Part shown: positions 1 through 64,000 of the stretch, piece by piece | Position numbering within the stretch: position 1 is the first letter of the stretch | How the letters are laid out: the number at the start of each line of letters is the position of its first letter | Origin: Bacteroidota bacterium | GTDB lineage: Bacteria > Bacteroidota > Bacteroidia > Flavobacteriales_C > GCA-002722245 | Reading direction: 5' to 3' | Assembly: GCA_026390935.1 (NCBI GenBank) | Contig: JAPLEZ010000153.1 | Span: 4,052-68,051 of the forward strand | Length of the DNA: 64,000 nucleotides | The notes under the pieces: model-generated | Database searches by the model: none | The model's input: only the letters and a program-made list of their open reading frames with translations | What the model was told of the DNA's origin: nothing | Made by a program: the position numbers and the translations under genes

Positions 1-839
1 ACATCGACGTTGACAAATTAGAGGCGCTTTTAAAAGGTCATCCAAAAAATACTTTCGCAGGAATTGTTCCCGTGGCCTTCGCTGGCTGTCCGGTGCGTCT
101 TGAAAAGATAAGTGCCTTAGCCAAAGAGCACGGATTGTGGATAGTGGAAGATGCTTGTCATGCTCCAGGCGGCTATTTCAAGGATTCTAAAGGAAAACAA
201 ATTAAATGTGGAAGTACAATTTACTCCGATTTGTCTTGTTTTTCGTTTCATCCAGTGAAACATATCGCAGCGGGAGAAGGGGGAATGATTACTACTAGCA
301 ATCTTGAGCTTTACAATAAATTGAAATTGCTGCGCACTCATGGCATCACCAAAGAAGCTTCTTTGTTAAAGGAAAATCACGGCGGTTGGTATTATGAAAT
401 GCAGGAGTTGGGGTACAATTACAGAATTTCTGATATCAATGCAGCGTTGGCGTTGTCGCAGTTGAACCGTGCCGACAAAGGAATCACACGCCGACAAGAA
501 ATCGCAAAAAAGTATCGCGCAGCATTTGCGGATTTACCAATAAGCTATCAAAAGGAACAAAACGATTATTTCAATGCGTACCACTTGTATGTCATCGAAA
601 CCGATCGCAGAAAAGAACTGTATGATTTTTTAATCACACAGGGCATCTATTCGCAAATCCACTACATTCCTGTGCACATGCAGCCTTATTATAAAGGTTT
701 AGGATTTAAAAAAGGCGATTTTCCAGTAGCTGAAAGGTATTATGAAAGATGCATTAGTTTACCTATGTACGCTTCAATCAGTGATGCGGAATTGGATCAT
801 GTTATTTCTTCTGTAAAAAACTTTTTTAATGTCAATTGA
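1..839 (+). CDS. DegT/DnrJ/EryC1/StrS-family sugar aminotransferase (PLP-dependent); 5'-truncated by window edge, frame continues from nt 3; probable PseC-like step
   Basis: Translation from nt 3 (IDVDKLEALL...) continues into the track ORF; motifs IVEDACHAPGGYF, FSFHPVKHIAAGEGG, TNN, typical DegT family C-terminal half; located in Pse locus. Confidence 0.75.
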   Translation, partial: IDVDKLEALLKGHPKNTFAGIVPVAFAGCPVRLEKISALAKEHGLWIVEDACHAPGGYFKDSKGKQIKCGSTIYSDLSCFSFHPVKHIAAGEGGMITTSNLELYNKLKLLRTHGITKEASLLKENHGGWYYEMQELGYNYRISDINAALALSQLNRADKGITRRQEIAKKYRAAFADLPISYQKEQNDYFNAYHLYVIETDRRKELYDFLITQGIYSQIHYIPVHMQPYYKGLGFKKGDFPVAERYYERCISLPMYASISDAELDHVISSVKNFFNVN

Positions 840-2469
840 TAAAATTATTCTTGGCACTGTCCAGCTGGGTTTGAGTTACGGCATTAACTCAACGGGGAAA
901 ATTCTTTCGGAACAAGAAGCAATACAAATTTTACAACAGGCAAAATCAGCAGGTATAAAAGTTTTGGATACCGCTAAAGCTTATGGCAATGCCATGAATA
1001 TCATTGGCTTGTACCATAAGGAAGGACAGGTGTTTGAAGTGATTTCCAAATTTCATATTCATGAAAATTTTGGATTCATTGTGGAATACAAAAACGATTT
1101 AAAAGCATTGAACATTTCTAAAATGTATGCTTTGTTGTTTCATGATTTCTTGGATTACCAAAACAATGCAGAGTACTTTAAAAAACTGAAGCAATTAAAA
1201 GAAGAGAATTTACTAGAAAAAATTGGTGTGTCGGTGTATACCAACGACGAGTTTGCAAAAGTAATTGATGATGAAAATGTTGATTTGATTCAGTTGCCTT
1301 TTAATTTACTTGATAATTATAATTTGCGTGGGGAATTGCTGAAAAAGGCAAAGCAAAAAAACAAGGAAATTCACGTCCGATCTATCTTTTTACAAGGATT
1401 GTTTTACAAAGATGTTGATCAGGTTCCCGAAAAACTAAAGAGTTTAAAACCATATCTTACAAAGATCAAAAGCATTGCTGATGATTTTAATATCAGTGTG
1501 TCGGAACTCGCTTTTATGTATGCTTTGCAGCAAAAGGAAATTGATAAGGTAGTGTTTGGTGTTGATAATCTATCTCAGCTGAACCTGAACATTGAGCTAA
1601 TTAAAAAACTGCCTTCATTTTCAGTGACGGAAAGAGTAAACAAAGAAATTTCTGTAAAAGATGTTCAGCTGTTAAACCCTTATAATTGGCGAACTAAAAC
1701 AGCTTTGATTACACAGGCCAGAACAGGGTCTTCTCGTTTGCCGGGAAAAGTTTTGAAAAAAGTAAATGGCGAAACATTGTTGGATATTCATTTGAAAAGA
1801 TTGGCGAAATGCAAAACCATTGATCATTTTGTTGTCGCCACTACCGTCAAAGATACCGATGTTGCTATTGAAAAAATTGCCCTTGAAAAAGGTTGGAATT
1901 GTTTTCGTGGTTCGGAAAGCAATGTGCTGGAAAGATTTTATAAATCGCTTCCTGAAAATGAATACGATTATGTGGTAAGGGTGACCTCTGATTGTCCGCT
2001 AGTTGACGCAGAAATTGTAGATGAACTGGTGAAGTATACCATAGAAAATAAATTGGATTACTGCACCAATTCCCTCAGTCATCAATATCCCGATGGAGTG
2101 GATGTGGAGGTGTTTACCTATAAGGCTTTGCAATATTCATGGCAAAATGCAATTGATAAATTAGACAAAGAGCACGTGACTTTGTTCATGACTCGACATT
2201 CCAATTTGGAAGGCGGAAAAATATTTAACGGGGCCGATTATCCTTCCAATTTAAACATGGGAGATTTTCGTGTTACTGTAGATGAACAATCGGATTTTGA
2301 CTTGGTGGAAAAACTGATTCTTAAGTTGGGATCTGATAAAAACTGGAAAGAATATATTGCAGTTCTTCAGCAGGACAAGGCTCTGGCCGAAATCAATAAA
2401 GGTATTGTAAGAAATGTGGGTTATTTAAAAGCACTCGAAGAAGAAGAAAAGAAAAAATTAAATAAATAG
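829..2469 (+). CDS. Fusion protein: N-terminal aldo/keto reductase domain + C-terminal acylneuraminate/pseudaminic-acid cytidylyltransferase (SpsF/PseF-like) domain
   Basis: N-term GTVQLGLSYG...LDTAKAYGNA (AKR signature); C-term TKTALITQARTGSSRLPGKVLKKV...DHFVVATT (CMP-sugar cytidylyltransferase GxSxRLPxK motif). Confidence 0.65.
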   Translation: MSIDKIILGTVQLGLSYGINSTGKILSEQEAIQILQQAKSAGIKVLDTAKAYGNAMNIIGLYHKEGQVFEVISKFHIHENFGFIVEYKNDLKALNISKMYALLFHDFLDYQNNAEYFKKLKQLKEENLLEKIGVSVYTNDEFAKVIDDENVDLIQLPFNLLDNYNLRGELLKKAKQKNKEIHVRSIFLQGLFYKDVDQVPEKLKSLKPYLTKIKSIADDFNISVSELAFMYALQQKEIDKVVFGVDNLSQLNLNIELIKKLPSFSVTERVNKEISVKDVQLLNPYNWRTKTALITQARTGSSRLPGKVLKKVNGETLLDIHLKRLAKCKTIDHFVVATTVKDTDVAIEKIALEKGWNCFRGSESNVLERFYKSLPENEYDYVVRVTSDCPLVDAEIVDELVKYTIENKLDYCTNSLSHQYPDGVDVEVFTYKALQYSWQNAIDKLDKEHVTLFMTRHSNLEGGKIFNGADYPSNLNMGDFRVTVDEQSDFDLVEKLILKLGSDKNWKEYIAVLQQDKALAEINKGIVRNVGYLKALEEEEKKKLNK

Positions 2470-2470
2470 C

Positions 2471-3760
2471 ATGAGCACTAAATTCAAAAAATCAGAAGAG
2501 TTATTGAAAATTGTTGAAACCGTGATTCCACTGGGTTCACAAACGTTCAGCAAAAGTAAAGTAAATTACCCTTTTGGTGTTTCTCCTTATTTTGCAAAGA
2601 AGGCGAAAGGCGCTTATTTGTGGGATGTGGACGACAATAAATATGTGGATTACATCAGCTCATTATTGTCGGTAACCTTAGGTTATGCCGATGAAGATGT
2701 AAATAAAGCAGTTGCTGCGCAGTTGGAACTGGGTTCTATTTTTTCCATCGCCAGTGAATTGGAATACGAAGTAGGAAAAGCAATTTGCGAAATGGTGCCT
2801 TGTGCCGAAATGGTGCGTTTTGGAAAAAACGGATCCGATGCCACTGCTGGTGCTGTTCGATTGGCACGTGCGGTGACCAAACGCGATGATGTAATCGTTT
2901 GTGGATATCATGGCTGGCAAGATTGGTACATTGGTTCTACTACTCGTAATCTTGGAGTACCAAAAGCAACTTCTGATTTAACACATACTTTTCAGTACAA
3001 TGATATTTCATCGTTGGAAGAACAGTTTAAAAAATTGCAAGGCAAAGTAGCTGCTGTGGTGATGGAACCTACGAACGTTTATCCTCCTGCAGAAGGGTTT
3101 TTACAACAGGTAAAGGATCTGGCTCATAAAAATGGTGCCTTGTTAATTTTTGATGAAACCATTACTGGTTTCCGATTTGCAAAAGGTGGTGCGCAGGAAT
3201 TGTATGGCGTAACTCCCGATTTGGCAACGTTTGGAAAAGGTTTGGCCAATGGCTTCCCTCTATCTGCTATCGCCGGAAAAAGAGAATACATGAAACTAAT
3301 GGAGGAAGTGTTTTTCTCTTTCACTTTTGGAGGCGATACTTTGTCTTTAGCGGCTTCCAAAGCCAATCTTATCAAGTTAAATACACAACCTATTTTAGAG
3401 TCTATTCATAATTATGGAAACCAGGTGATTGATCAACTGGTGAAAAAAATATCCGATCATCAACTTGATGAATTCTTTGAAGTGAAAGGACATCCGGCAT
3501 GGAGCTTCTTAATTTTTAAAGAGCAAAAACAATTGGACGGGATGGAATTAACCACTTTAATGGTTCAGGAGATGCTGGATCAGGGCTTGATATATTTAGG
3601 GACACACAACATGAATTACTGTCACAGAGAGGCTGAAATCAAGCAATTGATGAATGGTTATGATGTGTTCTTCTCCAAAGTAAACGAAGCTTTGAAAAAA
3701 GGAAATATCAGCAGCTTGTTGAATTGCAAGCCGTTAGTGCCTTTGTTTAAAGTGCGATAA
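2471..3760 (+). CDS. Class III PLP aminotransferase, glutamate-1-semialdehyde 2,1-aminomutase-like (SpsC/HemL-like), polysaccharide-locus associated
   Basis: FDETITGFRFAKGG...TFGKGLANGFPLSAIAG (PLP-Lys region of GSA-aminomutase family), length 429 aa. Confidence 0.65.
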   Translation: MSTKFKKSEELLKIVETVIPLGSQTFSKSKVNYPFGVSPYFAKKAKGAYLWDVDDNKYVDYISSLLSVTLGYADEDVNKAVAAQLELGSIFSIASELEYEVGKAICEMVPCAEMVRFGKNGSDATAGAVRLARAVTKRDDVIVCGYHGWQDWYIGSTTRNLGVPKATSDLTHTFQYNDISSLEEQFKKLQGKVAAVVMEPTNVYPPAEGFLQQVKDLAHKNGALLIFDETITGFRFAKGGAQELYGVTPDLATFGKGLANGFPLSAIAGKREYMKLMEEVFFSFTFGGDTLSLAASKANLIKLNTQPILESIHNYGNQVIDQLVKKISDHQLDEFFEVKGHPAWSFLIFKEQKQLDGMELTTLMVQEMLDQGLIYLGTHNMNYCHREAEIKQLMNGYDVFFSKVNEALKKGNISSLLNCKPLVPLFKVR

Positions 3761-3805
3761 TTTACCTGTTTCTCGAAATCCTCCTTCCTCCGCACAGTCA
3801 ACGCA

Positions 3806-3905
3806 CTCCTCCTTTTTCAAAGGAGGAAGTAAGTTAGCTGGCATTTCCTGAAAAACATATTTGATAATGGATGAGCGCTGCTCTTCTCCCTTTGGAAAAG
3901 GGAGA
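3806..3905. terminator. Two stem-loops between convergent genes (cctcc-tttttcaaa-ggagg at ~3806-3830; tctccc-tttggaaaa-gggaga at ~3885-3905); probable bidirectional terminators
   Basis: Inverted repeats read directly in sequence; located between + gene ending 3760 and - gene ending 3967. Confidence 0.4.
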
Positions 3906-3966
3906 GTGCGAGGGATTCTGTGTGATGGCAAGAGGGATTTTGGGTCCTGGAATAAAGAAAGTAAAA

Positions 3967-5433
3967 TCACTTTCTCTGTATTCCCAAAAAGTCGAATAAC
4001 TCCGCTTTTCTTTTAAAGAAAATAATCCCTACTGCAGTGGAAATGATTGCTATCATTAGCGCTTGCGCAATGAAGTAGGCGTTTGTGAAAGGGAAATCAA
4101 TGATGATAAACTGATACAACAGCGCCACGCCAAATAAAACCACCAGCATTATTTTATTGTGAAAATATCGTTTTTTATCCACGGAAATATTAGAAACCTG
4201 TGCGTAAAAAATGCTGAATACAATGAAGTCCATTCCGCCAATAATCAGCGACAAATACTCAAATGGAAGGCTTAAAGATTTGTACAGAAAATAACCTAAG
4301 GCAAAAATTCCAATGCTGATAATAGACAAAATCACGTAAGTATTCTCTTTGTCTTTAGCGATGAAAACCTGTTTGAGCATGGCATAAGCACCTTTGATTA
4401 TTCCCGAAAAAGTCATGAGGTAAAACAATTTCAATCCTTCCTGAAAAGCCGGTTTATCATGGAAAAACAAGCGAACCAAGCAATCGATAAAAATGGATGC
4501 GAAAGGAAAAAGGAACAAACAAATCAGGAAATAAAACAAAATAGAATTGTGCAGTAGTTGTTCTGATTTTACTTTATCAGATTCTGCCAGAGCCATGATT
4601 TTAGGCTGAAGTGCGGTGATGAAAATCCCTGAAACTGCTATCATCAGCCAACCGAAGGTGAGTCCGAGGGAATAGGCGCCATAGCCCTCCGAAGAGAAGA
4701 TCCACAGCACAAACCATTGATCGCAGGTGCTGTTCAGGGTTTCCGCAATAGAGATAAAAAACAGGCGCAGATAACCTCTGATGTTTTTGAAAAGTGTGAA
4801 ATCAAAAGTGAGTTTGGCACGAAGATCCACTCTTTTGTAAATGTACATGAAGAGAAAAAATTCAGTAACGGCCGTTGCCAACACACCACCGATAGCACCA
4901 TAATAGTAAATTCCAAACACCACGAAGGTCACCGATAAAATGTTGTTTAAAATATCCACCGTTATTCCAAGGCGGTACTGTTGAATGCCCAAAGCGTAGG
5001 TCATGAAAAACTCACGCAGTTTATAAAATATGGTGGATGGAATTAAAATCAATAAGGCGATTTGGTAAAATTCTGCGTTGGTTCCCGATATGAAAAATCC
5101 TATGATGGTGAGGTAAATGGCAGAGATCGCAAAAGAAAAAACAATGAAGGAATACGCCTGGTCACTCAGTTCCTGCGATTGTTTGATGTTTCCGTTCAAA
5201 TACAATTGCGGTAATTTTTTGGAGAAATAAGCACGTGCACCAAAATCGGAAAATTGTAAGTAACGTGTGAAAAGTGCTACGGAAGTGAAGAGTCCGTAAC
5301 TCGCTTCCGACAAAATTTTAGGTATGATCAATCCGCGCAGCAACTTCACCGCCATCATTACAACTGTACCAATGGTGCTCCATTTGAAGCCACTGACAAC
5401 ATTGATTGATTTTTTTTCTCCTTCTGTGCTCAT
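3967..5433 (-). CDS. Polysaccharide biosynthesis membrane protein, Wzx/MOP-flippase-like (multi-TM)
   Basis: ~490 aa highly hydrophobic with ~12 predicted TM stretches, N-term MSTEGEKKSINVVSGFKWS typical of Wzx/polysaccharide biosynthesis protein family; start moved to internal Met (5433) to avoid overlap with upstream gene. Confidence 0.5.
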   Translation of the reverse strand: MSTEGEKKSINVVSGFKWSTIGTVVMMAVKLLRGLIIPKILSEASYGLFTSVALFTRYLQFSDFGARAYFSKKLPQLYLNGNIKQSQELSDQAYSFIVFSFAISAIYLTIIGFFISGTNAEFYQIALLILIPSTIFYKLREFFMTYALGIQQYRLGITVDILNNILSVTFVVFGIYYYGAIGGVLATAVTEFFLFMYIYKRVDLRAKLTFDFTLFKNIRGYLRLFFISIAETLNSTCDQWFVLWIFSSEGYGAYSLGLTFGWLMIAVSGIFITALQPKIMALAESDKVKSEQLLHNSILFYFLICLFLFPFASIFIDCLVRLFFHDKPAFQEGLKLFYLMTFSGIIKGAYAMLKQVFIAKDKENTYVILSIISIGIFALGYFLYKSLSLPFEYLSLIIGGMDFIVFSIFYAQVSNISVDKKRYFHNKIMLVVLFGVALLYQFIIIDFPFTNAYFIAQALMIAIISTAVGIIFFKRKAELFDFLGIQRK

Positions 5434-7232
5434 GATTTTTGCGAGGTAAATTCGCGGATGATACTGTCCATCCAAATAAATTTCATCAGGAATGGAAGGC
5501 GGTTGGCCTGAATGTTTTTCGACATGTTTTTAAAATCGTTCAGCACTTCTTGGCTGATGATGCCCTCATATATTTCCCATTTCGTTTGCGAAAGGTTGTC
5601 CATGAGGTAATCGTAAAATTTCCTGTTGCTCAGCCATGCATTGTAGAGGAAAGTAGTGGACGAAGAGTCGTTCGGATCTGATCGGTTGATGATGTAATCG
5701 GGCATGTTCAGTTTAGTTCGACTCAATTTAATGTTGGGATATTTTGCATAAAACCAGTATTTCCAGTTCGGTTTAAGCATCACTAAATTTTCCAAAACAG
5801 AAAGATGTGTGTATGGAAGGTAAACATTTCTCCCGTAGATCAAAGGCAAATTGATGGTGGAGCGATTGGCTGATCCCTGCATGTATGTGTGCTGATAAAT
5901 CAATTGAAAATAGCCGTGAAAACTCAGTCCGGGCCATTTGCTTAAAATAGGCTGAATGTATTCGTCGTACATCCAGTCGGCCAGTTGACGAATCTCTGTC
6001 ACAGAGCGGTATCCTGGATCATTTTCCCAGAATGGCATATTCTTCATTTCCATGGCCAAACCGAGCAAATAGTCTTTATCGCTAAAGATGTTGGAAGAAA
6101 TATTGTAGTTCTTTTTATAGTAGATTTTCATCAGCCAGTTGGAGAGGAAATTCTGGATGAAGTTGGGATTGTCTTTGTATGAAAATTGAAAATTTCTTGC
6201 GAAGAGTCCGCCCAAACCGGTTATTTTTAATCCTTTCCTCATCGGGAATCCCGCAGCACCAAAAGATAAAACGCTATCGGCATTTTGTCCGCTGATGATT
6301 AAATTGTCTTTTTCAATTTGACTGGCTACTGGTCCGAAGGCAATAGCAGGTGCGTATTCATTGAACAAAAAATCTTTCAGCTCCACAAAATCACGCATTA
6401 TCTGATCGGAAGAATAATCGTAATTGAGTTTTTTGTGTGTGATTTTTTCTTCGGCGGCGAGTTTTTCAGAGTAGTATAAATCGTAGTCATTGTCGATCAT
6501 CTTATCTTTTTTCAATCCGCCGATGATTTCCGTCACAGTGTCTAGCTTGCTGCGATCGGCGCCGTTGGCCATTAAAAATTTCAAGAGAAAAGAAGAATCC
6601 ATTCCTCCCGATAAGTACAACGAATAGTGATCGTAATTTTCAAAATAAGTGCTGAAAGATTCTTTGAGCGTGTTGTAAAACTCATCTACAAAATCTTCTC
6701 CATCAATTCTCCTGGAAGCATCAATTTGCATGTAAGTGCTTAGAGAATAAAAAGTTCCTTTTACCTCGTAAATACTAGCGGGCTCAAATTTGCTGATTTC
6801 ATTGAAGAGCGTGTGTTTTGACGGCGTGTAGTTGTTCAGCATGAATAATTTAACAGCGTTTTTGTTCACTGTAAATTCTTTGCATTCTGCTTTGAAATCT
6901 TTGTAGTTGTCGCTGATGACGAGCTTTTCCCGACTTTGATACGCATACAATTTTAATGCAGCGTATGGATCGGTCACCACAAATAAAGCATCGTTATTGC
7001 GGATGATGAAATAAAAATGGCTCGGAAGACTTTTGTACAATTTATTGACGAAAGTCGCCAATGACATGTTGTTGAAGTGTGCTGCAAAAAACTGTTTAAA
7101 AGCGCCAAACATTTTTTCATTGAGTCCGCCAAACACCAACACTGAAGCATCTTTCACTTCAAACTGATAGTTTTTGAAAACAGAATTTTTGTCAATGGAT
7201 ATAGCGCCTGAGGCGTCAACAACTATTTTCAT
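5430..7232 (-). CDS. Asparagine-synthetase-family PP-loop amidotransferase lacking N-terminal Cys nucleophile (PseA/WbpS-like sugar amidotransferase candidate)
   Basis: SLYLSGGMDSSFLLKF (SGGxDSS PP-loop of AsnB C-domain); starts MKIVVD (no Cys2). Confidence 0.55.
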   Translation of the reverse strand: MKIVVDASGAISIDKNSVFKNYQFEVKDASVLVFGGLNEKMFGAFKQFFAAHFNNMSLATFVNKLYKSLPSHFYFIIRNNDALFVVTDPYAALKLYAYQSREKLVISDNYKDFKAECKEFTVNKNAVKLFMLNNYTPSKHTLFNEISKFEPASIYEVKGTFYSLSTYMQIDASRRIDGEDFVDEFYNTLKESFSTYFENYDHYSLYLSGGMDSSFLLKFLMANGADRSKLDTVTEIIGGLKKDKMIDNDYDLYYSEKLAAEEKITHKKLNYDYSSDQIMRDFVELKDFLFNEYAPAIAFGPVASQIEKDNLIISGQNADSVLSFGAAGFPMRKGLKITGLGGLFARNFQFSYKDNPNFIQNFLSNWLMKIYYKKNYNISSNIFSDKDYLLGLAMEMKNMPFWENDPGYRSVTEIRQLADWMYDEYIQPILSKWPGLSFHGYFQLIYQHTYMQGSANRSTINLPLIYGRNVYLPYTHLSVLENLVMLKPNWKYWFYAKYPNIKLSRTKLNMPDYIINRSDPNDSSSTTFLYNAWLSNRKFYDYLMDNLSQTKWEIYEGIISQEVLNDFKNMSKNIQANRLPFLMKFIWMDSIIREFTSQKS

Positions 7233-8725
7233 CCTATAATTTTTCTTGCTTTTAGTTCAGCTGTAAATGATTGTTTTACGTTGGAGTAATTTTCTTTGTG
7301 ATCGGCAAAGGAATCGATTAAATTTTCCATCAGCGGCAATTGTCCTTTGTGCGATCCGCTGTATTTTCCGGCCAATAGCGCCAAAGCGTGTTTTTCAATT
7401 TCTTGTTCAGAAGGTTTTTCTTTTTTTAAGATATCTCTGATCATGCCTGGAAGTTCCCAGTAGCTCGGACAGTAATGAATCAAATTGGTGCTATTGAAAG
7501 CATATTTGGCAAACATGATGGATGGTTTACCGATGAACATTCCTTCCAGCGCGATGGTTCCCACAATGGTGATGATCAGCTCACAATTTTTTACCAGTTG
7601 TATACTGTTGATGCCATGGGCCAGTAAAATCACATTTTTGAGTTTGGTGATTTCGAGGTAAAATTCAACATCTCTTAAGCCCACCATTACCGAGTGTTCC
7701 TTCACCACCAAAAAATGTCCTGCTGGAATGCTGTTGGCGGCATTGCGGATGAGGGAAACCTGATCGTTGTAGTATTTGCCCAATCCATCTGTGGAATATT
7801 CGGGTTGGTAATGCAGTAAGAAAACACAGTATTTGATGTTTTCCGGAAGTTTAGGCACCGTTAATTTGTTGTAATCGGCATGACGTTTTCTTTCGCGTAT
7901 CATTCGGCGCACTTTTGCCGACAATCCTTTTTCCTGTGCGCTCAGCAAAATATTGGTGCGTTGTTCCTCTTTGTCGAAGCGCTTGAAAGCACGAAAAAAC
8001 TTTTTGCTTATTTCTTTAATCGACAATTGCGAAACATCGGTATATCCCGCTGGCGTTTGGGTTTGCAAAACGCTGTAACTCGGCTTTTCAAATTTTTTGG
8101 CAATGCGATCGTAAATGGGGTAAACTACCTCATGTACTTCTTGCGGAATCCCTTGCTGTACATATTTGTGGTAGTGTTCCACTGCACTTTTCCATTCCCA
8201 GTTGAAAGTATCTTCCAAACAAAATCTTTCAAAATAGCGCGTAGGAATTGGATATAAATATTCTTTGCCTTTGCTGTTGAAAAGGCGTTTGGCGTAACGG
8301 TAAAATGCAAGCGTATATTCTCCCAAACCAACAATTGGCTGGTATTTGTTGAAAGCATCAGTTAAAATTTGTGTGCCGTAATTGTAGTATTGAACGATGA
8401 AAGCTGGATCATTTTTCGCTTCCACAAAGCGATCCATTTTCAGGTCTTCCCACATAAAGGAAGTATTGGTTTCTTTTTCAAGATTTAAAATGCAATCGTT
8501 GATCTTTAAATCATATACCGAAAAATTTTCTTTGGGATTGAAGCCCTGAGTAAGATCGATAATTTCATCGTAGCATTTCAAAGGTTTGCTGAAAGCCACA
8601 GCCGATTTTCCCTGCACAAAAAGAATGACTTTGTGATTTGCACCCAGTTCCTTAAATGCTTCTGCAAAAACAGCGTACCACTTGATTTGCGCTACGTGTG
8701 AGCAGATGAACATAGTTTTTTCCAT
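7229..8725 (-). CDS. Hypothetical protein in polysaccharide locus (possibly capsule-polysaccharide-biosynthesis/KpsS-like glycosyl transferase fold)
   Basis: 498-aa soluble ORF with translational overlap (ATGA) to upstream gene; no motif confidently recognised. Confidence 0.3.
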   Translation of the reverse strand: MEKTMFICSHVAQIKWYAVFAEAFKELGANHKVILFVQGKSAVAFSKPLKCYDEIIDLTQGFNPKENFSVYDLKINDCILNLEKETNTSFMWEDLKMDRFVEAKNDPAFIVQYYNYGTQILTDAFNKYQPIVGLGEYTLAFYRYAKRLFNSKGKEYLYPIPTRYFERFCLEDTFNWEWKSAVEHYHKYVQQGIPQEVHEVVYPIYDRIAKKFEKPSYSVLQTQTPAGYTDVSQLSIKEISKKFFRAFKRFDKEEQRTNILLSAQEKGLSAKVRRMIRERKRHADYNKLTVPKLPENIKYCVFLLHYQPEYSTDGLGKYYNDQVSLIRNAANSIPAGHFLVVKEHSVMVGLRDVEFYLEITKLKNVILLAHGINSIQLVKNCELIITIVGTIALEGMFIGKPSIMFAKYAFNSTNLIHYCPSYWELPGMIRDILKKEKPSEQEIEKHALALLAGKYSGSHKGQLPLMENLIDSFADHKENYSNVKQSFTAELKARKIIG

Positions 8726-8898
8726 CGACTTGATATAGTGAAATTAGAGTGTTTAAAAAGGTGTTTAAATTTCGAACAAAGATATAAATATGCATTGATT
8801 TCACACTTTATTTTAATCCCTGTGTATAAATAGTATTATTTTTTATCTTTAGCCTCTGTAATTAAGGTACAGCACATTAATTGTAATATAAAAGAGGG

Positions 8899-9705
8899 AT
8901 GTATAATATACTTAAAAAAGTAGGCTTGAATTTTGGATTTTCTGCCTTCAATGCTTTAGGTTTCAGGAATTATTTTTTAACACTTGTCAGTTTAGTATTA
9001 AGTATTCCTCAGATTTTTGCCAAAAAAGATTTATCGCCTTTTGATAAAAAGGTGGGCAATGTAACCAATACTTTAAAAGTTAATTTTTTCGGTAAAAAAG
9101 TTGTTTTTCCGGTAAAGGAAATTGAGCAAATTATTCAGGAGGAAAGTTATACTTATGGTGTAATCAGAGAAATGGTTTTCAGAAAATGTTATTTTCAAAA
9201 CATTTCAAAGGAGGAACTTAGTTCGGTTAAAACAGTAGTTGATCTTGGTGCTAACAGAGGGGCCTTTTCTACTTTAATGACTTCCTTTGCTGATCAGATT
9301 ATTGCCGTTGAATGTCAGGAAAAATACCAAACTACTTTTAGATTGTTGATGAAGGAAAATAATTACACTAATTATAAGCTGGTCAACAAATACATTTGTG
9401 GAAGAGAGCAAGGTGAGCAATTCATGACTTTTGACCAATTGCTGGATTCCAATAATATTAAAACGCTTGATTTTCTTAAAATTGATATAGAAGGAAGTGA
9501 GTACGGTTTGTTTGAGAATTCAAAGCGCTTGAAAGATGTAAAACACATTGCTATGGAAGTTCACCCCGATAAAGGAAATCCCCAAGAGTTGGTTGATGTT
9601 TTTGTGAAAAATGGATTTGAAGTAAAGGCAGTCAATCGTGTATTTGAAGCTACCACTGTCCCTAAGGAAATGGACTTTATCTATGCGAAAAGAAAGAAAT
9701 CTTAA
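8899..9705 (+). CDS. FkbM-family SAM-dependent methyltransferase
   Basis: VVDLGANRGAFS and LKIDIEGSEYGLF motifs characteristic of Methyltransf_21/FkbM. Confidence 0.7.
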   Translation: MYNILKKVGLNFGFSAFNALGFRNYFLTLVSLVLSIPQIFAKKDLSPFDKKVGNVTNTLKVNFFGKKVVFPVKEIEQIIQEESYTYGVIREMVFRKCYFQNISKEELSSVKTVVDLGANRGAFSTLMTSFADQIIAVECQEKYQTTFRLLMKENNYTNYKLVNKYICGREQGEQFMTFDQLLDSNNIKTLDFLKIDIEGSEYGLFENSKRLKDVKHIAMEVHPDKGNPQELVDVFVKNGFEVKAVNRVFEATTVPKEMDFIYAKRKKS

Positions 9706-9717
9706 AATAAAGAGGAT

Positions 9718-10716
9718 TTGAAAACAATTTATTTTCGTGCAGATGGAAATGAAAATATCGGTTTAGGTCACGTTTTTCGCTGCCTCTCTATTGCCCAATA
9801 TTTCGGGAAGGAATTCAAAAAAAAGTTTATTATTCATGCGCCATCTCCTGCATTGGCTGGGGAAATCCTTAAAATTTGTGATGAGGTGGTGGAGATTGGA
9901 GCGCCTGGAAATGAAGCTCGATATATGGCAGATGTTGTGTTAAAAGATGCGCATGCGTTGGTGTTGGATGGCTATAATTTCCGTGAGGAATACCTCAAGG
10001 AATTGAACGACGCTGGAGTGAAAACTGTATTTATTGATGATCTGCACGAATGGCCGATGCCGGTGAGTATTGTGGTGAATCATGCCCCTGGCACCACGGC
10101 CAAACATTACGAAGGACTTACCAGCGCTCAATTATTTTTAGGAACTAAGTATCTTTTGCTTCGCAAAGAATTTATTGAAGCCAATAAAATACCGCGTCAT
10201 ATCGCCAAACCCGAACGCTTATTTGTAAGCTTTGGTGGTGCCGACGTTCATAATATTTCTCTCAAAGCATTGAAAGCATTGAGAAAGGTGACGACCATCA
10301 CCAAAATCAATCTTGTTTTGGGAAGTGAGTATACCTTTCATGAAGAACTCAAAGAATATTTAAAAATGTTTCCCGACGAAAGATTAAATATATTCAGTAA
10401 TCTTTCGGCTGCCGGAATGGTGGAAACTATGTCGGAATGCGACTTTGCTCTTCTGCCTCCCAGCTCAATTTCTTTGGAGGCTTTATCAGTTCAATTGGGA
10501 ATTATCACCGGATTGACAGCCGATAATCAAAAAGACATACTTTCGGGCCTAAAAAAGTTTATTTTTGTGCGCGGAATTGAGCCCTTTTTTGAGATTAGCG
10601 AAGAAGGCTTGAAACTGGAAATAGAAAAGTACATGCTGGAGCACGCCAATGGCATTGGCTTTGACGAAGCGAAAATAGATTTATCGGAATTAATACAAGC
10701 AATAATAAAACTATGA
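9718..10716 (+). CDS. pseG: UDP-2,4-diacetamido-2,4,6-trideoxy-beta-L-altropyranose hydrolase (PseG)
   Basis: N-term MKTIYFRADGNENIGLGHVFRCLSIA matches PseG signature (RxDxxxxIGxGHxxRCLxLA); adjacent to pseI/pseH. Confidence 0.7.
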   Translation: MKTIYFRADGNENIGLGHVFRCLSIAQYFGKEFKKKFIIHAPSPALAGEILKICDEVVEIGAPGNEARYMADVVLKDAHALVLDGYNFREEYLKELNDAGVKTVFIDDLHEWPMPVSIVVNHAPGTTAKHYEGLTSAQLFLGTKYLLLRKEFIEANKIPRHIAKPERLFVSFGGADVHNISLKALKALRKVTTITKINLVLGSEYTFHEELKEYLKMFPDERLNIFSNLSAAGMVETMSECDFALLPPSSISLEALSVQLGIITGLTADNQKDILSGLKKFIFVRGIEPFFEISEEGLKLEIEKYMLEHANGIGFDEAKIDLSELIQAIIKL

Positions 10717-11759
10717 TAAAAGTTGGTAATAAACTCATCGGCAAAGGAGCTCCCTGTTTCATTGCAGCCGAAATAGGTATTAATCACAACGGTGATATGG
10801 ACTTGGCATGCAAAATGATTGACGCGGCTAAGGAAGCAGGCGCCGATGCCATTAAATTTCAGAACTACAAAACAGAAGATTTTGTTTTGAATAAAGAACT
10901 CACCTACGATTATATTTCGGGTGGAAAAAAAGTGACAGAAACTCAATTTGATATGTTCAAGCGCTATGAGCTGACGCGCGAACAATTGAAGTTTTTGAAA
11001 GCTTACTCGGATAAAGTCGGACTGACTTTTTTCAGCACTCCTACCGGTGAAGATGGTATTCAGGATTTGTTGGATGCGGGTTGTGAGTTGTTTAAAAATG
11101 GTTCGGATTACCTCGTGAATCTTGAATTGATTCAGGCTTTTGCCCGTACCGGTAAACCTTTGATCATCTCCACGGGGATGTCGGTTTTAGGTGAAATTGA
11201 TGATGCCGTTCGTGCCTTTGAAGAAGCAGGTGGAAAAGAATTATTGATTCTGCATTGTACTTCTCAATATCCAACACCTCCGCTGGATGTGCATTTGAAT
11301 AAAATCACCACATTAAAAAATACTTTCCCTTATCCTATTGGCTTCAGCGATCATTCCGACGGCATTATTGCTGCCGTAGGTTCTGTGGCACTGGGAGCAG
11401 TTTTCATTGAAAAACATTACACTTTAGATAAAAATTTACCGGGTCCCGATCATCGTTTTTCCATGGATCCGAAAGAATTGAAAGAATTGGTTACTGCAGT
11501 GCGCGCCATTGAACAAAACATGGGCTCTCCGGTGATTGGGCCTACGGCTTCGGAAGCGAAAGGTCGCAGAGATTACCGCTTGTCGTGTATCGTTAACAAG
11601 GATGTTCCTGCCGGACACCAATTAACGGAAAGCGATATTATTTTCTCGCGTCCGGCTACAGGCTTACCGCCTAAATTCAAATCTCAACTGGTGGGACGAA
11701 AATTGGTAAAAGCATTGAAAGTCGGACAAGTAGTCACACTCGATTCTTTAAACGGATAA
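10713..11759 (+). CDS. pseI: Pseudaminic acid synthase / N-acetylneuraminate-synthase family (PseI/NeuB)
   Basis: GKGAPCFIAAEIGINHNGDMDLA...AIKFQ (NeuB family TIM-barrel motif), C-terminal SAF domain (VVTLDSL). Confidence 0.8.
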   Translation: MIKVGNKLIGKGAPCFIAAEIGINHNGDMDLACKMIDAAKEAGADAIKFQNYKTEDFVLNKELTYDYISGGKKVTETQFDMFKRYELTREQLKFLKAYSDKVGLTFFSTPTGEDGIQDLLDAGCELFKNGSDYLVNLELIQAFARTGKPLIISTGMSVLGEIDDAVRAFEEAGGKELLILHCTSQYPTPPLDVHLNKITTLKNTFPYPIGFSDHSDGIIAAVGSVALGAVFIEKHYTLDKNLPGPDHRFSMDPKELKELVTAVRAIEQNMGSPVIGPTASEAKGRRDYRLSCIVNKDVPAGHQLTESDIIFSRPATGLPPKFKSQLVGRKLVKALKVGQVVTLDSLNG

Positions 11760-12238
11760 TGAACAACTTCAGAAAAATGGAAGTGGACGACGCCCCATTG
11801 GTTTACCAGTGGCGCAATGATCCATTCATCATGAAACTGGGGTCTTTGCAGCAAACTGTTACCTGGGAAGATCATTACAACTGGATTAAAAATACCGTTG
11901 AAGGCAATAAGCGCCGCGCATTTGTTTTGTTGCAAAACAACGAGCCCTGCGGACAAATTCGCTTTGATGCATTCAACAGCGATAATATTACTACAGGCGA
12001 TTCCTGTGTGGTATCGGTGTATCTGCTGGAGCGATATACCGGTAAAGGTCAGGGTGTTCAATATTTAAAAGAAGTTTGTGCTGCGTTTTTTCAAAACAAC
12101 TGCAACATCAAAAATATTTATGCTTTTGTAAGGGACGATAATGCTGCCGGACAGAAAGGCTTTGAGAAAGCAGGATTTCAAAAAATAAATAACAACGTTC
12201 CTGAATACCATCAGGGATATTTAATGCAAACAAAGTGA
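11759..12238 (+). CDS. pseH: GNAT N-acetyltransferase, PseH-like (UDP-4-amino-4,6-dideoxy-N-acetyl-beta-L-altrosamine N-acetyltransferase)
   Basis: 159 aa, YQWRNDPFIMK...; GNAT size and position directly after pseI (TAATG overlap). Confidence 0.6.
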   Translation: MNNFRKMEVDDAPLVYQWRNDPFIMKLGSLQQTVTWEDHYNWIKNTVEGNKRRAFVLLQNNEPCGQIRFDAFNSDNITTGDSCVVSVYLLERYTGKGQGVQYLKEVCAAFFQNNCNIKNIYAFVRDDNAAGQKGFEKAGFQKINNNVPEYHQGYLMQTK

Positions 12239-13269
12239 TTCCACACAACCGACTCACATATGACCAACGCGAGGAAGAGGAAGTGCTTAGCACTATCCGC
12301 AGTGGTTATTGGGCGGGTGGTCCAAAGGTGAAAGCACTGGAGGAAGCACTAAAAAAGAAGTTGAACAGAGCCTATGCTTTTGGCGTTGGCAGCGGAGTAG
12401 GTGGCTTGCGCATTGCGCTGTTAAGCGTTGGTATACGTGAAAATGGTGAAGTAATTCTTCCCGGATATTGCTGCGTGGCTTTAACCAATGCCATTTTAAA
12501 TATTGGCGCTATTCCTGTACCAGTGGATGTTTCGGGTACCGACTGGAACATTTCTCTTGAAAGCGTTCAACAAAAAATTACTCCAAAAACGAAAGCCATT
12601 ATAGCTGTAAATACTTTTGGTGCTCCAGCTAATATTGAGGTTTTGAAAAAATTTAATCTTCCTGTAATTGAAGATTGCGCGCACGGTTTTGGTGAAAGCG
12701 GAATGGGGGCACAGGGCGATGTTTCTGTATTGTCTCTTTATGCGTCTAAATTTATTGGTTGTGGGGAAGGTGGTGTGGTACTAACCAACAATAAGAGCTA
12801 TGCAGAACGCATTGAAGATTATAGGGATTATGCCGATAAATTACCTGATAAAAATAAGCTCAATGATAAAATGAACGATCTCGAGGCAAGTATTGCATTG
12901 GTGCAGCTGAGTAAAGTTGATTTATTTATTGACAAAAGAAGAGCTATCGCGCAAAAATATAATGAAGCATTATCACGGGAATCACAATTGATTTTACCAG
13001 CTTTTTCTTCCAATAGAATATGGTACCGTTATGTGATTTCTCTTAAAAGTGTAGAAGCAAAAAAACTCATTGATTTATTTATGGCAGAAGGTGTGAAAAC
13101 CGATGCTCCTGTGGAGGATTGGCGAACAGATGTTTATCGCAAAGATCCAATGTTAAATACAGATCGCGCTTACAATTCTTTGTTATCTGTTCCTATTTAC
13201 CCATCTTTATCCAACGAGGAGCAGGATATCGTAATTCAATCTATTAAAAACGTATTAAAAAAAATATAA
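12235..13269 (+). CDS. DegT/DnrJ/EryC1-family PLP aminotransferase (short form)
   Basis: VSVLSLYASKFIGCGEGGVVLTNN (S-x-x-K PLP lysine followed by GEGG). Confidence 0.6.
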   Translation: MIPHNRLTYDQREEEEVLSTIRSGYWAGGPKVKALEEALKKKLNRAYAFGVGSGVGGLRIALLSVGIRENGEVILPGYCCVALTNAILNIGAIPVPVDVSGTDWNISLESVQQKITPKTKAIIAVNTFGAPANIEVLKKFNLPVIEDCAHGFGESGMGAQGDVSVLSLYASKFIGCGEGGVVLTNNKSYAERIEDYRDYADKLPDKNKLNDKMNDLEASIALVQLSKVDLFIDKRRAIAQKYNEALSRESQLILPAFSSNRIWYRYVISLKSVEAKKLIDLFMAEGVKTDAPVEDWRTDVYRKDPMLNTDRAYNSLLSVPIYPSLSNEEQDIVIQSIKNVLKKI

Positions 13270-13880
13270 TGGCAGCAACAGTTTTCGACGAAATAAACGA
13301 TTATTACAATCAAAGAATTGCACAGTTTGGTTACGATAGTAAATCGTGTGATTACGGGCACTCCCGTTCTCAGGAGATTAAATTTGATGTGATTGGAAAT
13401 TCTGTGGATTTCAACGGGAAATCAGTGCTGGATGTAGGTTGCGGTTTTGCCGATTTCAATAATTATTTGAAAAATAAGTTTAAGGATGTGCATTATACTG
13501 GAGTGGACATTACTTCGGGAATGGTGGAGAATGCTCAGAAATTGAATCCTGGTGTAGATATTTTCCAAAAAAATATTCTCAGCGATGATATGGGTAAAAC
13601 CTTTGATGTGGTGACGGCAAACGGTATATTTTATTTGTTAGGAGATAACGCTCAGCAAATCATGAATGACCTGGTGACAAAGATGTTTGAATTGTCGAGT
13701 GGAGTCGTGATTTTCAATTCCCTTAGCACTTGGGCACCAGATATTGAAAAAGGAGAATTTTATGCTGATCCGGCCAAAACATTGGAGTTCTGCAGAAAAT
13801 TAACGCCATGGGTGAGCTTGCGTCACGATTACCATCCAAGAGATTTCACAGTGTGGATGTATAAAGAAAGAACAAAATAA
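13269..13880 (+). CDS. Class I SAM-dependent methyltransferase
   Basis: VLDVGCGFADF motif I. Confidence 0.6.
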   Translation: MAATVFDEINDYYNQRIAQFGYDSKSCDYGHSRSQEIKFDVIGNSVDFNGKSVLDVGCGFADFNNYLKNKFKDVHYTGVDITSGMVENAQKLNPGVDIFQKNILSDDMGKTFDVVTANGIFYLLGDNAQQIMNDLVTKMFELSSGVVIFNSLSTWAPDIEKGEFYADPAKTLEFCRKLTPWVSLRHDYHPRDFTVWMYKERTK

Positions 13881-13881
13881 G

Positions 13882-14589
13882 ATGATAGTTTCTATCAATC
13901 AACCTGCCTATTTGCCGTGGCTTGGCTATTACTACAGAATAGCGAAGTCGGATATTTTTATTTACCTCGATCATGTGCAGTTTGAAAAGAACAGCATGAC
14001 CAATCGCAATAAAATTAAAACATCAAATGGCGCTGTAATGCTAACCGTTCCGGTGAAAACCAGCGGTAAGTTTGGTGATTTAAAAATTGCCGAACTGGAA
14101 ATTGATCCGGCACAAAAGTGGGCAAAAAAACATTTGAGTTCCATACAGCAGGCCTATTCCAAGGCGCCTTATTTCAAGGAAATTTTTCCTTCTCTGGAAG
14201 CGATTTATGCCAAGCCTTTCACACATCTGAATGAAGTGTTGAAGGAGATGAATAATTTTTTATTGTCATATCTGGAGATCAACACAAAGGTGCTGTACAG
14301 CTCGGAAATGAAGGCCGAGGGAGCAAAGAGTGAATTGGTGTTGAACCTCTGCAAAGAAGTAGGCGCAACAACTTATTTGTCGGGTCCTTTCGGCAGGGAT
14401 TACCTTGATCTTCCTTCTTTTGAACAAGCGGGAATTAAAGTGGAATATGCCGATTACCAGCATCCCGAATATCCTCAATTACACGGCGCTTTTGAACCTT
14501 ACTTAACGGTGTTCGATGTGCTTTTCAATCACGGAAAAAAAAGTTTAGAAATCATATTATCCAATCAAAATGAATCCATTAGCAAATAA
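13882..14589 (+). CDS. WbqC-family protein (polysaccharide biosynthesis)
   Basis: N-term MIVSINQPAYLPWLGYYYRI matches WbqC family start (HQPxxxPWLGYF). Confidence 0.7.
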   Translation: MIVSINQPAYLPWLGYYYRIAKSDIFIYLDHVQFEKNSMTNRNKIKTSNGAVMLTVPVKTSGKFGDLKIAELEIDPAQKWAKKHLSSIQQAYSKAPYFKEIFPSLEAIYAKPFTHLNEVLKEMNNFLLSYLEINTKVLYSSEMKAEGAKSELVLNLCKEVGATTYLSGPFGRDYLDLPSFEQAGIKVEYADYQHPEYPQLHGAFEPYLTVFDVLFNHGKKSLEIILSNQNESISK

Positions 14590-15280
14590 AAGAATATTGG
14601 TTGTAGTGGCTCATCCCGATGATGAATTGTTGGGTCTCGGAGCCACCATGCACAAACTTATTTCTAAATACAATGTTACGGCAAGAGCCATCATTTTGGG
14701 AGAAGGAATTACTTCCCGTTCGGATGCAAGAGATGTAAAAAAATGGGAAGAGCATTTGAAAGAGCACAAAGCAAACATTCAAAACGCTGCTGCCTGCATT
14801 GGTTTTGAAAGCGTTGGTGTGTATGATTTTCCGGATAACCGCTTTGATTCTGTTGCTTTGCTGGATCTGGTAAAAGTGATTGAAAAAGAAAAAGAAGAAT
14901 TCAAACCTGAAGTGATTTTTACGCACCATGGAGGAGATACGAATATTGATCACCGTCAGACTTTCGACGCTGTGGTGACTGCCTGTAGAACGCTGGAAGG
15001 AGAAGGAGTGAAAGATATTTATACTTTTGAAACACCATCCTCTACCGAATGGCAGGCGGCCAATTATCCAAATTATTTTAGGCCCAACATCTTTTTCCAA
15101 GTTGAAGAAGAAAATGTAAAGGCGAAAGTAGAAGCCATGGAATGTTATGTTTTTGAAAAACGACCTTTTCCTCATCCTCGTTCAGGAGAAGCGCTAATGA
15201 TTCAGGCGCAGCGCTGGGGAATAGTAGTTGGTTGCAAATATGCCGAAGCCTTCATGCACATTCGTGGAGTTTACAGTTAA
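14570..15280 (+). CDS. PIG-L/LmbE-family N-acetylglucosaminyl deacetylase
   Basis: VVVAHPDDELLGLGATM (AHPDDE motif). Confidence 0.75.
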   Translation: MNPLANKRILVVVAHPDDELLGLGATMHKLISKYNVTARAIILGEGITSRSDARDVKKWEEHLKEHKANIQNAAACIGFESVGVYDFPDNRFDSVALLDLVKVIEKEKEEFKPEVIFTHHGGDTNIDHRQTFDAVVTACRTLEGEGVKDIYTFETPSSTEWQAANYPNYFRPNIFFQVEEENVKAKVEAMECYVFEKRPFPHPRSGEALMIQAQRWGIVVGCKYAEAFMHIRGVYS

Positions 15281-15286
15281 TAATTA

Positions 15287-16711
15287 ATGGAAGCAGTAGA
15301 AGTAAAAGAAAAAAGTTCCGTTCAGGGTTTGCGTATTGGCCTATACTTGCTGCTCAACATTGCAGGATATATAGTGTGGAGCCAGCATTTGCTTTCTCCT
15401 TTGGGAGTTGAAATTTTGTATGTGGTACTTTTTTCTGCTTCCATGATCTTTGAATTCAGAGTAAAAGAAGATCGTTTTTTTGCTTTGCCACCTGCTTTTT
15501 TTTCTTTGTATGCCTACATTCAAATTATTTGGTCGGGGTATTTTTTCATGGAATACGGGTTGGGGGAATGGATATATTTTGACGGAGATCCCGACATAGT
15601 CAATAGAACTTCCATCTATACTTATCTTGCTACCTGTGTATTGTGGATTTCTTTTTATTTATTTCCCGGTTTTAAAGTAGATCTTTTCAAAAAGATCAAT
15701 TTTGTTGGAGTATCCAGAAATGTGGTTTTTGGCATGGTTGCCCTTTCTTTGATTTCATTGATCGTTGGTATAGAACTTGGCGTATATGGCTATCAGGCTA
15801 AAGAAGATGGTTCAGCTGTGATTTTCTACATCAGGTATTTTGTTGATTTGGGATGGCTCGCAATTATTTTTATTCTGATTTATTACTACGACGATAAAAG
15901 ATACAGGCGACTCATGTATATGTTGGTAATCATTTATTTTTTTGCCGGTATTGCCTTTGGTTCCAAATCCACAGCGGTAGCGCCTATTTTATTGTTTGCG
16001 GTGGGACTTTACATGACCGGCAGGAAAATAAAACTTGCTTTTATCATTGGGGCGGCTCTTACTGTTGTGGTTGCATTTACTGTGATTGAACCTTTCAGGA
16101 TGTATTACCAATTCATTGGAGATAAATACGATACCAGTAATCCGGCAGATTTAGTTAGAATGTATCGGGAGGCCTATCTTTTATCACAGCAATTGGAAGA
16201 TGATGAAAAGGCTGATATGGCACTGATGCTGGCCAGCAGGCAAAATAACATTGCGGCATTAGGGCTAACACTTCAATATGCAGAGAAGTATAATTATTAT
16301 GCTACTGATGAATATAAGCATCTTCTTTTGTCTCCTTTGTACGCTTTTGTCCCCAGGTTTATATGGTCTTCTAAACCTTTAGCAGATATTGGTCATTGGG
16401 CCAGTGTAAATATTTATGGTGGTTCTGACGAAAATAGCATTGGCATAACTCCGCAAGGCTATGCTTATTTGATTGGAAGAGAATGGGGAATTATATTTAT
16501 TTTTTTTATTTATGGAATGATGCAGCGTTTAATATTCAGCACCTTTTACGCCAATAAAAAATTTCTCCCCTTATATATCCTTATGTATTTTAGTGTTGGT
16601 TATCCTTCAGAGCTACCATGGGCCAATGTTGCAGGGACATTGAAGCAAGCCGTTGTTCTTTTGCCGGCTATTTATTTATTCGCCATTAAAGTGAAAATTG
16701 CTGAAAAGTAA
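15287..16711 (+). CDS. Polytopic membrane protein, putative O-antigen/oligosaccharide repeat-unit polymerase (Wzy-like)
   Basis: 474 aa, >10 hydrophobic segments, position within polysaccharide locus. Confidence 0.4.
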   Translation: MEAVEVKEKSSVQGLRIGLYLLLNIAGYIVWSQHLLSPLGVEILYVVLFSASMIFEFRVKEDRFFALPPAFFSLYAYIQIIWSGYFFMEYGLGEWIYFDGDPDIVNRTSIYTYLATCVLWISFYLFPGFKVDLFKKINFVGVSRNVVFGMVALSLISLIVGIELGVYGYQAKEDGSAVIFYIRYFVDLGWLAIIFILIYYYDDKRYRRLMYMLVIIYFFAGIAFGSKSTAVAPILLFAVGLYMTGRKIKLAFIIGAALTVVVAFTVIEPFRMYYQFIGDKYDTSNPADLVRMYREAYLLSQQLEDDEKADMALMLASRQNNIAALGLTLQYAEKYNYYATDEYKHLLLSPLYAFVPRFIWSSKPLADIGHWASVNIYGGSDENSIGITPQGYAYLIGREWGIIFIFFIYGMMQRLIFSTFYANKKFLPLYILMYFSVGYPSELPWANVAGTLKQAVVLLPAIYLFAIKVKIAEK

Positions 16712-16715
16712 AGTT

Positions 16716-17675
16716 TTAAGCAAGGTTTTTTAATTCTTCTTCCACCAGTAAATCCAGCACCTGAAAGAAATTTAAATCGTAGTTCCAGCCCAATTCTTTT
16801 TTTGCTTTTGAATTGTCGCCGTAGTTGTTCAGGATATCATCGGGACGGAAAAATTCATAGTTGATCACGAGTTTATCCATGCTCACGTTGAATTTTTTAA
16901 AGAGGTATTCTATAATTTCTCGCAAAGAAACTGAAGTTCCAGAACAGATAATAAAGTCATCGGCCGTAGAATGCTTGAGCATTTTTGCGATGGCTTCGGC
17001 ATAGCGTGGTGCATAGCCAAAATCGCGACGGATATCAATATTGCCCACTTCCAGTTTGTCCTGCAATCCTCTGGAAATTTTTATGGTTTCGTCGATTACC
17101 TTTTTAACGAAAAAGTTTTTGGATCTTAAGTACGATTCGTGGTTGAAGAGAATTCCGCAGGATACAAAGAGTCCGTAAGAAATCCTATAACTTTTTGCAA
17201 TGAAATGAGCACTGGTTTTAGAGATGGCGTAAGGGCTCAAAGGATTCAAGGAAGTATTTTCTGTAATCGGCAGGTGCTCTACCTTCCCAAACATTTCACT
17301 GGAAGAAGCCTGGTATATTCTGATATTTGGATTGATTTCCCGCACAGATTCAAGGATATTGAGCAGTGAGATGGTGTTGAATCGAATAGTGCCGATGGGT
17401 TGTTTAAATGAAATACCCACAGAACTTTGTGCGGCAAGGTTGTAAATTTCATCGGGTTTGTATTGCTTAATAATGTTGCTCACCCTTGAATAATCCAGTA
17501 AATCACATTCCTCCACAATTACTTTTTCGGAAATTCCTAAGTATTGCAAATTGCTCAATTCCAGGTGACGGTAGCTTCTGCTGAGGCCAACTACCCTATA
17601 GCCTTCTTCTAAAAGCAATTTGGCCAGATAGCCTCCGTCTTGTCCTGATATTCCTGTTATTAATGCTGTTTTCAT
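16716..17675 (-). CDS. NAD-dependent epimerase/dehydratase of GDP-mannose 4,6-dehydratase/GDP-4-keto-6-deoxymannose reductase family
   Basis: N-term ALITGISGQDGGYLAKLLLEEGYRVVGLSR (Gmd-type Rossmann signature), YAISK (YxxxK). Confidence 0.65.
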   Translation of the reverse strand: MKTALITGISGQDGGYLAKLLLEEGYRVVGLSRSYRHLELSNLQYLGISEKVIVEECDLLDYSRVSNIIKQYKPDEIYNLAAQSSVGISFKQPIGTIRFNTISLLNILESVREINPNIRIYQASSSEMFGKVEHLPITENTSLNPLSPYAISKTSAHFIAKSYRISYGLFVSCGILFNHESYLRSKNFFVKKVIDETIKISRGLQDKLEVGNIDIRRDFGYAPRYAEAIAKMLKHSTADDFIICSGTSVSLREIIEYLFKKFNVSMDKLVINYEFFRPDDILNNYGDNSKAKKELGWNYDLNFFQVLDLLVEEELKNLA

Positions 17676-17704
17676 CAGATTCCAAAAATAGCTAAAATAA
17701 TATA

Positions 17705-17712
17705 TACTTTTG
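17705..17712 (+). promoter_or_regulatory. Candidate Bacteroidetes -7 promoter element (TAnnTTTG: tacttttg) ~18 nt upstream of start at 17731
   Basis: Seen in sequence; matches Bacteroidetes sigma-A -7 consensus. Confidence 0.25.
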
Positions 17713-17730
17713 CAGACACAATAGACCCCA

Positions 17731-18648
17731 ATGAAATTAACCTTTTACCGAGAGAAATATGTAGTTAAACTAAGCTGTTTAGTCACTTTTTTGTTTTGGG
17801 TTTTGCAGCCGGTAAAGGGCTTCGTGCCTAAATTGCGTAAGTTGGCTTCTCTGTTTCTTTTTGTGAAACCAGGAGTGAAAATTAACAGGGAATTGGTGAG
17901 AAACGATTTTTCGTGGTTGCGCTATGCAACTGATGGCAATCGCATGCAGTTTTTTGATCTTGATGCAAAAAGAGTGATAAAGGTGGATCTCAAGATCAAC
18001 AAAGTGCAAATGCAAAAGGAAATTGAAGCGCGGAAGTTAATGGGAGATAATAGTCCGATTGTCATCAACTACCAGGAAGACCAAGGCATACTCACCGAGC
18101 AATGGATGAAATTGAAACCTACACCTGTTGATCTTTCTTTGGCTCATGATGCGTTTAAAATTTTAAGCGAAAAATTTCATGTTGTTAGAATGGTAGCGGT
18201 CGCAGAATATCTGCCGCAATTTTCATTTGTAAATAATATATCTGCTCTTCAAAAATTTGTGAAGGCAAATGGTATCGAATTCCTCAATATTTCACGCATT
18301 CATGGCGACATTTGGGCCGGAAATTTATGTTACAATGAAAGCGGAAAGCTAATTTTATTGGATTGGGAATACACCTCTGAAGCCATTGTTTCACATGATG
18401 TGTGGACCTACTTGTTTCAAATGTACAATTCACAAAAACTTTCCTTTGATGACGTGTATTTCAAAGCTTTTTCTAATTCATTAACAATGGTTTATGGAAA
18501 AGAAATAGAGGTAAATCAGGCAAAGACCTATCATTTATTGCACCTTCTTGAGAGATATCGTTTATATTTATCCCTTGAAATGAAGGAGAAGAAGGATGAG
18601 TTGGAATTTTTTAAAAGGCAAATCAATCAAATTATTCAAATTTTATAA
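17731..18648 (+). CDS. Aminoglycoside-phosphotransferase/choline-kinase-fold protein (putative sugar or small-molecule kinase)
   Basis: IHGDIWAGNLCYNESGKLILLDWEYTS (HGDxxxxN catalytic loop and DWE of APH/ChoK fold). Confidence 0.45.
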   Translation: MKLTFYREKYVVKLSCLVTFLFWVLQPVKGFVPKLRKLASLFLFVKPGVKINRELVRNDFSWLRYATDGNRMQFFDLDAKRVIKVDLKINKVQMQKEIEARKLMGDNSPIVINYQEDQGILTEQWMKLKPTPVDLSLAHDAFKILSEKFHVVRMVAVAEYLPQFSFVNNISALQKFVKANGIEFLNISRIHGDIWAGNLCYNESGKLILLDWEYTSEAIVSHDVWTYLFQMYNSQKLSFDDVYFKAFSNSLTMVYGKEIEVNQAKTYHLLHLLERYRLYLSLEMKEKKDELEFFKRQINQIIQIL

Positions 18649-18651
18649 AGC

Positions 18652-19386
18652 ATGTCACAACCCTTATCACAACGAATGAATTACCATCCTGATCCTCGGG
18701 ATTTATCAAATGCAGATAGAAAAGTAGGAATGCGTCTCGACCTTATTAAATCAAAAGTTGATTTTAAAGATAAAGTGGTTTTAGACTTAGGTTGCAGCGG
18801 AGGATTTTTCTCTTTTTCGCTGGCCAAAGATGCCAAAAAAGTGATTGCCATTGATGGTGATCCAGAAATCATCAAAAGAAATAAAGCCATTCAAAAAGAT
18901 TTGGGCATAGAAAACATTGAGTTTATTCACGGCACCATTTCCAAGGAGTTTATTGACAGTTTGGAAAAAATTGATGTCACTATCTTCTTGTCAGTTTACC
19001 ATCACATGCTGTCAATTTCCGACGCTTACGACTGGAACCAAGGACAAAATGAAGGCGCAAGAAATCAATTCATTGAGGCCTTGAACAGCAAAACAAACAC
19101 GCTTGTTTTTGAAATTGGTTTTCCCAATGAAGGCTACGAGTGGTGCGAAAGAATTCCTAAATACGAACCGAACTGGAACGAGTGGGTGAAACAAAATGTA
19201 TTCAGAGGTAAATACAAAAGTATTGATGTGTCGGAAGGCCCCGTACATGTTGGCTGGATCAACAAAAGCATTGTTTCAAAATTAAGCACTCCTTACAAAC
19301 AGGATTCGGGCTTCCTTAGAAAAATTAAAAATGTTTTCAAGTTTGATGCCCGCGATTTACGAAGAATTTACGTTGGTAAAAAGTAA
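18652..19386 (+). CDS. Class I SAM-dependent methyltransferase
   Basis: VVLDLGCSGGFFSFSLA motif I. Confidence 0.55.
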   Translation: MSQPLSQRMNYHPDPRDLSNADRKVGMRLDLIKSKVDFKDKVVLDLGCSGGFFSFSLAKDAKKVIAIDGDPEIIKRNKAIQKDLGIENIEFIHGTISKEFIDSLEKIDVTIFLSVYHHMLSISDAYDWNQGQNEGARNQFIEALNSKTNTLVFEIGFPNEGYEWCERIPKYEPNWNEWVKQNVFRGKYKSIDVSEGPVHVGWINKSIVSKLSTPYKQDSGFLRKIKNVFKFDARDLRRIYVGKK

Positions 19387-19389
19387 GGA

Positions 19390-20427
19390 ATGAAAATACT
19401 TTTTGTTGCAACTCAAATCAATGGCAATGGTGGAATTCCGCGCTTTAAACGCAATTTAATCAAGCAGCTTAAAAGCAGGGAAAATACTACGGTGGAAGTT
19501 GTTTCTTTAAACGATAGTGAAAAGGAATACAACGGCGCAGGAAAAAATAAAATTAAGTTTTTATTCACTTTCATTCGTGTCATGATCCGCTTCAAACCCG
19601 ATCAGGTGGTATTGGGACATATCCATTTGGTGAAGCTTGCCCGCTTTAAGTTTTTATTTCCATCGGCTTATTGGCACAGCATTTTGTATGGTATTGAAGT
19701 GTGGTTCAAAAGAGATGAACTGTTAAAACATTACCCATCTATCAGTCGCTACTGGGCCATCAGCAATTATACTAAGGCTAAGTTTGCCGAAACCAATAAC
19801 ATAGCTCTTGATAAAATAAAGTTGATTGTTTTGACTACTCCTTCCGACTGGGATCCAAAAGAGTTGGTGCTAACTGATAGCTCTTTCTTTTTGTCGGTTT
19901 CAAGATTGGATAAAAGCGAAGGATACAAAGGCATTGATAAAACGATTGAAGCCATTTACCAGAACAAAGCAGAGATGCAGTCGCTCGGTTACAAATATGT
20001 GATTGTAGCGGCGGGTGATGATTTGCCGCGTCATGTAGATATGGTGAAAAACTATAATTTGTCGGATATTATTTCCATTAAATCGGGAGTGAGTGACGTT
20101 GAGCTGAAGGAATTATACCGAACCACCAGTTGTTCAATTTTACCTTCCAGCGGTGAAGGTTTCGGTTTTATTTTTTTAGAGGCTATGGCTTTCAAAAAAG
20201 CTTGCATCGGCTGTAAAAACTGTGGAAGCGAAGATTTGATTGAGCACGATAAAACAGGATATCTGGTGGAACCAAAAGTGGAAGACATTTGGAAGCACAT
20301 GCGCTTGCTGATGCTGGATCCGGCAAAGAGCAAAGCCATGGGAGAGGCCGGTTATATTAAAAGAGAAAAAGAGTTTAAGGGCGCACGCACCGAAGACAAC
20401 ATTAAGGAACTATTATGTGTGGAATAG
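19390..20427 (+). CDS. Glycosyltransferase family 4 (GT-B)
   Basis: SSGEGFGFIFLEAMAFKKACIG (EX7E-type GT4 motif). Confidence 0.7.
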   Translation: MKILFVATQINGNGGIPRFKRNLIKQLKSRENTTVEVVSLNDSEKEYNGAGKNKIKFLFTFIRVMIRFKPDQVVLGHIHLVKLARFKFLFPSAYWHSILYGIEVWFKRDELLKHYPSISRYWAISNYTKAKFAETNNIALDKIKLIVLTTPSDWDPKELVLTDSSFFLSVSRLDKSEGYKGIDKTIEAIYQNKAEMQSLGYKYVIVAAGDDLPRHVDMVKNYNLSDIISIKSGVSDVELKELYRTTSCSILPSSGEGFGFIFLEAMAFKKACIGCKNCGSEDLIEHDKTGYLVEPKVEDIWKHMRLLMLDPAKSKAMGEAGYIKREKEFKGARTEDNIKELLCVE

Positions 20428-22226
20428 TTGGCTATTATTCTAAAACTGTTAATTCTTCCGAATTTAAATCGGCACTGAAATGCATTGCCCATCGTGGTCC
20501 CGATGACGAGGGGATTTTTGCCGTAAAAGATAATTTTTTGTTTGGACATCGTCGCTTAGCCATTATTGATCTTTCGCCAAAGGGACATCAACCCATGCAT
20601 TCCAACGATGGCAATTACACCATCATTTACAACGGAGAAGTCTACAATTTCAAAGAAGAAAGAGAAATTTTAATCGCCAAAGGATATACTTTTAATTCGC
20701 ATACCGATACTGAAGTTATTTTAAATCAATACATTGAATACGGCATTGATTTTTTAAATCGTTTGCGCGGAATGTTCGGGTTGGCGATTTACGATAAAAA
20801 ACAAAATAAAGTCGTGGTGGCCCGCGATCGAATGGGCATTAAACCAATTTACTATTACCACGATCAACATACTTTTGCTTTTGCTTCTGAACTGAAAAGT
20901 TTAAAAGAATTCAAAGCAGTGAACACCGAAAAAAATCCACAAGCCATCAGCGCGTTTTTGCAATTGGGTTCACTTCCTTTTCCACTCACATTAAACAAGC
21001 ACATTCACTATTTGGAACCTGGTTTTTATTTGGAATGGAAGGGAAATAACGAATTAAAAAAATCACAGTACTTTAATATTGAAGTAAACAAAAGACAAGG
21101 TTTGGTGTACGCCGACGAAGTAAAAAAATTACGTTCTCTTTTGCAGGAAGCGGTTTCCATTCGTACCATGTCGGATGTGCCTTTCGGTGCTTTTTTAAGC
21201 GGCGGAATTGACTCTAGTGTTGTGGTTGCTTTGATGAAATTATCGGGAGTGGAAGATTTAAAAACTTTTTCTATTTCCTTCGACGATAAAAAATATTCCG
21301 AATCGTATTTTGCGGAATTGGTGGCGAAAAAATTCAAAACGCATCATCACACTTTTATCGTTCAGCCTTCCGATGTGAAGAAGGAATTTCACAATATTGT
21401 TTCGCTGATGGATTCTCCAACAGTGGATGGCATCAATACTTATTTCGTTTCAAAATTTACACGTGAGGCGGGCATCATCATGGCCATGTCGGGATTGGGT
21501 GGTGATGAATTGTTTGGCGGCTATGATACTTTTGAGCGCTTGCCTAAATTAGTGTCTGCAAAAAGAAAAACACGAGTAGTGCCTAATTTGATTTTGAATC
21601 AGTCGGCATCCTTGCTTAAAAAGGACAAATACAAAAAGCTGGCGCAGCATTTAACTTCCTCTTCCAACGATTATGCTTCGGCATATCTGGCGTTAAGAGG
21701 CTTGCTTACCGCTAAAACAGCTGCCGATATTATGACGGTGGATGCTACTTTCAACTGTGCCGAATATTTGGAAAAATTATTGTCGGAGTTTGATTATAAG
21801 GACGAAGCCGACATCACCTCATATTTTGAAGCGCGCGTATACATGCACAATCAATTGCTGCGCGATACCGACATCATGAGTATGGCGCATTCACTGGAAG
21901 CACGTGTTCCGCTGATCGATCAAAAACTGGTTGAATTTGCGTATTCTCTTCCGCCCGAATACAGAAAAGGAAAAAGAATGCTGATTGATGCTATGGTAAA
22001 CGAATTGCCACAGGAAGTTTATAACCGACCGAAACAAGGATTTTTATTTCCTTTTCCAGTGTGGATGAAAAAAGAAATTAAGTCGGAAGTGCAGGATTTA
22101 ATTTTCATGAAAAATGATTACCTCAAAGCTACTGCAGTGGAAAAATTATGGAAAGGCTTTATGAGCGATAAGGTACACTGGTCGAGGGTTTGGCAGATAG
22201 CAGTGCTCAATAAAAAATTATCCTAA
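20415..22226 (+). CDS. Asparagine synthase (glutamine-hydrolysing)-family amidotransferase
   Basis: MCGIVGY (Cys2 Ntn nucleophile), RGPDDEG, FLSGGIDSSVVVAL PP-loop. Confidence 0.8.
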   Translation: MCGIVGYYSKTVNSSEFKSALKCIAHRGPDDEGIFAVKDNFLFGHRRLAIIDLSPKGHQPMHSNDGNYTIIYNGEVYNFKEEREILIAKGYTFNSHTDTEVILNQYIEYGIDFLNRLRGMFGLAIYDKKQNKVVVARDRMGIKPIYYYHDQHTFAFASELKSLKEFKAVNTEKNPQAISAFLQLGSLPFPLTLNKHIHYLEPGFYLEWKGNNELKKSQYFNIEVNKRQGLVYADEVKKLRSLLQEAVSIRTMSDVPFGAFLSGGIDSSVVVALMKLSGVEDLKTFSISFDDKKYSESYFAELVAKKFKTHHHTFIVQPSDVKKEFHNIVSLMDSPTVDGINTYFVSKFTREAGIIMAMSGLGGDELFGGYDTFERLPKLVSAKRKTRVVPNLILNQSASLLKKDKYKKLAQHLTSSSNDYASAYLALRGLLTAKTAADIMTVDATFNCAEYLEKLLSEFDYKDEADITSYFEARVYMHNQLLRDTDIMSMAHSLEARVPLIDQKLVEFAYSLPPEYRKGKRMLIDAMVNELPQEVYNRPKQGFLFPFPVWMKKEIKSEVQDLIFMKNDYLKATAVEKLWKGFMSDKVHWSRVWQIAVLNKKLS

Positions 22227-22280
22227 CCGACTCTTCGCAAGCGCTTTATTTCCCAACAAATTAATTGTATTTTTAGGGCC

Positions 22281-23405
22281 GTGAAAATTCTCTTTCCGAT
22301 AGGCTCATTTTACCCCGCACAGTCTGGTGGTCCCAACAATACCATTTATTGGCTGGCCAAGCGTGTAGTTCGTGAAGGTCACGAAGTAGAGGTGATCACT
22401 ACCAACGCCGGCATCAAAGAAGAACACAAAATTGCTTTGGACAAAAGCATTGATTTGGATGGCATTAAGGCCCGTTATTGTTCTACCCGTTTTCATCAAT
22501 TCCCTTTCAGCATGATTGTGCACAGCAGCAGGGCGATGAAAAATGCCGATATCGTTCAATTGAACAGCGTGTTTTATATTCCCTCCATTGTCATTGCTTT
22601 TATAGCACGTTTGAAAGGCAAAAAAGTGATTTGGTCTTCCCGCGGAGAATTAATAGGAGGTGCAATGGAATTCAGAAGTTTTCGCAAGAAAGTACGTTTA
22701 TATTTCATAAAAGCCATCATCAATAAAAATTTTACTTTTCATGGTACTTCTGCTGATGAGTTGCTATCTATTCAAGATCAATTGAAGAAAGACGCGATAC
22801 TGGTTCCGAATTACATGGAAATGCCAGTCAAAGAAGAAGAAGAGCTGCAAAAACAATTTTTATTCATTGGTAGAATTCACCCTATAAAAGCTTTGGACAA
22901 TCTAATAAAAGGAGTTGCAAAATCAAAATTGATGAAAGCTTCCGGCTATAAAATGATAATTCATGGCTATGAAGACAAAGCGGGCTATTTGCAGGAATTG
23001 CAGGAATTGATAAAATCCTTGGGAGTAGAGGGTCAAGTGGAATTCAGAGCACCGATTTCGTCCACCAAAAAATTGAAAGAGTACGCCAAAAGTCGTTTCA
23101 CTTTTTTGGTTTCCAAATCCGAAAATTTCGGCAATACCATTTTGGAGTCTTTGTCGCAAGGCACACCTGTAGTAGCCTCTAAAGGCACACCCTGGGGTGA
23201 GTTGCCAAAGATTCAAGCGGGTTTTTGGATAGAACATTCGGAAGAAGAAATTGCGCGTTGCATTGATGAAATTTTATCCATGGACGAAAGCACTTATCTT
23301 AGCTTTAGAAAAAACGCTTTTTCTTATGCTCACAGCGAATTTGATATCGATCAAAAATATTTAATTTGGATTGAGCATTATAAAAATATTTTACAAAAAC
23401 AGTGA
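22281..23405 (+). CDS. Glycosyltransferase family 4 (GT-B)
   Basis: FTFLVSKSENFGNTILESLSQGTPVVAS C-terminal GT4 motif. Confidence 0.6.
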   Translation: MKILFPIGSFYPAQSGGPNNTIYWLAKRVVREGHEVEVITTNAGIKEEHKIALDKSIDLDGIKARYCSTRFHQFPFSMIVHSSRAMKNADIVQLNSVFYIPSIVIAFIARLKGKKVIWSSRGELIGGAMEFRSFRKKVRLYFIKAIINKNFTFHGTSADELLSIQDQLKKDAILVPNYMEMPVKEEEELQKQFLFIGRIHPIKALDNLIKGVAKSKLMKASGYKMIIHGYEDKAGYLQELQELIKSLGVEGQVEFRAPISSTKKLKEYAKSRFTFLVSKSENFGNTILESLSQGTPVVASKGTPWGELPKIQAGFWIEHSEEEIARCIDEILSMDESTYLSFRKNAFSYAHSEFDIDQKYLIWIEHYKNILQKQ

Positions 23406-24256
23406 TGAGCAAAGCGCCTGTAACAGTTGTTATTCTTACGTTCAATGAATCCATTCATATTGAAAGGGCCATCCTGAACGTGAAAGAATGGGCGCAGGAG
23501 GTGATGATCCTCGATTCTCTTTCTACCGATGACACCTGTGCAAAAGCCGAGGCTTTAGGTGCAAAAGTGTATTACAATAAATTTGAGACTTACTCCAAAC
23601 AAAGAAATTTTGCCATTCAGCAATTGCCCATTCCAACTGAATGGATGTTGTTTTTAGATGCCGATGAATATTTGTTTGATGATTTAAAACAAGAGATAGC
23701 AGAGGTGTTACCTTCTGCAACGTGCAATGGATTTTATTTGAAGCGCCGCTTTTATTTCATGGGCAAATGGATAAAATACGGAGGATATTATCCCACTTAT
23801 ATTTTGCGATTATTTAAAAAACAATTCGCAAAATGCGAGCGTGAAATCAATGAGCACATCAAAGTAGAAGGTGAAATAAAAACCCTCAAAGGTGATTTCG
23901 CCGACGAGAATTTAAAAGGCTTGTCCTCCTGGATTGAGAAACACAACAAGTATGCTTCTTTTGAAGCGCAGGATTTATACCGTCGTGAGCAGGAAGGAGT
24001 GGATGAGGGAGAAGCTGCAAAACTCTTTGGAAAACAAAACGAAAGAAAACGCTGGATAGTAAAAAAAATTTGGAATCCCTTGATGCCAAAGCTCATCAGA
24101 CCATTTATATATTTTGGATACCGCTATTTTTTCCGTTTGGGATTTTTAGATGGCCGCCGCGGATTCATCTACCATTATCTCCAAGGTTTGTGGTTGTGGT
24201 TTCTCATTGATGCAAAGTATGTTGAATTAAAAAGACAAAAGAATGAAGGAAAATAG
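23402..24256 (+). CDS. Glycosyltransferase family 2
   Basis: VTVVILTFNES...LDSLSTDD...FLDADEY (GT2 DxD-type motifs). Confidence 0.7.
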   Translation: MMSKAPVTVVILTFNESIHIERAILNVKEWAQEVMILDSLSTDDTCAKAEALGAKVYYNKFETYSKQRNFAIQQLPIPTEWMLFLDADEYLFDDLKQEIAEVLPSATCNGFYLKRRFYFMGKWIKYGGYYPTYILRLFKKQFAKCEREINEHIKVEGEIKTLKGDFADENLKGLSSWIEKHNKYASFEAQDLYRREQEGVDEGEAAKLFGKQNERKRWIVKKIWNPLMPKLIRPFIYFGYRYFFRLGFLDGRRGFIYHYLQGLWLWFLIDAKYVELKRQKNEGK

Positions 24257-25058
24257 TGAAGCAAAAAATGATGTGAGGGATTTCTGGAACCAGGCATCAT
24301 GTGGTGAGGAATTGTATTTGCACAGTCGAGATAGCGAAGGTTTTGAGCAGCAAATGAAAAAGCGTTACGAGCTGGAACCTTACATTTTAGATTTCGCAGG
24401 ATTTAAAGAAGGCGCCGGAAAAAAGGTATTGGAAATTGGTGTTGGATTGGGTGCTGATCATGAAATGTGGGCGCGTAACAATCCCGAATTGTTTGGTGTG
24501 GATTTAACTCCTCGTGCCATTGAAAATACAACTGAGCGTTTTAAAAGCAAAGGATTGAAATCGACTTTAAAAGTAGACGATGCAGAGAAATTATCTTTTG
24601 CCGACAATACTTTTGATATCGTTTATTCCTGGGGCGTATTGCACCATTCACCCAATACACCAACTGCCATCAACGAAGTACACCGTGTTTTAAAACCGGG
24701 CGGCACTGCAAAAATCATGATTTACTACAAGTACAGTTTTGTGGGATATATGTTGTGGGTGAAATATGCTTTACTGAAATTCAAACCTTTCACTTCCCTG
24801 AAAACCATTTACCACAAGTACTTGGAAAGTCCGGGAACAAAAGCCTACTCCAAAAAAGAAGCTTTTGAATTGTTTAAGAATTACAAAGACGTTAAAATTA
24901 CAACGGTGTTAACGCACGGCGATTTATTAACGTCGGCAGCGGGACAGCGCCATGAAGGAAAAATGCTCGACATTGCCCGCAAAATATGGCCGCGATTTTT
25001 AATCAAAACTTTTTTCCCAAGTCACGGATTATTCATGTTAATCACAGCTAAAAAATAG
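24243..25058 (+). CDS. Class I SAM-dependent methyltransferase
   Basis: VLEIGVGLGAD motif I, ...IVYSWGVLHH. Confidence 0.65.
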   Translation: MKENSEAKNDVRDFWNQASCGEELYLHSRDSEGFEQQMKKRYELEPYILDFAGFKEGAGKKVLEIGVGLGADHEMWARNNPELFGVDLTPRAIENTTERFKSKGLKSTLKVDDAEKLSFADNTFDIVYSWGVLHHSPNTPTAINEVHRVLKPGGTAKIMIYYKYSFVGYMLWVKYALLKFKPFTSLKTIYHKYLESPGTKAYSKKEAFELFKNYKDVKITTVLTHGDLLTSAAGQRHEGKMLDIARKIWPRFLIKTFFPSHGLFMLITAKK

Positions 25059-26947
25059 TGTGCGGCATTTACGGATATATCGGACTGAGTGACGACAGCG
25101 TTTTAAAAAAGATGAGCGCTGCCATGCGCCATCGCGGACCTGATGCGCAAGGATTTTGGGGAGAAGATCAGGTTTTTCTCGGACAAAATCGCTTGTCGAT
25201 TATTGATTTAAGTTCCTCTGCTACACAACCGCTCTTCAATGAAGATGGATCGGTGGTGCTGGTGTTCAACGGAGAGATATACAATTACAAAGAATTGCGT
25301 GAAGAATTGTTGCAGAAAGGACATGTTTTCAAAAGCGAATCCGATTCGGAAGTGCTCGTGCATCTGTACGAAGAAGAGGGAATCACCATGCTTTCCAGCA
25401 TTCGCGGAATGTTTGCTTTTGTGATTTACGATAGAAAGAAAAAGCAAACTTTTATAGCGCGCGATCATTTTGGCATTAAGCCTTTGTATATTTTTCAAAA
25501 GGCGGGACACTTCGCTTTTGCCTCTGAAATGAAGGCTTTGCAGCAACATCCCGAAGTAAAATTTGAAGTGAATCCAAAAGCAGTGTTGGATCATTTGTCT
25601 TTTTTATGGTGTCCTTTTCCAAAAACAATGGCCAGCGATGTAACAAAGCTGGAGCCTGGAACGGCGCTAATTTTAGAAGGCAGCGAAATAAAAAAGAAAT
25701 GGAATTTTTATGATATTCCTTACACGGGAAGACACATGGATATTTCGGAAAAGGATGCGGTGGCGGAATTGGATCGCTTGCTGGAAGCCAGCATCAGCGA
25801 GCAGTTGGTGAGTGATGTTCCACTGGGATTGTTTTTATCGGGAGGATTGGATTCTTCATTGATTGCCGCTTATGTGCGCAAACTGAAACCACAACAAAAA
25901 ATAAAAGCATTCACCATTGATATACAGGGGGCCGACATGGAAGGCAATCCCAATGATTTGCCTTATGCGCGCAAAGTGGCGAAAGATTTAAATATCGATT
26001 TAGAAGAAATTATTGTAACGCCTGCCGAGGTGTTGAAACACCTGGAAGAACTCACGTATATTTTGGATGAACCGCTTGCCGATCCTGCAGCAGTAAATGT
26101 TTTGCTGATCACTAAAATTGCCCGCGAAAAAGGATATATCGTTTTGTTATCGGGAGCAGGTGGAGATGATGTGTTTTCTGGTTACCGCCGCCATCAGGCG
26201 ATGCTACTCGATTTGAAGCTATTTAAATTACCGGCCTTCTCCAGAAAGCTGATGGAATTTGCAGGAAAAAAATTACCGGTTATCAATCCTAAAATCCGAA
26301 AAGCAAAAAAATATTTGCAAAATTTTGGTGCATCATTGAATGACAGATTGGTGTCGTATTATTGCTGGTTGGATGAAAGGAAAGCGCATTCGTTGTTGAC
26401 AAATTCTTTCAATGAGAAATTGAAAGATTACTCATCAATAAAAAATTTGGAGCTTGCTTTTCAAAATATTCCAAATGAAAAATCGGCACTGAATAAAATG
26501 CTCTATCTCGAAAGTAAATATTTTTTAGTGGATCACAACCTCAATTATTCCGATAAAATGAGTATGTGTAATTCTGTGGAAACCCGCGTTCCTTTTATGG
26601 ATTACCGCATTGTGGATTTTGCTGCGCAGTTGCCTGTTGAATTGAAGTTGCAAAACGGACAAGCGAAATACATCCTGAAAAAAGTAGCAGAAAAATATTT
26701 GGATAAAGATATCATCTACCGTAAAAAAACCGGATTTGGTGCTCCTTTGCGGGATTGGATCTTAAATGATTTCCAACCTCTTTTTGATAAATATCTCAAT
26801 AAAGAAATCATGCAAAGGCACGGTGTATTCAAACACGATGCAGTGTGGAAAATGATTAAAGACAATGCTTCCGGAAAAAGCGATTCGGCCTATAGTATCT
26901 TCTCCGTGATTTGTATTTCTATCTGGATGGAAAGATTTCAGAAATGA
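25058..26947 (+). CDS. Asparagine synthase (glutamine-hydrolysing)-family amidotransferase, second paralogue
   Basis: MCGIYGY, RGPDAQG, FLSGGLDSSLIAAY; 3' end overlaps next gene by 37 nt. Confidence 0.8.
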   Translation: MCGIYGYIGLSDDSVLKKMSAAMRHRGPDAQGFWGEDQVFLGQNRLSIIDLSSSATQPLFNEDGSVVLVFNGEIYNYKELREELLQKGHVFKSESDSEVLVHLYEEEGITMLSSIRGMFAFVIYDRKKKQTFIARDHFGIKPLYIFQKAGHFAFASEMKALQQHPEVKFEVNPKAVLDHLSFLWCPFPKTMASDVTKLEPGTALILEGSEIKKKWNFYDIPYTGRHMDISEKDAVAELDRLLEASISEQLVSDVPLGLFLSGGLDSSLIAAYVRKLKPQQKIKAFTIDIQGADMEGNPNDLPYARKVAKDLNIDLEEIIVTPAEVLKHLEELTYILDEPLADPAAVNVLLITKIAREKGYIVLLSGAGGDDVFSGYRRHQAMLLDLKLFKLPAFSRKLMEFAGKKLPVINPKIRKAKKYLQNFGASLNDRLVSYYCWLDERKAHSLLTNSFNEKLKDYSSIKNLELAFQNIPNEKSALNKMLYLESKYFLVDHNLNYSDKMSMCNSVETRVPFMDYRIVDFAAQLPVELKLQNGQAKYILKKVAEKYLDKDIIYRKKTGFGAPLRDWILNDFQPLFDKYLNKEIMQRHGVFKHDAVWKMIKDNASGKSDSAYSIFSVICISIWMERFQK

Positions 26948-27396
26948 TTTTTTTTAAAAAAATAAGCACGCATATTTTCCAATCGGATTTCGAGTTTAAA
27001 AAATTGTTGATCAAAGCCTTTTTTTATTCCATGACGGTGCGTTTCATGATGCTGTTTGTGAAATACAATCGTTATGAAAAGCGTTTGGGGAAAAGAGGCG
27101 AAACAGATACTTACACCTTAAGCGAAAAAGAGTTTGCCATTGCACACAACATCGCAAAAGCTTTGAACGGTGTGAGCAATTATACTTTGTGGGAAAGCAA
27201 ATGTATGGTGCAGGCCGTATCGGCAAAATGGATGCTGCAAAAATATTCTATCCCAAGCACCATTTATTTTGGAATAGCAAAAGATGAAGACAATAAAAGT
27301 AAATTAAAAGCGCACGCGTGGTTGAAAGTGGGCGACTGTGTGGTTACTGGTCGTGCCGGTCATGAGCAATATAAAGTGGTTAATTTTTATTCCTGA
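26911..27396 (+). CDS. Lasso peptide biosynthesis B2 protein (transglutaminase-like Cys protease, leader peptidase)
   Basis: 161 aa; WESKCMVQAV (catalytic Cys), KAHAWLKVGDCVV (His/Asp) - pattern of lasso B2/McjB C-domain. Confidence 0.65.
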   Translation: MYFYLDGKISEMIFFKKISTHIFQSDFEFKKLLIKAFFYSMTVRFMMLFVKYNRYEKRLGKRGETDTYTLSEKEFAIAHNIAKALNGVSNYTLWESKCMVQAVSAKWMLQKYSIPSTIYFGIAKDEDNKSKLKAHAWLKVGDCVVTGRAGHEQYKVVNFYS

Positions 27397-27728
27397 CTTT
27401 ATTCCTCACAAAAACATAGGGCCAGAAGAGAGATCTTCAGCGGGAATCAATTAATCTATTGGTTTACCCATTTAAATTACAAAAACTAAATTTGACAGAA
27501 ATATTTTTGTATAGATCCTGCAAAAAGTTCAGGATGACGTTGGCTAGGTATCTCCTGAAGATTATGGTTCACCTTGGTCATCCTGAACTTGTTTCAGGAT
27601 CTATAAAAGAACCCGCCAGGCACTTCATGCATAGTGGATGACGACGTGGTGAAGCGAAGAATCGGGTATGAAAAATGGAATGTTTAATTTTTATTCCTGA
27701 CTTTATTCCTCACAAAAACATAGGGCCA
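27381..27728. repeat. 44-bp direct repeat (27381-27424 and 27685-27728) flanking a ~260-bp insert that carries an imperfect 25-bp inverted repeat (27514-27538 / 27577-27601)
   Basis: Copies identical by eye; copy 1 encodes the C-terminus of B2 (+), copy 2 encodes the C-terminus of the nucleotidyltransferase (-). Confidence 0.6.
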
Positions 27729-28811
27729 AAACAAAGGATATAAAAACGATAAAGTTGCTGGCAAGGAAACATATTTGTACATAAAAAACGGATAGTTGTA
27801 CAAATAAAATAAGCGTGCTCTGAAAGATCCGCTATGTTCCACTTCCACTGCCAGTCGTTTTAATTTGTATGAAACACTTTCACGATTGATAGGAGGATCA
27901 ATGCTTCCAGGAATATATAAAATGAGTGATCTTGCTTTTTCCTTGCTTTTAAATGTGATTTTATTTTTTATTTCCGATGAATAATTTTTTGTTTTTAAAA
28001 GATCTTCAAGTAATGCAAAAGTAATGGACAATTGTTTATCAAATCCATGTTTTTCAGAAAGACGGATCAGATTATTTATTTCTACTTCGGAGGATTTTTT
28101 AACTAAGATATCTAGATCCACCAACCACATCAATCTTTCCCATGCGTGCTGAAATCCGTGCAATAAAAGATATGCTAAATATTGGGCGTTGCCCATGGTA
28201 GAAAATTCAGTGTTGCCAATTTTAATCGTTTGCTTTTCTTTCCAAATATCTTGGAAAGAGAGCGGTAAAATATAGTTGTTTCTGAAGAGTCGCCAATGAA
28301 TTTCAAGGTTTACTTTTTTTTCAGGATGATGGTATAAAAACTGGTCGAAGTTTTTAATCAATACTTCTTTTTGATTTTCTTTTATTTCAAATTCCGGACT
28401 CGTTCTTTTCCATCCAGCAGCAAGCAATATGTTGTTGATGCGAAAGAGCTCGTTGGGCGCAATTAACAAGTCGATATCCAAAGAAGGGCGACAAAGTTTA
28501 TTGCCATGTAAAATCTGGTTGAGCGCCAAGCCCTTTAACAGCAGAAACGAAAGCTGATTTTGTTGAAATAGCGCATTCAGCTCTAAGAGTGTTTTTTGTT
28601 GTCGGAAAGCCTTGCGAGAATCTGCAGTTATTTTTTGTTGCAAGCTATCTGTAAATTGATCAGCCAAGAATAGTTGCAGTTTGTGCTTCACTATGGTAGC
28701 GTGTTCAATAGAGTATGAGGTAGCATGATGGGTGTTGCCCAAACGAAATGCCAAGAGCTCAGTGAGATTCACAAAGTCTTCACAATAAGTTGATTTTAAC
28801 GCGGCGCTCAT
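27684..28811 (-). CDS. Uncharacterised nucleotidyltransferase-family protein (PF14907-like) of the type found in kinase-containing lasso peptide clusters
   Basis: SLDIDLLIAPNELFRINNILLAAGWKR ... HWRLF pattern; genomic context next to HPr-kinase-like gene. Confidence 0.5.
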   Translation of the reverse strand: MSAALKSTYCEDFVNLTELLAFRLGNTHHATSYSIEHATIVKHKLQLFLADQFTDSLQQKITADSRKAFRQQKTLLELNALFQQNQLSFLLLKGLALNQILHGNKLCRPSLDIDLLIAPNELFRINNILLAAGWKRTSPEFEIKENQKEVLIKNFDQFLYHHPEKKVNLEIHWRLFRNNYILPLSFQDIWKEKQTIKIGNTEFSTMGNAQYLAYLLLHGFQHAWERLMWLVDLDILVKKSSEVEINNLIRLSEKHGFDKQLSITFALLEDLLKTKNYSSEIKNKITFKSKEKARSLILYIPGSIDPPINRESVSYKLKRLAVEVEHSGSFRARLFYLYNYPFFMYKYVSLPATLSFLYPLFWPYVFVRNKVRNKN

Positions 28812-28897
28812 CTGCAGCTAAAATACATACTTTTATAGTTAACAAGTTGTGCTTCTCAAAATATTGTGTTTTAGCGTTAATGAATTACTTTTACGCC

Positions 28898-29791
28898 ATG
28901 GAAAAAAGATATATAGCGGGCGGAATAGTGATTGAAACCGACATTCACTTTCCTGAATTTGTGGAAAGCACTGAACAGCCAGATGTTCAGGTGGTTTACG
29001 GAAAAGTTCCCGAAGAAATTGAAAATCCAAAATCACAGCGGGTTTTGGTGCAGTCGAATGAAAATGAAGTTTTATTGAAAATGCCCGGTGTTGCCAGATA
29101 TTTGGTAGAAGGGGATTCAAAAATTACCATTGAACTGACTGATGAAAATCGTAAAAATGATGCCGAAAAATACGTCCTCACTTTTATCTTAGGTGTATTG
29201 TCCTTCAAAAAAGGATTTTTCCCTTTGCATGGTGGTGGCGTGGTTCACAAGGGCGAAGCCTACTTGTTCACGGGGCATTCAGGTGCGGGAAAATCAACTA
29301 CTTTGGCCGGATTGGCACAAAGAGGTTTTCAGCCTTTGGCCGATGATATCTCCAATTTTTTTGTTCATGACGGAAAAGTATTTGTTCATCCTTGTTTTCC
29401 CCGATTTAAATTGTGGAAGGACAGCATGCAAATGCTCAACAATGAAGGAAGTGGTGAATACAAATTGGGAACCGACATTGAAAAATATTTAGTTCCTGTT
29501 GGTGATGATTTTCCTACAGGACCAATTCCTGTGAAACGAATTTATTTGTTGCAGGAAGATCGTGACGACAAAACATTTTTTAAAGAAATAAAGGGGAAAG
29601 AGAAGTTGATGAAGCTGAAGCAAAACTCTTATAAACCTTGGATGGTAAAGGCATTTAATCTCAATCAGAAACATTTTTCATTGATGAATGATATCGCCGC
29701 TCAAGTGGAATTGAAGGAGTTTCATCGTCCTTTCGATAAAAAGAAAATTAACGAGATGTATGAATTTTTGATCAAAGATATTCAGGGATAA
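28898..29791 (+). CDS. HPr kinase/phosphorylase C-terminal-domain-like Ser/Thr kinase (lasso peptide kinase candidate)
   Basis: LFTGHSGAGKSTTLAGLAQRGFQPLADD (HprK P-loop + LADD); ATG at 28898 chosen over track start 28790, which overlaps the divergent gene. Confidence 0.7.
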   Translation: MEKRYIAGGIVIETDIHFPEFVESTEQPDVQVVYGKVPEEIENPKSQRVLVQSNENEVLLKMPGVARYLVEGDSKITIELTDENRKNDAEKYVLTFILGVLSFKKGFFPLHGGGVVHKGEAYLFTGHSGAGKSTTLAGLAQRGFQPLADDISNFFVHDGKVFVHPCFPRFKLWKDSMQMLNNEGSGEYKLGTDIEKYLVPVGDDFPTGPIPVKRIYLLQEDRDDKTFFKEIKGKEKLMKLKQNSYKPWMVKAFNLNQKHFSLMNDIAAQVELKEFHRPFDKKKINEMYEFLIKDIQG

Positions 29792-30658
29792 GTGCAAGGA
29801 AAAAACAACATAATTTGGCTTACGTCTTATCCTAAATCGGGCAATACCTGGATGCGCATGTTTTTGCATGCGTTGAAAACCGGTTGTGATCATGTGGAAA
29901 ATTTTGAACAGATTGAAGGTTCTGATGGCATTGCTTCTTCACGCTCTTTGTTGGATGAGTTATTGGGAATATATACTTCCGACATGGTGGATATTGAAAT
30001 TCAGAAATTAAGAGCAGATGCTTATCGCTTGTATTCATCTGAATTGACAGAAGAAATTATTGTGAAAGTTCATGATGCTGCTTTTCATGGCGGCATATTG
30101 ACTTTCCCTAAAGAGGTCACAAAAAAAGTAATTTACATAGTTAGAAATCCTTTTGATATGGTGGCTTCTTATGCTAATCATATGGGAAGCAGCATTGAAA
30201 AATCAGTGCAGTCTTTATGCGATGGAAATGGATTTTTGGCTGGAAATAAAAAGAAACTAAACAACCAAGTTACCCAATACATGGGCTCGTGGAGCGATCA
30301 CTACAACTCCTGGAAAAATTTGTATCGTGAAAATATTGAGGTGATTCGTTATGAAGATATGCTCAATGATTCCTTCGCTACTTTTAATAAAGTGGTGAAA
30401 TGCATCGGATGGGAGAAAACAAATGAGGAAATTGAAAAGGCAATAAGTGTGAGCGATTTTAAAAATTTGCGGTCGGTGGAAGAGCAGGCTGGATTTAGAG
30501 AGAAACCGAAAGAGACAAAACATTTTTTCCGACAAGGAAAATCCGGACAATGGAAAAATGAAATTACCCCTGAACAAGCGAAAACACTGGTCGACAGGCA
30601 TTTTTATACTTTGTTGGAATTGAATTATATTGATGCAGCGGGAAATATTTTGGTATGA
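29792..30658 (+). CDS. Sulfotransferase-domain protein (PAPS-dependent)
   Basis: IIWLTSYPKSGNTWMRMF (5'-PSB motif), IYIVRNPFDMVAS (3'-PB region). Confidence 0.7.
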   Translation: MQGKNNIIWLTSYPKSGNTWMRMFLHALKTGCDHVENFEQIEGSDGIASSRSLLDELLGIYTSDMVDIEIQKLRADAYRLYSSELTEEIIVKVHDAAFHGGILTFPKEVTKKVIYIVRNPFDMVASYANHMGSSIEKSVQSLCDGNGFLAGNKKKLNNQVTQYMGSWSDHYNSWKNLYRENIEVIRYEDMLNDSFATFNKVVKCIGWEKTNEEIEKAISVSDFKNLRSVEEQAGFREKPKETKHFFRQGKSGQWKNEITPEQAKTLVDRHFYTLLELNYIDAAGNILV

Positions 30659-32490
30659 GTGCTATATTCGGATATACAGGAAACACAGGTAGTGCAGAAG
30701 CTCTGTCAAAATCACTTAGGCATTGGCAACCTGATAGGGAAGCTATTTTGCAAGATGATAAGGTATCGCTTGGAGCATTGGAATTGTTCAATGTTCCTGA
30801 ATCCCCTTTAACTCCGCAACCCTACCAATACAAAGATTTGATAGTGGTTGCTGATTGCAGAATCGACAATAGGGAAGAGCTGGCAAAGGAATTTTCCATT
30901 AAGGATATTTCAGCCCACGCCGATATTGAATACATCGCTTTAGCCTATGAAAAATGGGGAAACGATGCGCCAAAATATTTAGTGGGCGATTTTGCTTTTG
31001 CAATTTGGGATAAAAAAAGTGATCAATTATTTGCTGCTCGAGATCATTTTGGAATTAAAACTTTGTACTATTCTGAAGTAAAAGGCGAACTTGTTTTTGC
31101 TTCCGAAATGAAAGGAATTTTGGCTTATCCTGGATTTAAAATTTCGTACAATGAAGAGTATATCATTAGTGAATTTTCAGCCTTAGAGCTTTCTGCCACC
31201 AGCACGTTTTACGACAATATTCATTTATTGCCTCAGGGATTTTCTTTGATCTGGAAAAATAAAATCGTGAGAAGCTCAGCCTATTGGACTTTTGGTGAAC
31301 GAACAGTAGAAATCCCTATAACTGTTGCCGAACAAGAAGCGGAGTTCAATCGCTTGGCCTATCAAAGCGTTCGAGACCGTTTGCGTTCGTTTAGAAGATT
31401 GGGTGCGGAGTCCAGCGGAGGATTGGATTCAACAGGTATTGCAGCCATTGCCATGGAAACTTTGGGCAAGGGAAAAGAGTTTTATTCTTTTGGTTATGGA
31501 AGGGCAGCCAATCCTACCACCGAGCAGGATGATAAGGATGACATGGACATCGTCCGGGATATGTGCGTAAAATACGGTATTGAAAAATATCTCACTGTTG
31601 TGAGTGAAAATGATTTGAATGGTCAGGAAATGCTTGATTTGATGATTGAGGTTTGCGATGATTACGAAAGCAACGGTGTGCCTTTAATGTCGTTGGCTCT
31701 GTTGAAGCACGCTGTGAAGAATGATGTTGGTGTGATGCTTTCTGGTTGGGCCGGAGATCAGGGAGTAACTTGTACAGCCGAAGGATTTTTTGAAAACTTG
31801 TCGAGGGAAAAAAGATACCGCGAGTTATGGAAAGATTTGCGCAGAAAACATTCGCGCTTAAAGGCACCATCCCGTTTTCTTTTTTACGTGTTGAAGGGTT
31901 GGAATAGAAATTCGTTTTATAAAAAGAACAATAAAGTAGAAAGATTGAATTTGGAGCTGGGTCCTTTAAAAGAGGAACTCATTGCTAAATACAATTTGAA
32001 AGAATTGAGAGGAGTAAACGCTTTCTTAAAGGATTGTTCCGACATTCAAACCTATTTCAAAAGAAATATACAGTATAAAGGTATTGAAAAAAGAACTTGT
32101 GATCATGTATTGATCGGTCAACATTTTCGCATTGAATACCGCTTTCCAATGCTAGATGTAAGATTGTTGGAGTACATTTATAGCTTGCCTTTTAGTACGA
32201 TAGCTCCGCAAGGGAAATCACGATATTTATTTAAAAAGTTGGTTCAACCTCTAGTGCCTCCTCGCCTAATCAGCATGCATAAAAGTTATGTTGCAACAAC
32301 ACCTTTTATCTTTAAGTTTAATGAAGCTTTTCTTCCCTTTGTGCGCGAGCAATTTTATGCTAACAGAAATCCGCTTTTAGATAAATATTTTGCGGTGCAA
32401 AAATTGGAAAAAGAAGGCTCTGAAAAGGAAGCTAAAAAAAGAAATAAAAGCTACCTAAAATTATACTTCTTTGCAAAGAAGATGAAATAG
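30655..32490 (+). CDS. Lasso peptide cyclase (C protein; asparagine-synthetase homologue lacking the Cys2 glutaminase nucleophile)
   Basis: Starts MSAIFGY (Ser in place of Cys), ARDHFGIKTLYY, ESSGGLDSTGIAAIA PP-loop; context with B1/B2/precursors/ABC. Confidence 0.7.
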   Translation: MSAIFGYTGNTGSAEALSKSLRHWQPDREAILQDDKVSLGALELFNVPESPLTPQPYQYKDLIVVADCRIDNREELAKEFSIKDISAHADIEYIALAYEKWGNDAPKYLVGDFAFAIWDKKSDQLFAARDHFGIKTLYYSEVKGELVFASEMKGILAYPGFKISYNEEYIISEFSALELSATSTFYDNIHLLPQGFSLIWKNKIVRSSAYWTFGERTVEIPITVAEQEAEFNRLAYQSVRDRLRSFRRLGAESSGGLDSTGIAAIAMETLGKGKEFYSFGYGRAANPTTEQDDKDDMDIVRDMCVKYGIEKYLTVVSENDLNGQEMLDLMIEVCDDYESNGVPLMSLALLKHAVKNDVGVMLSGWAGDQGVTCTAEGFFENLSREKRYRELWKDLRRKHSRLKAPSRFLFYVLKGWNRNSFYKKNNKVERLNLELGPLKEELIAKYNLKELRGVNAFLKDCSDIQTYFKRNIQYKGIEKRTCDHVLIGQHFRIEYRFPMLDVRLLEYIYSLPFSTIAPQGKSRYLFKKLVQPLVPPRLISMHKSYVATTPFIFKFNEAFLPFVREQFYANRNPLLDKYFAVQKLEKEGSEKEAKKRNKSYLKLYFFAKKMK

Positions 32491-33261
32491 ATGGGTGCAA
32501 TTTCTTATATAAAAGCCCGAACAAGTAATTTCAGAAATGCCATTTGGCATTCTAATAAATTTGGCTATCGCGTCCTCCGTCCACTATATGCCTCTGCGCA
32601 TTTTACTTTTTCCTTTTTATTCAATTCAGCATATCGAAATAAAACCATTGATTACTTAAAATACCGTAAGCATTACCATCAATTCCCAAATTTTACAAAG
32701 GCGAATCGTTATCCCGATTTATTTAGCATTTGTCAGCGATACTTTAAGGACAAAGAGCAGGTGAGAATTCTTTCTTTCGGATGCTCAACGGGTGAAGAGG
32801 TGTATAGTATCAATGAATATCTTCCTGAAGCTACCATTGTAGGAACCGATATTAGTGAATACAACTTGAAAGAGTGCAATAAAAAAGAGAAGAAGAAAAA
32901 CATTTCATTTATTCATAGCTTGTCGGAAACCTACCAACAAAGCAAAAATTTTGACGCGATATTTTGTTTGGCGGTTTTACAACACAACGATAATTTCAAC
33001 AAAGACATACCAACTGCTACTAAATATACCTTCAGTCAGTTTGAAGAGCAGATCATTACTTTAGACGAAAAGTTAAAATCAGGAGGCCTGTTTTTCATTG
33101 ATCAAACTGATTTCAATTTTTTGGAAACGAAACTCCGAAATCAATATTTTCCTTTGGAAGTTCGAGGCAATCGTAAAAGCAATCCCCGACCTTTATACAA
33201 TTCCAAAAATATCAGAATTTCCAATGAGCATAACTGTTTCAGGGTTTTTTTGAAGAAGTAG
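32491..33261 (+). CDS. CheR-type SAM-dependent (carboxyl) methyltransferase
   Basis: VRILSFGCSTGEEVYSI matches CheR motif (WSAGCSTGEEPYS); 256 aa. Confidence 0.55.
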   Translation: MGAISYIKARTSNFRNAIWHSNKFGYRVLRPLYASAHFTFSFLFNSAYRNKTIDYLKYRKHYHQFPNFTKANRYPDLFSICQRYFKDKEQVRILSFGCSTGEEVYSINEYLPEATIVGTDISEYNLKECNKKEKKKNISFIHSLSETYQQSKNFDAIFCLAVLQHNDNFNKDIPTATKYTFSQFEEQIITLDEKLKSGGLFFIDQTDFNFLETKLRNQYFPLEVRGNRKSNPRPLYNSKNIRISNEHNCFRVFLKK

Positions 33262-33311
33262 TGGTGAATTAATTGAATTTCTTTTATTTTTAGAAAAATA
33301 CCACATTGATT

Positions 33312-33437
33312 ATGGAAACAAAAAATGAAATAGAAGTAAAAAAAGTTTGGGTTAAACCTGAATTGAAAGTTGAAGAATTGAATATAACGGCTGTCAAAGG
33401 CACTAATATATTAGAAGGTGGTCCCTACCGCACTTAA
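33312..33437 (+). CDS. Lasso peptide precursor A1: METKNEIEVKKVWVKPELKVEELNITA|VKGTNILEGGPYRT (predicted core after leader Thr-2)
   Basis: Read by hand; not in ORF track (41 aa); shares leader KKVWVKPELKVEE with A2/A3. Confidence 0.65.
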   Translation: METKNEIEVKKVWVKPELKVEELNITAVKGTNILEGGPYRT

Positions 33438-33471
33438 TAGCATGTATAATTGAAATAATAGCATTTGCATT

Positions 33472-33591
33472 ATGAAAACAGAAAAAGAAGTAAAAAAAGT
33501 TTGGGTTAAACCTGAATTAAAAGTTGAAGAAGTAGAAGTTACTAATGGTGGTGGGGCGCGAGTTAGAGAATCAGGGACTTACAGAACGTAA
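33472..33591 (+). CDS. Lasso peptide precursor A2: MKTEKEVKKVWVKPELKVEEVEVTN|GGGARVRESGTYRT
   Basis: Read by hand (39 aa); leader Thr at -2, Gly1, Glu8 for 8-residue macrolactam. Confidence 0.7.
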   Translation: MKTEKEVKKVWVKPELKVEEVEVTNGGGARVRESGTYRT

Positions 33592-33595
33592 TTGT

Positions 33596-33805
33596 TTATA
33601 TCTCTTTGAGATAGTTAAAGAGTTCAAAATCTTTTTTGTAAAAGTCTTTAACCATTTCAAGTAATTCATCATCGTAAAATTCCATGAAATTCAAGTGCTT
33701 AGAGCTATTGATTTCATGGAATTTTGGTTTTGATAGGTTTAAGGTATTGAAGAAGGACTGGAGGATGAGCTTCGAGACCAATTTACTGTGGTGGCATGTG
33801 TTCAT
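33596..33805 (-). pseudogene. Truncated duplicate of the 3' end of the sulfotransferase gene at 34024-34650 (C-terminal ~47 aa near-identical)
   Basis: ...NLSKPKFHEINSSKHLNFMEFYDDELLEMVKDFYKKDFELFNYLKEI vs C-terminus of 34024..34650 product; nucleotide repeat 33592-33750 ~ 34017-34175. Confidence 0.6.
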
Positions 33806-33893
33806 TGCTTGGATAGTTGGCTTGCTGTCGCAGCTACATCGTCAATCATTGTTATTATTATCTAGATTTATTATTTTCGAAAAAAAATCACTC

Positions 33894-34019
33894 ATGGAAA
33901 ACAAGAACGAACAAGAAATTAAAAAAGTTTGGGTTAAACCTGAAGTTAAAGTTGAAGAAGTAGATGTTACTAATGGTGGTGGGCCGGGATTGAGAGAAGG
34001 AGGGACTTACAGATCGTAA
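33894..34019 (+). CDS. Lasso peptide precursor A3: MENKNEQEIKKVWVKPEVKVEEVDVTN|GGGPGLREGGTYRS
   Basis: Internal Met of track ORF 33684..34019; same leader; only last 41 codons judged real. Confidence 0.7.
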   Translation: MENKNEQEIKKVWVKPEVKVEEVDVTNGGGPGLREGGTYRS

Positions 34020-34023
34020 TCGT

Positions 34024-34650
34024 TTATATCTCTTTGAGATAGTTAAATAGTTCAAAATCTTTTTTGTAAAGGTCTTTAACCATTTCAAGTAATTCATCAT
34101 CGTAATATTCCATGAAATTCAAGTGCTTAGAGCTATTGATTTCATGGAATTTTGGTTTTCCTAGGTTTAAAGCACTAAAGATGTGCTGAAGGTCATTGTT
34201 GAAGTTTTCCACCTTTCCTATAAAATCCATTTTGAGTTGGCGGTTTTCATTGACTAAGAATTCAAACTGCGGCAGCAAATGAATTTTTGATTCCAGATTT
34301 TCCTTACTAAGCATTTTTTTAATTTCGTCTCGATGTACTGAAGGACTTATGTTTTCAGTCTTTTTTATGAAGAAGTAATAGGAGATGAGTCTATCGTATG
34401 GATTGCGAACAAAAGCAAATTTATAATATTCGTTGATTAATGGCTTGAAGTAGGGTTCTACTTCCGTATACTTTAAATGACCATGTGGAATATCGGCCAG
34501 TTTTTTAAAAGGAAGTTTGCTCGACTTAAATAATGCAACCTGTTCAAGGTCCTTTTCAGACAGATGTTCCCGCAAAGCAAAGCGCACTGAATGTGTTCCT
34601 GTTTTAGGAATCGCAAAAAACATAAATTTATGTTGGTGGCTGATGATCAC
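34024..34650 (-). CDS. Sulfotransferase-family protein (second sulfotransferase of the cluster)
   Basis: FFAIPKTGTHSVRFAL (PKTGTT-type 5'-PSB motif), VRNPYDRLISYY. Confidence 0.6.
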   Translation of the reverse strand: MIISHQHKFMFFAIPKTGTHSVRFALREHLSEKDLEQVALFKSSKLPFKKLADIPHGHLKYTEVEPYFKPLINEYYKFAFVRNPYDRLISYYFFIKKTENISPSVHRDEIKKMLSKENLESKIHLLPQFEFLVNENRQLKMDFIGKVENFNNDLQHIFSALNLGKPKFHEINSSKHLNFMEYYDDELLEMVKDLYKKDFELFNYLKEI

Positions 34651-35240
34651 AATTCAAAGTCGGGTTTTGGAACATCATTGATTTCGGCATCCAGATATTC
34701 GAATATTAAGTGAATACGAGCTGTATTGCCGTCGTTTCTTACGGCGTGCATGCCTGAATTGTCCATTTCATAGGCTTTGCCTTTTTCAAAATAATAGTCG
34801 ATTCCTCTCACCGAAAAAACAACCTGCGGATTTGTAATTATTGGAATGTGAATTTTATGGGGAGGCCAGAAAATATAGTCAGAATCAATGTGTTCGGGAA
34901 TTATGGTACCCGGAACCATGCGCGCCAACATCACTCTCGGAAAAAATCCTTTTTTATAGCCATAAGGTTCTACGGCTTTTTGCATGATTGGCAGCAAAAC
35001 AGCTTTATACTTGTCCCACAATTCCAAATCGAAATAGACACAGGGACCTTCTAGTTTTTTACTCCAACGAAAATTGACGTGATTGACTTGTGATAGAGAG
35101 TATTTTTTATTTTGATTGACTTTAAAATCTTCCTCCTTATCCCATTCATATATCAATTCGGGAAGTATTTTAATTAAAGGGTTAATGTCAACTTCCCCTA
35201 AAAACCGCACGCTGTTTGTTTTGCAATTGTTTTTTTCCAT
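34647..35240 (-). CDS. Aspartyl/asparaginyl beta-hydroxylase-family (AspH/LpxO-like) Fe(II)/2-oxoglutarate oxygenase
   Basis: PEHIDSD...H...NSGMHAVRNDG...RIHLIF cupin-type metal-binding pattern; 197 aa soluble. Confidence 0.45.
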   Translation of the reverse strand: MEKNNCKTNSVRFLGEVDINPLIKILPELIYEWDKEEDFKVNQNKKYSLSQVNHVNFRWSKKLEGPCVYFDLELWDKYKAVLLPIMQKAVEPYGYKKGFFPRVMLARMVPGTIIPEHIDSDYIFWPPHKIHIPIITNPQVVFSVRGIDYYFEKGKAYEMDNSGMHAVRNDGNTARIHLIFEYLDAEINDVPKPDFEL

Positions 35241-35307
35241 TAGTCTTCCTATTGCTTGATAAAGATATCGGTAAAATTATCTTATTTTTGCTCAAAATCT
35301 AGGAATC

Positions 35308-35580
35308 ATGGACTTGAATAAAAAAATCTCCCGCAGCGATAATTATGTTTTCAATGAAGTGGATGGAGAGTTGGTAATGATGAACATTGAAACAGGTTCG
35401 TACGCGAGCTTAAATGAAACTGGGAAATCTATTTGGTTGCAGTTGGAAACAGCTAAAACATTGGATAGTGTGATTGAAGGTTTGATTGCCGAATATGAAA
35501 TTGATAGAGCTACTTGTGAGCAAGAAGTTTTTCCTTTCGTGGAAAAAATGGTAAAAGACGAAATACTGATTTTAGCTTAA
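35308..35580 (+). CDS. PqqD-like RiPP recognition element (lasso peptide B1 protein)
   Basis: 90 aa, NEVDGELVMMNIETGSYASLNETGKSIWLQLETAKTLDSVIEGLIAEYEID - PqqD family pattern. Confidence 0.65.
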   Translation: MDLNKKISRSDNYVFNEVDGELVMMNIETGSYASLNETGKSIWLQLETAKTLDSVIEGLIAEYEIDRATCEQEVFPFVEKMVKDEILILA

Positions 35581-35609
35581 TTTTTATTGTGAGGGCCTGG
35601 AGTTTCGTG

Positions 35610-36812
35610 CTATAACTCTGTAATTTTTATCTCCGATTTTAAATTCTTTAGAGCAAAATTCACTTTGAATTTATTTCCTTTTTGTGGTGAAATAAAATAC
35701 AGTTGAGAGCTCCAATGATTGCTGGGATCCACTTTTTGAGGATGCATAGAAAGAACGTTGTTGCTCGATAATTCTGTTTCAAAGTACAGTAGCATTCCGT
35801 TGAAAATTCCGGAATTTTCCAAAGAAAATATTTTTTCACAATCTTCTACTTTATCTACAGCGTTTGAAAAATCTAGATGAGCCAATTCTATTGGTTCAGA
35901 AAGCACTTTCCAGTTTTTAGTTTCAGTGCTATTGATGTTGATTTTTTGTAAAGTTTGTTTGTCGTTAAATTCAAGGAACGAGGAAAAATCAACACCATAC
36001 CATTCTTTCCAATGGACAATATTTTCTGGTGACAATTGATTTTGATGGTATTTTTTAAAATCTGCTTCAACCGCCATTCCAAATACTGTAATGCTTTTGG
36101 GAATTATAATCGCGATGGGAGTGAGTAATCTCTCTTTAGCATCTTTAAAGGTTTTAATAATGCCTTCCTGGAAGGGATCATTCCCAATGATTTCGCTTAC
36201 CAAAACGGTGGCTTTTTCGGGTAAGGTTATTTTTGTCGAATCGCCGTGGATCAAAGTTATTTTATCTTCCAGTCTGTTGGCTTTAAAAACGGCACTTGCC
36301 ACTTCAATAAATTCGGTCCTTTCAATGGCATACACATGCTTTGCTCCGGCCATGGCTGCAGTAGCGGCTAATATGCCATTGCCAGTTCCAATATCTAATA
36401 CAATGTCGTTTGGGGTTACGGTTTCACGAATGGCTTTTTGAAAAGCTAATGTTCGCGCTTTATCGTTCAACATTCGGATATGAACAGGAAAGGAATCAAA
36501 TTTTCCGCTATGGAAACCAAAGGTGTTTTTGCTTTCGTCTTTTACTTCAAAAAAGCCTTTTTTGAGTAAGTCGTGAAAATCAGCAGTAAATGTTATAAAG
36601 GAACTTTTATCTGTGCAGCTGTCAGCTATTTTTTTGAGTCCGTCTTCAATGCTAGTCCATTGTTGAAAAACCTCCACAAGTTTTAATACTTCATTTGATT
36701 TTTTTATCCTCAACTCCCCATTAGAAATAGTAAAGCCCGAATCGGTAAATTGAAAATTTACTTTTCTATTGAATCTAATGATGTCTTTTTTGTTTATTTT
36801 CATGGAAATCAA
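35610..36812 (-). CDS. Protein-arginine-N-methyltransferase-like class I SAM methyltransferase
   Basis: DIVLDIGTGNGILAATAAMAGAKHVYAIE...LVSEIIGN closely parallels PRMT1 motifs I/post-I/II (VLDVGSGTGIL...AGARKVIGIE...IISEWMGY). Confidence 0.5.
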   Translation of the reverse strand: MISMKINKKDIIRFNRKVNFQFTDSGFTISNGELRIKKSNEVLKLVEVFQQWTSIEDGLKKIADSCTDKSSFITFTADFHDLLKKGFFEVKDESKNTFGFHSGKFDSFPVHIRMLNDKARTLAFQKAIRETVTPNDIVLDIGTGNGILAATAAMAGAKHVYAIERTEFIEVASAVFKANRLEDKITLIHGDSTKITLPEKATVLVSEIIGNDPFQEGIIKTFKDAKERLLTPIAIIIPKSITVFGMAVEADFKKYHQNQLSPENIVHWKEWYGVDFSSFLEFNDKQTLQKININSTETKNWKVLSEPIELAHLDFSNAVDKVEDCEKIFSLENSGIFNGMLLYFETELSSNNVLSMHPQKVDPSNHWSSQLYFISPQKGNKFKVNFALKNLKSEIKITEL

Positions 36813-36862
36813 ACTTAGTTAAATTTTGTAACTTGCAGGAAATTCTAAAGCGATTAAATCAA

Positions 36863-36988
36863 ATGGAAAATAAAATCAAAGAAGGAAAAAAAGTTTGGAT
36901 TAAACCTGAATTGGAAATTGAAGATGTGCTTTTAACCGAAGGCGGTCGAAATACTCCTGCTCCCGAGAACAGCACTCAGCGTACTTAG
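36863..36988 (+). CDS. Lasso peptide precursor A4 (divergent core): MENKIKEGKKVWIKPELEIEDVLLTE|GGRNTPAPENSTQRT
   Basis: Read by hand (41 aa); leader motif KKVWIKPELEIE; C-terminal RT. Confidence 0.6.
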   Translation: MENKIKEGKKVWIKPELEIEDVLLTEGGRNTPAPENSTQRT

Positions 36989-37021
36989 TTCAAGTAGCTT
37001 TTAAATAAAGCGAAACTCTAT

Positions 37022-37963
37022 ATGTATGGCACTTTTCAAAGACTTCAGCTCAGTGAAATAGATGAGCAGCAAGTAAGTTTGTCGGAACGCTACATTTCCC
37101 CCAACATTCAAATATTTGAAAAGGCTTTTTGTGATTTTAGAAAAGAGGTAGATGAGATTTGGAAAGCGGGATTTTCATCAACAATAAGTGCCCAAAAAAA
37201 TTCCTTTTTAAAAGAGAAAATTGAACAAAGCAAGAAGAAATTATTTTCTTCGGAAATAGCTGCATATCCTGTTGGAATATGCTATCCTCTTTCAGAAATA
37301 GCATTTCAATTCCTTATGGAATTGGAAGTGCACGATCCAAAATCGGTATTTTATTCTTTGCGTGAATTCCTTGAAAAAGGCGGCATCATTAAAGTAATTT
37401 GGGGAGAAGTTCGGCATGAGTTTTTTCAAACTTCTTTGCAAATTGGAGAATGGTGTGTTGATGTTGCCAACGATACCGTGGATGTGAAAAAACCTAAGGT
37501 GGTGTGTTTTAAGCTTACTGCTTCCGATTGCCCTTTTCATGAAGTTTTATCAATAGAGCAATATGTGCAAATAAAGCGATCGTATCATGATTGCACCATT
37601 TATGTGAATACCATATTTCCGCATTTATTTCCTTACTTTCCACTGCTGGTGCTTCAAAATAAAGATGGAAAAATCAGTTTAGACACATCCATTTGTGTGC
37701 TTGATTTGACATTGAGCAAGGGTTATGACTTTGTTTTTTCTTCTTTGTTTCAACCATTGCCAAAAGAAGTTTTTGAGCGCATATCAATAAAGGTGGATCG
37801 TTTGCGCGCTAAGTATCAATATGCTGAATTGCTGGAGTGTAGAAATTGCGCACTTGAAGAATTGGCAAAACTAAGTGTTGCTCAAGTGTTAACCGATAAA
37901 GCCACCATGACCAAAGTTAAAGCCACTGTGAAATACATTAATTTTATGGTGAATGCTTTGTAA
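37022..37963 (+). CDS. Hypothetical protein inside lasso cluster (no recognisable motif)
   Basis: 313-aa ORF, good coding appearance, co-oriented between precursor A4 and ABC exporter. Confidence 0.3.
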   Translation: MYGTFQRLQLSEIDEQQVSLSERYISPNIQIFEKAFCDFRKEVDEIWKAGFSSTISAQKNSFLKEKIEQSKKKLFSSEIAAYPVGICYPLSEIAFQFLMELEVHDPKSVFYSLREFLEKGGIIKVIWGEVRHEFFQTSLQIGEWCVDVANDTVDVKKPKVVCFKLTASDCPFHEVLSIEQYVQIKRSYHDCTIYVNTIFPHLFPYFPLLVLQNKDGKISLDTSICVLDLTLSKGYDFVFSSLFQPLPKEVFERISIKVDRLRAKYQYAELLECRNCALEELAKLSVAQVLTDKATMTKVKATVKYINFMVNAL

Positions 37964-38001
37964 GTCTTTTGCTGCCCAACATAAAAGCTTATTTTTGATC
38001 A

Positions 38002-39660
38002 ATGCACAATCTTAAATCCATACTTTCATTTTTCAAATTGATGCTTTCGCATTTCAGGTGGAAGATTGTATTGATTGTGTTGTTCGGTATACTTTTTTCC
38101 TTTTTTCAGGGCGTAGGAATTGTAATGATTATTCCACTGCTGGAATCTTTTCAGAACAATGGAAATTCCATGTTTACCAAGGTGTTTGAGTTTTTGGGCT
38201 GGAGTGGTGGATTGAATCAATTGTTGTTGATTTATTTTTTGATTTTACTTTTTTATGCGCTCTTCAAAGCTTTGCAAATTTTATACACGCAACGCACGAT
38301 CGCACGTTTTTCCAATCAATTTGCAGTAGATGCCATGCAGCATTTGCTAACGGCCAATTGGGAATTTTATTTAAAAGTACCTTCTTCACAAATCATTAAT
38401 TTATTGAAAACCGAAAGTCGTTCGGTGAAAACATTGGCGCATTTTCTTTTTCAGGCAATGCAGGGCGCAATATTAATTGCCATTCAATTGTTTTTTGCTT
38501 GCTGGATTTCTGTTAAGCTCACAGCACTTTTGCTGGTGATACTGGTATTTTTATTTCTCATTCAGCGCTTTGTTTTTAAAGCCAATTACAATTTAGGAAA
38601 GGGAAATGTGGGCTTGTCGGAATTTTTACAAAAATATCTCAACGAGACTTTTAAAGGAATAAAACTATTGAAGTTACACCGACTGGAACTGAAAAAAGGT
38701 AAAGAGTACGAGGAACAAATGGAAAGAATTTACCAAAATGAAATTAAGAAGTCGACGATGGATGCTTTGAGCGATTTGCTGTACACCTTGTCGGGAGCGC
38801 TCATCATTATTTTAATGATAGGATTCAGCATTTCTTACAATTTACTTTCTATTACGTCCTTATTGGTTTTACTGGTTTTATTTTCCAGGGTAATTTCACA
38901 GTCTACAGCTCTTGTTCAAACTACAGGTTATATTGTGAATTTAATTCCATCTTTTAATCGCTTTGCTGAAATAGTTGATTTGGCGAAGGAAAGCGCACAG
39001 CAACCTTCAGAGAAGTTGGAAAGAAGAAATATTGCATCATTGGAATTGAAAAACATTCACTTCTCTTTTGGAGAGAAAAAAATATTGAACGATCTCAACA
39101 TCAAATTTGAAAAAGGAAAATTTTATGTGCTCACTGGTGCAAGCGGAGTGGGAAAAACCATTACTTCCGATTTGATTTGCGGATTGATTTCGCCTCAGCA
39201 AGGAGAAATCATCATTGATGGAAATATAGTGAGTATAGAGCTCTTAAAAAGCTATCAGGCGTCTATCGGTTATGTTTTGCAGGATACTGTTTTGTTTGGC
39301 ACTTCCATCCGCAACAACATCACTTTCATGGAAAATTATTCCGATGAACAAATTTTAAATGCTGCACATAAAGCCGGATTGAAAAGTCTTTTGGAAAAAT
39401 TGCCCGAAGGATTAGATGCTATTGTGAAAGAAGACAATCGCGGATTTTCGGGAGGTGAAATGCAACGCATTGCCATTGCCCGTGCGCTCATTCGCAAAAC
39501 TCCTTTGATTATTTTGGATGAGGTAACCAACGCTTTGGATAGAAAAAACGAAGACATTATTTTGGCTACGATCAACGAAATAAAAAAAGACAGCATTGTG
39601 ATTTTAATCACGCATAAAGAGTATTTGTTTGATTTGGCCGACGAAGTAGTACGTTTGTAA
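38002..39660 (+). CDS. ABC transporter, fused permease/ATP-binding protein (lasso peptide exporter D candidate)
   Basis: N-terminal 6-TM region; Walker A GASGVGKT, signature FSGGEMQRIAIARAL, Walker B LIILDEVTNALD. Confidence 0.8.
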   Translation: MHNLKSILSFFKLMLSHFRWKIVLIVLFGILFSFFQGVGIVMIIPLLESFQNNGNSMFTKVFEFLGWSGGLNQLLLIYFLILLFYALFKALQILYTQRTIARFSNQFAVDAMQHLLTANWEFYLKVPSSQIINLLKTESRSVKTLAHFLFQAMQGAILIAIQLFFACWISVKLTALLLVILVFLFLIQRFVFKANYNLGKGNVGLSEFLQKYLNETFKGIKLLKLHRLELKKGKEYEEQMERIYQNEIKKSTMDALSDLLYTLSGALIIILMIGFSISYNLLSITSLLVLLVLFSRVISQSTALVQTTGYIVNLIPSFNRFAEIVDLAKESAQQPSEKLERRNIASLELKNIHFSFGEKKILNDLNIKFEKGKFYVLTGASGVGKTITSDLICGLISPQQGEIIIDGNIVSIELLKSYQASIGYVLQDTVLFGTSIRNNITFMENYSDEQILNAAHKAGLKSLLEKLPEGLDAIVKEDNRGFSGGEMQRIAIARALIRKTPLIILDEVTNALDRKNEDIILATINEIKKDSIVILITHKEYLFDLADEVVRL

Positions 39661-39674
39661 AAATTTAATTTCTG

Positions 39675-40847
39675 TTGATTATGAATTTTTCTGAAGTGAT
39701 TCATCCTGTTACGGTAAAAGAATTTTTTGACGACTATTACGAAAAAAAACCTTTGTACATTGCACGAAACAATCCTTCGTATTACCATACTTTCCTGAGT
39801 GTGCAGGAGATTGATGCTTATTTACAATTGAAGCAAACTTATGCGCCAAATGTGAAAATGGCTTTTCAAGGAAAGGAAGTTTCTCCATTGTTGTTTTGTG
39901 ATCCCGCAGGTTCTGTTGTGCCATTTAGAGTGAACCCTGATAAAATGCTCGACTTGTTCAAACAGGGTTACACCATTAAATACGATAAGTTGCACCAAAC
40001 CTATCCTCCCTTGGCGCAAAAGGTATCGGCCATTGAGCAGGAGATTGGCATTAAAATTAGAACGAGTTTGTACATTACTCCAGAAAATTCACAGGGATAC
40101 GGTGTTCATACCGACAGGCACGATGTGTTGGCGTTGCAAATTAATGGTGCAAAAATTTGGAAAGTGAAATCTTCCACAGAAATTTTGCCTTCGGTTTACC
40201 AAACCAATATTGCAGTGAATTGGACGGAAGAAGGTGTTCAGGAAATTTGTTTGAAGGCGGGAGATTTTTTTTACTGTCCGCGTGGATTAGCGCACGATGT
40301 GTTTACCAAAGATCAGTCGTCCATACACTATACCCTCGGATTCAAACCCGTGTACGGCTACAATCTCGTTGAAAAATTAAGCGCCTTGGCTTATAAAAAT
40401 TCTTTTTTCAGAAGTGCCGTTCCAAATAATTTTTCATCTGTTGCAGACAGGGATTCATACCAAAAGAGATGGCAAAAAGAATTGGAAGAAATAATTGCGT
40501 TGATGAATTTTGATGATGTTGATGTTTTGGGAGAAGAAGCGACAAAGCAGTCCCAAATAAATTTTGAAGCCGGCAGGTTTATTGCGCAAATTTATCAGCC
40601 TTCACTGAGCGATAAATTTGTTCTTTGTTCAATACCTTGGGAATTAACTTTTACAAAAGTGGCTTGCAGAATTGATATTCTTGGTGGAAAGCACGACTTT
40701 CCTTATTTGCTAAAAGAGTTTTTTGAGAATATTAAAAGCGATACGCTATTCTCTACTTCGCTGGATAAATTGAACTTAAATGATGCTCAAAAGTTGAAAT
40801 TGATCAAAAGATTATTGAAAATACAATTGATTCGAAAGGTTGATTAG
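39675..40847 (+). CDS. JmjC/cupin-4-family Fe(II)/2OG oxygenase (RoxA/YcfD-like ribosomal-oxygenase fold)
   Basis: GYGVHTDRHDVLALQINGAKIWKV (HxD) ... CPRGLAHDV (distal His). Confidence 0.55.
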   Translation: MIMNFSEVIHPVTVKEFFDDYYEKKPLYIARNNPSYYHTFLSVQEIDAYLQLKQTYAPNVKMAFQGKEVSPLLFCDPAGSVVPFRVNPDKMLDLFKQGYTIKYDKLHQTYPPLAQKVSAIEQEIGIKIRTSLYITPENSQGYGVHTDRHDVLALQINGAKIWKVKSSTEILPSVYQTNIAVNWTEEGVQEICLKAGDFFYCPRGLAHDVFTKDQSSIHYTLGFKPVYGYNLVEKLSALAYKNSFFRSAVPNNFSSVADRDSYQKRWQKELEEIIALMNFDDVDVLGEEATKQSQINFEAGRFIAQIYQPSLSDKFVLCSIPWELTFTKVACRIDILGGKHDFPYLLKEFFENIKSDTLFSTSLDKLNLNDAQKLKLIKRLLKIQLIRKVD

Positions 40848-40985
40848 GTGTGGTACTCAGCGTCTTCCCTTATGTTCAATATACCACCACCTAGCGTGGA
40901 ATCTAGCTCTAAATCAGTCATTGCAGGAGCAACCCATTGTTTTTTTTCTGGTGTCATAAGAATTAATTTTTTCAAAGATAGTAAT

Positions 40986-42005
40986 TTATAGTTTAGGATA
41001 CTGCATGCTGATGCAGTGAATGGAGCCATGCTGCTTGATTAGCGGAACACTGTTGATGGAAATAATCTCTTTATCAGGGAATATGCTTTGCATTATTTTC
41101 AGTGCCTCTGCGTCTTTGCTGGAATTGTAAATTGGAAACAAAATCGCATCATTCATAATTAAAAAATTGGCGTAGGTGGCCGGAAGTCTTTCGCCATCGT
41201 CATCATAAGCTGCATCAGCCATAGGGAGGGCAACGAGTTTGTATTTTTCACCTTGCAAATTAGTGCAACGTTGCAGTTCTTCTTCCATCTTGCTCAATTC
41301 GCTGTAATGCTCATCGTTGGGATCATCGCACTTCACATAGGCAATGGTATTTTCGTTGCAGAAACGTGCGAGGGTATCAATGTGACTGTCGGTATCGTCT
41401 CCAGCTAGATAACCATGATTGATCCAGATGACTTTTTCAACGTGCAGCAATTCCTTGAGTAGCTTTTCAATTTCGGTGATGGTCCATTGAGGATTACGGT
41501 TTTCTTCCAGCAAACATTCGCTGGTAGTCATTAGCACGCCTTGTCCGTCTACTTCCAAGGATCCGCCTTCTAGCACAATGTGGTTTAAATCTTTTATTGT
41601 CCAGGAGGAAGGAAAAGCTTTTGCATCATAAAGTTTTTGAGTGATGGCGCTGTCTTTTTCAGCAGCGAATTTTTTGCCCCAGCCGTTGAATTGAAAATCT
41701 AAAACAACAGGCTTTCCATTTTCTAAAATGGTAATTCCGCCGTGATCTCTTGCCCAGGTATCGTTCACATCACATTGGTAAATTTCAATGTTGTTGAGGT
41801 TACAATGTTGCACATAAGATTTTACTTCTTCCACATTTTGTGCGGCGATGATGAGTTTTTGACGCTTTGCAATTTCAAAAGCAATTTTTTTGTAGCACTC
41901 TTGAACCTCATCCCAAATGTCGGCCCAGTCGGTGTTTTGGTGAGGCCAGGTGAGTTGTACCGCGCTTTGCGGAAACCATTCGGGGGGGAAGAAGTTATGA
42001 TTCAT
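40986..42005 (-). CDS. Agmatine deiminase / Porphyromonas-type peptidylarginine deiminase family protein
   Basis: N-term FFPPEWFPQSAVQLTWPHQNTDW (cf. AguA MPAEWEPH..TWMxWP), C-term GSIHCISMQ (catalytic Cys, cf. GGIHCITQQ). Confidence 0.75.
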   Translation of the reverse strand: MNHNFFPPEWFPQSAVQLTWPHQNTDWADIWDEVQECYKKIAFEIAKRQKLIIAAQNVEEVKSYVQHCNLNNIEIYQCDVNDTWARDHGGITILENGKPVVLDFQFNGWGKKFAAEKDSAITQKLYDAKAFPSSWTIKDLNHIVLEGGSLEVDGQGVLMTTSECLLEENRNPQWTITEIEKLLKELLHVEKVIWINHGYLAGDDTDSHIDTLARFCNENTIAYVKCDDPNDEHYSELSKMEEELQRCTNLQGEKYKLVALPMADAAYDDDGERLPATYANFLIMNDAILFPIYNSSKDAEALKIMQSIFPDKEIISINSVPLIKQHGSIHCISMQYPKL

Positions 42006-42032
42006 CTTGTAGTTTTGAGGTAAAAATAATTT

Positions 42033-44321
42033 TTATTTTCCTATTAAAGGTTTTTCAATTTCAAAGCTATCTACTTGATTGCAATAACATAGGAAGGCAA
42101 CGCTTTTCAAGTCTACAATCATTTGATTTTCTTTTAGAATTTGTTCTTGTTTTTTTTCTGCATCCGATGGTCCTTTTTTACTTGTCCATTGTATTCTTGG
42201 AAATGCTATAGCGCTGTTGGAGATGGATTGTGTAAGTATTTTATCGACATCCTCCATTCTTTTTTGCAAATCACCATCCACTTTAAAAGTTTTCATTTGT
42301 GCTCGAATATCCTGAATACTGGTAAGCATTAAATTTACTTCAATTTGTTGTGAAGCATAAGGATTATAACGCAACGCGAACCATTGGTAGGCATCTCCTT
42401 TTTTATCGATGGCCATGCAATAGGTGTTTTTCATTTGTTGTCCTTCTGCACTTTTTTCCAAAGGGAACAATGCTGTTGCAAAACCATTTTCAATATTGAG
42501 CGGAGTTACATTGTTGATTGTGTTTAACCATTGATAAATTTCAGTAGTACCTGCCATGTTATTAATTTTCATTTTTAAAGAAATGAAACCGTTTGAAAGA
42601 ATATGTAAATAAGCATCAATGTTTACCCAGCCGCTTTTTGCCCAGTTGAAGGCATGAGAGTTAGCAGTGGCAACAGATCTTTTAGGTAAGTTATTCGCCA
42701 TTTTTTCTGCCCTTTCGTTTTCTTTTTTAATTGTTGCAGCAAGATCATTCAATTCTTTTGTCTGCATGTTTTTCCATGTGCTGATTAGGTCTGTTTGTGC
42801 TTTTTGATATTCATTTCTTTTTTTGGAATAGTAGGCCGAAAGTTGTTCTTGATAAATAGCAGCATCTTTAATATTGGTGCATTTTTGTGATGCAAAATTT
42901 TCAAAAATGTTTTTGTCTTTTCCACTTAATTTTTCTGCTACCAAGGAATCAGAAACACATAAATCCTGATTCAAATGATCAACATAAATTTTAAGCATTG
43001 CATCTCCGCTATCGAGTTTGTGTAAAGCACGCACTCTGTCTTCAAATTCTTTTGTTGCGATAAAACTTTTGGAAAACTCTTTGGTTTTAATGGTTTTGAT
43101 GGAGGAGGGATTGATTCCGCATGAGATTTTTTTTTGATTGCTAAAAGCAGTAGCAGTCGCAATAGCATCAGATCCATAATATGTTGAATCCATTCCTCCC
43201 TTATTGTTGCGGATGATTGATGTAGTAATCTTTTCTGATCTAGGTTTCAATGCAAGAGGCACTAATGTTCTTGTGCTTTGCTCTAAGCTATAATACAAAC
43301 TATCCACTAAGTCTTTATTCGCTTTTTTATGATTTTTGTATGGAACATAAGTCTCCACCTTTTGAGTAAAACCTTCCGGTAAAAAATCCAAATCTTTCAA
43401 CGGAACATTCACCAAATATTTTTTTAATGCTTTTGGATTTTCCCAGTTTAATTTTCCGTTTTCTTGCACTTTTCCTTCAAAGGCCATCATTCCATCTTTT
43501 ATTTCGTTTGTAGGAATTTCAATATACAAGGGACGAGCAGGATTGATTTTAACTTCTTTGTTGTTGCTAACTGCTCTGATGTGTAGCATCCCTCCGCTTT
43601 CCAACGGAGTACCGTTAGATGTGGTTCCGAGATTGTACAATATCATATCTTCTAAGTTGAGGGCTTCCACCAATTCAACAACAACTTCACCTTGCACTAC
43701 TTGATTGTTATCGTCCACAAATGCGTTAGATGGAACAATAATTAAAGTTCCTTCCTTTCCTTCGATGGTAGTGCTTTTTGCTGCATCCATAGGAAAGATT
43801 TGTACATCAGGTTTTACCCATGTATTCAATCCGTTAAAATTGTAGCAGTCATTTACTTTTTCTTTCGGAGTTGTATTGGCAACTATATTTTTTGAAGTTC
43901 CGGCAAAAGATTGTTGTTGTGTGTTAGCTGTTGTTGTGCTGTTTTCTTTTTTTACTTCCGGAAGTGCTTCACTCGTTTCTTCTTCTTTTGTGATAGTGCT
44001 GATTTCTTTTGTAGGAGCTTCAGTTTTTTCTGCTTCTTTTGGGTAGAAAAAATATGCGGAAGCGCTTATTGCAATGATAATTCCCGCAATGATGGCAATG
44101 TTCCCTGCATTGAATCCTCCATTGCCTTTAGCTGCTTTTTTAATCTCTTTCCTTATTCCAATTCTTTTGGCTGTTTGAATAATATCTTTTTGAATTTGCA
44201 CCTGCTGCTGCAACTCAGCATTTTCGTTCAATGCAGATTCAAAATCTTCTTTTTCTTTTCCCGATAATTCACCATTCAGGTACTTATCGATCAGTTCTAT
44301 ATTTTCCAATGACGGTCTCAT
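42033..44321 (-). CDS. Putative anti-sigma factor: N-terminal cytoplasmic anti-sigma-like segment, single TM, large extracytoplasmic domain
   Basis: N-term IDKYLNGELSGKEKEDFESAL typical of Bacteroidetes anti-sigma proteins; TM IAIIAGIIIAISASAYFFY; immediately downstream of ECF sigma gene. Confidence 0.4.
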   Translation of the reverse strand: MRPSLENIELIDKYLNGELSGKEKEDFESALNENAELQQQVQIQKDIIQTAKRIGIRKEIKKAAKGNGGFNAGNIAIIAGIIIAISASAYFFYPKEAEKTEAPTKEISTITKEEETSEALPEVKKENSTTTANTQQQSFAGTSKNIVANTTPKEKVNDCYNFNGLNTWVKPDVQIFPMDAAKSTTIEGKEGTLIIVPSNAFVDDNNQVVQGEVVVELVEALNLEDMILYNLGTTSNGTPLESGGMLHIRAVSNNKEVKINPARPLYIEIPTNEIKDGMMAFEGKVQENGKLNWENPKALKKYLVNVPLKDLDFLPEGFTQKVETYVPYKNHKKANKDLVDSLYYSLEQSTRTLVPLALKPRSEKITTSIIRNNKGGMDSTYYGSDAIATATAFSNQKKISCGINPSSIKTIKTKEFSKSFIATKEFEDRVRALHKLDSGDAMLKIYVDHLNQDLCVSDSLVAEKLSGKDKNIFENFASQKCTNIKDAAIYQEQLSAYYSKKRNEYQKAQTDLISTWKNMQTKELNDLAATIKKENERAEKMANNLPKRSVATANSHAFNWAKSGWVNIDAYLHILSNGFISLKMKINNMAGTTEIYQWLNTINNVTPLNIENGFATALFPLEKSAEGQQMKNTYCMAIDKKGDAYQWFALRYNPYASQQIEVNLMLTSIQDIRAQMKTFKVDGDLQKRMEDVDKILTQSISNSAIAFPRIQWTSKKGPSDAEKKQEQILKENQMIVDLKSVAFLCYCNQVDSFEIEKPLIGK

Positions 44322-44325
44322 ATCC

Positions 44326-44874
44326 TTACTTTTTAGGTTTGTGATCAGCAGCCAGGCGGATGGCCTGCTCCATGCATTTGTACTTTTGTGTTTTGGCCGA
44401 ATTCACGGAAGAGAATCCCAATGCCGCAGCTAAATTTTCCATGGATTCTTTTTTAAAGTAGAATCGCTCAAAAATTTCCTGGCACTTTGCCGAGAGTGAA
44501 GAAATAATACGTTCCATAGCAACGAATTTTTCTTCTTGTACATGATCATAACCGATGTCTTGTTCGGATATTATTAGAGTGTCACTCCATTCCAATTCTT
44601 GTGTTTTATTTTGTTTGCGCAATTGGTTTTTCCACAATAAGCGAGCGATGCCATAGAGATAGGTGGATAATTTTGAAGTGAGTTCAAATTTCGGATCGCT
44701 GACTTTTTCAATGAGCAGCAATAAACTATCATTAAAAATTTCTTCAGCACTTTCTGTATTTCCACCCGATGTGATGATGTTGTGCTTTATTTTTGGGAAC
44801 TCTTTGTAGAGAACCTTCAAAGCTTTTTCCCTTTGGCCCTCCCTTATTTTACTAATTATTTCATGGTCTTCCAT
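44326..44874 (-). CDS. RNA polymerase ECF-type sigma-70 factor
   Basis: 182 aa; region-2-like KEFPKIKHNIITSGGNTESAEEIFNDSLLLLIEKV and region-4 HTH (SMENLAAALGFSSVNSAKTQKYKCMEQ). Confidence 0.65.
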   Translation of the reverse strand: MEDHEIISKIREGQREKALKVLYKEFPKIKHNIITSGGNTESAEEIFNDSLLLLIEKVSDPKFELTSKLSTYLYGIARLLWKNQLRKQNKTQELEWSDTLIISEQDIGYDHVQEEKFVAMERIISSLSAKCQEIFERFYFKKESMENLAAALGFSSVNSAKTQKYKCMEQAIRLAADHKPKK

Positions 44875-44951
44875 AAATGCTTTTTTGTATTTATGTCAGA
44901 GTTGGGGAAAAGGTAACCATGAAATGGAAAATAGATTCTTTAATTTGTGGA

Positions 44952-45251
44952 TTATGCAGCCTTTCGTATGTGTTTTTTAATGCTTTGAAATTCTTTTTCC
45001 TTATGATTTTGTTCTTCTTCAATATCAAAATCATCTTGTAAACCCAACCAGAATTTTGGGGAATTACCAAAATACAAACTCAAGCGCAAGGCGGTGTCAG
45101 CGGTAATTCTTCTTTTTCCTTTTATTATTTCTGATAAGCGGGTTTGAGGAATAGAAATTTCTTTAGAGAGGCGGTAAGCAGTTATTTCTAAAGGCAATAG
45201 AAATTCTTCCATTAATATTTCTCCCGGGTGTATGTTTTTAAGTTTTGTCAT
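44952..45251 (-). CDS. higA: HigA-family antitoxin / XRE-type HTH protein (no cognate toxin gene adjacent)
   Basis: HPGEILMEEFLLPLEITAYRLSKEISIPQTRLSEIIKGKRRITADTALRLSLYFGNSPKFWLGLQDDFD - canonical HigA pattern. Confidence 0.65.
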   Translation of the reverse strand: MTKLKNIHPGEILMEEFLLPLEITAYRLSKEISIPQTRLSEIIKGKRRITADTALRLSLYFGNSPKFWLGLQDDFDIEEEQNHKEKEFQSIKKHIRKAA

Positions 45252-45283
45252 AATTCACAAATATATTTTTTATTCTATTTTGA

Positions 45284-45390
45284 GGGCGATAGATCCTTCC
45301 TTCGTCAGGAGGACAAATGTGATTCATTTCCTGAAGTGTATTTTCGAATATGCTTGTCCTCCTGACGAAGGAAGGATCTATCGCCCTCCT
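45284..45390. repeat. Perfect 35-bp inverted repeat (45284-45318 / 45356-45390) with 37-nt loop immediately 3' of asnS
   Basis: gagggcgatagatccttccttcgtcaggaggacaa ... ttgtcctcctgacgaaggaaggatctatcgccctc read directly. Confidence 0.7.
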
Positions 45391-45392
45391 CA

Positions 45393-46847
45393 TCAAAACT
45401 CCGCTGTTTTAGGTGCCCGTGGAAAAGGAATCACATCACGTATATTGCTCATGCCAGAGATGAACAACATCAATCTTTCAAAGCCCAATCCGAAGCCAGC
45501 ATGCGGAGCCGAGCCAAAGCGGCGTGTATCCAAATACCACCAAATATCTTTTTCGGGAATGTTAAAGCGTTTGATGGCTTCTATCAACTTGTCGTAATTG
45601 TCTTCGCGCTGCGATCCGCCAATGATTTCACCGATGCCAGGAACCAGCACGTCCATAGCTGCTACAGTTTTTCCATCATCATTTTGTTTCATGTAGAAAG
45701 CTTTGATGGCTGCAGGATAGTTGGTGACGATGACTGGTTTTTTGAAATGTTTTTCTACCAAATATTTTTCGTGTTCGCTTTGCATATCAAAACCCCACTC
45801 ACCAATAGGAAATTGAAATTTTCCAGCTTTGTGTGGTTTTGAATTTTTGAGAATGTCGATGGCTTCTGTGTAAGTGATGCGCTCAAATTTATTGTTGAGG
45901 ACGAAGCGCAATTTCTCAATCAAATCCATTTCACTGCGTTGTTCTTTTGGCTTGTCTTTTTCTTCATCGATCAAACGTTGTTTCAAAAACTCCAGATCGT
46001 CCATGTTGTTTTCCAGTGCATAAGCGATGAGGTATTTAATGAAATCTTCGGCGAGGTCCATGTTCTCTGTAATTTCATTGAAAGCCACTTCGGGTTCTAT
46101 CATCCAGAATTCAGCGAGATGACGGGTGGTATTTGAATTTTCGGCGCGGAAAGTTGGACCGAAAGTGTAAATTTTTCCCAGCGCCATGGCGGCCAGTTCA
46201 CCGTTCAATTGTCCGGAAACAGTGAGGTTGGTTTCTTTTCCAAAGAAGTCCTGTTTATAATCCACAGAACCATCTTCTTTCAAAGGTGGATTTTTAGGGT
46301 CGAGAGTGGTTACACGAAACATTTCGCCAGCGCCTTCACAGTCGGATCCGGTGATGATGGGCGTATGCACATTAAAAAATCCACGGTCGTTGTAAAATTT
46401 ATGAATGGCGAAAGTCATGGCGTGGCGCAAGCGCAATATAGCGCTGAAGGTATTGGTGCGCGGACGCAGATGCCCTATTTCTCTCAAAAATTCCAGCGAA
46501 TGCTTTTTAGGTTGCAGAGGATATTTTTCGGGATCGGCTTCGCCCAAAATTTCAAACGATGTTACCTGAATTTCAACAGCTTGTCCGGAACCACTTGATT
46601 CCATTAGTTTTCCTGATATGGAGAGACAAGCACCAACAGAAATTCCTTTGGTTTGGTCGGCCGACACTTTATCAAGATCAATTACCGCCTGTATGTTATT
46701 GATTGTGGAACCGTCATTCAAAATCACAAAGCGGTTGCTTCTAAAGAAACGTACCCAGCCTTTTACTACTATTTCTTTACCGAAATCCTTTGCTATCAGT
46801 AGCTCTTTGATGGAACTTTGCTTCGTTTTATATGTGCTGCTGCTCAT
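45393..46847 (-). CDS. asnS: Asparaginyl-tRNA synthetase (class II)
   Basis: 484 aa; motif 2 [21 protein letters not shown], motif 3 [16 protein letters not shown]-terminal OB-fold. Confidence 0.8.
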
Positions 46848-47029
46848 TGTTTTGGTTGTTTTTTTGAGCTCTAAAAGTAAGTAAAAAGTTTAGAGAATTC
46901 GCCGTGTTAATTGTGCTTTTAACCGTACAAATTTTACCATTCACCTATTTTAGGGAAACGAATTTGTTAAAACATTGTATCGGTTGGGAAATTGATTTAC
47001 ATTTGGAAACATTTAAAAATATTAGCACT

Positions 47030-47680
47030 ATGGAAGGTCAGGAATACGAGTTGTATCGCAGAACTACAGAAGTATACATGAAAAACGGTATCAAGAACAT
47101 TACCATGGATGACATGGCGAAGGAATTGAAGGTTTCCAAAAAAACATTGTACAAGTACGTGAAAGATCGTCCGGAATTGGCTGCAAAGTCGATGGAGTGG
47201 AAGTTGGCCTATGATAAAAAATTTGTGAATGACATCTTAGCCAAAAATTTAAACGCAATAGAAGAATTGTGTGAGATCAGTAATTTTTATTGCGCTAATC
47301 TGATGCAAATGCATCCTAGTTTGCATTTCGATTTAGAAAAATATTATCGTCACGCTTGGGAGCAGTTCATTGAATACCGAAATTCGTTTTTGTACAACAC
47401 TATGTTGTCAAACGTTAATAAAGGCATCAGAGATGGATTGTACAGAGCAGATTTCGACATTGAAGTGATAGTTACATTGTATATCATGAAAGTGGATATG
47501 GTTTTTGATCCGAGGGTTTTCCCAATTTCAAAATTCAAATTTGCTGAGGTATATATTGAAATGGTGAAATATCATTTATCGGGAATCGCTAGTGAAAAGG
47601 GTTTGAAAGAAATGCATCGATTACTGGAGACCAAATGTTTGGGAATACCAAAAAATCCTGATTTACAATTAGCATCATAG
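47030..47680 (+). CDS. TetR/AcrR-family transcriptional regulator (start moved to internal ATG)
   Basis: N-terminal HTH ITMDDMAKELKVSKKTLYKYVKDRPEL; precedes efflux operon. Confidence 0.6.
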   Translation: MEGQEYELYRRTTEVYMKNGIKNITMDDMAKELKVSKKTLYKYVKDRPELAAKSMEWKLAYDKKFVNDILAKNLNAIEELCEISNFYCANLMQMHPSLHFDLEKYYRHAWEQFIEYRNSFLYNTMLSNVNKGIRDGLYRADFDIEVIVTLYIMKVDMVFDPRVFPISKFKFAEVYIEMVKYHLSGIASEKGLKEMHRLLETKCLGIPKNPDLQLAS

Positions 47681-47700
47681 ACAGATAATACAACTTAAAA

Positions 47701-49026
47701 ATGAAAAAGAATTTTTTTCTATTGGCTTTAAGCTTTTGCTCATCTGTAGCATTTGCACAAGAGTTTACCTTGAAGGAAGCCATTGATTATGCGATAGCCA
47801 ATAATGCAAATCATAAAAATGTAATCATCGATCAGCAAATTGCGAACATGAAGCAAAAGGAGATCAGGGGAATTGGTCTTCCGCAGATTGGCGCCAGTAT
47901 TGAAGCACAGGATTTTGTAAAAATCCCAACATCTTTAATTCCAGCATCAGCTTTCGGTGGCCCTGAAGGGCAATATCTTCCGGTTCAATTTGGTATCCAG
48001 TACAACATGTCGGCGGGAGTTCAGATTTCTCAATTGATTTTCAATAGTGATTATATTGTGGCTCTGCAGGCTTCAAAATCATTTATGGAGTTGGCACAAA
48101 AAAATGTGGATCGTTCAAAAGTAGAAGTCACTGTTGCGGTAACAAAAGCATACTACAATGTTTTGGTCACCAAAGAGCGCGCTAGTTTGCTGGATGTTCA
48201 GGTGGAAAGAGTGAAGAAATTGTTGGATCAGATGCAGGCCATGCATCAAAGCGGAATGGTTGAAAAATTAGATGTGGACCGAATTACTTTAACCTATAAC
48301 AATTTGCTTTCTGAAAAGGAAAAAGTAGCCCGTTTAATTGAGTTGACCCAATATCTTTTAAAGTTTCAAATGGGGTTGAATATCCAATCTCCAATTGTAT
48401 TGAAAGATTCATTGAATCTGAATTTGGAAGTGCAGGAAGCTCCTGTGTTAAGCGGCAAGTTTGATTATGGAATCCGTTCGGATTATTCTATGGCTCAGCT
48501 GCAGTTGAAGATGAACGAGTTGGATTTGAAAAGATACCAGATGAAATGGATGCCATCAATATTTGCTTACGGAAGTTTTAGTGAAAATGCGATGCGTCCG
48601 GAATTTAGTTTTTTTGATTTTAGTCAGAAATGGTATCCAACAGGAATCGTTGGTGTGAAAATGAGTATTCCGGTTTGGGATGGCGGACAAACTTATTTTC
48701 TCAAACAACAGGCAAAACTGAATGTTACAAAAACACAAAATACCATCACCTACATTGAAAGTGCAATTGATTTGGAGATTCAATCTTCTGCTACCATGTA
48801 CAAAAATGCTTTGCTTGCCCTTACTTCTGAAAAAGCGAACATGAAGCTGGCTGAAGAAGTTTATTCGGTTTCAAAAGTAAAATACGAACAAGGAGTGGGA
48901 TCTGTGCTGGAAGTGATCAATGGCGAAGCTTCTTTGAAAGAGGCACTGGTAAATTATTATAGCGCAATGTACGAATACATGATCGCTAAAACCGATTACG
49001 AAAGAGCAACGGGAATCATCAAATAA
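47701..49026 (+). CDS. TolC-family outer-membrane efflux protein
   Basis: Signal peptide MKKNFFLLALSFCSSVAFAQ, two-repeat coiled-coil/beta architecture, first gene of OMP-MFP-RND operon. Confidence 0.7.
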   Translation: MKKNFFLLALSFCSSVAFAQEFTLKEAIDYAIANNANHKNVIIDQQIANMKQKEIRGIGLPQIGASIEAQDFVKIPTSLIPASAFGGPEGQYLPVQFGIQYNMSAGVQISQLIFNSDYIVALQASKSFMELAQKNVDRSKVEVTVAVTKAYYNVLVTKERASLLDVQVERVKKLLDQMQAMHQSGMVEKLDVDRITLTYNNLLSEKEKVARLIELTQYLLKFQMGLNIQSPIVLKDSLNLNLEVQEAPVLSGKFDYGIRSDYSMAQLQLKMNELDLKRYQMKWMPSIFAYGSFSENAMRPEFSFFDFSQKWYPTGIVGVKMSIPVWDGGQTYFLKQQAKLNVTKTQNTITYIESAIDLEIQSSATMYKNALLALTSEKANMKLAEEVYSVSKVKYEQGVGSVLEVINGEASLKEALVNYYSAMYEYMIAKTDYERATGIIK

Positions 49027-49037
49027 GAATATAAAAT

Positions 49038-50195
49038 ATGCAAACTATATCTACTCAAATGAAAAAATTAAGTGTACTTATCCTTGCCGCTACAGTGTTG
49101 GCTGCATGTGGTGGTGAACCAACTAAAGCAGAGCAGCTGACTGCTAAAAAAGAAGAACTCGCTGCCTTGAAAAAGGATTATGCTACACTGGCTTCTGAAA
49201 TTAAAAAAGTTGAAAATGAAATTGCTGCAATAGGCGATACAACCGAAGAAGAAAAAGGGAAAATGGTGGCTTTGGATACCGTGAATACTTCTTCTTTCCG
49301 TCATTATGTGGAAGTGCAGGGCGCAGTGGATGCTGAAGAAAATGTGGCTGTAAGTCCGCAAATGCCAGGCTTAGTTGTCCGCATTAACGTGAAAGTGGGA
49401 GAGGTAGTAAGCAAGGGACAAGTGTTGGCAGAAATGAATAATGGAGCTGTTTCTCAGCAAATAGAAGGAGTGAAGGCTCAAGTGGAACTGGCAAGAACTG
49501 CTTATCAAAAGCAAAAAACTTTGTGGGACCAAAAAATTGGTTCAGAGATGCAATACCTGCAAGCAAAGACTCAAAAAGAATCTGCTGAAAAATCTCTTGC
49601 AGCTTTAATGGAACAAGGTGATATGTCTAAAATAGTATCGCCAATTAATGGCGTGGTGGATGCGGTGATCGCAAAAGTTGGTCAGGGTGCTGCTCCGGGT
49701 TATCCGGCGTTTCAGGTGGTGAATCTTTCCAACCTGACTGTTAAAGGAAAAGTTCCTGAAAAATATGCTTCAAAAATAAAAAAAGGGACAGAAGTAGTAT
49801 TGTATTTTCCTGACCTTAAAAAAGAGGTGAAAGCCACCGCTTCTTATTCTGCAACGGTGATTGATCCTATGTCGAGAACCTTCACTGTTGAAGTAAAACT
49901 TGAAGGCGACAACAAAGATTACAATCCTAATATGATTGCCTTACTTAAGGTAGTGGATTATAAAAAAGACAGTGCTATTGTGGTTCCTACCGATATCGTA
50001 CAACAGGGAGAAAGCGGAAGTTTTATCTATGTTGCTCAAAAAGACAAGCTAGGTACTGTAGTTAAAAAGAAGGTGGTTGAAGTAGGTGTAAGTTATAATG
50101 GATCTACTGAAATTTTGAAGGGACTTGCGGTTGGTGATGCCATTATTACCAAGGGTTATCAAAATGTAAACGACGGCGACATTATTCAATATTAG
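49038..50195 (+). CDS. Efflux RND transporter periplasmic adaptor subunit (MFP/HlyD family)
   Basis: Lipoprotein-like N-term (LAACGG), coiled-coil region, beta-barrel C-term; between TolC and RND. Confidence 0.75.
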   Translation: MQTISTQMKKLSVLILAATVLAACGGEPTKAEQLTAKKEELAALKKDYATLASEIKKVENEIAAIGDTTEEEKGKMVALDTVNTSSFRHYVEVQGAVDAEENVAVSPQMPGLVVRINVKVGEVVSKGQVLAEMNNGAVSQQIEGVKAQVELARTAYQKQKTLWDQKIGSEMQYLQAKTQKESAEKSLAALMEQGDMSKIVSPINGVVDAVIAKVGQGAAPGYPAFQVVNLSNLTVKGKVPEKYASKIKKGTEVVLYFPDLKKEVKATASYSATVIDPMSRTFTVEVKLEGDNKDYNPNMIALLKVVDYKKDSAIVVPTDIVQQGESGSFIYVAQKDKLGTVVKKKVVEVGVSYNGSTEILKGLAVGDAIITKGYQNVNDGDIIQY

Positions 50196-50216
50196 TTCAT
50201 CATAAGATTTTAAGTC

Positions 50217-53200
50217 ATGGAAAAGAAATTCAAAGAATTCCGGCCCACCAGCTGGTCTATAGATAATAAAACGGCCATTTATCTCTTAACGATCTTTATT
50301 ACGTTGGCAGGTATTTTAACCTACAGTTCGTTACCAAAAGAAAAATTTCCGGATATCGTTTTGCCTACTATCGCAGTGGCTACCGTTTATCCAGGGGCAT
50401 CTCCGAAGAACGTAGAGAACTTGGTAACAAAGCCGATTGAGAAAAAATTAAAAGCCATTTCGGGCGTAAAAAAAATTACCAGTAGTTCTGTTCAGAACAT
50501 GTCGGTGATCATGGTGGAATTTAATTCAGATGCTATCGTTGCTGAAGCCAAACAAAAGGTGAAAGATGCAGTAGATGATGCAGCAAAAGATTTGCCTCCT
50601 TATCCTACAGAAATTATCGCGCCACCATCAGTGAGTCAGATTGAATTTTCTGAAATGCCGATTTTGTTTGTCAATGTTTCGGGTGATTATAGTTTGGATA
50701 AATTGAAAGTATACGCCGATGAATTGAAAGATAAAATAGAAACCTTAAAGGAAATTAAGAAAGTTGAATTGGTAGGTGCTCTCGACAGAGAAATTCAAAT
50801 CAATCTGGATATGCATAAAATGCAGGCTTCCATGATTTCATTGTATGATATTTATCAGGCGGTAAACAAGGAAAATAAAACTTCTTCAGCAGGTAATATA
50901 ACAGTGAATGGAATGAGCCGTTCGGTGAGTATTTCGGCAGATTTTACAGACATTGAAAAGCTGGGAAATCTGGTGATCAATTCAGGCAATGGCTCTCATG
51001 TTTATTTGCGTGATATTGCTGAGGTAAAAGATTCGCATAAAGAACAGGAAAGTTTTGGCCGTCACGACGGAAAAAATGTAATCACTTTAAACATTGTAAA
51101 AAAAGCAGGAGAAAACCTGATTGCTTCTTCTGATAAAATCAGAGAGATTGTAGAAGAAATGCAGGCCAATTCTTTCCCTGAAAGTTTGAAGGTTGAAATC
51201 ACTGGTGACCAGTCGAAAGAAACCAGAATTACCCTGCACGATTTGATCAATACGATCATCATCGGATTTATTTTGGTAACGATTATCCTGATGTTTTTCA
51301 TGGGTGCTACCAACGCGATGTTCGTTGGGTTGTCGGTTCCTTTATCCATGTTCATTGCCTTCATCGTTTTATCGATGATAGGTTATTCCATGAACATGAT
51401 TGTATTGTTCGCCTTCTTGCTTGGATTGGGGATAGTGGTAGATGACGCGATTGTGGTGATTGAAAATACGCACCGTATTTACGACAATGGTAAAATGCCG
51501 ATCAAACAGGCAGCAAAATATGCAGCGGGAGAGGTATTTCTACCGGTGCTTTCTGGTACGGCTACAACATTGGCGCCTTTCGTTCCATTGGCTTTCTGGA
51601 GCGGTATGATGGGAGAATTCATGAAGTATCTGCCCATTACTTTAATCATCACCTTAACCGCTTCATTAGTGGTGGCCTACATTATGAATCCTGTATTTGC
51701 AGTGAGCTTTATGAAGCCTCACGGATCAGTGGACAAAGAAAAAAAGAAAAGAAGAATCCGTTTGGTTTCTGTGTTGTTGATTTTTATCGCGGTGTTGTGT
51801 TACGCAGTGGATTTCTCCAGCGGTTCAGAAGAGCACGGTGCGCGTGGTGTTGGTAATTTCATGCTGGCAATGTTACTGGTGTATTTGTTCTATCAGTTTG
51901 TGATGGAAAAAGCAATTGAAAAATTCCAGACTAAGTTATGGCCTGCTGTGCAGCATAAATATTCCCGCTTCCTGGATTGGGCTTTGAGCCGTCCCGGAAA
52001 AGTAATCGGAGGAACTTTCGGCTTGCTGGTTTTGTCGATCATTTTAATGGTAGCGCGTCAGCCCAAAGTAGAATTTTTCCCTACCGCCGATCCTAACTTT
52101 ATTTATGTGTATGTGACCTTGCCTATCGGAACTGATGTTCATTATACTGATTCTATTACCCGCGTAGTAGAACACAGAGTGATGAAGGTACTGGAAAAAG
52201 ATACAGATATCGTGGTATCAGTAATGGCCAACGTAGCCATTGGTGCTTCCGAGGATCAATTTGATAGGAGTGCCCAGTCGCACAAAGGAAAGGTAGGTGT
52301 GGCCTTTGTTGAATTCGGAGAGAGAGATGGCCGCTCAACGGCTGATTTTCTGGATAAAATCAGGAAGGCAGTGAAAGGAATTCCAGGTGCAGAAATTACA
52401 GTGGGTCAGGAGCAAAACGGACCGCCTGTAGGAAAACCGGTGAGCATTGAAATCAGTGGTGACCGTTTCGAAGATTTGATGAATGCTTCCAATGCCTTGA
52501 AACATTATCTGGATTCATTGAATATTCCTGGTATTGAAGAATTGAAAACAGATTTGATCAACAGCAAACCGGAGATTTCTTTCAAAATGGATCGTGAGCG
52601 TTTGAACCGTGAGGGAATCAACACCGATGCGGTTGGTTTGGAGTTGCGTACTGCTATTTCGGGCTGGGAAATTTCCCGCTTCAAAGATGCCAATGAAGAT
52701 TATCCGATCATGTTGCGTTACAAGGAAGATCAAAGAAAAAATATAGATGTACTGAGCAATATGAAAATGACATATAGAGATATGGCCAAAGGCGGACAAA
52801 TTCGTCAGGTTCCTGTTTCTGCATTCACCGATATTGAGTACGGTACGTCATACGGAGGTATCAAAAGAAAGAACCAGAAAAGGGTAGTTACCCTGGGTTC
52901 TAACGTTTTGAGCGATTACAATCCGAATGAAGTGGTAGCTGAAATTCAGGCTGCAGCAGCCGGATTTAAAACGCCGGAAGGTGTGGAAATAAATTATACC
53001 GGTCAGCAGGAAGAGCAAGCCGAGCAAATGGGTTTCCTTTCTACTGCCTTGTTGATTTCAGTTGGAATAATCATCCTGATTTTGATCATTCAGTTCAACT
53101 CCATCAGCAAAACCTTGATCATCGTTTCTGAGATTTTGTTAAGTATCATTGGTGTATTGCTTGGTTTGGCTATCACAGGAATGAACTTCTCTATCATCAT

Positions 53201-53621
53201 GACCATGATTGGTATCGTGGCGCTGGCGGGTATTGTGGTGCGGAACGGTATTTTATTGGTAGAATTTATTGATATTCTGGTGGAAGAAGGAATGCCGGTT
53301 CGTGAAGCGGTAGTGGAAGCGGGTAAAATTCGTATGACTCCGGTTATTCTTACGGCAACGGCTACAATCCTTGGTATGGTTCCGTTGGCAGTAGGTTTCA
53401 ACATTGATTTCGTAACGATGTTTACGCACCTCGATCCTCATCTTTATTTTGGTGGTGACAGCGTTGCGTTCTGGGGACCTTTGTCCTGGACCATCATCTT
53501 CGGATTGGCCTTTGCTACTTTCTTGACCTTGATTTTAGTGCCGGTGTTGTATTATCTGGCTTACAGAGTAAAAGAAAAAGTGAAAGCCGTAAAAGCAAAA
53601 ATGATTGCTCCAAAAGTTTAG
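50217..53621 (+). CDS. Efflux RND transporter permease (AcrB/HAE1 or CzcA family), 1134 aa
   Basis: 12-TM / two large periplasmic loop architecture; AIVVIENTHR, PVLSGTATT motifs typical of AcrB family. Confidence 0.85.
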   Translation: MEKKFKEFRPTSWSIDNKTAIYLLTIFITLAGILTYSSLPKEKFPDIVLPTIAVATVYPGASPKNVENLVTKPIEKKLKAISGVKKITSSSVQNMSVIMVEFNSDAIVAEAKQKVKDAVDDAAKDLPPYPTEIIAPPSVSQIEFSEMPILFVNVSGDYSLDKLKVYADELKDKIETLKEIKKVELVGALDREIQINLDMHKMQASMISLYDIYQAVNKENKTSSAGNITVNGMSRSVSISADFTDIEKLGNLVINSGNGSHVYLRDIAEVKDSHKEQESFGRHDGKNVITLNIVKKAGENLIASSDKIREIVEEMQANSFPESLKVEITGDQSKETRITLHDLINTIIIGFILVTIILMFFMGATNAMFVGLSVPLSMFIAFIVLSMIGYSMNMIVLFAFLLGLGIVVDDAIVVIENTHRIYDNGKMPIKQAAKYAAGEVFLPVLSGTATTLAPFVPLAFWSGMMGEFMKYLPITLIITLTASLVVAYIMNPVFAVSFMKPHGSVDKEKKKRRIRLVSVLLIFIAVLCYAVDFSSGSEEHGARGVGNFMLAMLLVYLFYQFVMEKAIEKFQTKLWPAVQHKYSRFLDWALSRPGKVIGGTFGLLVLSIILMVARQPKVEFFPTADPNFIYVYVTLPIGTDVHYTDSITRVVEHRVMKVLEKDTDIVVSVMANVAIGASEDQFDRSAQSHKGKVGVAFVEFGERDGRSTADFLDKIRKAVKGIPGAEITVGQEQNGPPVGKPVSIEISGDRFEDLMNASNALKHYLDSLNIPGIEELKTDLINSKPEISFKMDRERLNREGINTDAVGLELRTAISGWEISRFKDANEDYPIMLRYKEDQRKNIDVLSNMKMTYRDMAKGGQIRQVPVSAFTDIEYGTSYGGIKRKNQKRVVTLGSNVLSDYNPNEVVAEIQAAAAGFKTPEGVEINYTGQQEEQAEQMGFLSTALLISVGIIILILIIQFNSISKTLIIVSEILLSIIGVLLGLAITGMNFSIIMTMIGIVALAGIVVRNGILLVEFIDILVEEGMPVREAVVEAGKIRMTPVILTATATILGMVPLAVGFNIDFVTMFTHLDPHLYFGGDSVAFWGPLSWTIIFGLAFATFLTLILVPVLYYLAYRVKEKVKAVKAKMIAPKV

Positions 53622-53642
53622 TTTTATTCTTGTATAAATGAA

Positions 53643-53676
53643 AAGTCGCCTTGAGAAATCAGGGCGACTTTTTTGT
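53643..53676. terminator. Rho-independent terminator (aagtcgcc-loop-ggcgactt + TTTTT) shared by RND operon and convergent downstream gene
   Basis: aaaagtcgccttgagaaatcagggcgacttttttg read directly. Confidence 0.6.
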
Positions 53677-53678
53677 TA

Positions 53679-54155
53679 TTATTCTTTTTTGATTTTTATC
53701 AAACGCATTTTATCTTTTTCCTTAATAATTTGAAAGGTGTAGCAAATATTTAAATAATCCATTAAGAAGGTAATAGTATTATGAAGAGTATATACTTTCC
53801 AGGTACCGGCATCAGCATCTGTCGCACCCACTATCCAAACTACACTTGATTCCCCAATTTCATTTGTCGTATGCATAGAATCAACGGCCCATATCGTAAA
53901 ACGTAAATCGACACAATTTAATTTTATATACTGATATGCTTTTCCGTGTAAATGTACATCTCTTGTAAAATCAATAGTATCTACTTTATCGAAAATGCAT
54001 TTAGCAGTATCAAGAGTATCTTTTTCCGAATACTTTAATTGTGTGGTAATCCAATTGTATCCAAAGTTGTATTCACAAAAAGTTTGAGCACATAGCGAGC
54101 CACTCAAAAAAAATAAAACAATTAGTTGCAGATTTCTCATGCAGCAATAAGACAC
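53679..54155 (-). CDS. Small secreted hypothetical protein
   Basis: Signal peptide MRNLQLIVLFFLSGSLCAQ; no motif recognised. Confidence 0.3.
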   Translation of the reverse strand: MSYCCMRNLQLIVLFFLSGSLCAQTFCEYNFGYNWITTQLKYSEKDTLDTAKCIFDKVDTIDFTRDVHLHGKAYQYIKLNCVDLRFTIWAVDSMHTTNEIGESSVVWIVGATDADAGTWKVYTLHNTITFLMDYLNICYTFQIIKEKDKMRLIKIKKE

Positions 54156-54197
54156 ATTTTATGATTTCGTTACAATCGATGAAAGAATTTTGAGAAT

Positions 54198-54345
54198 GAA
54201 ACGGTTATGCCATTCCCTCTCGGAGGAGAGGGGTGTGCAAGCTTTTTGCGGGAAGGAGGGAGATGGAATAAGGAGAAATAATCCATCTCCCTGCCTTCGC
54301 ACATTCTCCCGCACCCCTCTTCTTCAAGAGGGAATCCCATTCTCT
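54198..54345. repeat. ~150-bp GC-rich nested imperfect palindrome (gaggagaggggtgtgc...ggaaggagggagatgga...tccatctccctgccttc...gcacccctcttcttc)
   Basis: Inverted symmetry read directly; lies in intergenic space between two convergent genes; track ORF 54190..54414 overlaps it. Confidence 0.4.
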
Positions 54346-54365
54346 AAAAACTATAGCTCATTTAT

Positions 54366-57014
54366 CTATTTCTTCTCCTCCCACAACTCCGGTGAATTGG
54401 CTTCGTTTTTATAAGCAGCGCATTCCTTGCAATAAAAATTTCGGAAGGCTTCACTATCTAGCACCTGAAAGCTGATGTTGCAGTTACCTATAAAAAGTTT
54501 GCACCATTCGTCTTCTTTGAAATACGGTTTTATGTCTATCAGCCATTTTGCATATTCTTCTGTTTTGTTTTCAATGTAATTGATGTAAGTCAGTTTGGCG
54601 TAATAGCCGAGTAGCTCGGGATTGGTCGACTTTTTATCAACATAGATTTTCAGGAAACTGACTGCAAATCCGTAACCATGATAGCGGGTAAAGGCCTTGG
54701 CAATGCGAACTGCGGTGGCTTCATCAGGTAGATTTTTGGTGTAATAGGTATATAAGTAAGCCAGACTTTTTAGCATCTCGTCGTATTTTTTTACGTTGTA
54801 ATAATACTCAGCTGCTTTAAAAGAATAATTCAATCCGAGCTTTGGTAAAACAGGTAAAATGGAATCGTTGCTGGTGAAATATCCTTCCACCCCTTTCTGC
54901 AAATCATCCATAGTGATGCCTTTTGGAACCGATGCCGAATCCCAAGTTTTCATCACATTGATTAAGTAATTTGCTCCTGCAAAATCGTAGGAATTATCAG
55001 TGAAATAATTTTTCAGAGTACTTCCTTTTACCTGTTCATTCAAATTGAATTCTTCCTGAAAACAAAATAAGTTGTTGTACATTTTATACATTTCTTTTTT
55101 GCCGCAACATTCAAACGTCATTAAGAAGCCCGGATGTAAAACACCTTCCTTTACTTTTTGGTAGGCGTATTTTTGAATCATCCAAAGTGTATCTATTCTT
55201 CGCAAATACAGTTCATCTACTTTTTTTTCATCCAAAAGTCGAAACAACCTGTTGTGTTCATTGATCAAAAATTTGCCAATGGTTTTGTCGCTCAAATCAT
55301 ATTTCGTTTTTATTATGATGTCTGCTTTTCTTTGTTTGGCGAGGTAAGGTTCTAATTTTGCGCAAAAGGCTTTGTTTTGCAGTGAATCTGTTAGTTGCTC
55401 TTTACTCAGATTTCTCAGAGAGGCCAGTGCTTCCGTGCTGTCAATTTGTTGTTTGAAAAATTGCCAATTGGTTGATGTGGCAATTGTTGGTTTAATGCTG
55501 TATTGTTGTTTCTCCTGAAGAGCCTTAATTAAGTTTCCGGCTCTTTTTTGTTGTAAATTGTTGTTGATGTTTTCGCTTCCTTCTACCGATGAATAGGCAT
55601 GAACGTCGGCACTTAAAATGATGAATGCATCATCGGTAAGTGAATCCAAAAGAGGTTTGAGGTCTTTAAAAGTGTAATCGGATTTCCCTTGTTTGAAAAG
55701 GAATTCAAAGCGGTATTCTTTTTCATAAGCAATGGGTAAGTAATTGCTGTCGGGAAATTCTTTGAGGTAATTCAATGGATAAAATTCTGAATAGTATGCT
55801 CCGCACATATCAGTAAAATGCGACACTCGGGCGATTCCTCCCTGCTTGATGTACACAAGATTGAATTCGTTATAGCCTTCGGCTTCTTTGGGAATTTTTC
55901 CCAGTTTTAAGCGGAAGCTTGTTGGTTCGTATGGCGCACGTATTCCATTAATAAAATTCACAAAGAATCCATTTTCTTTATGTTTGATATTTTCTAGTTT
56001 GATACGCTTAAACATATTTTTCCGGCGTGGTTTAAAGCCTTTTAAAAGTTGTTTGCGATACACGGGCTCAAGTACAATACCACTGAATTCGCATTGCTTG
56101 TTGCGTCGACTTCTTTGGGTGTAATATTCTGGGTTTCCACAATCGTAGGGCGTGTAGGATACCATTTCTACCGCAACACCATCTTTAGCGTTTTCAAAAA
56201 ACTTTAAAAAACCTAAAGCGTTGTATTCTGCAACAAGGTAGATGGATGAGCCTTTAATTTCCCAGTAAAGAGGACTATCACTTTGCTCAATCAAATAATT
56301 GGCGCGCACATAAATAGGACTTTTAGTGTTCATTGTTGTTAGTCCGAATTCATGCTTTGTGTCGTGCAATTTTTGTGATACTTCTTCAAAAGAATTTACT
56401 GTTGGGGATGGGATGTAGTCCGAATAGGAAAACATTTTTTTGTTTTCTGCGAATTCATATTTCCCAAGTACTTTGGCAAATTTTTGAACGGCGTATACCG
56501 CTTTTGTTTTTTCATCAATGTGCACAGCTAGCCCCGTTACTTGGTAGGCGGGAGTGATCATGTTTGCAAAATGTCCTTTTGAATGAATCCATCCCTGTAC
56601 AAGTGCATTTGCAAGTTGCTTATAGGTGTTGTTAACGGTAAGGTGATTCGATTTGTCTTTGATGGCTAGTCCATAAAAACTTTTGATGATATTTTCTCCC
56701 ACCTGATAGTTTTTGGAAGCTCCATAATATTCAGCACGGATCTGTGGATTTTTAAATTGTTTGTCGTCTTCGTCGTGACTGAATTTTCCGCTTTCGCGCA
56801 AATAATTTGCATGGTGCTGTGCAGCGATGTACAGCACCGAATCATTTACAAGTGTATTGAGATTATGGGCGCTTCGCACACTGTCAATACCTTTCTTAAT
56901 TAGGTGCTCCAGATATTTTACATTGATATTTCCTGAGACCAATTTGTCATCAATGTCTTGTGCCGGAATAAGTTGATATACCAACAGAAAGAGAAAAAAG
57001 GCGATTTTTTTCAT
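54366..57014 (-). CDS. Large secreted hypothetical protein (882 aa) with possible N-terminal CAP/SCP-like domain
   Basis: Signal peptide MKKIAFFLFLLVYQLIPAQD; HHANYLRESGKFSHDED...GWIHSKGHFANM weakly CAP-like; remainder unassigned. Confidence 0.3.
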   Translation of the reverse strand: MKKIAFFLFLLVYQLIPAQDIDDKLVSGNINVKYLEHLIKKGIDSVRSAHNLNTLVNDSVLYIAAQHHANYLRESGKFSHDEDDKQFKNPQIRAEYYGASKNYQVGENIIKSFYGLAIKDKSNHLTVNNTYKQLANALVQGWIHSKGHFANMITPAYQVTGLAVHIDEKTKAVYAVQKFAKVLGKYEFAENKKMFSYSDYIPSPTVNSFEEVSQKLHDTKHEFGLTTMNTKSPIYVRANYLIEQSDSPLYWEIKGSSIYLVAEYNALGFLKFFENAKDGVAVEMVSYTPYDCGNPEYYTQRSRRNKQCEFSGIVLEPVYRKQLLKGFKPRRKNMFKRIKLENIKHKENGFFVNFINGIRAPYEPTSFRLKLGKIPKEAEGYNEFNLVYIKQGGIARVSHFTDMCGAYYSEFYPLNYLKEFPDSNYLPIAYEKEYRFEFLFKQGKSDYTFKDLKPLLDSLTDDAFIILSADVHAYSSVEGSENINNNLQQKRAGNLIKALQEKQQYSIKPTIATSTNWQFFKQQIDSTEALASLRNLSKEQLTDSLQNKAFCAKLEPYLAKQRKADIIIKTKYDLSDKTIGKFLINEHNRLFRLLDEKKVDELYLRRIDTLWMIQKYAYQKVKEGVLHPGFLMTFECCGKKEMYKMYNNLFCFQEEFNLNEQVKGSTLKNYFTDNSYDFAGANYLINVMKTWDSASVPKGITMDDLQKGVEGYFTSNDSILPVLPKLGLNYSFKAAEYYYNVKKYDEMLKSLAYLYTYYTKNLPDEATAVRIAKAFTRYHGYGFAVSFLKIYVDKKSTNPELLGYYAKLTYINYIENKTEEYAKWLIDIKPYFKEDEWCKLFIGNCNISFQVLDSEAFRNFYCKECAAYKNEANSPELWEEKK

Positions 57015-57066
57015 TTTGTTTAATCTGCTGCAAAAATATCAATTTATTCGGGACAAGATATTTGTG

Positions 57067-57097
57067 TTTGACATCCCCCTGATTTATACTATTTTTG
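57067..57097 (+). promoter_or_regulatory. Candidate Bacteroidetes sigma-A promoter (-33 TTTG at 57067-70; -7 TATTTTTG at 57090-97) upstream of dxs
   Basis: TTG...19 nt...TAnnTTTG spacing read directly. Confidence 0.35.
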
Positions 57098-57121
57098 CAA
57101 GGTATCACGTTAAGCGTTGCA

Positions 57122-59053
57122 ATGGACTTTAAAGCAGGGGAATTACTTCAAAACATAAACATTCCTTCAGACCTACGGGCACTGAAGGAAGGTCAACTGG
57201 TTCAGGTGAGCGACGAATTGCGTCAGTTCATCATCGATGTGGTATCTGTTAAAGGCGGTCACTTCGGTGCGAGCCTTGGTGTGGTTGAATTGACTGTTGC
57301 TTTGCACTACGTTTTTAATACGCCCTACGATAGAATCGTTTGGGATGTGGGCCATCAGGCTTATGGACACAAAATTTTGACCGGTCGGAAAGATGTTTTT
57401 GATACCAACAGAAAATACAAGGGAATCAGTGGTTTCCCTAAGCGTTCAGAAAGCGAATACGATACTTTTGGGGTAGGACATTCCTCTACTTCTATATCTG
57501 CTGCACTAGGTATGGCGGTGGCTTCCCGTTATAAAAAGATTGACGACAGACAACATATTGCTGTGATTGGTGATGGTGCGATGACTGCCGGATTGGCCTT
57601 TGAAGCATTGAATCACGGGGGAGTTGAGCCTTCAAATATGATAGTTGTGTTGAACGACAATTGCATGGCTATCGACCCTAACGTTGGTGCGCTCAAGGAA
57701 TATTTAACCGATATGACTACTTCTCCCACTTACAACAAAGTGAAAGATGAAGTGTGGCATTTGTTGGGTAAAATCAGCAAGTTCGGCCCAAATGCGCAAG
57801 CTATTGTTCAGAAGGTTGAAAATGGAATTAAGTCGGCATTACTAACAAAAAGTAATTTATTTGAATCTTTAAACTTCCGTTATTTCGGTCCGGTAGACGG
57901 TCATGATGTAAAGTATCTAGCGAAGGTTTTAAAAGATTTAAAAGATATTCCGGGTCCGAAAATATTACACGTTCTTACCAAAAAAGGGAAGGGCTTTGTT
58001 CATTCCGAGTTTGGAGATCAAACTACCTGGCACGCTCCAGGTGTTTTCAATAAAGACACTGGTGAAATCATTAAGGTAACTCCGCAATCTCCACAGCCTC
58101 CTAAATATCAGGATGTGTTTGGACACACCATAGTTGAGCTGGCCGAAAAAAACGATAAAATAATGGGAATCACGCCGGCAATGCCGAGTGGAAGTTCATT
58201 GAATATAATGATGGCGGCGATGCCCAATAGGGCTTTCGACGTAGGTATTGCCGAGCAACACGCTGTTACTTTTTCGGCGGGATTGGCGGCGGAAGGATTG
58301 ATTCCTTTTTGTAATATTTATTCGTCGTTCATGCAACGTGCCTACGATCAGGTGATACACGACGTGGCGCTACAAAATTTACCTGTTGTGTTTTGTTTGG
58401 ATAGGGCCGGATTTGCCGGAGCCGACGGACCGACGCATCATGGTGCTTACGACATTGCTTACATGCGTTGCATACCAAACATGATTGTTGCTGCGCCTAT
58501 GAATGAGGCTGAATTGCGCAACATGATGTACACAGCACAACTCGAAGGTAATGGTCCATTCTCCATCCGCTATCCAAGAGGTGAAGGGGTGATGATTGAT
58601 TGGAAAACACCAATGAAAGCCATTAAAATTGGCACCGGTAGAAAAACCATCAATGGAGATGAAATTGCCATTTTAACGATAGGTCACGTAGGAAATTTTG
58701 CAGTGAATGCTTGTGCAAAATTGGAGAACGATGGTGTTTCAGCAGCGCATTACGATATGCGTTTTGCTAAACCTATTGATGAAATGTTATTGCACGAAGT
58801 TTTTGGAAAATTTAAACATATAATTACAGTAGAAGATGGTTGCGTGATGGGTGGAATGGGATCAGCAGTGCTGGAATTCATGAGCGATAATGGCTATCAG
58901 GCCAATGTAATTCGATTGGGTATTCCTGATAAATATATTGAACACGGTAGTCAGGATGATTTGTACAAAGAATGTTTGTTCGATACCGAAAACATCTACC
59001 TCACCGCAAAAAAAATGCTTTCTAAATTGAAATCGAAACAAAGCGCAGGCTAA
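57122..59053 (+). CDS. dxs: 1-deoxy-D-xylulose-5-phosphate synthase
   Basis: GHFGASLGVVELTVALHYVFNTPYDRIVWDVGHQAYGHKILTGR (Dxs TPP motif), transketolase-like C-domain; ATG 57122 preferred over TTG 57095 which overlaps the putative -7 box. Confidence 0.9.
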   Translation: MDFKAGELLQNINIPSDLRALKEGQLVQVSDELRQFIIDVVSVKGGHFGASLGVVELTVALHYVFNTPYDRIVWDVGHQAYGHKILTGRKDVFDTNRKYKGISGFPKRSESEYDTFGVGHSSTSISAALGMAVASRYKKIDDRQHIAVIGDGAMTAGLAFEALNHGGVEPSNMIVVLNDNCMAIDPNVGALKEYLTDMTTSPTYNKVKDEVWHLLGKISKFGPNAQAIVQKVENGIKSALLTKSNLFESLNFRYFGPVDGHDVKYLAKVLKDLKDIPGPKILHVLTKKGKGFVHSEFGDQTTWHAPGVFNKDTGEIIKVTPQSPQPPKYQDVFGHTIVELAEKNDKIMGITPAMPSGSSLNIMMAAMPNRAFDVGIAEQHAVTFSAGLAAEGLIPFCNIYSSFMQRAYDQVIHDVALQNLPVVFCLDRAGFAGADGPTHHGAYDIAYMRCIPNMIVAAPMNEAELRNMMYTAQLEGNGPFSIRYPRGEGVMIDWKTPMKAIKIGTGRKTINGDEIAILTIGHVGNFAVNACAKLENDGVSAAHYDMRFAKPIDEMLLHEVFGKFKHIITVEDGCVMGGMGSAVLEFMSDNGYQANVIRLGIPDKYIEHGSQDDLYKECLFDTENIYLTAKKMLSKLKSKQSAG

Positions 59054-59056
59054 TTT

Positions 59057-59752
59057 ATGAAGCGGATTTTCTCTATTTTATTTCTTTTTTGTCTGGTTAA
59101 TTCTGCTTTTGCACAAACGGTTGAAACTGTGCAGCGTGCTCCAAAGAAGCAATCTTTCAAAAGAAAAAAACGTTTGTTCAGTGAAGATGGAGTTGCCTTT
59201 GACCTAGTAAGCAATTCGTGGCTCACCACACCAAGCGGTATCATTCAAAAGCCACTACAATCTATAGGATACAATGTTTCTATTTTTAAAGATTGGCCGC
59301 TAGGGCACAGCATCTTTACCATTGCTGCAGGTATAGGATACAGTGTTGAAAATATTCAGCACAACGGACAGTTTTTGTATACCAACAACTTCACACAATC
59401 TTTTTTATATCCGCTACAGGTTCCGTTTAATTCCAACCGAATTACGCTGCAGTGGTTTGAAATTCCTGTTGAATTGCGTTTGCGTACAAAAGGTAAGGGG
59501 CCTTTCCGACTTTATCTTGGAGCGAAGGCAGGACTGCATGTTACGAGCTACACGCAGTTCATTGATCACGATTCAAAAAACAGGGAATACTACATAAAAA
59601 ACCTGAATTGGTACCGTTATGGTGTTTATGCCCGTTTGGGATATGGTTATTTTAATTTATTCGCTTATTATTCTTTAAGCGAATTATTCGTGCATAATCA
59701 CGGTCCGGTATTGACGCCTGTTTCAGTGGGATTGTCGGTGATGTTGAGGTAA
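59057..59752 (+). CDS. Outer-membrane beta-barrel protein (porin-family/OmpA-like barrel)
   Basis: Signal peptide MKRIFSILFLFCLVNSAFAQ; alternating amphipathic strands; C-terminal aromatic residue pattern. Confidence 0.45.
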   Translation: MKRIFSILFLFCLVNSAFAQTVETVQRAPKKQSFKRKKRLFSEDGVAFDLVSNSWLTTPSGIIQKPLQSIGYNVSIFKDWPLGHSIFTIAAGIGYSVENIQHNGQFLYTNNFTQSFLYPLQVPFNSNRITLQWFEIPVELRLRTKGKGPFRLYLGAKAGLHVTSYTQFIDHDSKNREYYIKNLNWYRYGVYARLGYGYFNLFAYYSLSELFVHNHGPVLTPVSVGLSVMLR

Positions 59753-60418
59753 TTAATAAACAAACAACAGCAAAGTTTCTGTAATTACACCCAGTATAAA
59801 TCCTGCCAGCACCTCAAAGGGTTGATGGGCATTGAGTCGCAATCGGGCAAATCCAACCAGTCCGGCAATCAATAACGTACCATACAACATCAAGTCCCAC
59901 GAAAAATGGAAGAGGTGCATCATTAATATTTCAGTGCCAACAATTCCTCCGATCCCTATCATGTGAATGCTTATTTTCCAGAAAACAGAAATTACCAAGG
60001 CTAGTAATATCGCTAGTTGTGCTCCTGCGAGCACAATGAGTATGAGTTGATTGGGGTGATCTACAACATTTTGCAATACCACTGACGCCAACAAGTAGCA
60101 ACCGCCTGTTAAAGCAAAGGGAAGCAAGCGCTCCCGGTTACTGTTCATTTCCAACGATTTAATTTCACCCATTCGTTTTAAGATGAGGGCGCTAAGTCCT
60201 GGAAGGATCATGGTGAATAGAATAACTATTAAAAAAATCATTCTGTTGTCGGCCATAGCTTCCGGCACAGCATACAAATTAAAACCCGTGAGCTGGTTGC
60301 TGAAAAAAAGTAGTAGCAGTCCGTAAGTCGGCATGAACAAAGGATGGAAGAGGTACGAAAGAATTTTCGCGAAAGTAATTTCGCGGGATGCTGCTGCAAT
60401 AATTTCCTGCTCTTCCAT
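59753..60418 (-). CDS. Integral membrane protein, possibly PAP2-family lipid phosphatase
   Basis: KISIHMIG (PSGH-like) and ARLRLNAHQPFEVLAGFILG (SRxxxxxHxxxD-like) motifs; 5-6 TM. Confidence 0.35.
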   Translation of the reverse strand: MEEQEIIAAASREITFAKILSYLFHPLFMPTYGLLLLFFSNQLTGFNLYAVPEAMADNRMIFLIVILFTMILPGLSALILKRMGEIKSLEMNSNRERLLPFALTGGCYLLASVVLQNVVDHPNQLILIVLAGAQLAILLALVISVFWKISIHMIGIGGIVGTEILMMHLFHFSWDLMLYGTLLIAGLVGFARLRLNAHQPFEVLAGFILGVITETLLLFVY

Positions 60419-61872
60419 TAAATTTCTTTTCTTAATCTTCCCACAGGAATGTTGAGTTGTTCGCGGTATTTTGCAACGGTGCGGCGTGCGATGTTGTATC
60501 CTTTTGTTTTTAATACTTTCATGAGTTCATCGTCGGTGTATGGACTTTTTTTGTCTTCCGCCGTAACGCATTCTTCCAGTATTTTTTTGATCTCTTTGGT
60601 GGAAACTTCTTCACCGCTGTCGTTTTGCAGAGATTCCGAGAAAAAGGATTTAATCAGTAAAGTACCAAAAGGAGTTTGAATGTATTTGCTGTTGGCAACG
60701 CGTGAAACAGTAGAAATATCAATGCCTACTTTTTCAGCGATGTCTTTTAAAATCATTGGTTTCAGCTTGGTTTCGTCGCCCGTTAAAAAATATTCGTGTT
60801 GATATTCAATGATGGCGCGCATGGTAAAAAGCAAAGTGTTTTGTCGCTGTTTAATAGCATCTATGAACCATTTGGCCGAATCCAGTTTTTGCTTCACAAA
60901 CATTACAGCTTCTTTTTGTTCTCTGTCGGCACCTGTTTTATTGCTACTGTATGCCTTCAACATTTCCGAAAACATTTTGCTGATTTTCAGTTCAGGTGCG
61001 TTGCGCGCATTGAGCTGAAGATCCAATTCACCATCGTTATTAATTAAAACGAAATCGGGAACTACTGCTTGTGCTGTTCTGCTGGAATCGCCCGCTGAAT
61101 TGCCTGGTTTCGGATTCAGCTTTAAAATTTCTGCTACAGCGCCTTTCAGACTGTCTTCAGTGATTTCTAGTTTTTTCAGGATTTTATCAAAATGCCTTTT
61201 TGAAAATTCGTCAAAGTATTTATCTAAAAGCATTTCAGCCAAAACGATACTCGGTGTGGCTCTTTTTTTTCTTTTGATTTGTAGCAGCAAACACTCCTGT
61301 AAGTTGCGTGCGCCAATGCCTGGAGGATCCAGACTTTGGAGAATGACCAGCAATTCTTCCAATTCTTTTTCAGTGGTGGTAATGGATTGGTAAAAGGCCA
61401 TGTCGTCTACTATCGACGCCAAATCCCTGCTGAGGTATCCCGATTCATCGAGGTTTCCAACCAAATATTCGGCCACTAAATATTTATGATCATCAATGTT
61501 TTGCAATCCCAGCTGCGTGAGCAACATCTCCTGGAAGGATTGTCCCATGGATAAAGGGATTTCTCGTTCCTCATCGTCTTTGCTATGGTTGTTGGCTTCG
61601 TATTTATAGGAAGGTTCGTCGTCGTCGGAAATGTATTCAGAAAGATCGAAGTCGTCTCTGCTTTCTCCCTCTGGATCAAGGTCATCGGCATTGCTTTCTT
61701 CTTTTTCGTTATCGTCGCTGTCGGATAAATCTTCAAGAGCGGGGTTGCTTTCTATTTCTTCTTTGATTCGTTGTTCCAGCGCTATGGTTGGCAATTGCAG
61801 TAGCTTCATCAGCTGAATCTGCTGAGGAGACAATTTCTGTAAAAGCTTTTGATTCAGACTTTGCTTTAACAT
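60418..61872 (-). CDS. rpoN: RNA polymerase sigma-54 factor
   Basis: C-terminal RpoN box ARRTVAKYREQLNIP, acidic region II, HTH region. Confidence 0.9.
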   Translation of the reverse strand: MLKQSLNQKLLQKLSPQQIQLMKLLQLPTIALEQRIKEEIESNPALEDLSDSDDNEKEESNADDLDPEGESRDDFDLSEYISDDDEPSYKYEANNHSKDDEEREIPLSMGQSFQEMLLTQLGLQNIDDHKYLVAEYLVGNLDESGYLSRDLASIVDDMAFYQSITTTEKELEELLVILQSLDPPGIGARNLQECLLLQIKRKKRATPSIVLAEMLLDKYFDEFSKRHFDKILKKLEITEDSLKGAVAEILKLNPKPGNSAGDSSRTAQAVVPDFVLINNDGELDLQLNARNAPELKISKMFSEMLKAYSSNKTGADREQKEAVMFVKQKLDSAKWFIDAIKQRQNTLLFTMRAIIEYQHEYFLTGDETKLKPMILKDIAEKVGIDISTVSRVANSKYIQTPFGTLLIKSFFSESLQNDSGEEVSTKEIKKILEECVTAEDKKSPYTDDELMKVLKTKGYNIARRTVAKYREQLNIPVGRLRKEI

Positions 61873-61976
61873 TCTTTTTTCCTTTGAAAGGTTAAATTAT
61901 AAATGCTTTACGAGAGCAGCAATTATTTTGTGTCAATTTTTGGGCCATTTATTTAAAAGGCCCGTTAATCAAGGAT

Positions 61977-63527
61977 CTATGCATTTTTCTTTTCTACCCA
62001 AAATAGGGAGAAGAAGAATACAAAGAAAGAAACACCGGCCTGGGTTTCCAAGGTGTCTTCGGAAAACATAGACAATACGATGATGATCATGAAAATTTTT
62101 GCGAGAAAAGAATATTCCAAGTGGCGAGTATACCTGTAAAGGCTGATCAGCATAATTGTAAAAAATAAAAAGCCGACCAATCCAAAGCTGATCCAGAAGG
62201 TAAGAAATTGGTTGTGTGTGTGACGGCGCAACTCGCCTTTGAGTGTGGCTTTATCTTGGTCGTATTGAGCGTTGAATGCAGCTTGCACATCGCCGCTACC
62301 AACACCGAATAAATAATTTTCTTGAAGTATTTCTACACCAGTTTTCCAATAAATAAAGCGCTGAGTTAACGAGTTGTGATCCACTTCTGCACCCGAATAA
62401 TACATGTCGATTTCCCACAGCAATTCGCGAATTCTTTTTCTTACCGGATTGGTTTTAACGTTGGTGGCGTTGGCTTCCCCGTTTTCAATATTGGCAATAT
62501 CGTCAGGGGAGAGTTGTTGTATACCTTGCGCGTCTTTTTTGAGTCCGAGAGAACTTAAATATCGGATCAAAGTTCCAGATACCGGTTGTCCTTTTTTATC
62601 CAATGAGTAATATGGAAATGCACTGTGACTATCCCAGTTTTGCTGAAGTTCTGTAATTGAAATATTTCTGGAGATGTAGTAGCCGTTTTCTTTGAATGTA
62701 TTTGTTAAGTCATGAGAGTAGGGGTTACCAAGTGCTGTTTTTGTGGCGATTTCCTGATTTTCTTTAGGCACAAAAATATCGTTGATTTCATAATACAAAT
62801 AGCTTCCGATGGTGCAAACAATTAAAAGTGTTGCCAGCGCAATTGTTTTCAAATTCTTTTTGATTTCCCACTCTATAAGCATCATGGCCAAAGGGAAAGC
62901 AAGTGCTCCAAGGGTAATGAGTCCTGTGATGGCTTGTAGTAAAACCATGCAATATAATAGTGGCAAACATGGAAGCAGGCAGAGCCATCCTGAAATCAAT
63001 TTTTCCTTCCATGCAAAACAAAGTACAGCAATGGTAAAGCAGATCATTAAGGAGAAGCGGATGTGCGACGTGAAGGTTGAAAGCTGACGATGATCCAATA
63101 TTTTTTCAATCCATCCGGCTTCGGAAGCGAAGTGTTTTCCTATCACAATCAAAGCTCCGGCAAGCACTGCGGCACAAAAGAATCCGATGGTCCATAAAAA
63201 TTCTTTTTTGCTTGGTTTGGCAGTGGAGGCCACAACAAATGAAACCAAAAATAAAGGAATTTTTATGTTGATGTCGTGAAAGGCATACTTGTAGTCATCG
63301 GTGTTGAAGAGGAAAACAAAATGCAGAATCATCAATCCCGGAAACCACCACAGTATGCGGTTTTCCTTGAAGTGATTTATTTTCTCTTTGTAGTTGAAAT
63401 TTAGCAACCAACTCACTCCGAGGGCAACTTGTGAAATGGTTAAAAAAGTTTTCGACAGCGGTAAAGACGCGGCAAATAAGCACAATCCGAAGACATATAG
63501 AAATCTGCTGATCTTTGTCAAGGTCAT
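61977..63527 (-). CDS. O-antigen ligase (WaaL/Wzy_C)-family polytopic membrane protein
   Basis: Multi-TM with RRHTHNQFLTFWISFGLVG (conserved His of O-antigen ligase domain) and large loop. Confidence 0.55.
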   Translation of the reverse strand: MTLTKISRFLYVFGLCLFAASLPLSKTFLTISQVALGVSWLLNFNYKEKINHFKENRILWWFPGLMILHFVFLFNTDDYKYAFHDINIKIPLFLVSFVVASTAKPSKKEFLWTIGFFCAAVLAGALIVIGKHFASEAGWIEKILDHRQLSTFTSHIRFSLMICFTIAVLCFAWKEKLISGWLCLLPCLPLLYCMVLLQAITGLITLGALAFPLAMMLIEWEIKKNLKTIALATLLIVCTIGSYLYYEINDIFVPKENQEIATKTALGNPYSHDLTNTFKENGYYISRNISITELQQNWDSHSAFPYYSLDKKGQPVSGTLIRYLSSLGLKKDAQGIQQLSPDDIANIENGEANATNVKTNPVRKRIRELLWEIDMYYSGAEVDHNSLTQRFIYWKTGVEILQENYLFGVGSGDVQAAFNAQYDQDKATLKGELRRHTHNQFLTFWISFGLVGFLFFTIMLISLYRYTRHLEYSFLAKIFMIIIVLSMFSEDTLETQAGVSFFVFFFSLFWVEKKNA

Positions 63528-63530
63528 CTT

Positions 63531-63977
63531 TTACTTAACAGGTTGTAAAACTGCTTTGTATTTTTCCTGTGATAGCAATACTTCCATCGCTTTATCAATG
63601 TACCTGTCGTTGTATAGAGAAGCTTCTATTCGTCCGGTTTGATAATAATATCTGCTCACTATTTCTTCTTTAAGCATTTGGGAAATAATGTTTTTATACA
63701 AGGAAAGGTCTTTCTTTTTTTGTGCCGCCAGTTTTTGTTGAAGCGCATCGTATTCAGGCTGCAGCAATTTATAAAACTCTTCTTTTTCGGAAGTCTTTTT
63801 GAAACTGTTCAGCACTTTTTCACTTTCACTGGTATAGCTGTAGTCCTTGTCTTTAATGAATTCTAGGAAGTCATTGTAGGTAGCATCTGTCAACTGAAAT
63901 ATTTTTGCTGGCGCGATAGAGTCGTGTTTCAATCGGTATTGCGTAACGAAGTCGAAGATGAGATCTTTAGAAATCAA
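63531..63977 (-). CDS. Hypothetical protein (may extend beyond window end)
   Basis: Track ORF only; no motif recognised. Confidence 0.2.
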   Translation of the reverse strand: MISKDLIFDFVTQYRLKHDSIAPAKIFQLTDATYNDFLEFIKDKDYSYTSESEKVLNSFKKTSEKEEFYKLLQPEYDALQQKLAAQKKKDLSLYKNIISQMLKEEIVSRYYYQTGRIEASLYNDRYIDKAMEVLLSQEKYKAVLQPVK

Positions 63978-64000
63978 AGAAGCTACGATAGGATTGCTTT

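Follow-up and report, generated by a model that had tools for sequence, protein, structure and literature searches.

A REP-bearing insert between the doubled 3′ ends of two convergent lasso peptide genes

In the 64-kb stretch of DNA analysed here (the window), the gene for a lasso peptide B2 protease and the convergent gene for a nucleotidyltransferase (NTase) of the same cluster are parted by 259 bp of DNA, and an exact 45-bp direct repeat around this insert gives each gene a 3′ end of its own. We consider it likely that a REP-bearing segment of 259 bp entered an ancestral 17-nt overlap of B2 and the NTase gene with duplication of 45 bp of target, sparing both genes. The locus represents a tidy footprint of evolution rather than a novel type of system, and knowledge of lasso biosynthesis and of REPs is left unchanged by it. 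It offers a clean natural case of an insertion that enters overlapping convergent genes and destroys neither, since their shared end was doubled. In addition, filled and empty sites together allow a dated comparison of the states before and after the event, in a class of REPs with no known means of spread.

The doubled junction and its ancestral state

B2 (26944..27396, plus strand) encodes a transglutaminase-like protein of 150 aa (Pfam Transglut_core3, E = 1.4e-20), and the lasso-cluster NTase gene (PF14907; 27684..28811, minus strand) encodes 375 aa (Pfam NTP_transf_5, E = 4.1e-43). The preliminary description held that the same 44-mer ends B2 on one strand and the NTase gene on the other, on either side of a 260-bp element. 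This structure is borne out, with two exact occurrences of the 44-mer in the window where shuffled sequences predict none, and the figures shift slightly: the exact repeat is 45 bp (copy 1, 27380-27424; copy 2, 27684-27728; spacing 304 nt; 0 of 45 positions differing) and the insert 259 bp (27425-27683). The first 17 nt of copy 1 are the final codons and the stop of B2 (TGA, 27394-27396). Copy 2 contains the NTase stop (TAA, 27686-27684, minus strand) and the last 14 NTase codons, encoding the C-terminus ...WPYVFVRNKVRNKN. The remaining 28 nt of copy 1 are now non-coding, yet identical to NTase coding sequence, and can therefore only stem from the copying of an overlapped original. Alignment with homologues shows both ORFs to be intact with conserved C-termini: B2 ends in the conserved VVNFYS, and the NTase, 52-54% identical to its homologues in syntenic clusters, likewise keeps its C-terminal end.

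The insert is dissimilar to the coding sequences that flank it. A blastn comparison of the insert with B2 and NTase coding DNA returned nothing beyond words of 7-10 nt, and both reading frames, when extended into it, meet many stops. At the level of sequence, these comparisons show that the insert is foreign to both genes, and they rule out a pure tandem duplication of a 304-nt unit. Its coding content is one 60-aa ORF running through the REP arms, which we judged spurious. No second copy of the whole 259 bp was found within the window or in the loci that were fetched.

Three related loci preserve the uninterrupted state. In L003 (NTase 10001-11125, B2 11109-11561), L004 (NTase 7095-8201, B2 8185-8634) and L119 (B2 8708-9160, NTase 9144-10274) there is one homologous 45-mer, and the two genes overlap by 17 nt. 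L004 is the closest relative of the window by B2 identity (80%) and L003 the most distant (63%). Because both have the overlap, parsimony shows the overlap to be ancestral and the insert derived, as the preliminary description had supposed for the convergent pair; the overlap was 17 nt rather than 44. The 45-mer of the relatives differs at 3-6 of its 45 positions, as against none between the two copies in the window, and the event is therefore younger than the split of the lineages.

CGTC-tagged REP units in the insert

Folding of the insert (27425-27676) gave z = -4.8 against shuffles, and folding of 27495-27620 gave z = -5.8 as RNA and -6.0 as DNA. An inverted repeat of 25 bp (27514-27538/27577-27601) had been described before; it is real, and forms the core, with 2 mismatches, of longer arms of 35 nt (27504-27538 and 27577-27611) that are 89% complementary around a 38-nt loop. 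The arms belong to a REP dimer (27504..27611), made of two inverted CGTC-tagged units at 27504-27541 and 27576-27611 with a 38-nt spacer. Its tags point inward ('TT' type), and it has two alternative folds, a single long hairpin and a pair of small ones. Each arm joins a (C/G)GTC tag to a stem of 8 bp, a loop of 5 nt and a short tail, CTA(T). The right arm, whose tag is the variant GGTCATCC, folds as ATCCTGAA / CTTGT / TTCAGGAT, an 8-bp stem with a 5-nt loop; the left arm, reading CGTCATCC from its tag (27541-27534, minus strand), has one mismatch in the stem. A degenerate REP remnant follows at 27636..27663 (GGATGACG ... GAAGCGAAGAATC, with GGATGAC at 27636), and its local alignment to the type-1 arm consensus reached p ~0.01 against shuffles. 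A further candidate, in the insert's left flank, was discarded as not significant (p = 0.2).

An intrinsic (Rho-independent) terminator consists of a short G+C-rich stem and a loop of 3-8 nt, followed by a run of T. A scan of the insert found no terminator-like site, the 35-nt stem having a 38-nt loop and no T tract after it. The label "MITE-like or terminator element", proposed at the outset, is thus roughly apt in its first half, in the sense of a dispersed palindromic family, and fails in its second. An insert both unique in the genome and unstructured was to have favoured a simple terminator over a mobile element; the insert is unduplicated in the window and the fetched loci, its folding scores lie between -4.8 and -6.0 and its arms are found widely. 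Rfam returned only meaningless miRNA-like matches and unrelated tRNA/tmRNA, both in a permissive scan of the region and in a gathering-threshold scan of 18 hairpin loci, so the hairpin matches no RNA family described so far. Going by what is known of REPs, it would now be part of the 3′ untranslated ends of the B2 and NTase transcripts alike, most likely as a stabiliser of RNA 3′ ends or a barrier to read-through, or else as a neutral feature.

Pattern and sequence matches show the hairpin arms to be REP units of a very widespread CGTC-tagged family. The arm pattern is matched in >114 GTDB stretches across many phyla, in which 272 units were counted, where by our own estimate about one such stretch would be expected. 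Arms identical to the right one, GTCATCCTGAACTTGTTTCAGGATCT, occur in 18 loci from other phyla. The spacers of 141 matches are mutually unrelated, and the loop motif TCCTGAAG, common to both hairpins of the window, was dropped as a feature of the family, being present in only 5 of 141 loops. The second of these hairpins is a dimer of the same superfamily at 45282..45388, 4 nt after the asnS stop, with 35-nt arms that are 100% complementary, a 37-nt loop and a TGTC tag on both arms. Altogether, the 64 kb hold two REP dimers and one remnant. A 22-mer from the loop of dimer 1 was absent from JGI metagenomes and IMG/VR, and the arm sequences, searched as text in papers, gave chance primer matches only. 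A viral origin was rejected, with a single match among 2.9 million viral contigs.

CGTC-tagged REPs, which include Rickettsia RPE-4/RPE-6 and Neisseria dRS3, were described by Di Nocera, De Gregorio & Rocco (2013, BMC Genomics 14:522; PMC3733652). According to that paper, the unit has a (C/T/G)GTC tag (CGTC; TGTC or CCTC variants), a stem of 8-9 bp that opens with two A-T pairs, a loop of 4-5 nt and a short unpaired tail, mostly CCA. Units form singletons, dimers 20-100 bp apart that may fold as one long hairpin, and clusters with decayed units, and they are located close to gene 3′ ends, where the neighbouring genes converge or run the same way. The paper calls 'TT' dimers rare, reports no associated transposase and gives no RAYT as known for these repeats. 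The units of the window share the tag, the 8-bp stem starting with A-T, the 5-nt loop, the pairing in dimers and the decayed unit, as well as the position near gene 3′ ends, dimer 1 lying between the convergent B2 and NTase genes and dimer 2 after asnS. They differ in the tail (CTA instead of the common CCA), the inward tags and the host, an uncultured Bacteroidota lineage, and in an insertion with a 45-bp target duplication, which goes unmentioned in the passages of PMC3733652 that were consulted.

Possible routes of entry and alternative explanations

Long flanking repeats are not a general property of these dimers. Around clean single dimers at other loci no direct repeat exceeds 13 nt, which is chance level, and the second dimer of the window (45282-45388) is without a long flanking duplication. 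Among 132 hairpins, long repeats were confined to tandem arrays, and a family-wide target duplication was rejected. MITEs, such as Correia, ERIC, RUP and Nezha, carry terminal inverted repeats at their ends, make target duplications of ~2-10 bp and exist in many full-length copies. The insert is like them in being small, non-coding, palindromic and intergenic, and MITEs can be transcribed into hairpins; it is unlike them in that its palindrome is internal, its duplication is 45 bp long and no second full-length copy occurs in the window or the fetched loci. A duplication of 45 bp is the footprint of no known MITE or transposase. Because this length fits none of them and other copies of the repeat lack such flanking repeats, the event should not be called transposition with target-site duplication. 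Of the earlier proposal, target duplication is supported by the 45-bp repeat and by the single-copy sites in L003, L004 and L119; no second copy of the insert, in the window or the fetched loci, speaks for its mobility as a unit.

REPINs invite a similar comparison. They consist of two inverted REPs and a spacer, folding as a hairpin that is regarded as the replicating unit; they are of the GTAG class, are accompanied by a RAYT gene (a Y1 HUH transposase) and have conserved spacers. Their mobilisation by RAYT transposases was reportedly put forward by Bertels and Rainey in 2011. The dimer in the insert is likewise two inverted REPs and a spacer in a hairpin, but it is of the CGTC class and spacers differ between copies. 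Long target duplications were looked for in the literature on REP or REPIN insertions, and none were found.

Our favoured account starts from an ancestor in which the 3′ ends of B2 and the NTase gene overlapped by 17 nt. In this lineage, repeat DNA of 259 bp, bearing one intact CGTC-tagged REP dimer and at least one decayed unit, would have entered this junction, and 45 bp of the target would have been doubled in the event, leaving a complete 3′ end for each gene. Judging from this single case, insertion and duplication would be one event, brought about by host replication or repair. A template switch could have picked up a REP cluster at another site and returned to the target 45 nt behind the point of departure; alternatively, fill-in of staggered breaks could have been followed by their joining to a captured fragment. 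Less likely is a route by way of a transposase. Selection would have spared only those events in which the overlap was duplicated. The 45-bp repeats would permit precise loss of the insert through recombination.

It is tempting to take a wider view, and to see here a rare pair of filled and empty sites for a CGTC REP cluster, in which the 45-bp duplication would be the footprint of spread by host replication or repair (template switching or filled-in staggered breaks) and not by transposition. This is a long shot. If true, the tandem arrays of REPs and flanking DNA that many genomes contain would be explained as the outcome of recombination between duplications of this kind.

The insert could also have been acquired in two steps, a tandem duplication of ~45-55 bp parting the gene ends before REP DNA landed, or expanded, at the joint of the copies. 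Such a duplication at a convergent junction is known in the same cluster (33481-33764 / 33909-34192, 90% identical), and weak residual similarity just outside the 45-mer, with LFWP readable after copy 1, fits this sequence of events as well. We nevertheless find it unlikely: the insert lies precisely at the boundary of copies 1 and 2 with both 45-mers whole, a position that a random hit in the 28-nt non-coding part would take about 1 time in 28, similarity falls off sharply beyond 45 bp, and no intermediate was observed.

The 6 nt after copy 1 (GAAGAG) would read Leu-Phe with CTC TTC, the codons used by the alleles of L001 and L004, where the functional gene has TTG TTT. This is what a patchwork made by gene transfer might leave, with a foreign NTase-side allele that brought REP DNA past its 3′ end and with copy 1 as the stump of the resident NTase gene. 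However, GAAGAG also makes up one half of a small palindrome, GAAGAGAGATCTTC, belonging to the insert, the stump stops after ~51 nt, and the two 45-mers are 100% identical while real alleles of the relatives differ at 3-6 of 45 positions; such a patchwork is very unlikely.

An NCBI MAG is given as the source of the identical NTase protein, and a chimeric join in a metagenome-assembled genome might have made the repeat. We regard an artefact of this kind as highly improbable. Both ORFs finish with conserved C-termini, and the interior is a genuine REP dimer, as at other loci; under common assembler settings 45 bp corresponds to no usual k-mer length or k-1, and such mis-assemblies usually yield inverted or collapsed repeats instead of a direct repeat around unique DNA. 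Exact 40-60-bp direct repeats by which the 3′ ends of genes are restored are generally typical of integrase-mediated insertion, but it is scarcely credible that these are attL and attR of a site-specifically integrated element with nearly all of its interior deleted, given that the 259 bp contain no integrase or other gene, that the interior is REP-derived and that an attachment site matching a rare lasso-cluster junction is implausible.

B2 at the end of a glycan-like operon

Ahead of B2 lies a gene for an AsnB-type glutamine-dependent amidotransferase (25058..26947, plus strand; 629 aa with N-terminal MCG; Pfam GATase_6/7 and Asn_synthase, E = 3.8e-89), which is the last gene of a glycan-like operon. 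B2 is joined to this locus without a spacer, as the preliminary description recognised, and the junction is conserved in all relatives, an equivalent gene of 629-631 aa standing before B2 in L001, L004 and L119. That description placed the B2 start 37 nt inside the AsnB-type gene because the first in-frame TTG (26911) was taken as the start. Met1 of all three homologues compared aligns instead with the ATG at 26944, so that B2 and the AsnB stop (26945-26947) overlap by 4 nt, ATGA. The corrected B2 start is a gain for annotation, and B2 is predicted to be translationally coupled to the AsnB-type gene.

The lasso cluster of the window comprises a split B1 (PqqD) and B2, an Asn-synthase-like cyclase, a kinase-like gene, the NTase gene and precursors ending in Ser/Thr. 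In all of these it resembles clusters of the paeninodin/pseudomycoidin type, those with an HPr-kinase-like kinase and a PF14907 nucleotidyltransferase. It differs from them in that B2 closes the glycan-like operon, at a distance from B1 and the cyclase. Five related loci conserve this arrangement, and B2 in this lasso-peptide clade appears consistently placed for expression from the end of a glycan-like operon. Elsewhere in the cluster, the duplication at 33481-33764/33909-34192 leaves a pseudo 3′ fragment of a sulfotransferase gene.

Structure and history of the B2/nucleotidyltransferase junction

The lasso peptide B2 protease gene (Transglut_core3 in Pfam; 26944-27396, + strand) and the convergent nucleotidyltransferase gene of the lasso cluster (NTase; PF14907 in Pfam; 27684-28811, - strand) end in two copies of one direct repeat. 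The preliminary description had reported a 44-mer here, and exactly two occurrences of this word are present in the 64-kb window and none in shuffles. With one further base on each copy the match becomes an exact 45-bp repeat at 27380-27424 (copy 1) and 27684-27728 (copy 2), spaced 304 nt, with a 259-bp insert (27425-27683) between the copies. As had been described, copy 1 ends B2, whose ORF uses its first 17 nt and ends at 27396 (TGA, 27394-27396), and copy 2 ends the NTase, whose ORF (28811-27684) takes its last 14 codons and TAA from that copy.

The proposal that an ancestral convergent overlap was split by the insert proved largely right. A search with the NTase protein returned an identical protein whose label gives an NCBI Bacteroidetes MAG as its origin, together with three relatives that are 52-54% identical. 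The relatives' loci were retrieved for comparison, and JGI metagenomes, scanned with a degenerate form of the 45-mer, added one further locus, L119. In L003 and L004, B2 and NTase converge with a 17-nt overlap, and one 45-mer homologue supplies both stops; L119 is in the same overlapped state. In L001 and L002 the genes are separated by a 30-nt spacer, and the NTase is three residues shorter. Judged from these sequences the overlap is ancestral, because both the closest relative (L004, B2 80% identical to that of the window) and the most distant (L003, 63%) are overlapped. The window itself supplies independent evidence: copy 1 runs 28 nt past the B2 stop, and this stretch is non-coding yet identical to NTase coding sequence, which is explicable only by copying from an original in which the genes overlapped. 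Between the two copies there are 0 differences in 45 positions, compared with 3-6 of 45 between the relatives and the window, so the duplication is much younger than the split of these lineages.

A CGTC-tagged REP dimer in the insert

The insert shares only 7-10-nt words with the flanking B2 and NTase genes (blastn), and the B2 and NTase frames extended into it meet stops throughout, which rules out a plain tandem duplication. The inverted repeat reported within it is real but longer than first described, with 35-nt arms (27504-27538/27577-27611) that are 89% complementary around a 38-nt loop, and it folds far better than shuffles (z = -5.8 as RNA, -6.0 as DNA). Each arm is itself a small hairpin, with a GTC tag, an 8-bp stem (ATCCTGAA/TTCAGGAT), a 5-nt loop and the tail CTA. 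This is the architecture of the CGTC-tagged REPs as set out by Di Nocera et al. 2013 (PMC3733652): a CGTC, TGTC or CCTC tag, stems of 8-9 bp with A-T pairs first, loops of 4-5 nt and short tails. The units of a dimer are 20-100 bp apart there, and together they can form a single large hairpin. The paper also notes a preference for convergent and same-direction gene ends, clusters reiterated along with flanking DNA, equivalence to Rickettsia RPE-4/RPE-6 and Neisseria dRS3, and that an associated transposase was not found. The window hairpin belongs to a known and very widespread REP class. The insert had been called a MITE-like or terminator element; a scan of it found no terminator-like site. 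Rfam holds no family for hairpins of the window type, and a 22-mer from the insert's loop was found in neither JGI metagenomes nor IMG/VR. The insert also carries a decayed REP unit in its right flank (27636-27663; GGATGACG...GAAGCGAAGAATC, p about 0.01). A candidate remnant in the left flank was rejected as not significant.

The window has a second hairpin of like geometry (45282-45388; 35-nt arms, 100% complementary, 37-nt loop), located 4 nt past the stop of asnS (45393-46847, -) and upstream of an HTH/HigA-like gene (44952-45251, -). Common to both is ATAGATCCT...TCAGGAnGAC / GTCnTCCTGA...AGGATCTAT. Flavobacteriales and Chitinophagales genomes (L046, L103, L056, L058) also carry the second dimer's arm variant, GCGATAGATCCTTCCTTCGTCAGGAGGAC.

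We scanned one genome per GTDB species with the pattern GATCCT-N5-12-TCAGGANGAC-N25-50-GTCNTCCTGA and found at least 114 stretches (L005-L118), against about one expected by chance on our own estimate. The listed matches cover Bacteroidota, Alpha- and Gammaproteobacteria, Rickettsiales, Chloroflexota, Acidobacteriota, Armatimonadota, Gemmatimonadota, Clostridia, Synergistota, Melainabacteria, Patescibacteria and others. CGTC-type arms are conserved almost to the nucleotide across roughly 20 phyla, including Firmicutes, whereas the 2013 description lists five (PMC3733652). Among the listed matches, conservation is confined to the arms, which sort into three variants, and the loops are unrelated from copy to copy; the right arm of the window hairpin, GTCATCCTGAACTTGTTTCAGGATCT, recurs without change in 18 loci from Alphaproteobacteria, Rickettsiales and Gastranaerophilales. 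The arms are nearly absent from viral contigs, with one match in 2.9 million (L120, IMG/VR). In L004, a single REP unit (AGATCCTGAAACAAGTTCAGGATCT; 2110-2158) sits inside a perfect palindrome with 22-nt arms, between the convergent Sulfotransfer_2 and methyltransferase genes of the homologous lasso cluster. Long tandem dimer arrays occur in several phyla (L058 5530-6200, L026, L010, L089, L084, L043); in these, conserved 30-60-nt spacers alternate with dimers at a period of about 120-200 nt, superficially like CRISPR.

Origin of the 45-bp duplication and present role of the hairpin

We compared the flanks of 132 hairpins in the retrieved loci with controls. Clean single dimers had no long flanking repeat (longest shared word at most 13 nt, as in controls), and all long repeats came from tandem dimer arrays; this comparison rejects a long flanking duplication as a family-wide footprint. 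The second window dimer likewise has no flanking direct repeat. The 45-bp duplication is therefore specific to this locus, an unusual footprint seen in a single case.

In the likeliest scenario, the REP-bearing DNA would have come in and the target been duplicated in one and the same replication or repair event, through template switching or through the filling in of staggered breaks. Under selection, only those events in which neither gene was damaged would persist. An alternative in two steps, with a short tandem duplication and then an insertion exactly at its joint, is unlikely, since the coincidence it requires has odds of about 1 in 28. Less probable still is that a foreign allele replaced the NTase side of the cluster: the six bases past copy 1 do encode Leu-Phe in the codons used by the L001 and L004 alleles, but the copies are identical at 45/45 positions. 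We give very little credence to an assembly artefact, and least of all to the remnant of an integrated element with the repeats as att sites.

Both convergent transcripts would now carry the hairpin in their 3′ untranslated ends. By analogy with established REP biology it would fold there and either shield the ends of the RNA or reduce read-through, although a neutral hairpin is just as conceivable. Recombination between the 45-bp repeats would allow precise excision, which would return the junction to the overlapped state.

The B2 start and the surrounding genes

While the preliminary observation as a whole is real, its B2 start is not. The 37-nt overlap claimed between B2 and the AsnB-type amidotransferase gene (25058-26947, full length in Pfam) stems from the first in-frame TTG, at 26911. 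All three B2 homologues from related loci begin at a Met aligned with ATG 26944, so B2 is 150 aa (147-150 aa in relatives), and this ATG overlaps the AsnB-type stop by 4 nt (ATGA). Since a 1-4-nt overlap and a glycan-like operon 5′ of B2 both recur in L001, L002, L003, L004 and L119, the junction is old and conserved rather than peculiar to this genome. The operon (19390-27396) carries glycosyltransferases, a methyltransferase and two AsnB-type amidotransferases, with B2 last, and is syntenic in the five related loci. L003 has an intact B2 beside an AsnB-type gene cut to 336 aa.

Downstream genes identified with Pfam are HPr-kinase-like (weak), sulfotransferase, Asn-synthase-like cyclase and methyltransferase genes, and a PqqD (B1) gene at 35308-35580. 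The conserved lasso precursor leader KKVWVKPELKVEE has four copies in the window (33312, 33466, 33894 and 36860). Of the two precursors with a complete reading, one ends in ...YRT and the other in ...YRS, in keeping with modification of a C-terminal Ser/Thr by the products of the kinase-like and NTase genes. A 284-nt tandem duplication (33481-33764/33909-34192; 90% identical, period 428) contains a lasso precursor gene and the 3′ end of a convergent Sulfotransfer_2-like gene (34024-34650, -), and left behind a pseudo-fragment ORF of 69 aa at 33596-33805 (-). Within this lasso cluster it is a second instance in which a junction of convergent genes was duplicated.

Follow-up and report, generated by a model that had tools for sequence, protein, structure and literature searches.

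Extent and gene content of the locus

The question raised by this locus is whether its small precursor genes and the enzyme genes around them form a working lasso-peptide cluster, and which of these enzymes belong to it. An earlier note on the same DNA had read it as a lasso cluster with a split B protein, of the known type that has kinase, nucleotidyltransferase and sulfotransferase genes, and had counted nine candidate tailoring genes. The window, by which we mean the whole stretch of 64,000 nucleotides that was analysed, belongs to an uncultured Bacteroidetes with a Flavobacteriales-like genome, and the cluster is flanked by a polysaccharide-synthesis locus on one side and housekeeping genes on the other. 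Judging from sequence, we put the probability at roughly 80% that ~26944-40957 forms a working-looking lasso-peptide gene cluster with several precursors, of the paeninodin/pseudomycoidin type. All open reading frames of the earlier note are present where it had placed them, and profile searches matched B2, B1, the cyclase and the ABC exporter, in support of its overall reading, together with eight tailoring-type genes; the ninth, a deiminase, is probably a housekeeping neighbour. The genes are the following.

25058-26947: upstream Asn synthase (AsnB), Cys2 retained; member of the polysaccharide locus, outside the lasso cluster
26911..27396, plus: B2 leader peptidase (transglutaminase-like Cys protease)
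27684..28811, minus: PF14907 nucleotidyltransferase (PsmN-like)
28790..29791, plus: HprK-like peptide kinase
29792..30658, plus: PAPS-type sulfotransferase ST1
30655..32490, plus: lasso cyclase (Asn-synthetase homologue without Cys2)
32491..33261, plus: class-I SAM methyltransferase, beginning immediately past the cyclase stop
33312..33437, plus: precursor A1, METKNEIEVKKVWVKPELKVEELNITA|VKGTNILEGGPYRT; Val first core residue, Glu at position 8
33472..33591, plus: precursor A2, ...KKVWVKPELKVEEVEVTN|GGGARVRESGTYRT
33596..33805, minus: pseudogene fragment, duplicated ST2 3' end
33894..34019, plus: precursor A3, MENKNEQEIKKVWVKPEVKVEEVDVTN|GGGPGLREGGTYRS
34024..34650, minus: sulfotransferase ST2 (Sulfotransfer_2)
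34647..35240, minus: Asp/Asn beta-hydroxylase-family 2OG oxygenase (AspH-like)
35308..35580, plus: B1 (PqqD-like RiPP recognition element)
35610..36812, minus: PRMT-like methyltransferase
36863..36988, plus: precursor A4, MENKIKEGKKVWIKPELEIEDVLLTE|GGRNTPAPENSTQRT; Glu at position 9
37022..37963, plus: conserved 313-aa protein of unknown family
38002..39660, plus: ABC exporter (D protein)
39675..40847, plus: JmjC 2OG oxygenase (ribosomal-oxygenase type)
40844..40957, minus: precursor A5, MTPEKKQWVAPAMTDLELDSTL|GGGILNIREDAEYHT; convergent with JmjC, stop codons overlapping
40986..42005, minus: agmatine-deiminase-type gene, judged outside the cluster

Homologue lengths and internal ATGs indicate probable true starts at ~26944 for B2 (a 4-nt overlap with the AsnB stop), ~28898 for the kinase (297 aa), ~36803 for the PRMT-like gene and ~39681 for JmjC.

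Core genes and their distribution

The split leader peptidase proposed earlier is backed by matches of B2 to PF13471 (73.5 bits) and NF033537 lasso_biosyn_B2 (81.9 bits, cutoff 33) and of B1 to PF05402 (60.7 bits); B1 also matched NF033536 lasso_PqqD_Bac with 74 bits, under the cutoff of 80. B2 homologues were found in ~25 loci. The cyclase has Asn_synthase (102 bits) and GATase_7 domains and an invariant SGGLDS PP-loop, and its N-terminus reads MSAIFGY, so that Cys2 is missing, as had been claimed. Its top NCBIfam family is the lasso cyclase NF033535 (lass_lactam_cya; 267.7 bits, cutoff 525), and its clade comprises ~48 Bacteroidota homologues at >=38% identity. The expected exporter was matched by ABC_membrane and ABC_tran; its transmembrane and ATPase domains are fused without a peptidase domain, and it is 62-79% identical among the subclade loci. 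The scores of the cyclase and B1 below the lasso-specific NCBIfam cutoffs count against the lasso reading, as does the weak profile match of the kinase given below.

The nucleotidyltransferase matched NTP_transf_5 with 148.2 bits, as the PF14907 assignment predicted, and is present in related loci. The kinase was matched weakly by PF07475 (19.8 bits) and TIGR04352 (26.8 bits), both under cutoff; its top solved-structure match is HPr kinase, across the motif hGggV..G.SGaGKS..L..RG..l.aDD, which agrees with its description as HPr-kinase-like, and homologues occur in nearly all related lasso loci. Both proposed PAPS-type sulfotransferases were recovered, ST1 by Sulfotransfer_1 (100.6 bits; PKSGNTW and RNPFD motifs in the translation) and ST2 by Sulfotransfer_2 (PF03567, 76.2 bits). 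ST1 homologues with 30-81% identity in ~30 loci make it part of a widespread core. This core set (B2, nucleotidyltransferase, HprK-like kinase, Sulfotransfer_1, cyclase, B1 and ABC) was found in ~30 of 38 loci, spread over Bacteroidota, Gammaproteobacteria and others.

Precursor peptides

The four precursor genes of 39-41 aa noted earlier are real, and a fifth, A5 on the minus strand, had been overlooked. A KKxWxxP leader is common to A1-A5, and each core has Glu at position 8 or 9 and ends in Ser/Thr; Thr(-2) is kept, and position 1 is G in four of the five. The pattern KK.W..P...[ST]-stop has 5 matches in the six-frame translation of the window, all within the cluster, vs a mean of 0.0 in 200 codon-block shuffles. 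Conservation extends to related loci, where ~50 homologous precursors all end in Ser/Thr and have W/YxxP and Glu/Asp at core positions 7-9. A4 was also matched by the paeninodin-family lasso peptide profile NF033524 (19.2 bits, E 7e-4, under the cutoff of 27). The Val at position 1 of A1 is unusual and counts against the lasso reading; the Val-Lys core start is also seen in L004 precursors.

A4 sits between the PRMT-like and 313-aa genes, and precursors are found in the equal position in L006, L007 and L008. A5 is preceded by a TATCTTTG box 23 nt before its ATG and has orthologues in the equal position in L003, L006, L007, L008 (two copies) and L041. A direct repeat of 284 nt (33481-33764 vs 33909-34192; 90% identical, 428 nt apart) is also present, and the translation of the ST2 fragment matches the ST2 C-terminus. 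We read this fragment as what remains of a tandem duplication by which a precursor gene was copied as well.

Accessory enzymes

The class-I methyltransferase, matched by Methyltransf_25/31/11, is found in L001, L003, L004 and L017 and is missing from Chryseobacterium loci. It had been called CheR-type; it is a methyltransferase, but the CheR match (34 bits) is partial and covers the SAM-binding region only, so the label was overstated. The AspH/LpxO-like oxygenase was confirmed by PF05118 (Asp_Arg_Hydrox, 44.5 bits). L004 and L011 have homologues of 63-81% identity, and those of L019, L036 and L038 are weaker. The gene overlaps ST2 by 4 nt; the two are likewise paired in L004 and L011, and L038 matches both of them more weakly (26% and 38% identity).

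The PRMT-like methyltransferase has PrmA and PRMT_C domains and an additional ~100-aa N-terminal domain. As the earlier assignment implied, its top solved-structure matches are all PRMTs (PRMT7 at 3e-26, Hmt1, PRMT1, CARM1). Motif I is conserved, as are the double-E loop SEIIGNDPFQEG and a THW-like loop reading NHW, and the double-E residues E207 and E216 as well as W367 are invariant across 24 family members. Among metagenomic loci of >=8 kb, the family was lasso-associated (>=2 lasso markers) in 14 of 31. PRMT-like enzymes are thus a widespread lasso accessory and not peculiar to this window, which the earlier note had overlooked. Lys/Arg lies within the last 6 precursor residues in 19 of 22 PRMT-positive vs 0 of 11 PRMT-negative loci (Fisher p ~2e-6), for precursor ORFs and loci that were hand-picked and are not phylogenetically independent. 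The target residue is uncertain, because many PRMT-associated precursors of other phyla have Lys, not Arg, near the C-terminus, and because L006 and L041 have the PRMT-like gene while the last six residues of their detected precursors include no basic residue.

The JmjC/cupin-4 oxygenase was recovered by PF08007 (JmjC_2, 81.4 bits) and has a ~95-aa C-terminal domain. It matched the solved structures of NO66, MINA53, YxbC and YcfD, and the HxD...H triad is intact and conserved among 7 homologues. Its gene nearly always overlaps its own convergent precursor. The 313-aa protein has an invariant YPxGxC motif and possibly a papain/transglutaminase-like fold.

Proposed biosynthesis and the question of one or several products

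Gene identities, motifs, synteny and co-occurrence were observed directly, and from these we infer every chemical step and substrate residue of the following pathway. By family knowledge, B1 would bind the KKxWxxP(E)L leader common to A1-A5. Like PadeK and PsmK, to which it is analogous, the HprK-like kinase may phosphorylate the linear precursor on its invariant C-terminal Ser/Thr. B2 would then cleave after the residue following Thr(-2), and the Cys2-less Asn-synthetase homologue would link the new N-terminus to Glu8 or Glu9. The predicted products are very small lassos of 14-15 residues, with an 8-9-membered ring and a 6-residue tail. PsmN attaches hexose to the phospho-Ser of pseudomycoidin (PMC6993621), and by analogy the PF14907 enzyme may put a sugar or nucleotide on the phosphate. 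The ABC protein would export the product. With tails so short, bulky C-terminal decorations may help to hold the tail threaded.

Lineage-specific modules appear to overlie this core: the PRMT-like enzyme, JmjC, the AspH-like/ST2 pair, the class-I methyltransferase and the 313-aa Cys-containing protein. The PRMT-like enzyme most likely N-methylates the basic residue beside the C-terminus (Arg13/14 in the Y/Q-R-T/S motif), and the most likely role of JmjC is to hydroxylate a side chain in A5, the precursor next to it. Since the AspH-like gene is translationally coupled to ST2, hydroxylation followed by sulfation is suggested.

The earlier note called the cluster heavily decorated; a single hyper-decorated product is doubtful, because the accessory genes behave as modules. 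The PRMT-like enzyme, the 313-aa protein, JmjC and the AspH/ST2 pair are each found independently of the others among related loci: in L039 there is a 313-aa homologue but neither PRMT nor JmjC, and in L041 PRMT and JmjC are both present while the 313-aa homologue is missing. There are three positional precursor classes, each beside a different accessory gene, and differing subsets of modifications probably go to different classes.

The same modularity would fit a mosaic locus in which two or three semi-independent RiPP sub-pathways use one common leader type, which we regard as a possible though unlikely arrangement. Class a (A1-A3) would then be true lassos. Processing would differ for A4, together with the 313-aa Cys protein and PRMT, and/or for A5, together with JmjC; these peptides might remain linear, as do the polyphosphorylated linear peptides beside paeninodin clusters in Bacillota. 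Co-located pathways with common leader motifs have precedent (PMC13381572), related loci have 2-3 cyclase-like genes, and the weak resemblance of the 313-aa protein to Cys-protease/transglutaminase folds means that it could be a second peptidase. However, the window has just one B1, one B2 and one cyclase, and all five precursors keep the WxxP, Thr(-2) and Glu8/9 geometry expected for one B1/B2/C set. A second recognition element was searched for, and no such fold was found in the extra domains of the PRMT-like enzyme and JmjC.

Neighbouring genes at the cluster edge

A reading in which all nine enzymes, deiminase included, form one pathway decorating the same peptides, with Arg converted to citrulline as in citrulassin, is improbable. 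A lasso peptide with PAD-dependent citrullination is known (PMC9266682), and the precursor cores are Arg-rich. A5 follows the deiminase on the same strand at a distance of 28 nt, and L003 shows the same arrangement; in L001, too, the gene adjoins the cluster. Its position beside A5 is kept in three loci, and the agmatine-deiminase families of NCBIfam score it at 235 and 224 bits, under their cutoffs. On the other hand, of the 8 related clusters with the right flank covered, only 3 have it, and it is absent from L006, L007, L008, L039 and L041. In L006, L007 and L041 the JmjC-A5 pair directly abuts AsnRS, and in L008 just one second class-c precursor lies between them. Deiminase identity between loci, including L001 and L003, is 83-88%, similar to the adjacent AsnRS (85-89%), whereas cluster genes show 31-81%. 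The gene matched PAD_porph with 397.7 bits; its top solved-structure matches are the small P. gingivalis homologue 1zbr (388 bits) and agmatine deiminases from H. pylori and C. jejuni, and the hits include no true peptidyl-arginine deiminase (PPAD-type). In the window, as in L003, a promoter-like TAnnTTTG box lies between the stop of the deiminase and the start of A5. Because of its presence in 3/8 clusters, its AsnRS-level conservation and its likeness to solved agmatine deiminases, the gene is probably a neighbouring housekeeping agmatine deiminase outside the lasso cluster, and its assignment as a tailoring enzyme was not upheld.

It is very improbable that the PRMT-like, JmjC and 313-aa genes are likewise bystanders with no part in the pathway, such as modifiers of ribosomal proteins of the PrmA or YcfD kind: PrmA is the top Pfam match of the PRMT-like enzyme, the closest characterised JmjC relatives hydroxylate ribosomal proteins, two PRMT-family members (L042, L044) have surroundings without RiPP genes and the cluster adjoins translation genes (AsnRS), but the three genes are interleaved with B1, precursors and ABC and stay inside the cluster despite shuffled order (L001, L003, L006, L007, L008, L041), are confined among loci of the same cyclase family to a Flavobacteriales/Chryseobacterium subclade and missing from more distant ones, the JmjC-precursor overlap is conserved in 6 loci, and unrelated lasso clusters from other phyla have PRMT-like genes much more often than chance would give, the presence of these genes tracking precursor sequence.

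Comparison with known lasso systems

The earlier note had also taken the co-occurrence of PRMT, JmjC and deiminase with CheR and two sulfotransferases for an undescribed lasso architecture. Among the papers searched, none ties lasso peptides to PRMT-type or JmjC-type enzymes, which supports this part; the part that counted the deiminase as a tailoring enzyme is not supported. The kinase, the nucleotidyltransferase and bulky C-terminal modifications are treated in the literature (PMC8498205, PMC6993621, PMC13381572). The leader Trp at -15 in A2, A3 and A4 is in the register of W-15 in the PbaA leader, and paeninodin-like precursors have a near-invariant Trp at that position of the motif (PMC13381572). 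Characterised lasso peptides have 15-30 aa (PMC6993621), so a lasso of 14 residues, as proposed here, would fall below their range, which counts against the proposal. The core gene set of the window is the known paeninodin/pseudomycoidin architecture, a lasso type with kinase, nucleotidyltransferase and sulfotransferase that has already been described, while the extra enzymes, such as the PRMT-like methyltransferase, are unusual.

Gene content of the cluster

The earlier note had read this region as a heavily decorated lasso-peptide gene cluster with four small precursor genes and nine candidate tailoring genes. All ORFs that it named are present in the window (G+C ~38%), and the profile searches agreed with its family calls. 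The lasso cluster, the precursors and the families stood, while the deiminase membership and the label of one methyltransferase were not supported. The main features are the following:

26911-27396, leader peptidase B2, a transglutaminase-like Cys protease (NF033537 81.9 bits, cutoff 33; PF13471 73.5 bits)
29792-30658, sulfotransferase ST1
30655-32490, cyclase (PF00733 and GATase_7; N-terminus MSAIFGY; intact SGGLDS PP-loop)
33596-33805, minus strand, translatable C-terminal pseudogene fragment of ST2, left by a 284-nt duplication
34024-34650, sulfotransferase ST2
35308-35580, recognition element B1 (PF05402, PqqD, 60.7 bits, cutoff 23.4; lasso-specific NF033536 74 bits, slightly under its cutoff of 80)
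35610-36812, minus strand, PRMT-like protein
37022-37963, plus strand, 313-aa protein
38002-39660, ABC exporter
39675-40847, plus strand, JmjC oxygenase
40986-42005, minus strand, deiminase

The profile searches upheld the B1, B2 and cyclase assignments, with B2 scoring above and B1 and the cyclase below the lasso-specific NCBIfam cutoffs. The top NCBIfam family of the cyclase was the lasso cyclase (267.7 bits, under the cutoff of 525), and its N-terminus indicates that Cys2 is absent. The protein is 100% identical to 'MAG: asparagine synthase-related protein [Bacteroidetes bacterium]', and an exact look-up of the cyclase gave no record. The AsnB gene at 25058-26947 was considered as a second cyclase and rejected: Cys2 is retained, and its score with the true AsnB model is 484 bits (cutoff 267 bits).

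The tailoring-type genes include a PF14907 nucleotidyltransferase, Sulfotransfer_1 and Sulfotransfer_2 enzymes with recognisable PAPS motifs, an Asp/Asn-hydroxylase-family (AspH-like) oxygenase and a JmjC_2 oxygenase. The sole specific similarity of the P-loop protein was to HPr kinase, which was also its top solved-structure match, across the P-loop/ADD motif; its HprK-like profile scores were weak (19.8 and 26.8 bits, under the cutoffs), and orthologues were found in nearly all related loci. The methyltransferase that had been called CheR-type is a class-I methyltransferase for which a full CheR catalytic domain was not recovered: the match covered only profile positions 27-80 of 195, confined to the SAM-binding region, and generic class-I models scored higher.

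Precursor peptides

The four small precursor ORFs proposed earlier were confirmed, and a fifth, A5, was added on the minus strand.

Precursor genes of the cluster (gene; coordinates; strand; predicted core; ring acceptor)
A1; 33312-33437; +; VKGTNILEGGPYRT; Glu8
A2; 33472-33591; +; GGGARVRESGTYRT; Glu8
A3; 33894-34019; +; GGGPGLREGGTYRS; Glu8
A4; 36863-36988; +; GGRNTPAPENSTQRT; Glu9
A5; 40844-40957; -; GGGILNIREDAEYHT; Glu9 (between JmjC and deiminase)

All five share KKxWxxP, Thr(-2), a core Glu8/9 and a C-terminal Thr/Ser (Thr in four, Ser in one), and core position 1 is Gly in every precursor except A1, where it is Val. The motif occurs five times in the window, always within the cluster, and was never found in 200 shuffles. 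In the related loci, about 50 homologous precursors also end in Ser/Thr. An NCBIfam scan of the precursors gave a single match, of A4 to the paeninodin family NF033524, which was sub-threshold.

The predicted cores have 14-15 residues, consisting of a ring of 8-9 residues and a tail of 6. Characterised lasso peptides are 15-30 aa long (PMC6993621), and the predicted cores are thus at or below this size range. The A2/A3 pair is due to a 284-nt tandem duplication (33481-33764 and 33909-34192; 90% identity, 428 nt apart), which duplicated a precursor gene and, with it, the 3' end of the convergent ST2. It looks like a recent precursor amplification.

Comparison of related loci

The cyclase clade comprises ~48 Bacteroidota proteins with at least 38% identity, and the next relatives are at ~30%. 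A genome scan with a single cyclase sequence found no relatives, and an alignment-based query was then used. The 41 loci gathered via the cyclase were scored by tblastn with every window protein as query. B2, the nucleotidyltransferase, the kinase, ST1, the cyclase, B1 and the ABC exporter recur in ~30 loci from Bacteroidota, Gammaproteobacteria and other phyla, and at each locus with this set the precursors carry W/YxxP and end in Ser/Thr. This recurrent core set is the architecture described for paeninodin and pseudomycoidin.

The PRMT-like, 313-aa and JmjC genes were found, among these loci, only in a Flavobacteriales/Chryseobacterium subclade (L001, L003, L006, L007, L008 and L041), with the 313-aa gene additionally in L039. 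They are kept within the cluster despite changes in gene order and orientation, and each occurs independently of the others. The precursors fall into three classes by position. Those of class a neighbour ST2 and the cyclase-proximal methyltransferase, and those of class b the PRMT-like and 313-aa genes. Those of class c converge on JmjC, with an overlap at its stop codon, an arrangement kept in six loci.

Against one cyclase and five precursors in the window, one or two extra divergent cyclase-like genes were observed in L001 (8317-9987), L006 (516-3076), L039 (6299-10008) and L041 (6362-10008). These are 25-27% identical, have a degenerate GATase domain, and adjoin the main cyclase with additional precursors. 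L040 (10001-12014) encodes a cyclase 51% identical to that of the window and a 41-aa WxxP precursor whose last residue is Ser. Within 10 kb of this pair there was no B1, B2, kinase or exporter; its neighbours are fatty-acid metabolism genes, and it is apparently an orphan. Nif11-type leader peptides and a P450 adjoin the lasso clusters of L039 (2563-6052, 17780-21787) and L041 (1-2916), along with a conserved 644-669-aa protein without a Pfam match; these regions look like a second, unrelated RiPP-like system.

The PRMT-like enzyme

The solved-structure relatives of the PRMT-like protein were all PRMTs (E-values 1e-26 to 1e-15). SAM motif I reads VLDIGTGNGILA and the double-E loop SEIIGNDPFQEG, with both Glu residues invariant in 24 sequences; the THW-type loop is NHW with an invariant Trp, and PRMT_C scored 35 bits. 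An exhaustive HMMER search returned 494 representative clusters at E <=1e-30, whose members are mostly ~400 aa long, including an extra N-terminal domain. Searched for a fused recognition element of the PqqD-like winged-helix (beta3-alpha3) type, the N-terminal domain of the PRMT-like protein and the C-terminal domain of JmjC had no Pfam match at E up to 10, and hhalign against the B1 alignment gave probabilities of 0.2% and 0.6%, respectively. Single-sequence AlphaFold2 modelling of the PRMT-like protein reached a pLDDT of 35.

The contexts of the family vary: two members lie among unrelated genes and one in a different, YxxP-type lasso cluster. A metagenome scan recovered 80 PRMT-like loci. 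Among the 31 of at least 8 kb, 14 had at least two lasso markers, scored as B1, B2, cyclase and HprK-like kinase. In these metagenome loci (L045-L124, for instance L060, L076, L077, L085 and L095) and in L043, PRMT-like genes lie in many high-GC lasso clusters with HprK-like kinases and YxxPxLxxYGxVxxLT-type precursors that often end in [K/R]-x(0-2)-T/S.

PRMT-positive lasso loci nearly always have a Lys or Arg in the last six precursor residues (19/22, against 0/11 PRMT-negative loci; Fisher p ~2e-6, with hand-curated precursors and phylogenetically non-independent loci). This co-occurrence points to N-methylation, by the PRMT-like enzyme, of a basic residue beside the C-terminal Ser/Thr, which would be Arg13/14 in the window peptides. 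As many PRMT-associated precursors elsewhere have only Lys near the C-terminus, the target residue may be Arg or Lys.

JmjC and the 313-aa protein

The JmjC protein was closest to NO66, MINA53, YxbC and YcfD among the solved structures. Its HxD...H iron triad is kept: the H-T-D and G-L-A-H segments match the NO66 triad in the alignment, and 7 homologues share them. Precursor A5, whose gene overlaps that of JmjC, is the probable substrate. In class c cores a second Glu comes three or four residues after the ring Glu. The stop codons of JmjC and the class c precursor overlap in the window (40844-40847), L003 (18192-18202) and L041 (16435-16438), which leaves no room for a terminator between the genes. 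The 3' ends of their transcripts would thus be antisense to each other.

A second, separate lasso set was observed in L003 (1-3839), with PqqD, B2, a cyclase and a 55-aa precursor with a YKKPVL leader. It has its own JmjC_2 gene, 34% identical to that of the window, showing that JmjC_2 recurs as a lasso accessory with both W- and Y-type leaders.

The 313-aa protein had no family match in the profile searches. A profile search gave 11 hits, against 2 in the first search.

The deiminase at the cluster edge

The deiminase had been proposed as a lasso tailoring enzyme, an idea modelled on citrulassin, a Streptomyces lasso peptide with a modified Arg. The PAD of citrulassin acts on peptidyl-Arg, and its gene is distant from the lasso cluster (PMC9266682). 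The window enzyme (PAD_porph, 397.7 bits) instead resembles the small agmatine deiminases, and its gene is not retained along with the cluster. Its closest solved relatives were a small P. gingivalis homologue and the agmatine deiminases of H. pylori (291 bits) and C. jejuni (274 bits); agmatine specificity is inferred, because the scores on the NCBIfam agmatine-deiminase equivalog families were under the cutoff.

The comparison of loci did not bear out the proposed role. The gene is present in three of the eight subclade loci, namely the window, L001 and L003, and absent from L006, L007, L008, L039 and L041. In L006, L007 and L041 the JmjC-precursor pair directly abuts AsnRS, and in L008 a second class c precursor intervenes. 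Between loci the deiminase is 83-88% identical, similar to AsnRS (85-89%), against 31-81% for the cluster genes, which is a housekeeping-like conservation. A TAnnTTTG box, which we take to be the Bacteroidetes -7 consensus, is located 23 nt before the A5 start codon, in L003 as in the window (expected 0.05 per 90 nt), and A5 therefore need not be co-transcribed with the deiminase. Co-transcription with A5 was weighed as evidence of membership and rejected. On this comparison the deiminase is probably a housekeeping neighbour outside the lasso system. That the most eye-catching item of the original claim probably lies outside the system shows the worth of comparative checks.

Surrounding genes

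A polysaccharide (O-antigen/capsule-like) locus lies directly upstream of the cluster (~12200-26947). It encodes a DegT aminotransferase, WbqC, a GDP-mannose dehydratase, three glycosyltransferases, methyltransferases and two true Cys2-containing AsnB amidotransferases (20415-22226 and 25058-26947). The stop codon of the last AsnB overlaps the probable B2 start (ATGA, 26944-26947), and the related locus L004 has the same junction.

In the window (42033-44874, minus strand) and L003, the cluster is bordered by genes for an ECF sigma factor and an anti-sigma-like membrane protein of 750-762 aa. The pair lies inside the L008 cluster (16332-19112), between the ABC gene and JmjC, and directly after the ABC gene in L039 (14914-17718); it may regulate the cluster. 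A scan for sigma-70 promoters and terminators gave sites not above shuffles, a result that is uninformative for Bacteroidetes. An RND efflux system (47701-53621; outer-membrane factor, HlyD-like adaptor and AcrB-like pump) was found ~6 kb downstream, with no evidence tying the pump to lasso export.

Discussion

In the model that we propose, one B1/B2/cyclase set would mature all five precursors. The kinase, the nucleotidyltransferase and ST1 would be ancestral decorations of the C-terminal region, and the PRMT-like enzyme, JmjC, the AspH-ST2 pair, the class-I methyltransferase and the 313-aa protein would be add-on modules that probably act on subsets of the peptides. A 4-nt overlap couples the translation of AspH and ST2.

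PRMTs are usually regarded as eukaryotic enzymes. To our knowledge, about a dozen kinds of secondary modification are known in lasso peptides, and none of them is PRMT-fold Arg/Lys N-methylation, ribosomal-oxygenase-type JmjC hydroxylation or sulfation. There is a broader reading, to which we give a somewhat less than even probability of about 0.4: a main role of the bacterial PRMT-fold family may be leader-guided N-methylation of Arg/Lys beside the phosphorylated C-terminus of kinase-type lassos. The Flavobacteriales lineage of the window would add to this a new Cys-containing enzyme, an AspH-like hydroxylase, two sulfotransferases and a ribosomal-oxygenase-type JmjC with a precursor reserved for it. 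On this reading its lassos would be the smallest (14-15 aa) and most decorated seen so far, bearing phospho, glycosyl, sulfo, methyl-Arg and hydroxy groups.

As a type, the cluster is known. The searchable literature, an incomplete library, gave no account of its accessory set, of its five very short cores or of a general association of PRMTs with lassos, and none, among work on lassos with Bacteroidetes, JmjC or PRMT, of the architecture that the earlier note had called undescribed. A bacterial PRMT clade that is often in lasso clusters would offer PRMT research a simple system of peptide substrates, and would supply RiPP engineers with a new tailoring activity. Having five natural substrates with very short cores, the cluster is useful for probing the minimal size of a threaded lasso, and is also suited to asking whether C-terminal decorations act as a plug.

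Comparison with known systems

Like the paeninodin cluster of Paenibacillus dendritiformis (PadeA/C/B1/B2/D/K), the window has a split B1/B2, an Asn-synthetase-type cyclase, an ABC exporter, an HprK-like kinase and a WxxP leader with a precursor ending in Ser/Thr. It differs in its Bacteroidetes host, its five precursors, its core length (14-15 aa, much shorter), its use of Glu in place of Asp as ring acceptor, and six extras: the PRMT-like, JmjC and AspH-like enzymes, the second sulfotransferase, the class-I methyltransferase and the 313-aa protein. A sulfotransferase and a nucleotidyltransferase have been noted in Firmicutes clusters related to paeninodin (PMC8498205). In the paeninodin and pseudomycoidin systems the C-terminal Ser of the precursor receives a phosphate from the kinase, and a hexose is joined to this phosphate by the PF14907 enzyme (PMC8498205, PMC6993621). 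The pseudomycoidin cluster of Bacillus pseudomycoides (PsmK, PsmN) shares with the window the kinase and the PF14907-type nucleotidyltransferase, its product being a phospho-hexosyl C-terminal Ser, and bulky C-terminal groups were proposed to hold the tail in the ring (PMC6993621). However, no PRMT-like, JmjC, AspH-like or sulfotransferase genes are described there, and the window proteins are similar only at the family level.

The PRMT-like protein shares Rossmann motif I, the double-E loop, the THW-type loop and the C-terminal beta-barrel (PRMT_C) with the eukaryotic type I/III PRMTs (PRMT1/Hmt1, PRMT7, CARM1). Unlike them, it is bacterial, ~400 aa long with an extra N-terminal domain, has NHW for THW, and is embedded in RiPP clusters, and its substrate may be an Arg or Lys of a small peptide. 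The window JmjC has the fold, the HxD...H triad and the C-terminal domain after the catalytic domain in common with NO66/MINA53/YcfD (JmjC_2, PF08007), but its gene is paired with a 37-aa RiPP precursor gene that it overlaps, and ribosomal proteins are probably not its substrates. Bacterial PF08007 homologues in RiPP-like contexts have received a passing mention (PMC12710340).

The linear polyphosphorylated peptides (LPP) found beside paeninodin-like clusters in Bacillota share with the window an HprK kinase, a nucleotidyltransferase, an MsbA-like exporter, several precursor types with a [Y/W]xxP leader and a position in or beside capsular polysaccharide loci (PMC13381572). The window differs in that it has no SipW-like signal peptidase and that the profile comparisons detected no second recognition element, and its five precursors all look lasso-competent. 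The WxxP leader itself was described for the paeninodin-like family, which is located in capsular polysaccharide loci in Bacillota (PMC13381572). The polysaccharide-locus neighbourhood of the window parallels these clusters, and this analogy hints at a biological role in common.

Follow-up and report, generated by a model that had tools for sequence, protein, structure and literature searches.

The region at ~26.9-41.0 kb of the window (the whole analysed stretch of 64,000 nucleotides, from an uncultured Bacteroidota bacterium) is, judged by its gene content, a paeninodin-type (kinase-type) lasso peptide cluster, and the interval 28898-35240 is predicted to be its tailoring core. The gene set comprises a B2 peptidase, a B1/PqqD protein, a cyclase, an ABC exporter and five precursors that share a leader. 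We propose a five-step pathway in which a kinase, a nucleotidyltransferase-fold protein (NTase), the sulfotransferase ST1, a CheR-fold methyltransferase and an AspH-like oxygenase with a second sulfotransferase, ST2, would act one after the other before ring closure and export, and to this pathway as a whole we assign a probability of roughly 0.55. Steps 1 and 2 (kinase and NTase) are modeled on characterized homologues, we infer steps 3 to 5 (ST1, methyltransferase and AspH/ST2), and the substrates of all tailoring enzymes are predicted from sequence. The pair of kinase and sugar-adding enzyme is already known; what would be new on a lasso peptide are the products of the sulfotransferases, the methyltransferase and the hydroxylase, and no sulfated lasso peptide product has been reported in the literature. 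The lasso machinery and the precursors are the following:

26911-27396, plus strand: lasso leader peptidase B2, transglutaminase-like (Pfam Transglut_core3, 73.5 bits; NCBIfam lasso_biosyn_B2, 81.9 bits, cutoff 33)
30655-32490, plus strand: lasso macrolactam synthetase, C protein (Pfam Asn_synthase and GATase_7)
33312-33437, plus strand: precursor A1, core VKGTNILEGGPYRT, with the shared leader KKVWVKPEL
33472-33591, plus strand: precursor A2, core GGGARVRESGTYRT (leader motif, translation)
33894-34019, plus strand: precursor A3, core GGGPGLREGGTYRS (leader motif, translation)
35308-35580, plus strand: B1, PqqD-type RiPP recognition element (Pfam PqqD, 60.7 bits)
36863-36988, plus strand: precursor A4, core GGRNTPAPENSTQRT (leader motif; weak match to the NCBIfam paeninodin family lasso peptide, 19.2 bits)
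38002-39660, plus strand: ABC exporter, D protein (Pfam ABC_membrane and ABC_tran)
40844-40957, minus strand: precursor A5, core GGGILNIREDAEYHT (equivalents convergent with a JmjC gene in the related loci L001, L004 and L162)

The Pfam and NCBIfam matches identify split B1 and B2 proteins together with an Asn-synthetase-like macrolactam synthetase, the combination that marks a lasso cluster. The best NCBIfam match of the cyclase is the lasso peptide isopeptide bond-forming cyclase at 267.7 bits, under the cutoff of 525, and B1 reaches 74 bits against lasso_PqqD_Bac, whose cutoff is 80; the real start of B2 probably lies ~10-30 codons 3' of the start of the open reading frame. The DNA motif of the leader occurs four times against 0.01 expected, and all five precursors have the Thr at position −2 and, with Glu at core position 8 or 9, the acidic residue (Asp/Glu at position 7-9) that are expected of lasso precursors, in which the first core residue is small. 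The first core residue is Gly in four precursors and Val in A1, and B1/B2 and the cyclase would strip the leader and close a ring between Gly1/Val1 and Glu8/9, after which the ABC pump would export the finished peptide. The cores of A1-A4 contain one acidic residue each, which is consumed by the ring. Four cores end in Tyr-(Arg/His)-(Thr/Ser) and A4 ends in Gln-Arg-Thr, the last residue being Ser only in A3 and Thr in A1, A2, A4 and A5; the precursors of related loci are nearly all Ser-terminal, with later scans having kept only Ser/Thr-terminal peptides. The initial annotation counted four precursors and stated that no core contains Asp, but it had missed A5, which has an Asp at position 10; the Asn that it noted in A1 and A4 is there, and A5 has one as well. 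The segments 33440-33830 and 33860-34260 align as near-identical over ~270 nt, and the stretch 33596-~33760 on the minus strand is a defunct second copy of the ST2 3' end, which came along with the A2/A3 duplication. The tailoring genes that the pathway invokes are:

27684-28811, minus strand: PsmN-type NTase-fold protein, NTP_transf_5 (Pfam PF14907, 148 bits, GA 31)
28898-29791, plus strand: HPrK-like lasso peptide kinase, 297 aa (family profile match to HPrK/P, invariant H-K-D-D)
29792-30658, plus strand: ST1, cytosolic-SULT-type PAPS sulfotransferase (Pfam Sulfotransfer_1, PF00685, 100.6 bits, GA 22)
32491-33261, plus strand: class I SAM methyltransferase of probable CheR-type fold, starting right after the stop codon of the cyclase
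34024-34650, minus strand: ST2, Sulfotransfer_2 family (Pfam PF03567, 76.2 bits, GA 22)
34647-35240, minus strand: AspH-family Fe(II)/2OG oxygenase, 197 aa (Pfam Asp_Arg_Hydrox, PF05118, 44.5 bits, GA 22.6)

All open reading frames that had been described for this module are present, and the family assignments survived HMM, profile or fold tests; HMM searches did not overturn the CheR or sulfotransferase assignments, on which the earlier reading had been made to depend. The NTase gene, which had been counted to 28898-35240, lies outside that interval. The claim that the kinase, ST1, cyclase and CheR-like methyltransferase genes overlap or abut is borne out by the junctions: the TAA of the kinase abuts the GTG of ST1 (29791/29792), ST1 and the cyclase share an ATGA (30655-30658), and the TAG of the cyclase abuts the ATG of the methyltransferase (32490/32491). 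A GTGA overlap, in which the start of ST2 meets the stop codon of AspH on the minus strand (34647-34650), can be added to this list. The coupling is kept in relatives, as seen in L161, in the 44 out of 85 kinase loci, from many phyla, that have ST1 directly 3' of the kinase (gaps of −48 to +30 nt), and in L001, L081 and L161, where the methyltransferase gene lies directly 3' of the cyclase gene.

In the first step, the HPrK-like kinase would place a phosphate on the side-chain hydroxyl of the last residue, Ser/Thr, of the linear, leader-bearing precursor. The profile of its family matches the HPrK/P structures 2qmh/1jb1 (E=3e-8, ~60 residues), Pfam Hpr_kinase_C (PF07475) scores 19.8 bits on the protein itself, below the GA of 33.3, and homologues of 297 aa carry PF07475/PF27840; the homology of the putative kinase to HPrK/P is distant and confined to the C-terminal domain. 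H111, the Walker A loop G129-x-G131-K132-S133 and D149-D150 do not vary among 19 diverse homologues, and the protein thereby has the His-Lys-Asp-Asp motif that is reported to be essential in lasso kinases phosphorylating the C-terminal Ser of a linear precursor (PMC9266682). Thr at the end of four of the five window cores, where Ser almost always ends the precursors of this family, speaks against the kinase step, and the related kinase LppK rejected a Ser-to-Thr precursor variant (PMC13381572). In the second step, the NTase would extend the kinase-made phosphate with hexose. The initial annotation had proposed a nucleotidyl modification, of which the family call stands and the nucleotide chemistry does not, as PsmN, the sole characterized member, puts one to two hexoses and not a nucleotide on the C-terminal phosphoserine (PMC6993621). 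Besides its PF14907 match, the NTase translation contains SLDIDLL (D-x-D), and a D134A/D136A mutant of PsmN is inactive (PMC6993621); these residues may correspond to the D-x-D of the window protein. Homologues of the NTase are present in many kinase-type lasso loci, and paeninodin-like clusters typically hold HprK-type kinases and NTP transferases (PMC13381572).

The solved structures nearest to ST1 are Teg12, Teg14 and StaL, with E ~1e-16 for Teg12/Teg14. The motifs PKSGNTW, K92xH94, R118xPxD..S126 and FFRxG are kept across 56 homologues from lasso loci, in which the conservation of K15, H94, R118, P120, D122 and S126 is 94% or higher, and the catalytic His aligns with the KTH motif of Teg12; the 5'-PSB loop, catalytic His and 3'-PB motif of PAPS sulfotransferases are thus all found, and ST1 is predicted to be catalytically intact. 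Teg12, Teg14 and StaL sulfate phenolic hydroxyls of glycopeptide aglycones. ST1 resembles them in the PAPS-dependent SULT fold, in PKxGxTW, the catalytic His and RNPxD, and, as proposed, in using a peptide natural product whose hydroxyls are the acceptors. Identity is low, however, and ST1 would take a ribosomal, probably linear and leader-bearing peptide where those enzymes take cross-linked non-ribosomal heptapeptide aglycones. In the third step, ST1 would O-sulfate the tail, most likely at the phenol of the Tyr that stands third from the C-terminal end. A Tyr is found among the last 8 residues in 20 of 35 loci with ST1 and in 3 of 15 loci without it (p=0.03 for automatically called peptides, without correction for phylogeny), and there are many ST1 clusters without a Tyr near the C-terminus (..FGPS, ..STLS, ..VGAS). 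ST1 occurs independently of the NTase, and the NTase-added sugar is therefore not an obligatory acceptor. A sulfotransferase gene was noted earlier in some Firmicutes paeninodin-type clusters, where it is uncharacterized (PMC8498205). We consider it possible, if unlikely, that ST1 targets not Tyr but the residue of the kinase itself, forming a C-terminal Ser/Thr O-sulfate instead of the phosphate, or a phosphosulfate cap. The nearly operon-fused arrangement of kinase and ST1 across phyla would fit this, as would the many ST1 clusters in which the C-terminal Ser is the sole hydroxyl of the last 4-5 residues (..FGPS, ..IGPS, ..VGAS, ..VLGS) and the fact that the lasso tailoring enzymes characterized so far all modify the linear precursor at its last residue (PMC8498205); a second anionic group at this position even has precedent, because lasso kinases can stack further phosphates on the first one (PMC9266682). 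However, the closest solved relatives of ST1 act on phenols, Tyr is enriched near the C-terminus where ST1 is present, and a sulfated lasso product is missing from the literature for this chemistry, too. Moreover, we know of no peptide phosphosulfate, and sulfation of the Tyr remains our preferred reading.

For the methyltransferase, Pfam CheR scores 34.3 bits (GA 27) with only 45 residues aligned, the NCBIfam CheR equivalog stays far under its cutoff, and neither PCMT, a known class of carboxyl O-methyltransferases for peptides and proteins, nor any O-methyltransferase-specific Pfam family matched. The sequence profile ranks the protein-lysine N-methyltransferase 5dnk (E 1.6e-7) before the CheR structure 5ftw (E 1.6e-5), whereas in the structure comparison CheR is the top match, ~2.5 Z units ahead of the first non-CheR methyltransferase, and the motifs SxGCSTGEE and FDxIFCxxV are common to both proteins. 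Its family lies in lasso clusters in 26 of 40 loci. CheR itself is a protein-glutamate O-methyltransferase that modifies glutamyl side chains of chemoreceptors. The window gene differs in being coupled to a lasso cyclase rather than standing in a chemotaxis context, che genes are absent from the window, and A1-A4 have no free Glu after ring closure. If a carboxyl group is methylated, it is most likely the C-terminal one, because the sole acidic residue of A1-A4 is used in the ring, and several cores from clusters with the methyltransferase, such as GGGWPGNDGAGTSTLS and NGLGVVIDIPGSTVVGPS, have neither Lys, Arg, His or Tyr nor a spare acidic residue, so that what remains common to these clusters is the C-terminal residue. 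In the fourth step, the CheR-fold enzyme, co-translated with the cyclase, would thus methyl-esterify the C-terminal alpha-carboxylate, the last one free in A1-A4; C-terminal carboxyl methylation had been considered plausible before, and it explains a CheR-type enzyme in this cluster with the fewest assumptions. The proposed outcome, a methyl ester at the C-terminal carboxylate of a lasso precursor, is that of lassomycin-type StspM, but the CheR-type fold is not evidently related to the lassomycin-type putative O-methyltransferases (PMC8498205), and if the chemistry is the same, the enzyme was probably recruited independently. That the enzyme is no carboxyl O-methyltransferase and instead methylates the kinase-made phosphate, or N-methylates Arg, Lys or His, we likewise hold to be improbable, even though its best PDB profile match is Rickettsia protein lysine methyltransferase 1, with the RiPP N-methyltransferases BpumL/BamL also among the matches, most loci of its family also have a kinase gene, and His, Arg or Lys often stands just before the C-terminal Ser in methyltransferase-containing clusters. 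The structural lead of CheR argues against this, the cores without any Lys, Arg or His exclude a universal N-methylation target, and for phosphate methylation we know of no RiPP precedent.

The AspH-like oxygenase and ST2 are adjacent in all eight lasso clusters examined (the window, L065 and L161-L166). The iron and 2OG ligands of the oxygenase are invariant, and the translation of ST2 contains PKTGTHS, RNPYDRLISYY and VRNPYDRLISYY as PAPS-binding motifs, with only weak matches in the PDB (HS 2-O-sulfotransferase, E 0.05). Proteobacteria, too, have members of the two families side by side, there outside RiPP clusters, which argues for sequential action on one substrate, and suggests a chemistry of hydroxylation followed by sulfation. 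In the fifth step, the oxygenase would hydroxylate a tail residue, with Asp10 of A5 as the best candidate and the Asn of A1, A4 and A5 as further ones, and ST2 would sulfate the new hydroxyl; an E-D-x-x-Y or D-D-x-x-Y tail is found in five of the eight clusters. CanE (canucin) and human AspH are Fe(II)/2OG oxygenases that hydroxylate peptide Asp. The window enzyme is a PF05118 member with HxD...H...R, but has only 197 aa, lacks a TPR domain, is always paired with a Sulfotransfer_2 enzyme, and has a free-proline hydroxylase as its top structural neighbor; its candidate Asp is also internal to the tail and not C-terminal as for CanE. It is quite unlikely that the pair is a self-contained unit which hydroxylates and sulfates something other than the lasso peptides, for example a small molecule or a lipid of the envelope, and is merely linked to the cluster or confers immunity. 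This would fit the genomes of Dokdonella, Thermomonas and Hyphomonadaceae, where the two families are neighbors without RiPP genes nearby, in Thermomonas next to AsmA and an LpxO-sized AspH paralogue, and the precursors that accompany the pair, which have no single residue common to all. However, the Bacteroidota pair lies inside a kinase-type lasso cluster in all eight cases examined, usually between RRE/kinase genes and the cyclase, the recent duplication in the window took a precursor plus the ST2 3' end, and an Fe/2OG oxygenase, CanE, hydroxylates a lasso precursor at its C-terminal Asp (PMC8498205).

Outside the interval, there are three more candidate tailoring genes, which were absent from the initial annotation:

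35610-36812, minus strand: PRMT-family methyltransferase (Pfam PRMT_C, 35 bits), present also in L001, L004 and L081
37022-37963, plus strand: conserved 313-aa protein, with same-position homologues in L001, L004 and L081
39675-40847, plus strand: JmjC_2 (ribosomal-oxygenase-type) Fe/2OG oxygenase (Pfam JmjC_2, 81.4 bits)

The PRMT-family protein matches PRMT7, PRMT1 and CARM1 in the PDB over catalytic and barrel domains (E 3e-26 to 1e-22), the JmjC_2 protein matches the histidyl hydroxylases NO66/MINA53 and the arginine hydroxylase YcfD, and the 313-aa protein has no Pfam or NCBIfam match. With the paeninodin and pseudomycoidin clusters of Firmicutes and Proteobacteria (PadeK/ThcoK/PsmK, PsmN), the window cluster shares the split B1/B2, the Asn-synthetase-like cyclase, the ABC exporter, the His-Lys-Asp-Asp HPrK-like kinase, the PF14907 NTase, the KKxWxxPxL leader and a C-terminal amino acid with a hydroxyl group. 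It differs in its Bacteroidota host, in five precursors with very short cores of 14-15 residues, in the C-terminal Thr instead of Ser in most of them, in the translational coupling of ST1 to the kinase, and in the additional CheR-fold methyltransferase, AspH-ST2 pair, PRMT-like methyltransferase, JmjC oxygenase and 313-aa protein. A speculative and rather doubtful extension is that the Tyr-Arg-Thr core end is a hotspot with up to 5-6 modifications, namely sulfo-Tyr (ST1), methyl-/hydroxy-Arg (PRMT-like enzyme and JmjC oxygenase), phospho(hexosyl)-Thr (kinase and NTase) and a C-terminal methyl ester (CheR-fold methyltransferase), and that AspH-like/ST2 is, in addition, a general bacterial hydroxylate-then-sulfate cassette. 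To our knowledge, beta-hydroxy-amino-acid O-sulfate is not known in bacterial peptides. If this extension were true, the AspH-like/ST2 cassette would make such an O-sulfate, and it would serve non-RiPP substrates in Proteobacteria, too.

The interval 28898-35240 belongs to a lasso peptide cluster, a variant of the known paeninodin type. All open reading frames listed in the initial annotation exist in the sequence, and the three gene junctions it described are as claimed: the TAA that ends the kinase gene at 29791 directly precedes the GTG at 29792 that opens the gene of ST1, the first of two sulfotransferases; ST1 and the cyclase have an ATGA in common (30655-30658); and the TAG of the cyclase at 32490 precedes the ATG of the methyltransferase (MTase) at 32491. 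A fourth coupling, absent from that annotation, is the GTGA overlap (34647-34650, minus strand) of the genes for the AspH-like oxygenase and the second sulfotransferase, ST2. Pfam supports most of the family calls under HMM search, and the kinase call is supported by a profile. The reading as a phospho-, nucleotidyl- and sulfo-modification module was largely right in enzyme families and cluster membership, and it has to be corrected in the chemistry of the NTase, in a claim about Asp, in the number of precursors and in the gene list, which was too short, as the cluster has additional tailoring genes.

Genes of the lasso peptide cluster
26911-27396: B2 leader peptidase; NCBIfam lasso_biosyn_B2 above cutoff
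27684-28811, minus strand: NTase; Pfam NTP_transf_5, 148 bits
28898-29791, plus strand: HPrK-like kinase
29792-30658, plus strand: ST1; Pfam Sulfotransfer_1, 100.6 bits
30655-32490, plus strand: cyclase; matches to Pfam Asn_synthase and GATase
32491-33261, plus strand: CheR-fold SAM methyltransferase (MTase)
34024-34650, minus strand: ST2; Pfam Sulfotransfer_2, 76.2 bits
34647-35240, minus strand: AspH-like Fe(II)/2OG oxygenase; Pfam Asp_Arg_Hydrox, 44.5 bits
35308-35580: B1, PqqD-type RRE, 90 aa; Pfam PqqD
35610-36812, minus strand: PRMT homologue, full-length, 400 aa; PDB matches PRMT7, PRMT1 and CARM1, E 3e-26 to 1e-22
37022-37963, plus strand: conserved 313-aa protein; no family match
38002-39660: ABC exporter
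39675-40847, plus strand: JmjC_2 oxygenase; most similar to NO66/MINA53 and YcfD, ribosomal oxygenases that hydroxylate His and Arg, respectively
40844-40957, minus strand: precursor A5

Four copies of the leader motif AAAGTTTGGGTTAAACCTGAA are present (0.01 expected), and a regular-expression scan added A5, so that there are five precursors and not four as first seen.

Precursor cores
A1: VKGTNILEGGPYRT
A2: GGGARVRESGTYRT
A3: GGGPGLREGGTYRS
A4: GGRNTPAPENSTQRT
A5: GGGILNIREDAEYHT

A5 (MTPEKKQWVAPAMTDLELDSTLGGGILNIREDAEYHT) is convergent with the JmjC_2 gene and overlaps its 3' end by 4 nt, and this arrangement of a JmjC gene with a convergent precursor recurs in three of the related loci used for comparison (L001, L004 and L162). 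In all five precursors, leader position -2 is Thr and Glu occupies core position 8 or 9, and each core of A1-A4 has a single acidic residue, which forms the ring. Arg is found somewhere in every core and is penultimate in four of them, the penultimate residue being Arg or His in 5/5, and Thr is C-terminal in 4/5. A recent tandem duplication (33440-33760 versus 33860-34190) comprises A2/A3 and about 160 nt of the ST2 3' end, and left a dead ST2 fragment (33596 to about 33760, minus strand) that is near-identical to the live copy. The A1-type cores open with Val-Lys and not with Gly (VKGTNILE..., VKSPYRRE...; window 33312-33437, L161 154-469), and the L161 leaders have, atypically for lasso leader recognition, Val in place of Thr at -2. 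A 55-aa ORF (MENNTKNAQLFGDKGAKKDYKKPVLKEHGGLSELVQLRPDRGPDGETRWTDCTSA; L001 2849, plus strand; L006 20258, plus strand) between two kinase loci of a Flavobacteriales MAG looks like a precursor peptide of a different type.

The kinase and the NTase represent the known part of the pathway. The kinase (297 aa from the ATG at 28898, with homologues of equal length) remains below the Pfam Hpr_kinase_C threshold (19.8 vs 33.3), and a profile of 19 homologues matches HPrK/P crystal structures with E=3e-8. Its residues H111, K132, D149 and D150 are invariant among the homologues and make up the His-Lys-Asp-Asp motif that is essential in lasso peptide kinases by mutagenesis (PMC9266682). The kinase assignment carries the caveat that most window cores end in Thr, as the related kinase LppK left a Ser-to-Thr variant unphosphorylated (PMC13381572). 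The NTase, for which a PDB sequence search gave no matches, belongs to the family of PsmN, an "uncharacterised NTP transferase" that is needed for the addition of one or two hexoses, and not of a nucleotide, to the phosphate (PMC6993621), and the proposed "nucleotidyl" modification is therefore to be read as phospho-glycosylation. We infer the substrates of all other enzymes.

For ST1, a kinase-anchored scan with one genome per species yielded 80 loci; an alignment of 11 kinases was used for this locus search, the 19-sequence alignment being too diverse. An ST1 gene lies directly downstream of the kinase gene on the same strand in 44 of the 85 kinases with downstream sequence (gaps of -48 to +30 nt), in hosts that include Legionellaceae, Azospirillum, Acidobacteria, Bryobacteraceae, Bacteroidales, Sericytochromatia and others. 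The motifs PKSGNTW, KxH, RxPxD..S and FFRxG are retained across 56 ST1 homologues, which makes them competent PAPS enzymes. Among solved structures, ST1 is nearest to Teg12, Teg14 and StaL, which act on the aglycones of glycopeptide antibiotics and sulfate their phenolic hydroxyls. A Tyr occurs within the last eight precursor residues in 20/35 loci with ST1 but only in 3/15 without it (Fisher p=0.03, phylogeny ignored), and its place in the Bacteroidota relatives is almost always two residues before the C-terminal residue (Y-x-S/T). The presence of ST1 is also independent of that of the NTase (8/14/6/12, OR 1.1). Because of the phenol-sulfating relatives, the Tyr enrichment and the NTase independence, we favour Tyr O-sulfation of the lasso precursors by ST1. 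An action on the C-terminal Ser/Thr, or on the phosphate there, is kept alive by the many ST1-containing clusters in which Tyr is absent near the C-terminus; the Tyr enrichment speaks against it. Sulfation of an NTase-installed sugar is disfavoured, as the independence of the two genes means that this sugar is not an obligatory acceptor. With regard to the favoured Tyr O-sulfation, no sulfated lasso peptide is described in the literature searched, in which the sulfotransferase gene is noted only as "putative".

The MTase matches Pfam CheR with 34.3 bits (GA 27) in an alignment that spans only 45 residues, and its invariant motifs ILSFGCSTGEE and FDAIFCLAV resemble their CheR counterparts, but a Rickettsia protein-lysine methyltransferase outscores CheR in sequence-profile comparison and the NCBIfam CheR equivalog is missed by far. 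The CheR fold is therefore supported, and any assignment of the chemistry is tentative. A T-x3-R-x4-F motif of CheR that had been matched by eye was dropped, as the HMMER alignment did not bear it out. The family is abundant in Bacteroidota, and NCBI holds an identical protein annotated "MAG: Bacteroidetes bacterium". Of the 40 loci of at least 5 kb from an MTase-anchored metagenome scan, 26 had homologues of the kinase, cyclase, B1 or B2 no more than 10 kb away, and the MTase gene is directly 3' of the cyclase gene in the window, L001, L081 and L161. Several MTase-containing clusters have cores without Lys, Arg, His, Tyr or a spare acidic residue (e.g., GGGWPGNDGAGTSTLS and NGLGVVIDIPGSTVVGPS). 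As the C-terminal Ser/Thr with its free carboxylate is the only feature common to all of these cores, a C-terminal methyl ester is the most economical reading. The main rival is a methyl ester of the phosphate, which is likewise common at this residue where a kinase is present. Whereas lassomycin-type clusters carry putative O-methyltransferases (PMC8498205), the MTase that would form the C-terminal ester is not evidently related to them, as it has no match to PCMT or any O-methyltransferase-specific Pfam family. A lasso peptide with CheR-type methylation is not described in the literature searched.

The AspH-like oxygenase, which had no matches in a PDB sequence search, has its H117-x-D119, H165 and R175 retained in 31 homologues. 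In all close homologues examined (L161-L166, and L065 from the genome scan), a Sulfotransfer_2 gene immediately follows the AspH-like gene, and each pair lies within a kinase-type lasso cluster that also has ST1 downstream of the kinase. At about 45% identity, the more remote homologues of Dokdonella, Thermomonas and Hyphomonadaceae also adjoin a Sulfotransfer_2 gene, in reversed order, and no RiPP genes are found in these neighbourhoods.

Sulfotransfer_2 and Asp_Arg_Hydrox pairs in Dokdonella, Thermomonas and Hyphomonadaceae
L167: 5132-6329
L169: 4369-5636
L170: 4367-5624

This pair forms an unannotated two-gene unit in the three lineages, and in Thermomonas it adjoins AsmA and a 312-aa AspH-family paralogue. 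The pairing across phyla and contexts most simply suggests two consecutive steps on one substrate, in which the AspH-like enzyme would hydroxylate and ST2 would then sulfate the new hydroxyl. The initial annotation saw no Asp in any core; A5 contains one, and this Asp10 is the best candidate for the AspH-like target. A tail of the type E-D-x-x-Y or D-D-x-x-Y is present in 5/8 pair-containing clusters (window EDAEYHT; L162 SEDMWYHT; L163 HEDNYHTS and GEDALYSS; L164 GDDAWYVS; L065 YEDAMYVSH), and the A5-type peptides of L001 (RETAEFKS) and L004 (ERAEMSS), in whose retrieved loci no such pair is seen, have neither Asp nor Tyr. A strict tie between pair and E-D-x-x-Y tail does not hold: L165 and L166 break it, as does L081, where the motif occurs but the pair does not. 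Locus L168 (3417-9477) combines an AspH homologue and a methyltransferase with adjacent genes for an APS kinase, CysD/CysN-like proteins and a PqqD protein and with a 48-aa ORF; it may represent a RiPP-like cluster that supplies its own PAPS.

The JmjC_2 oxygenase and the 313-aa protein are probably further tailoring enzymes; both are conserved and syntenic in L001, L004 and L081, where the PRMT homologue is also conserved. The latter is a protein arginine methyltransferase homologue located within a bacterial RiPP cluster; a tie to the penultimate Arg is unsupported, as L004 and L081 have the gene without that Arg, and an Arg-methylated lasso peptide is not described in the literature searched. 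Because the penultimate residue is Arg or His throughout, most cluster enzymes could be directed at the C-terminal tripeptide; no covariation supporting this was found among the related loci compared. The PAD_porph gene (40986-42005), considered as a citrulline-forming enzyme, looks like a housekeeping agmatine deiminase: its best NCBIfam matches are agmatine deiminase models, below cutoff, and it is 83% identical in L081. The lasso clusters of L162 and L164 have two kinases each and add Trp halogenases, a GT8 glycosyltransferase, a Sulfotransfer_4 protein, an MBOAT and extra methyltransferases, so the tailoring repertoire of this Bacteroidota clade is very variable.

Housekeeping genes follow the cluster, and a surface polysaccharide cluster with two genuine AsnB paralogues precedes it (about 8.9-26.9 kb), of which two AsnB-type amidotransferases, a methyltransferase and glycosyltransferases (20415-26947) abut the lasso genes. 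The Asn-synthase genes (20415-22226 and 25058-26947; Asn_synthase 261-300 bits) were rejected as extra cyclases in view of this setting and of 89% identity in L006. In L006, the AsnB and methyltransferase proteins are 89-94% identical to those of the window and the lasso proteins 58-65%, and L161 has the same gene order; the lasso cluster thus occupies a conserved chromosomal position.

Lasso peptides attract pharmaceutical interest as stable scaffolds, and few tailoring reactions are known, nearly all of them at the C-terminal residue. The kinase-sulfotransferase pair, present in about half of the kinase-type clusters across phyla, has been noted since 2016 with no product found, and the window cluster, with its short cores and simple tail, is a compact test case for this association. 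The value of the cluster lies in the chemistry predicted for three of its components: the sulfotransferase coupled to the kinase, which is widespread, the methyltransferase with a CheR fold, and the hydroxylase-sulfotransferase cassette, which is not confined to RiPPs. Once worked out, the AspH-ST2 chemistry could explain an unannotated two-gene unit in Proteobacterial genomes of at least three lineages.
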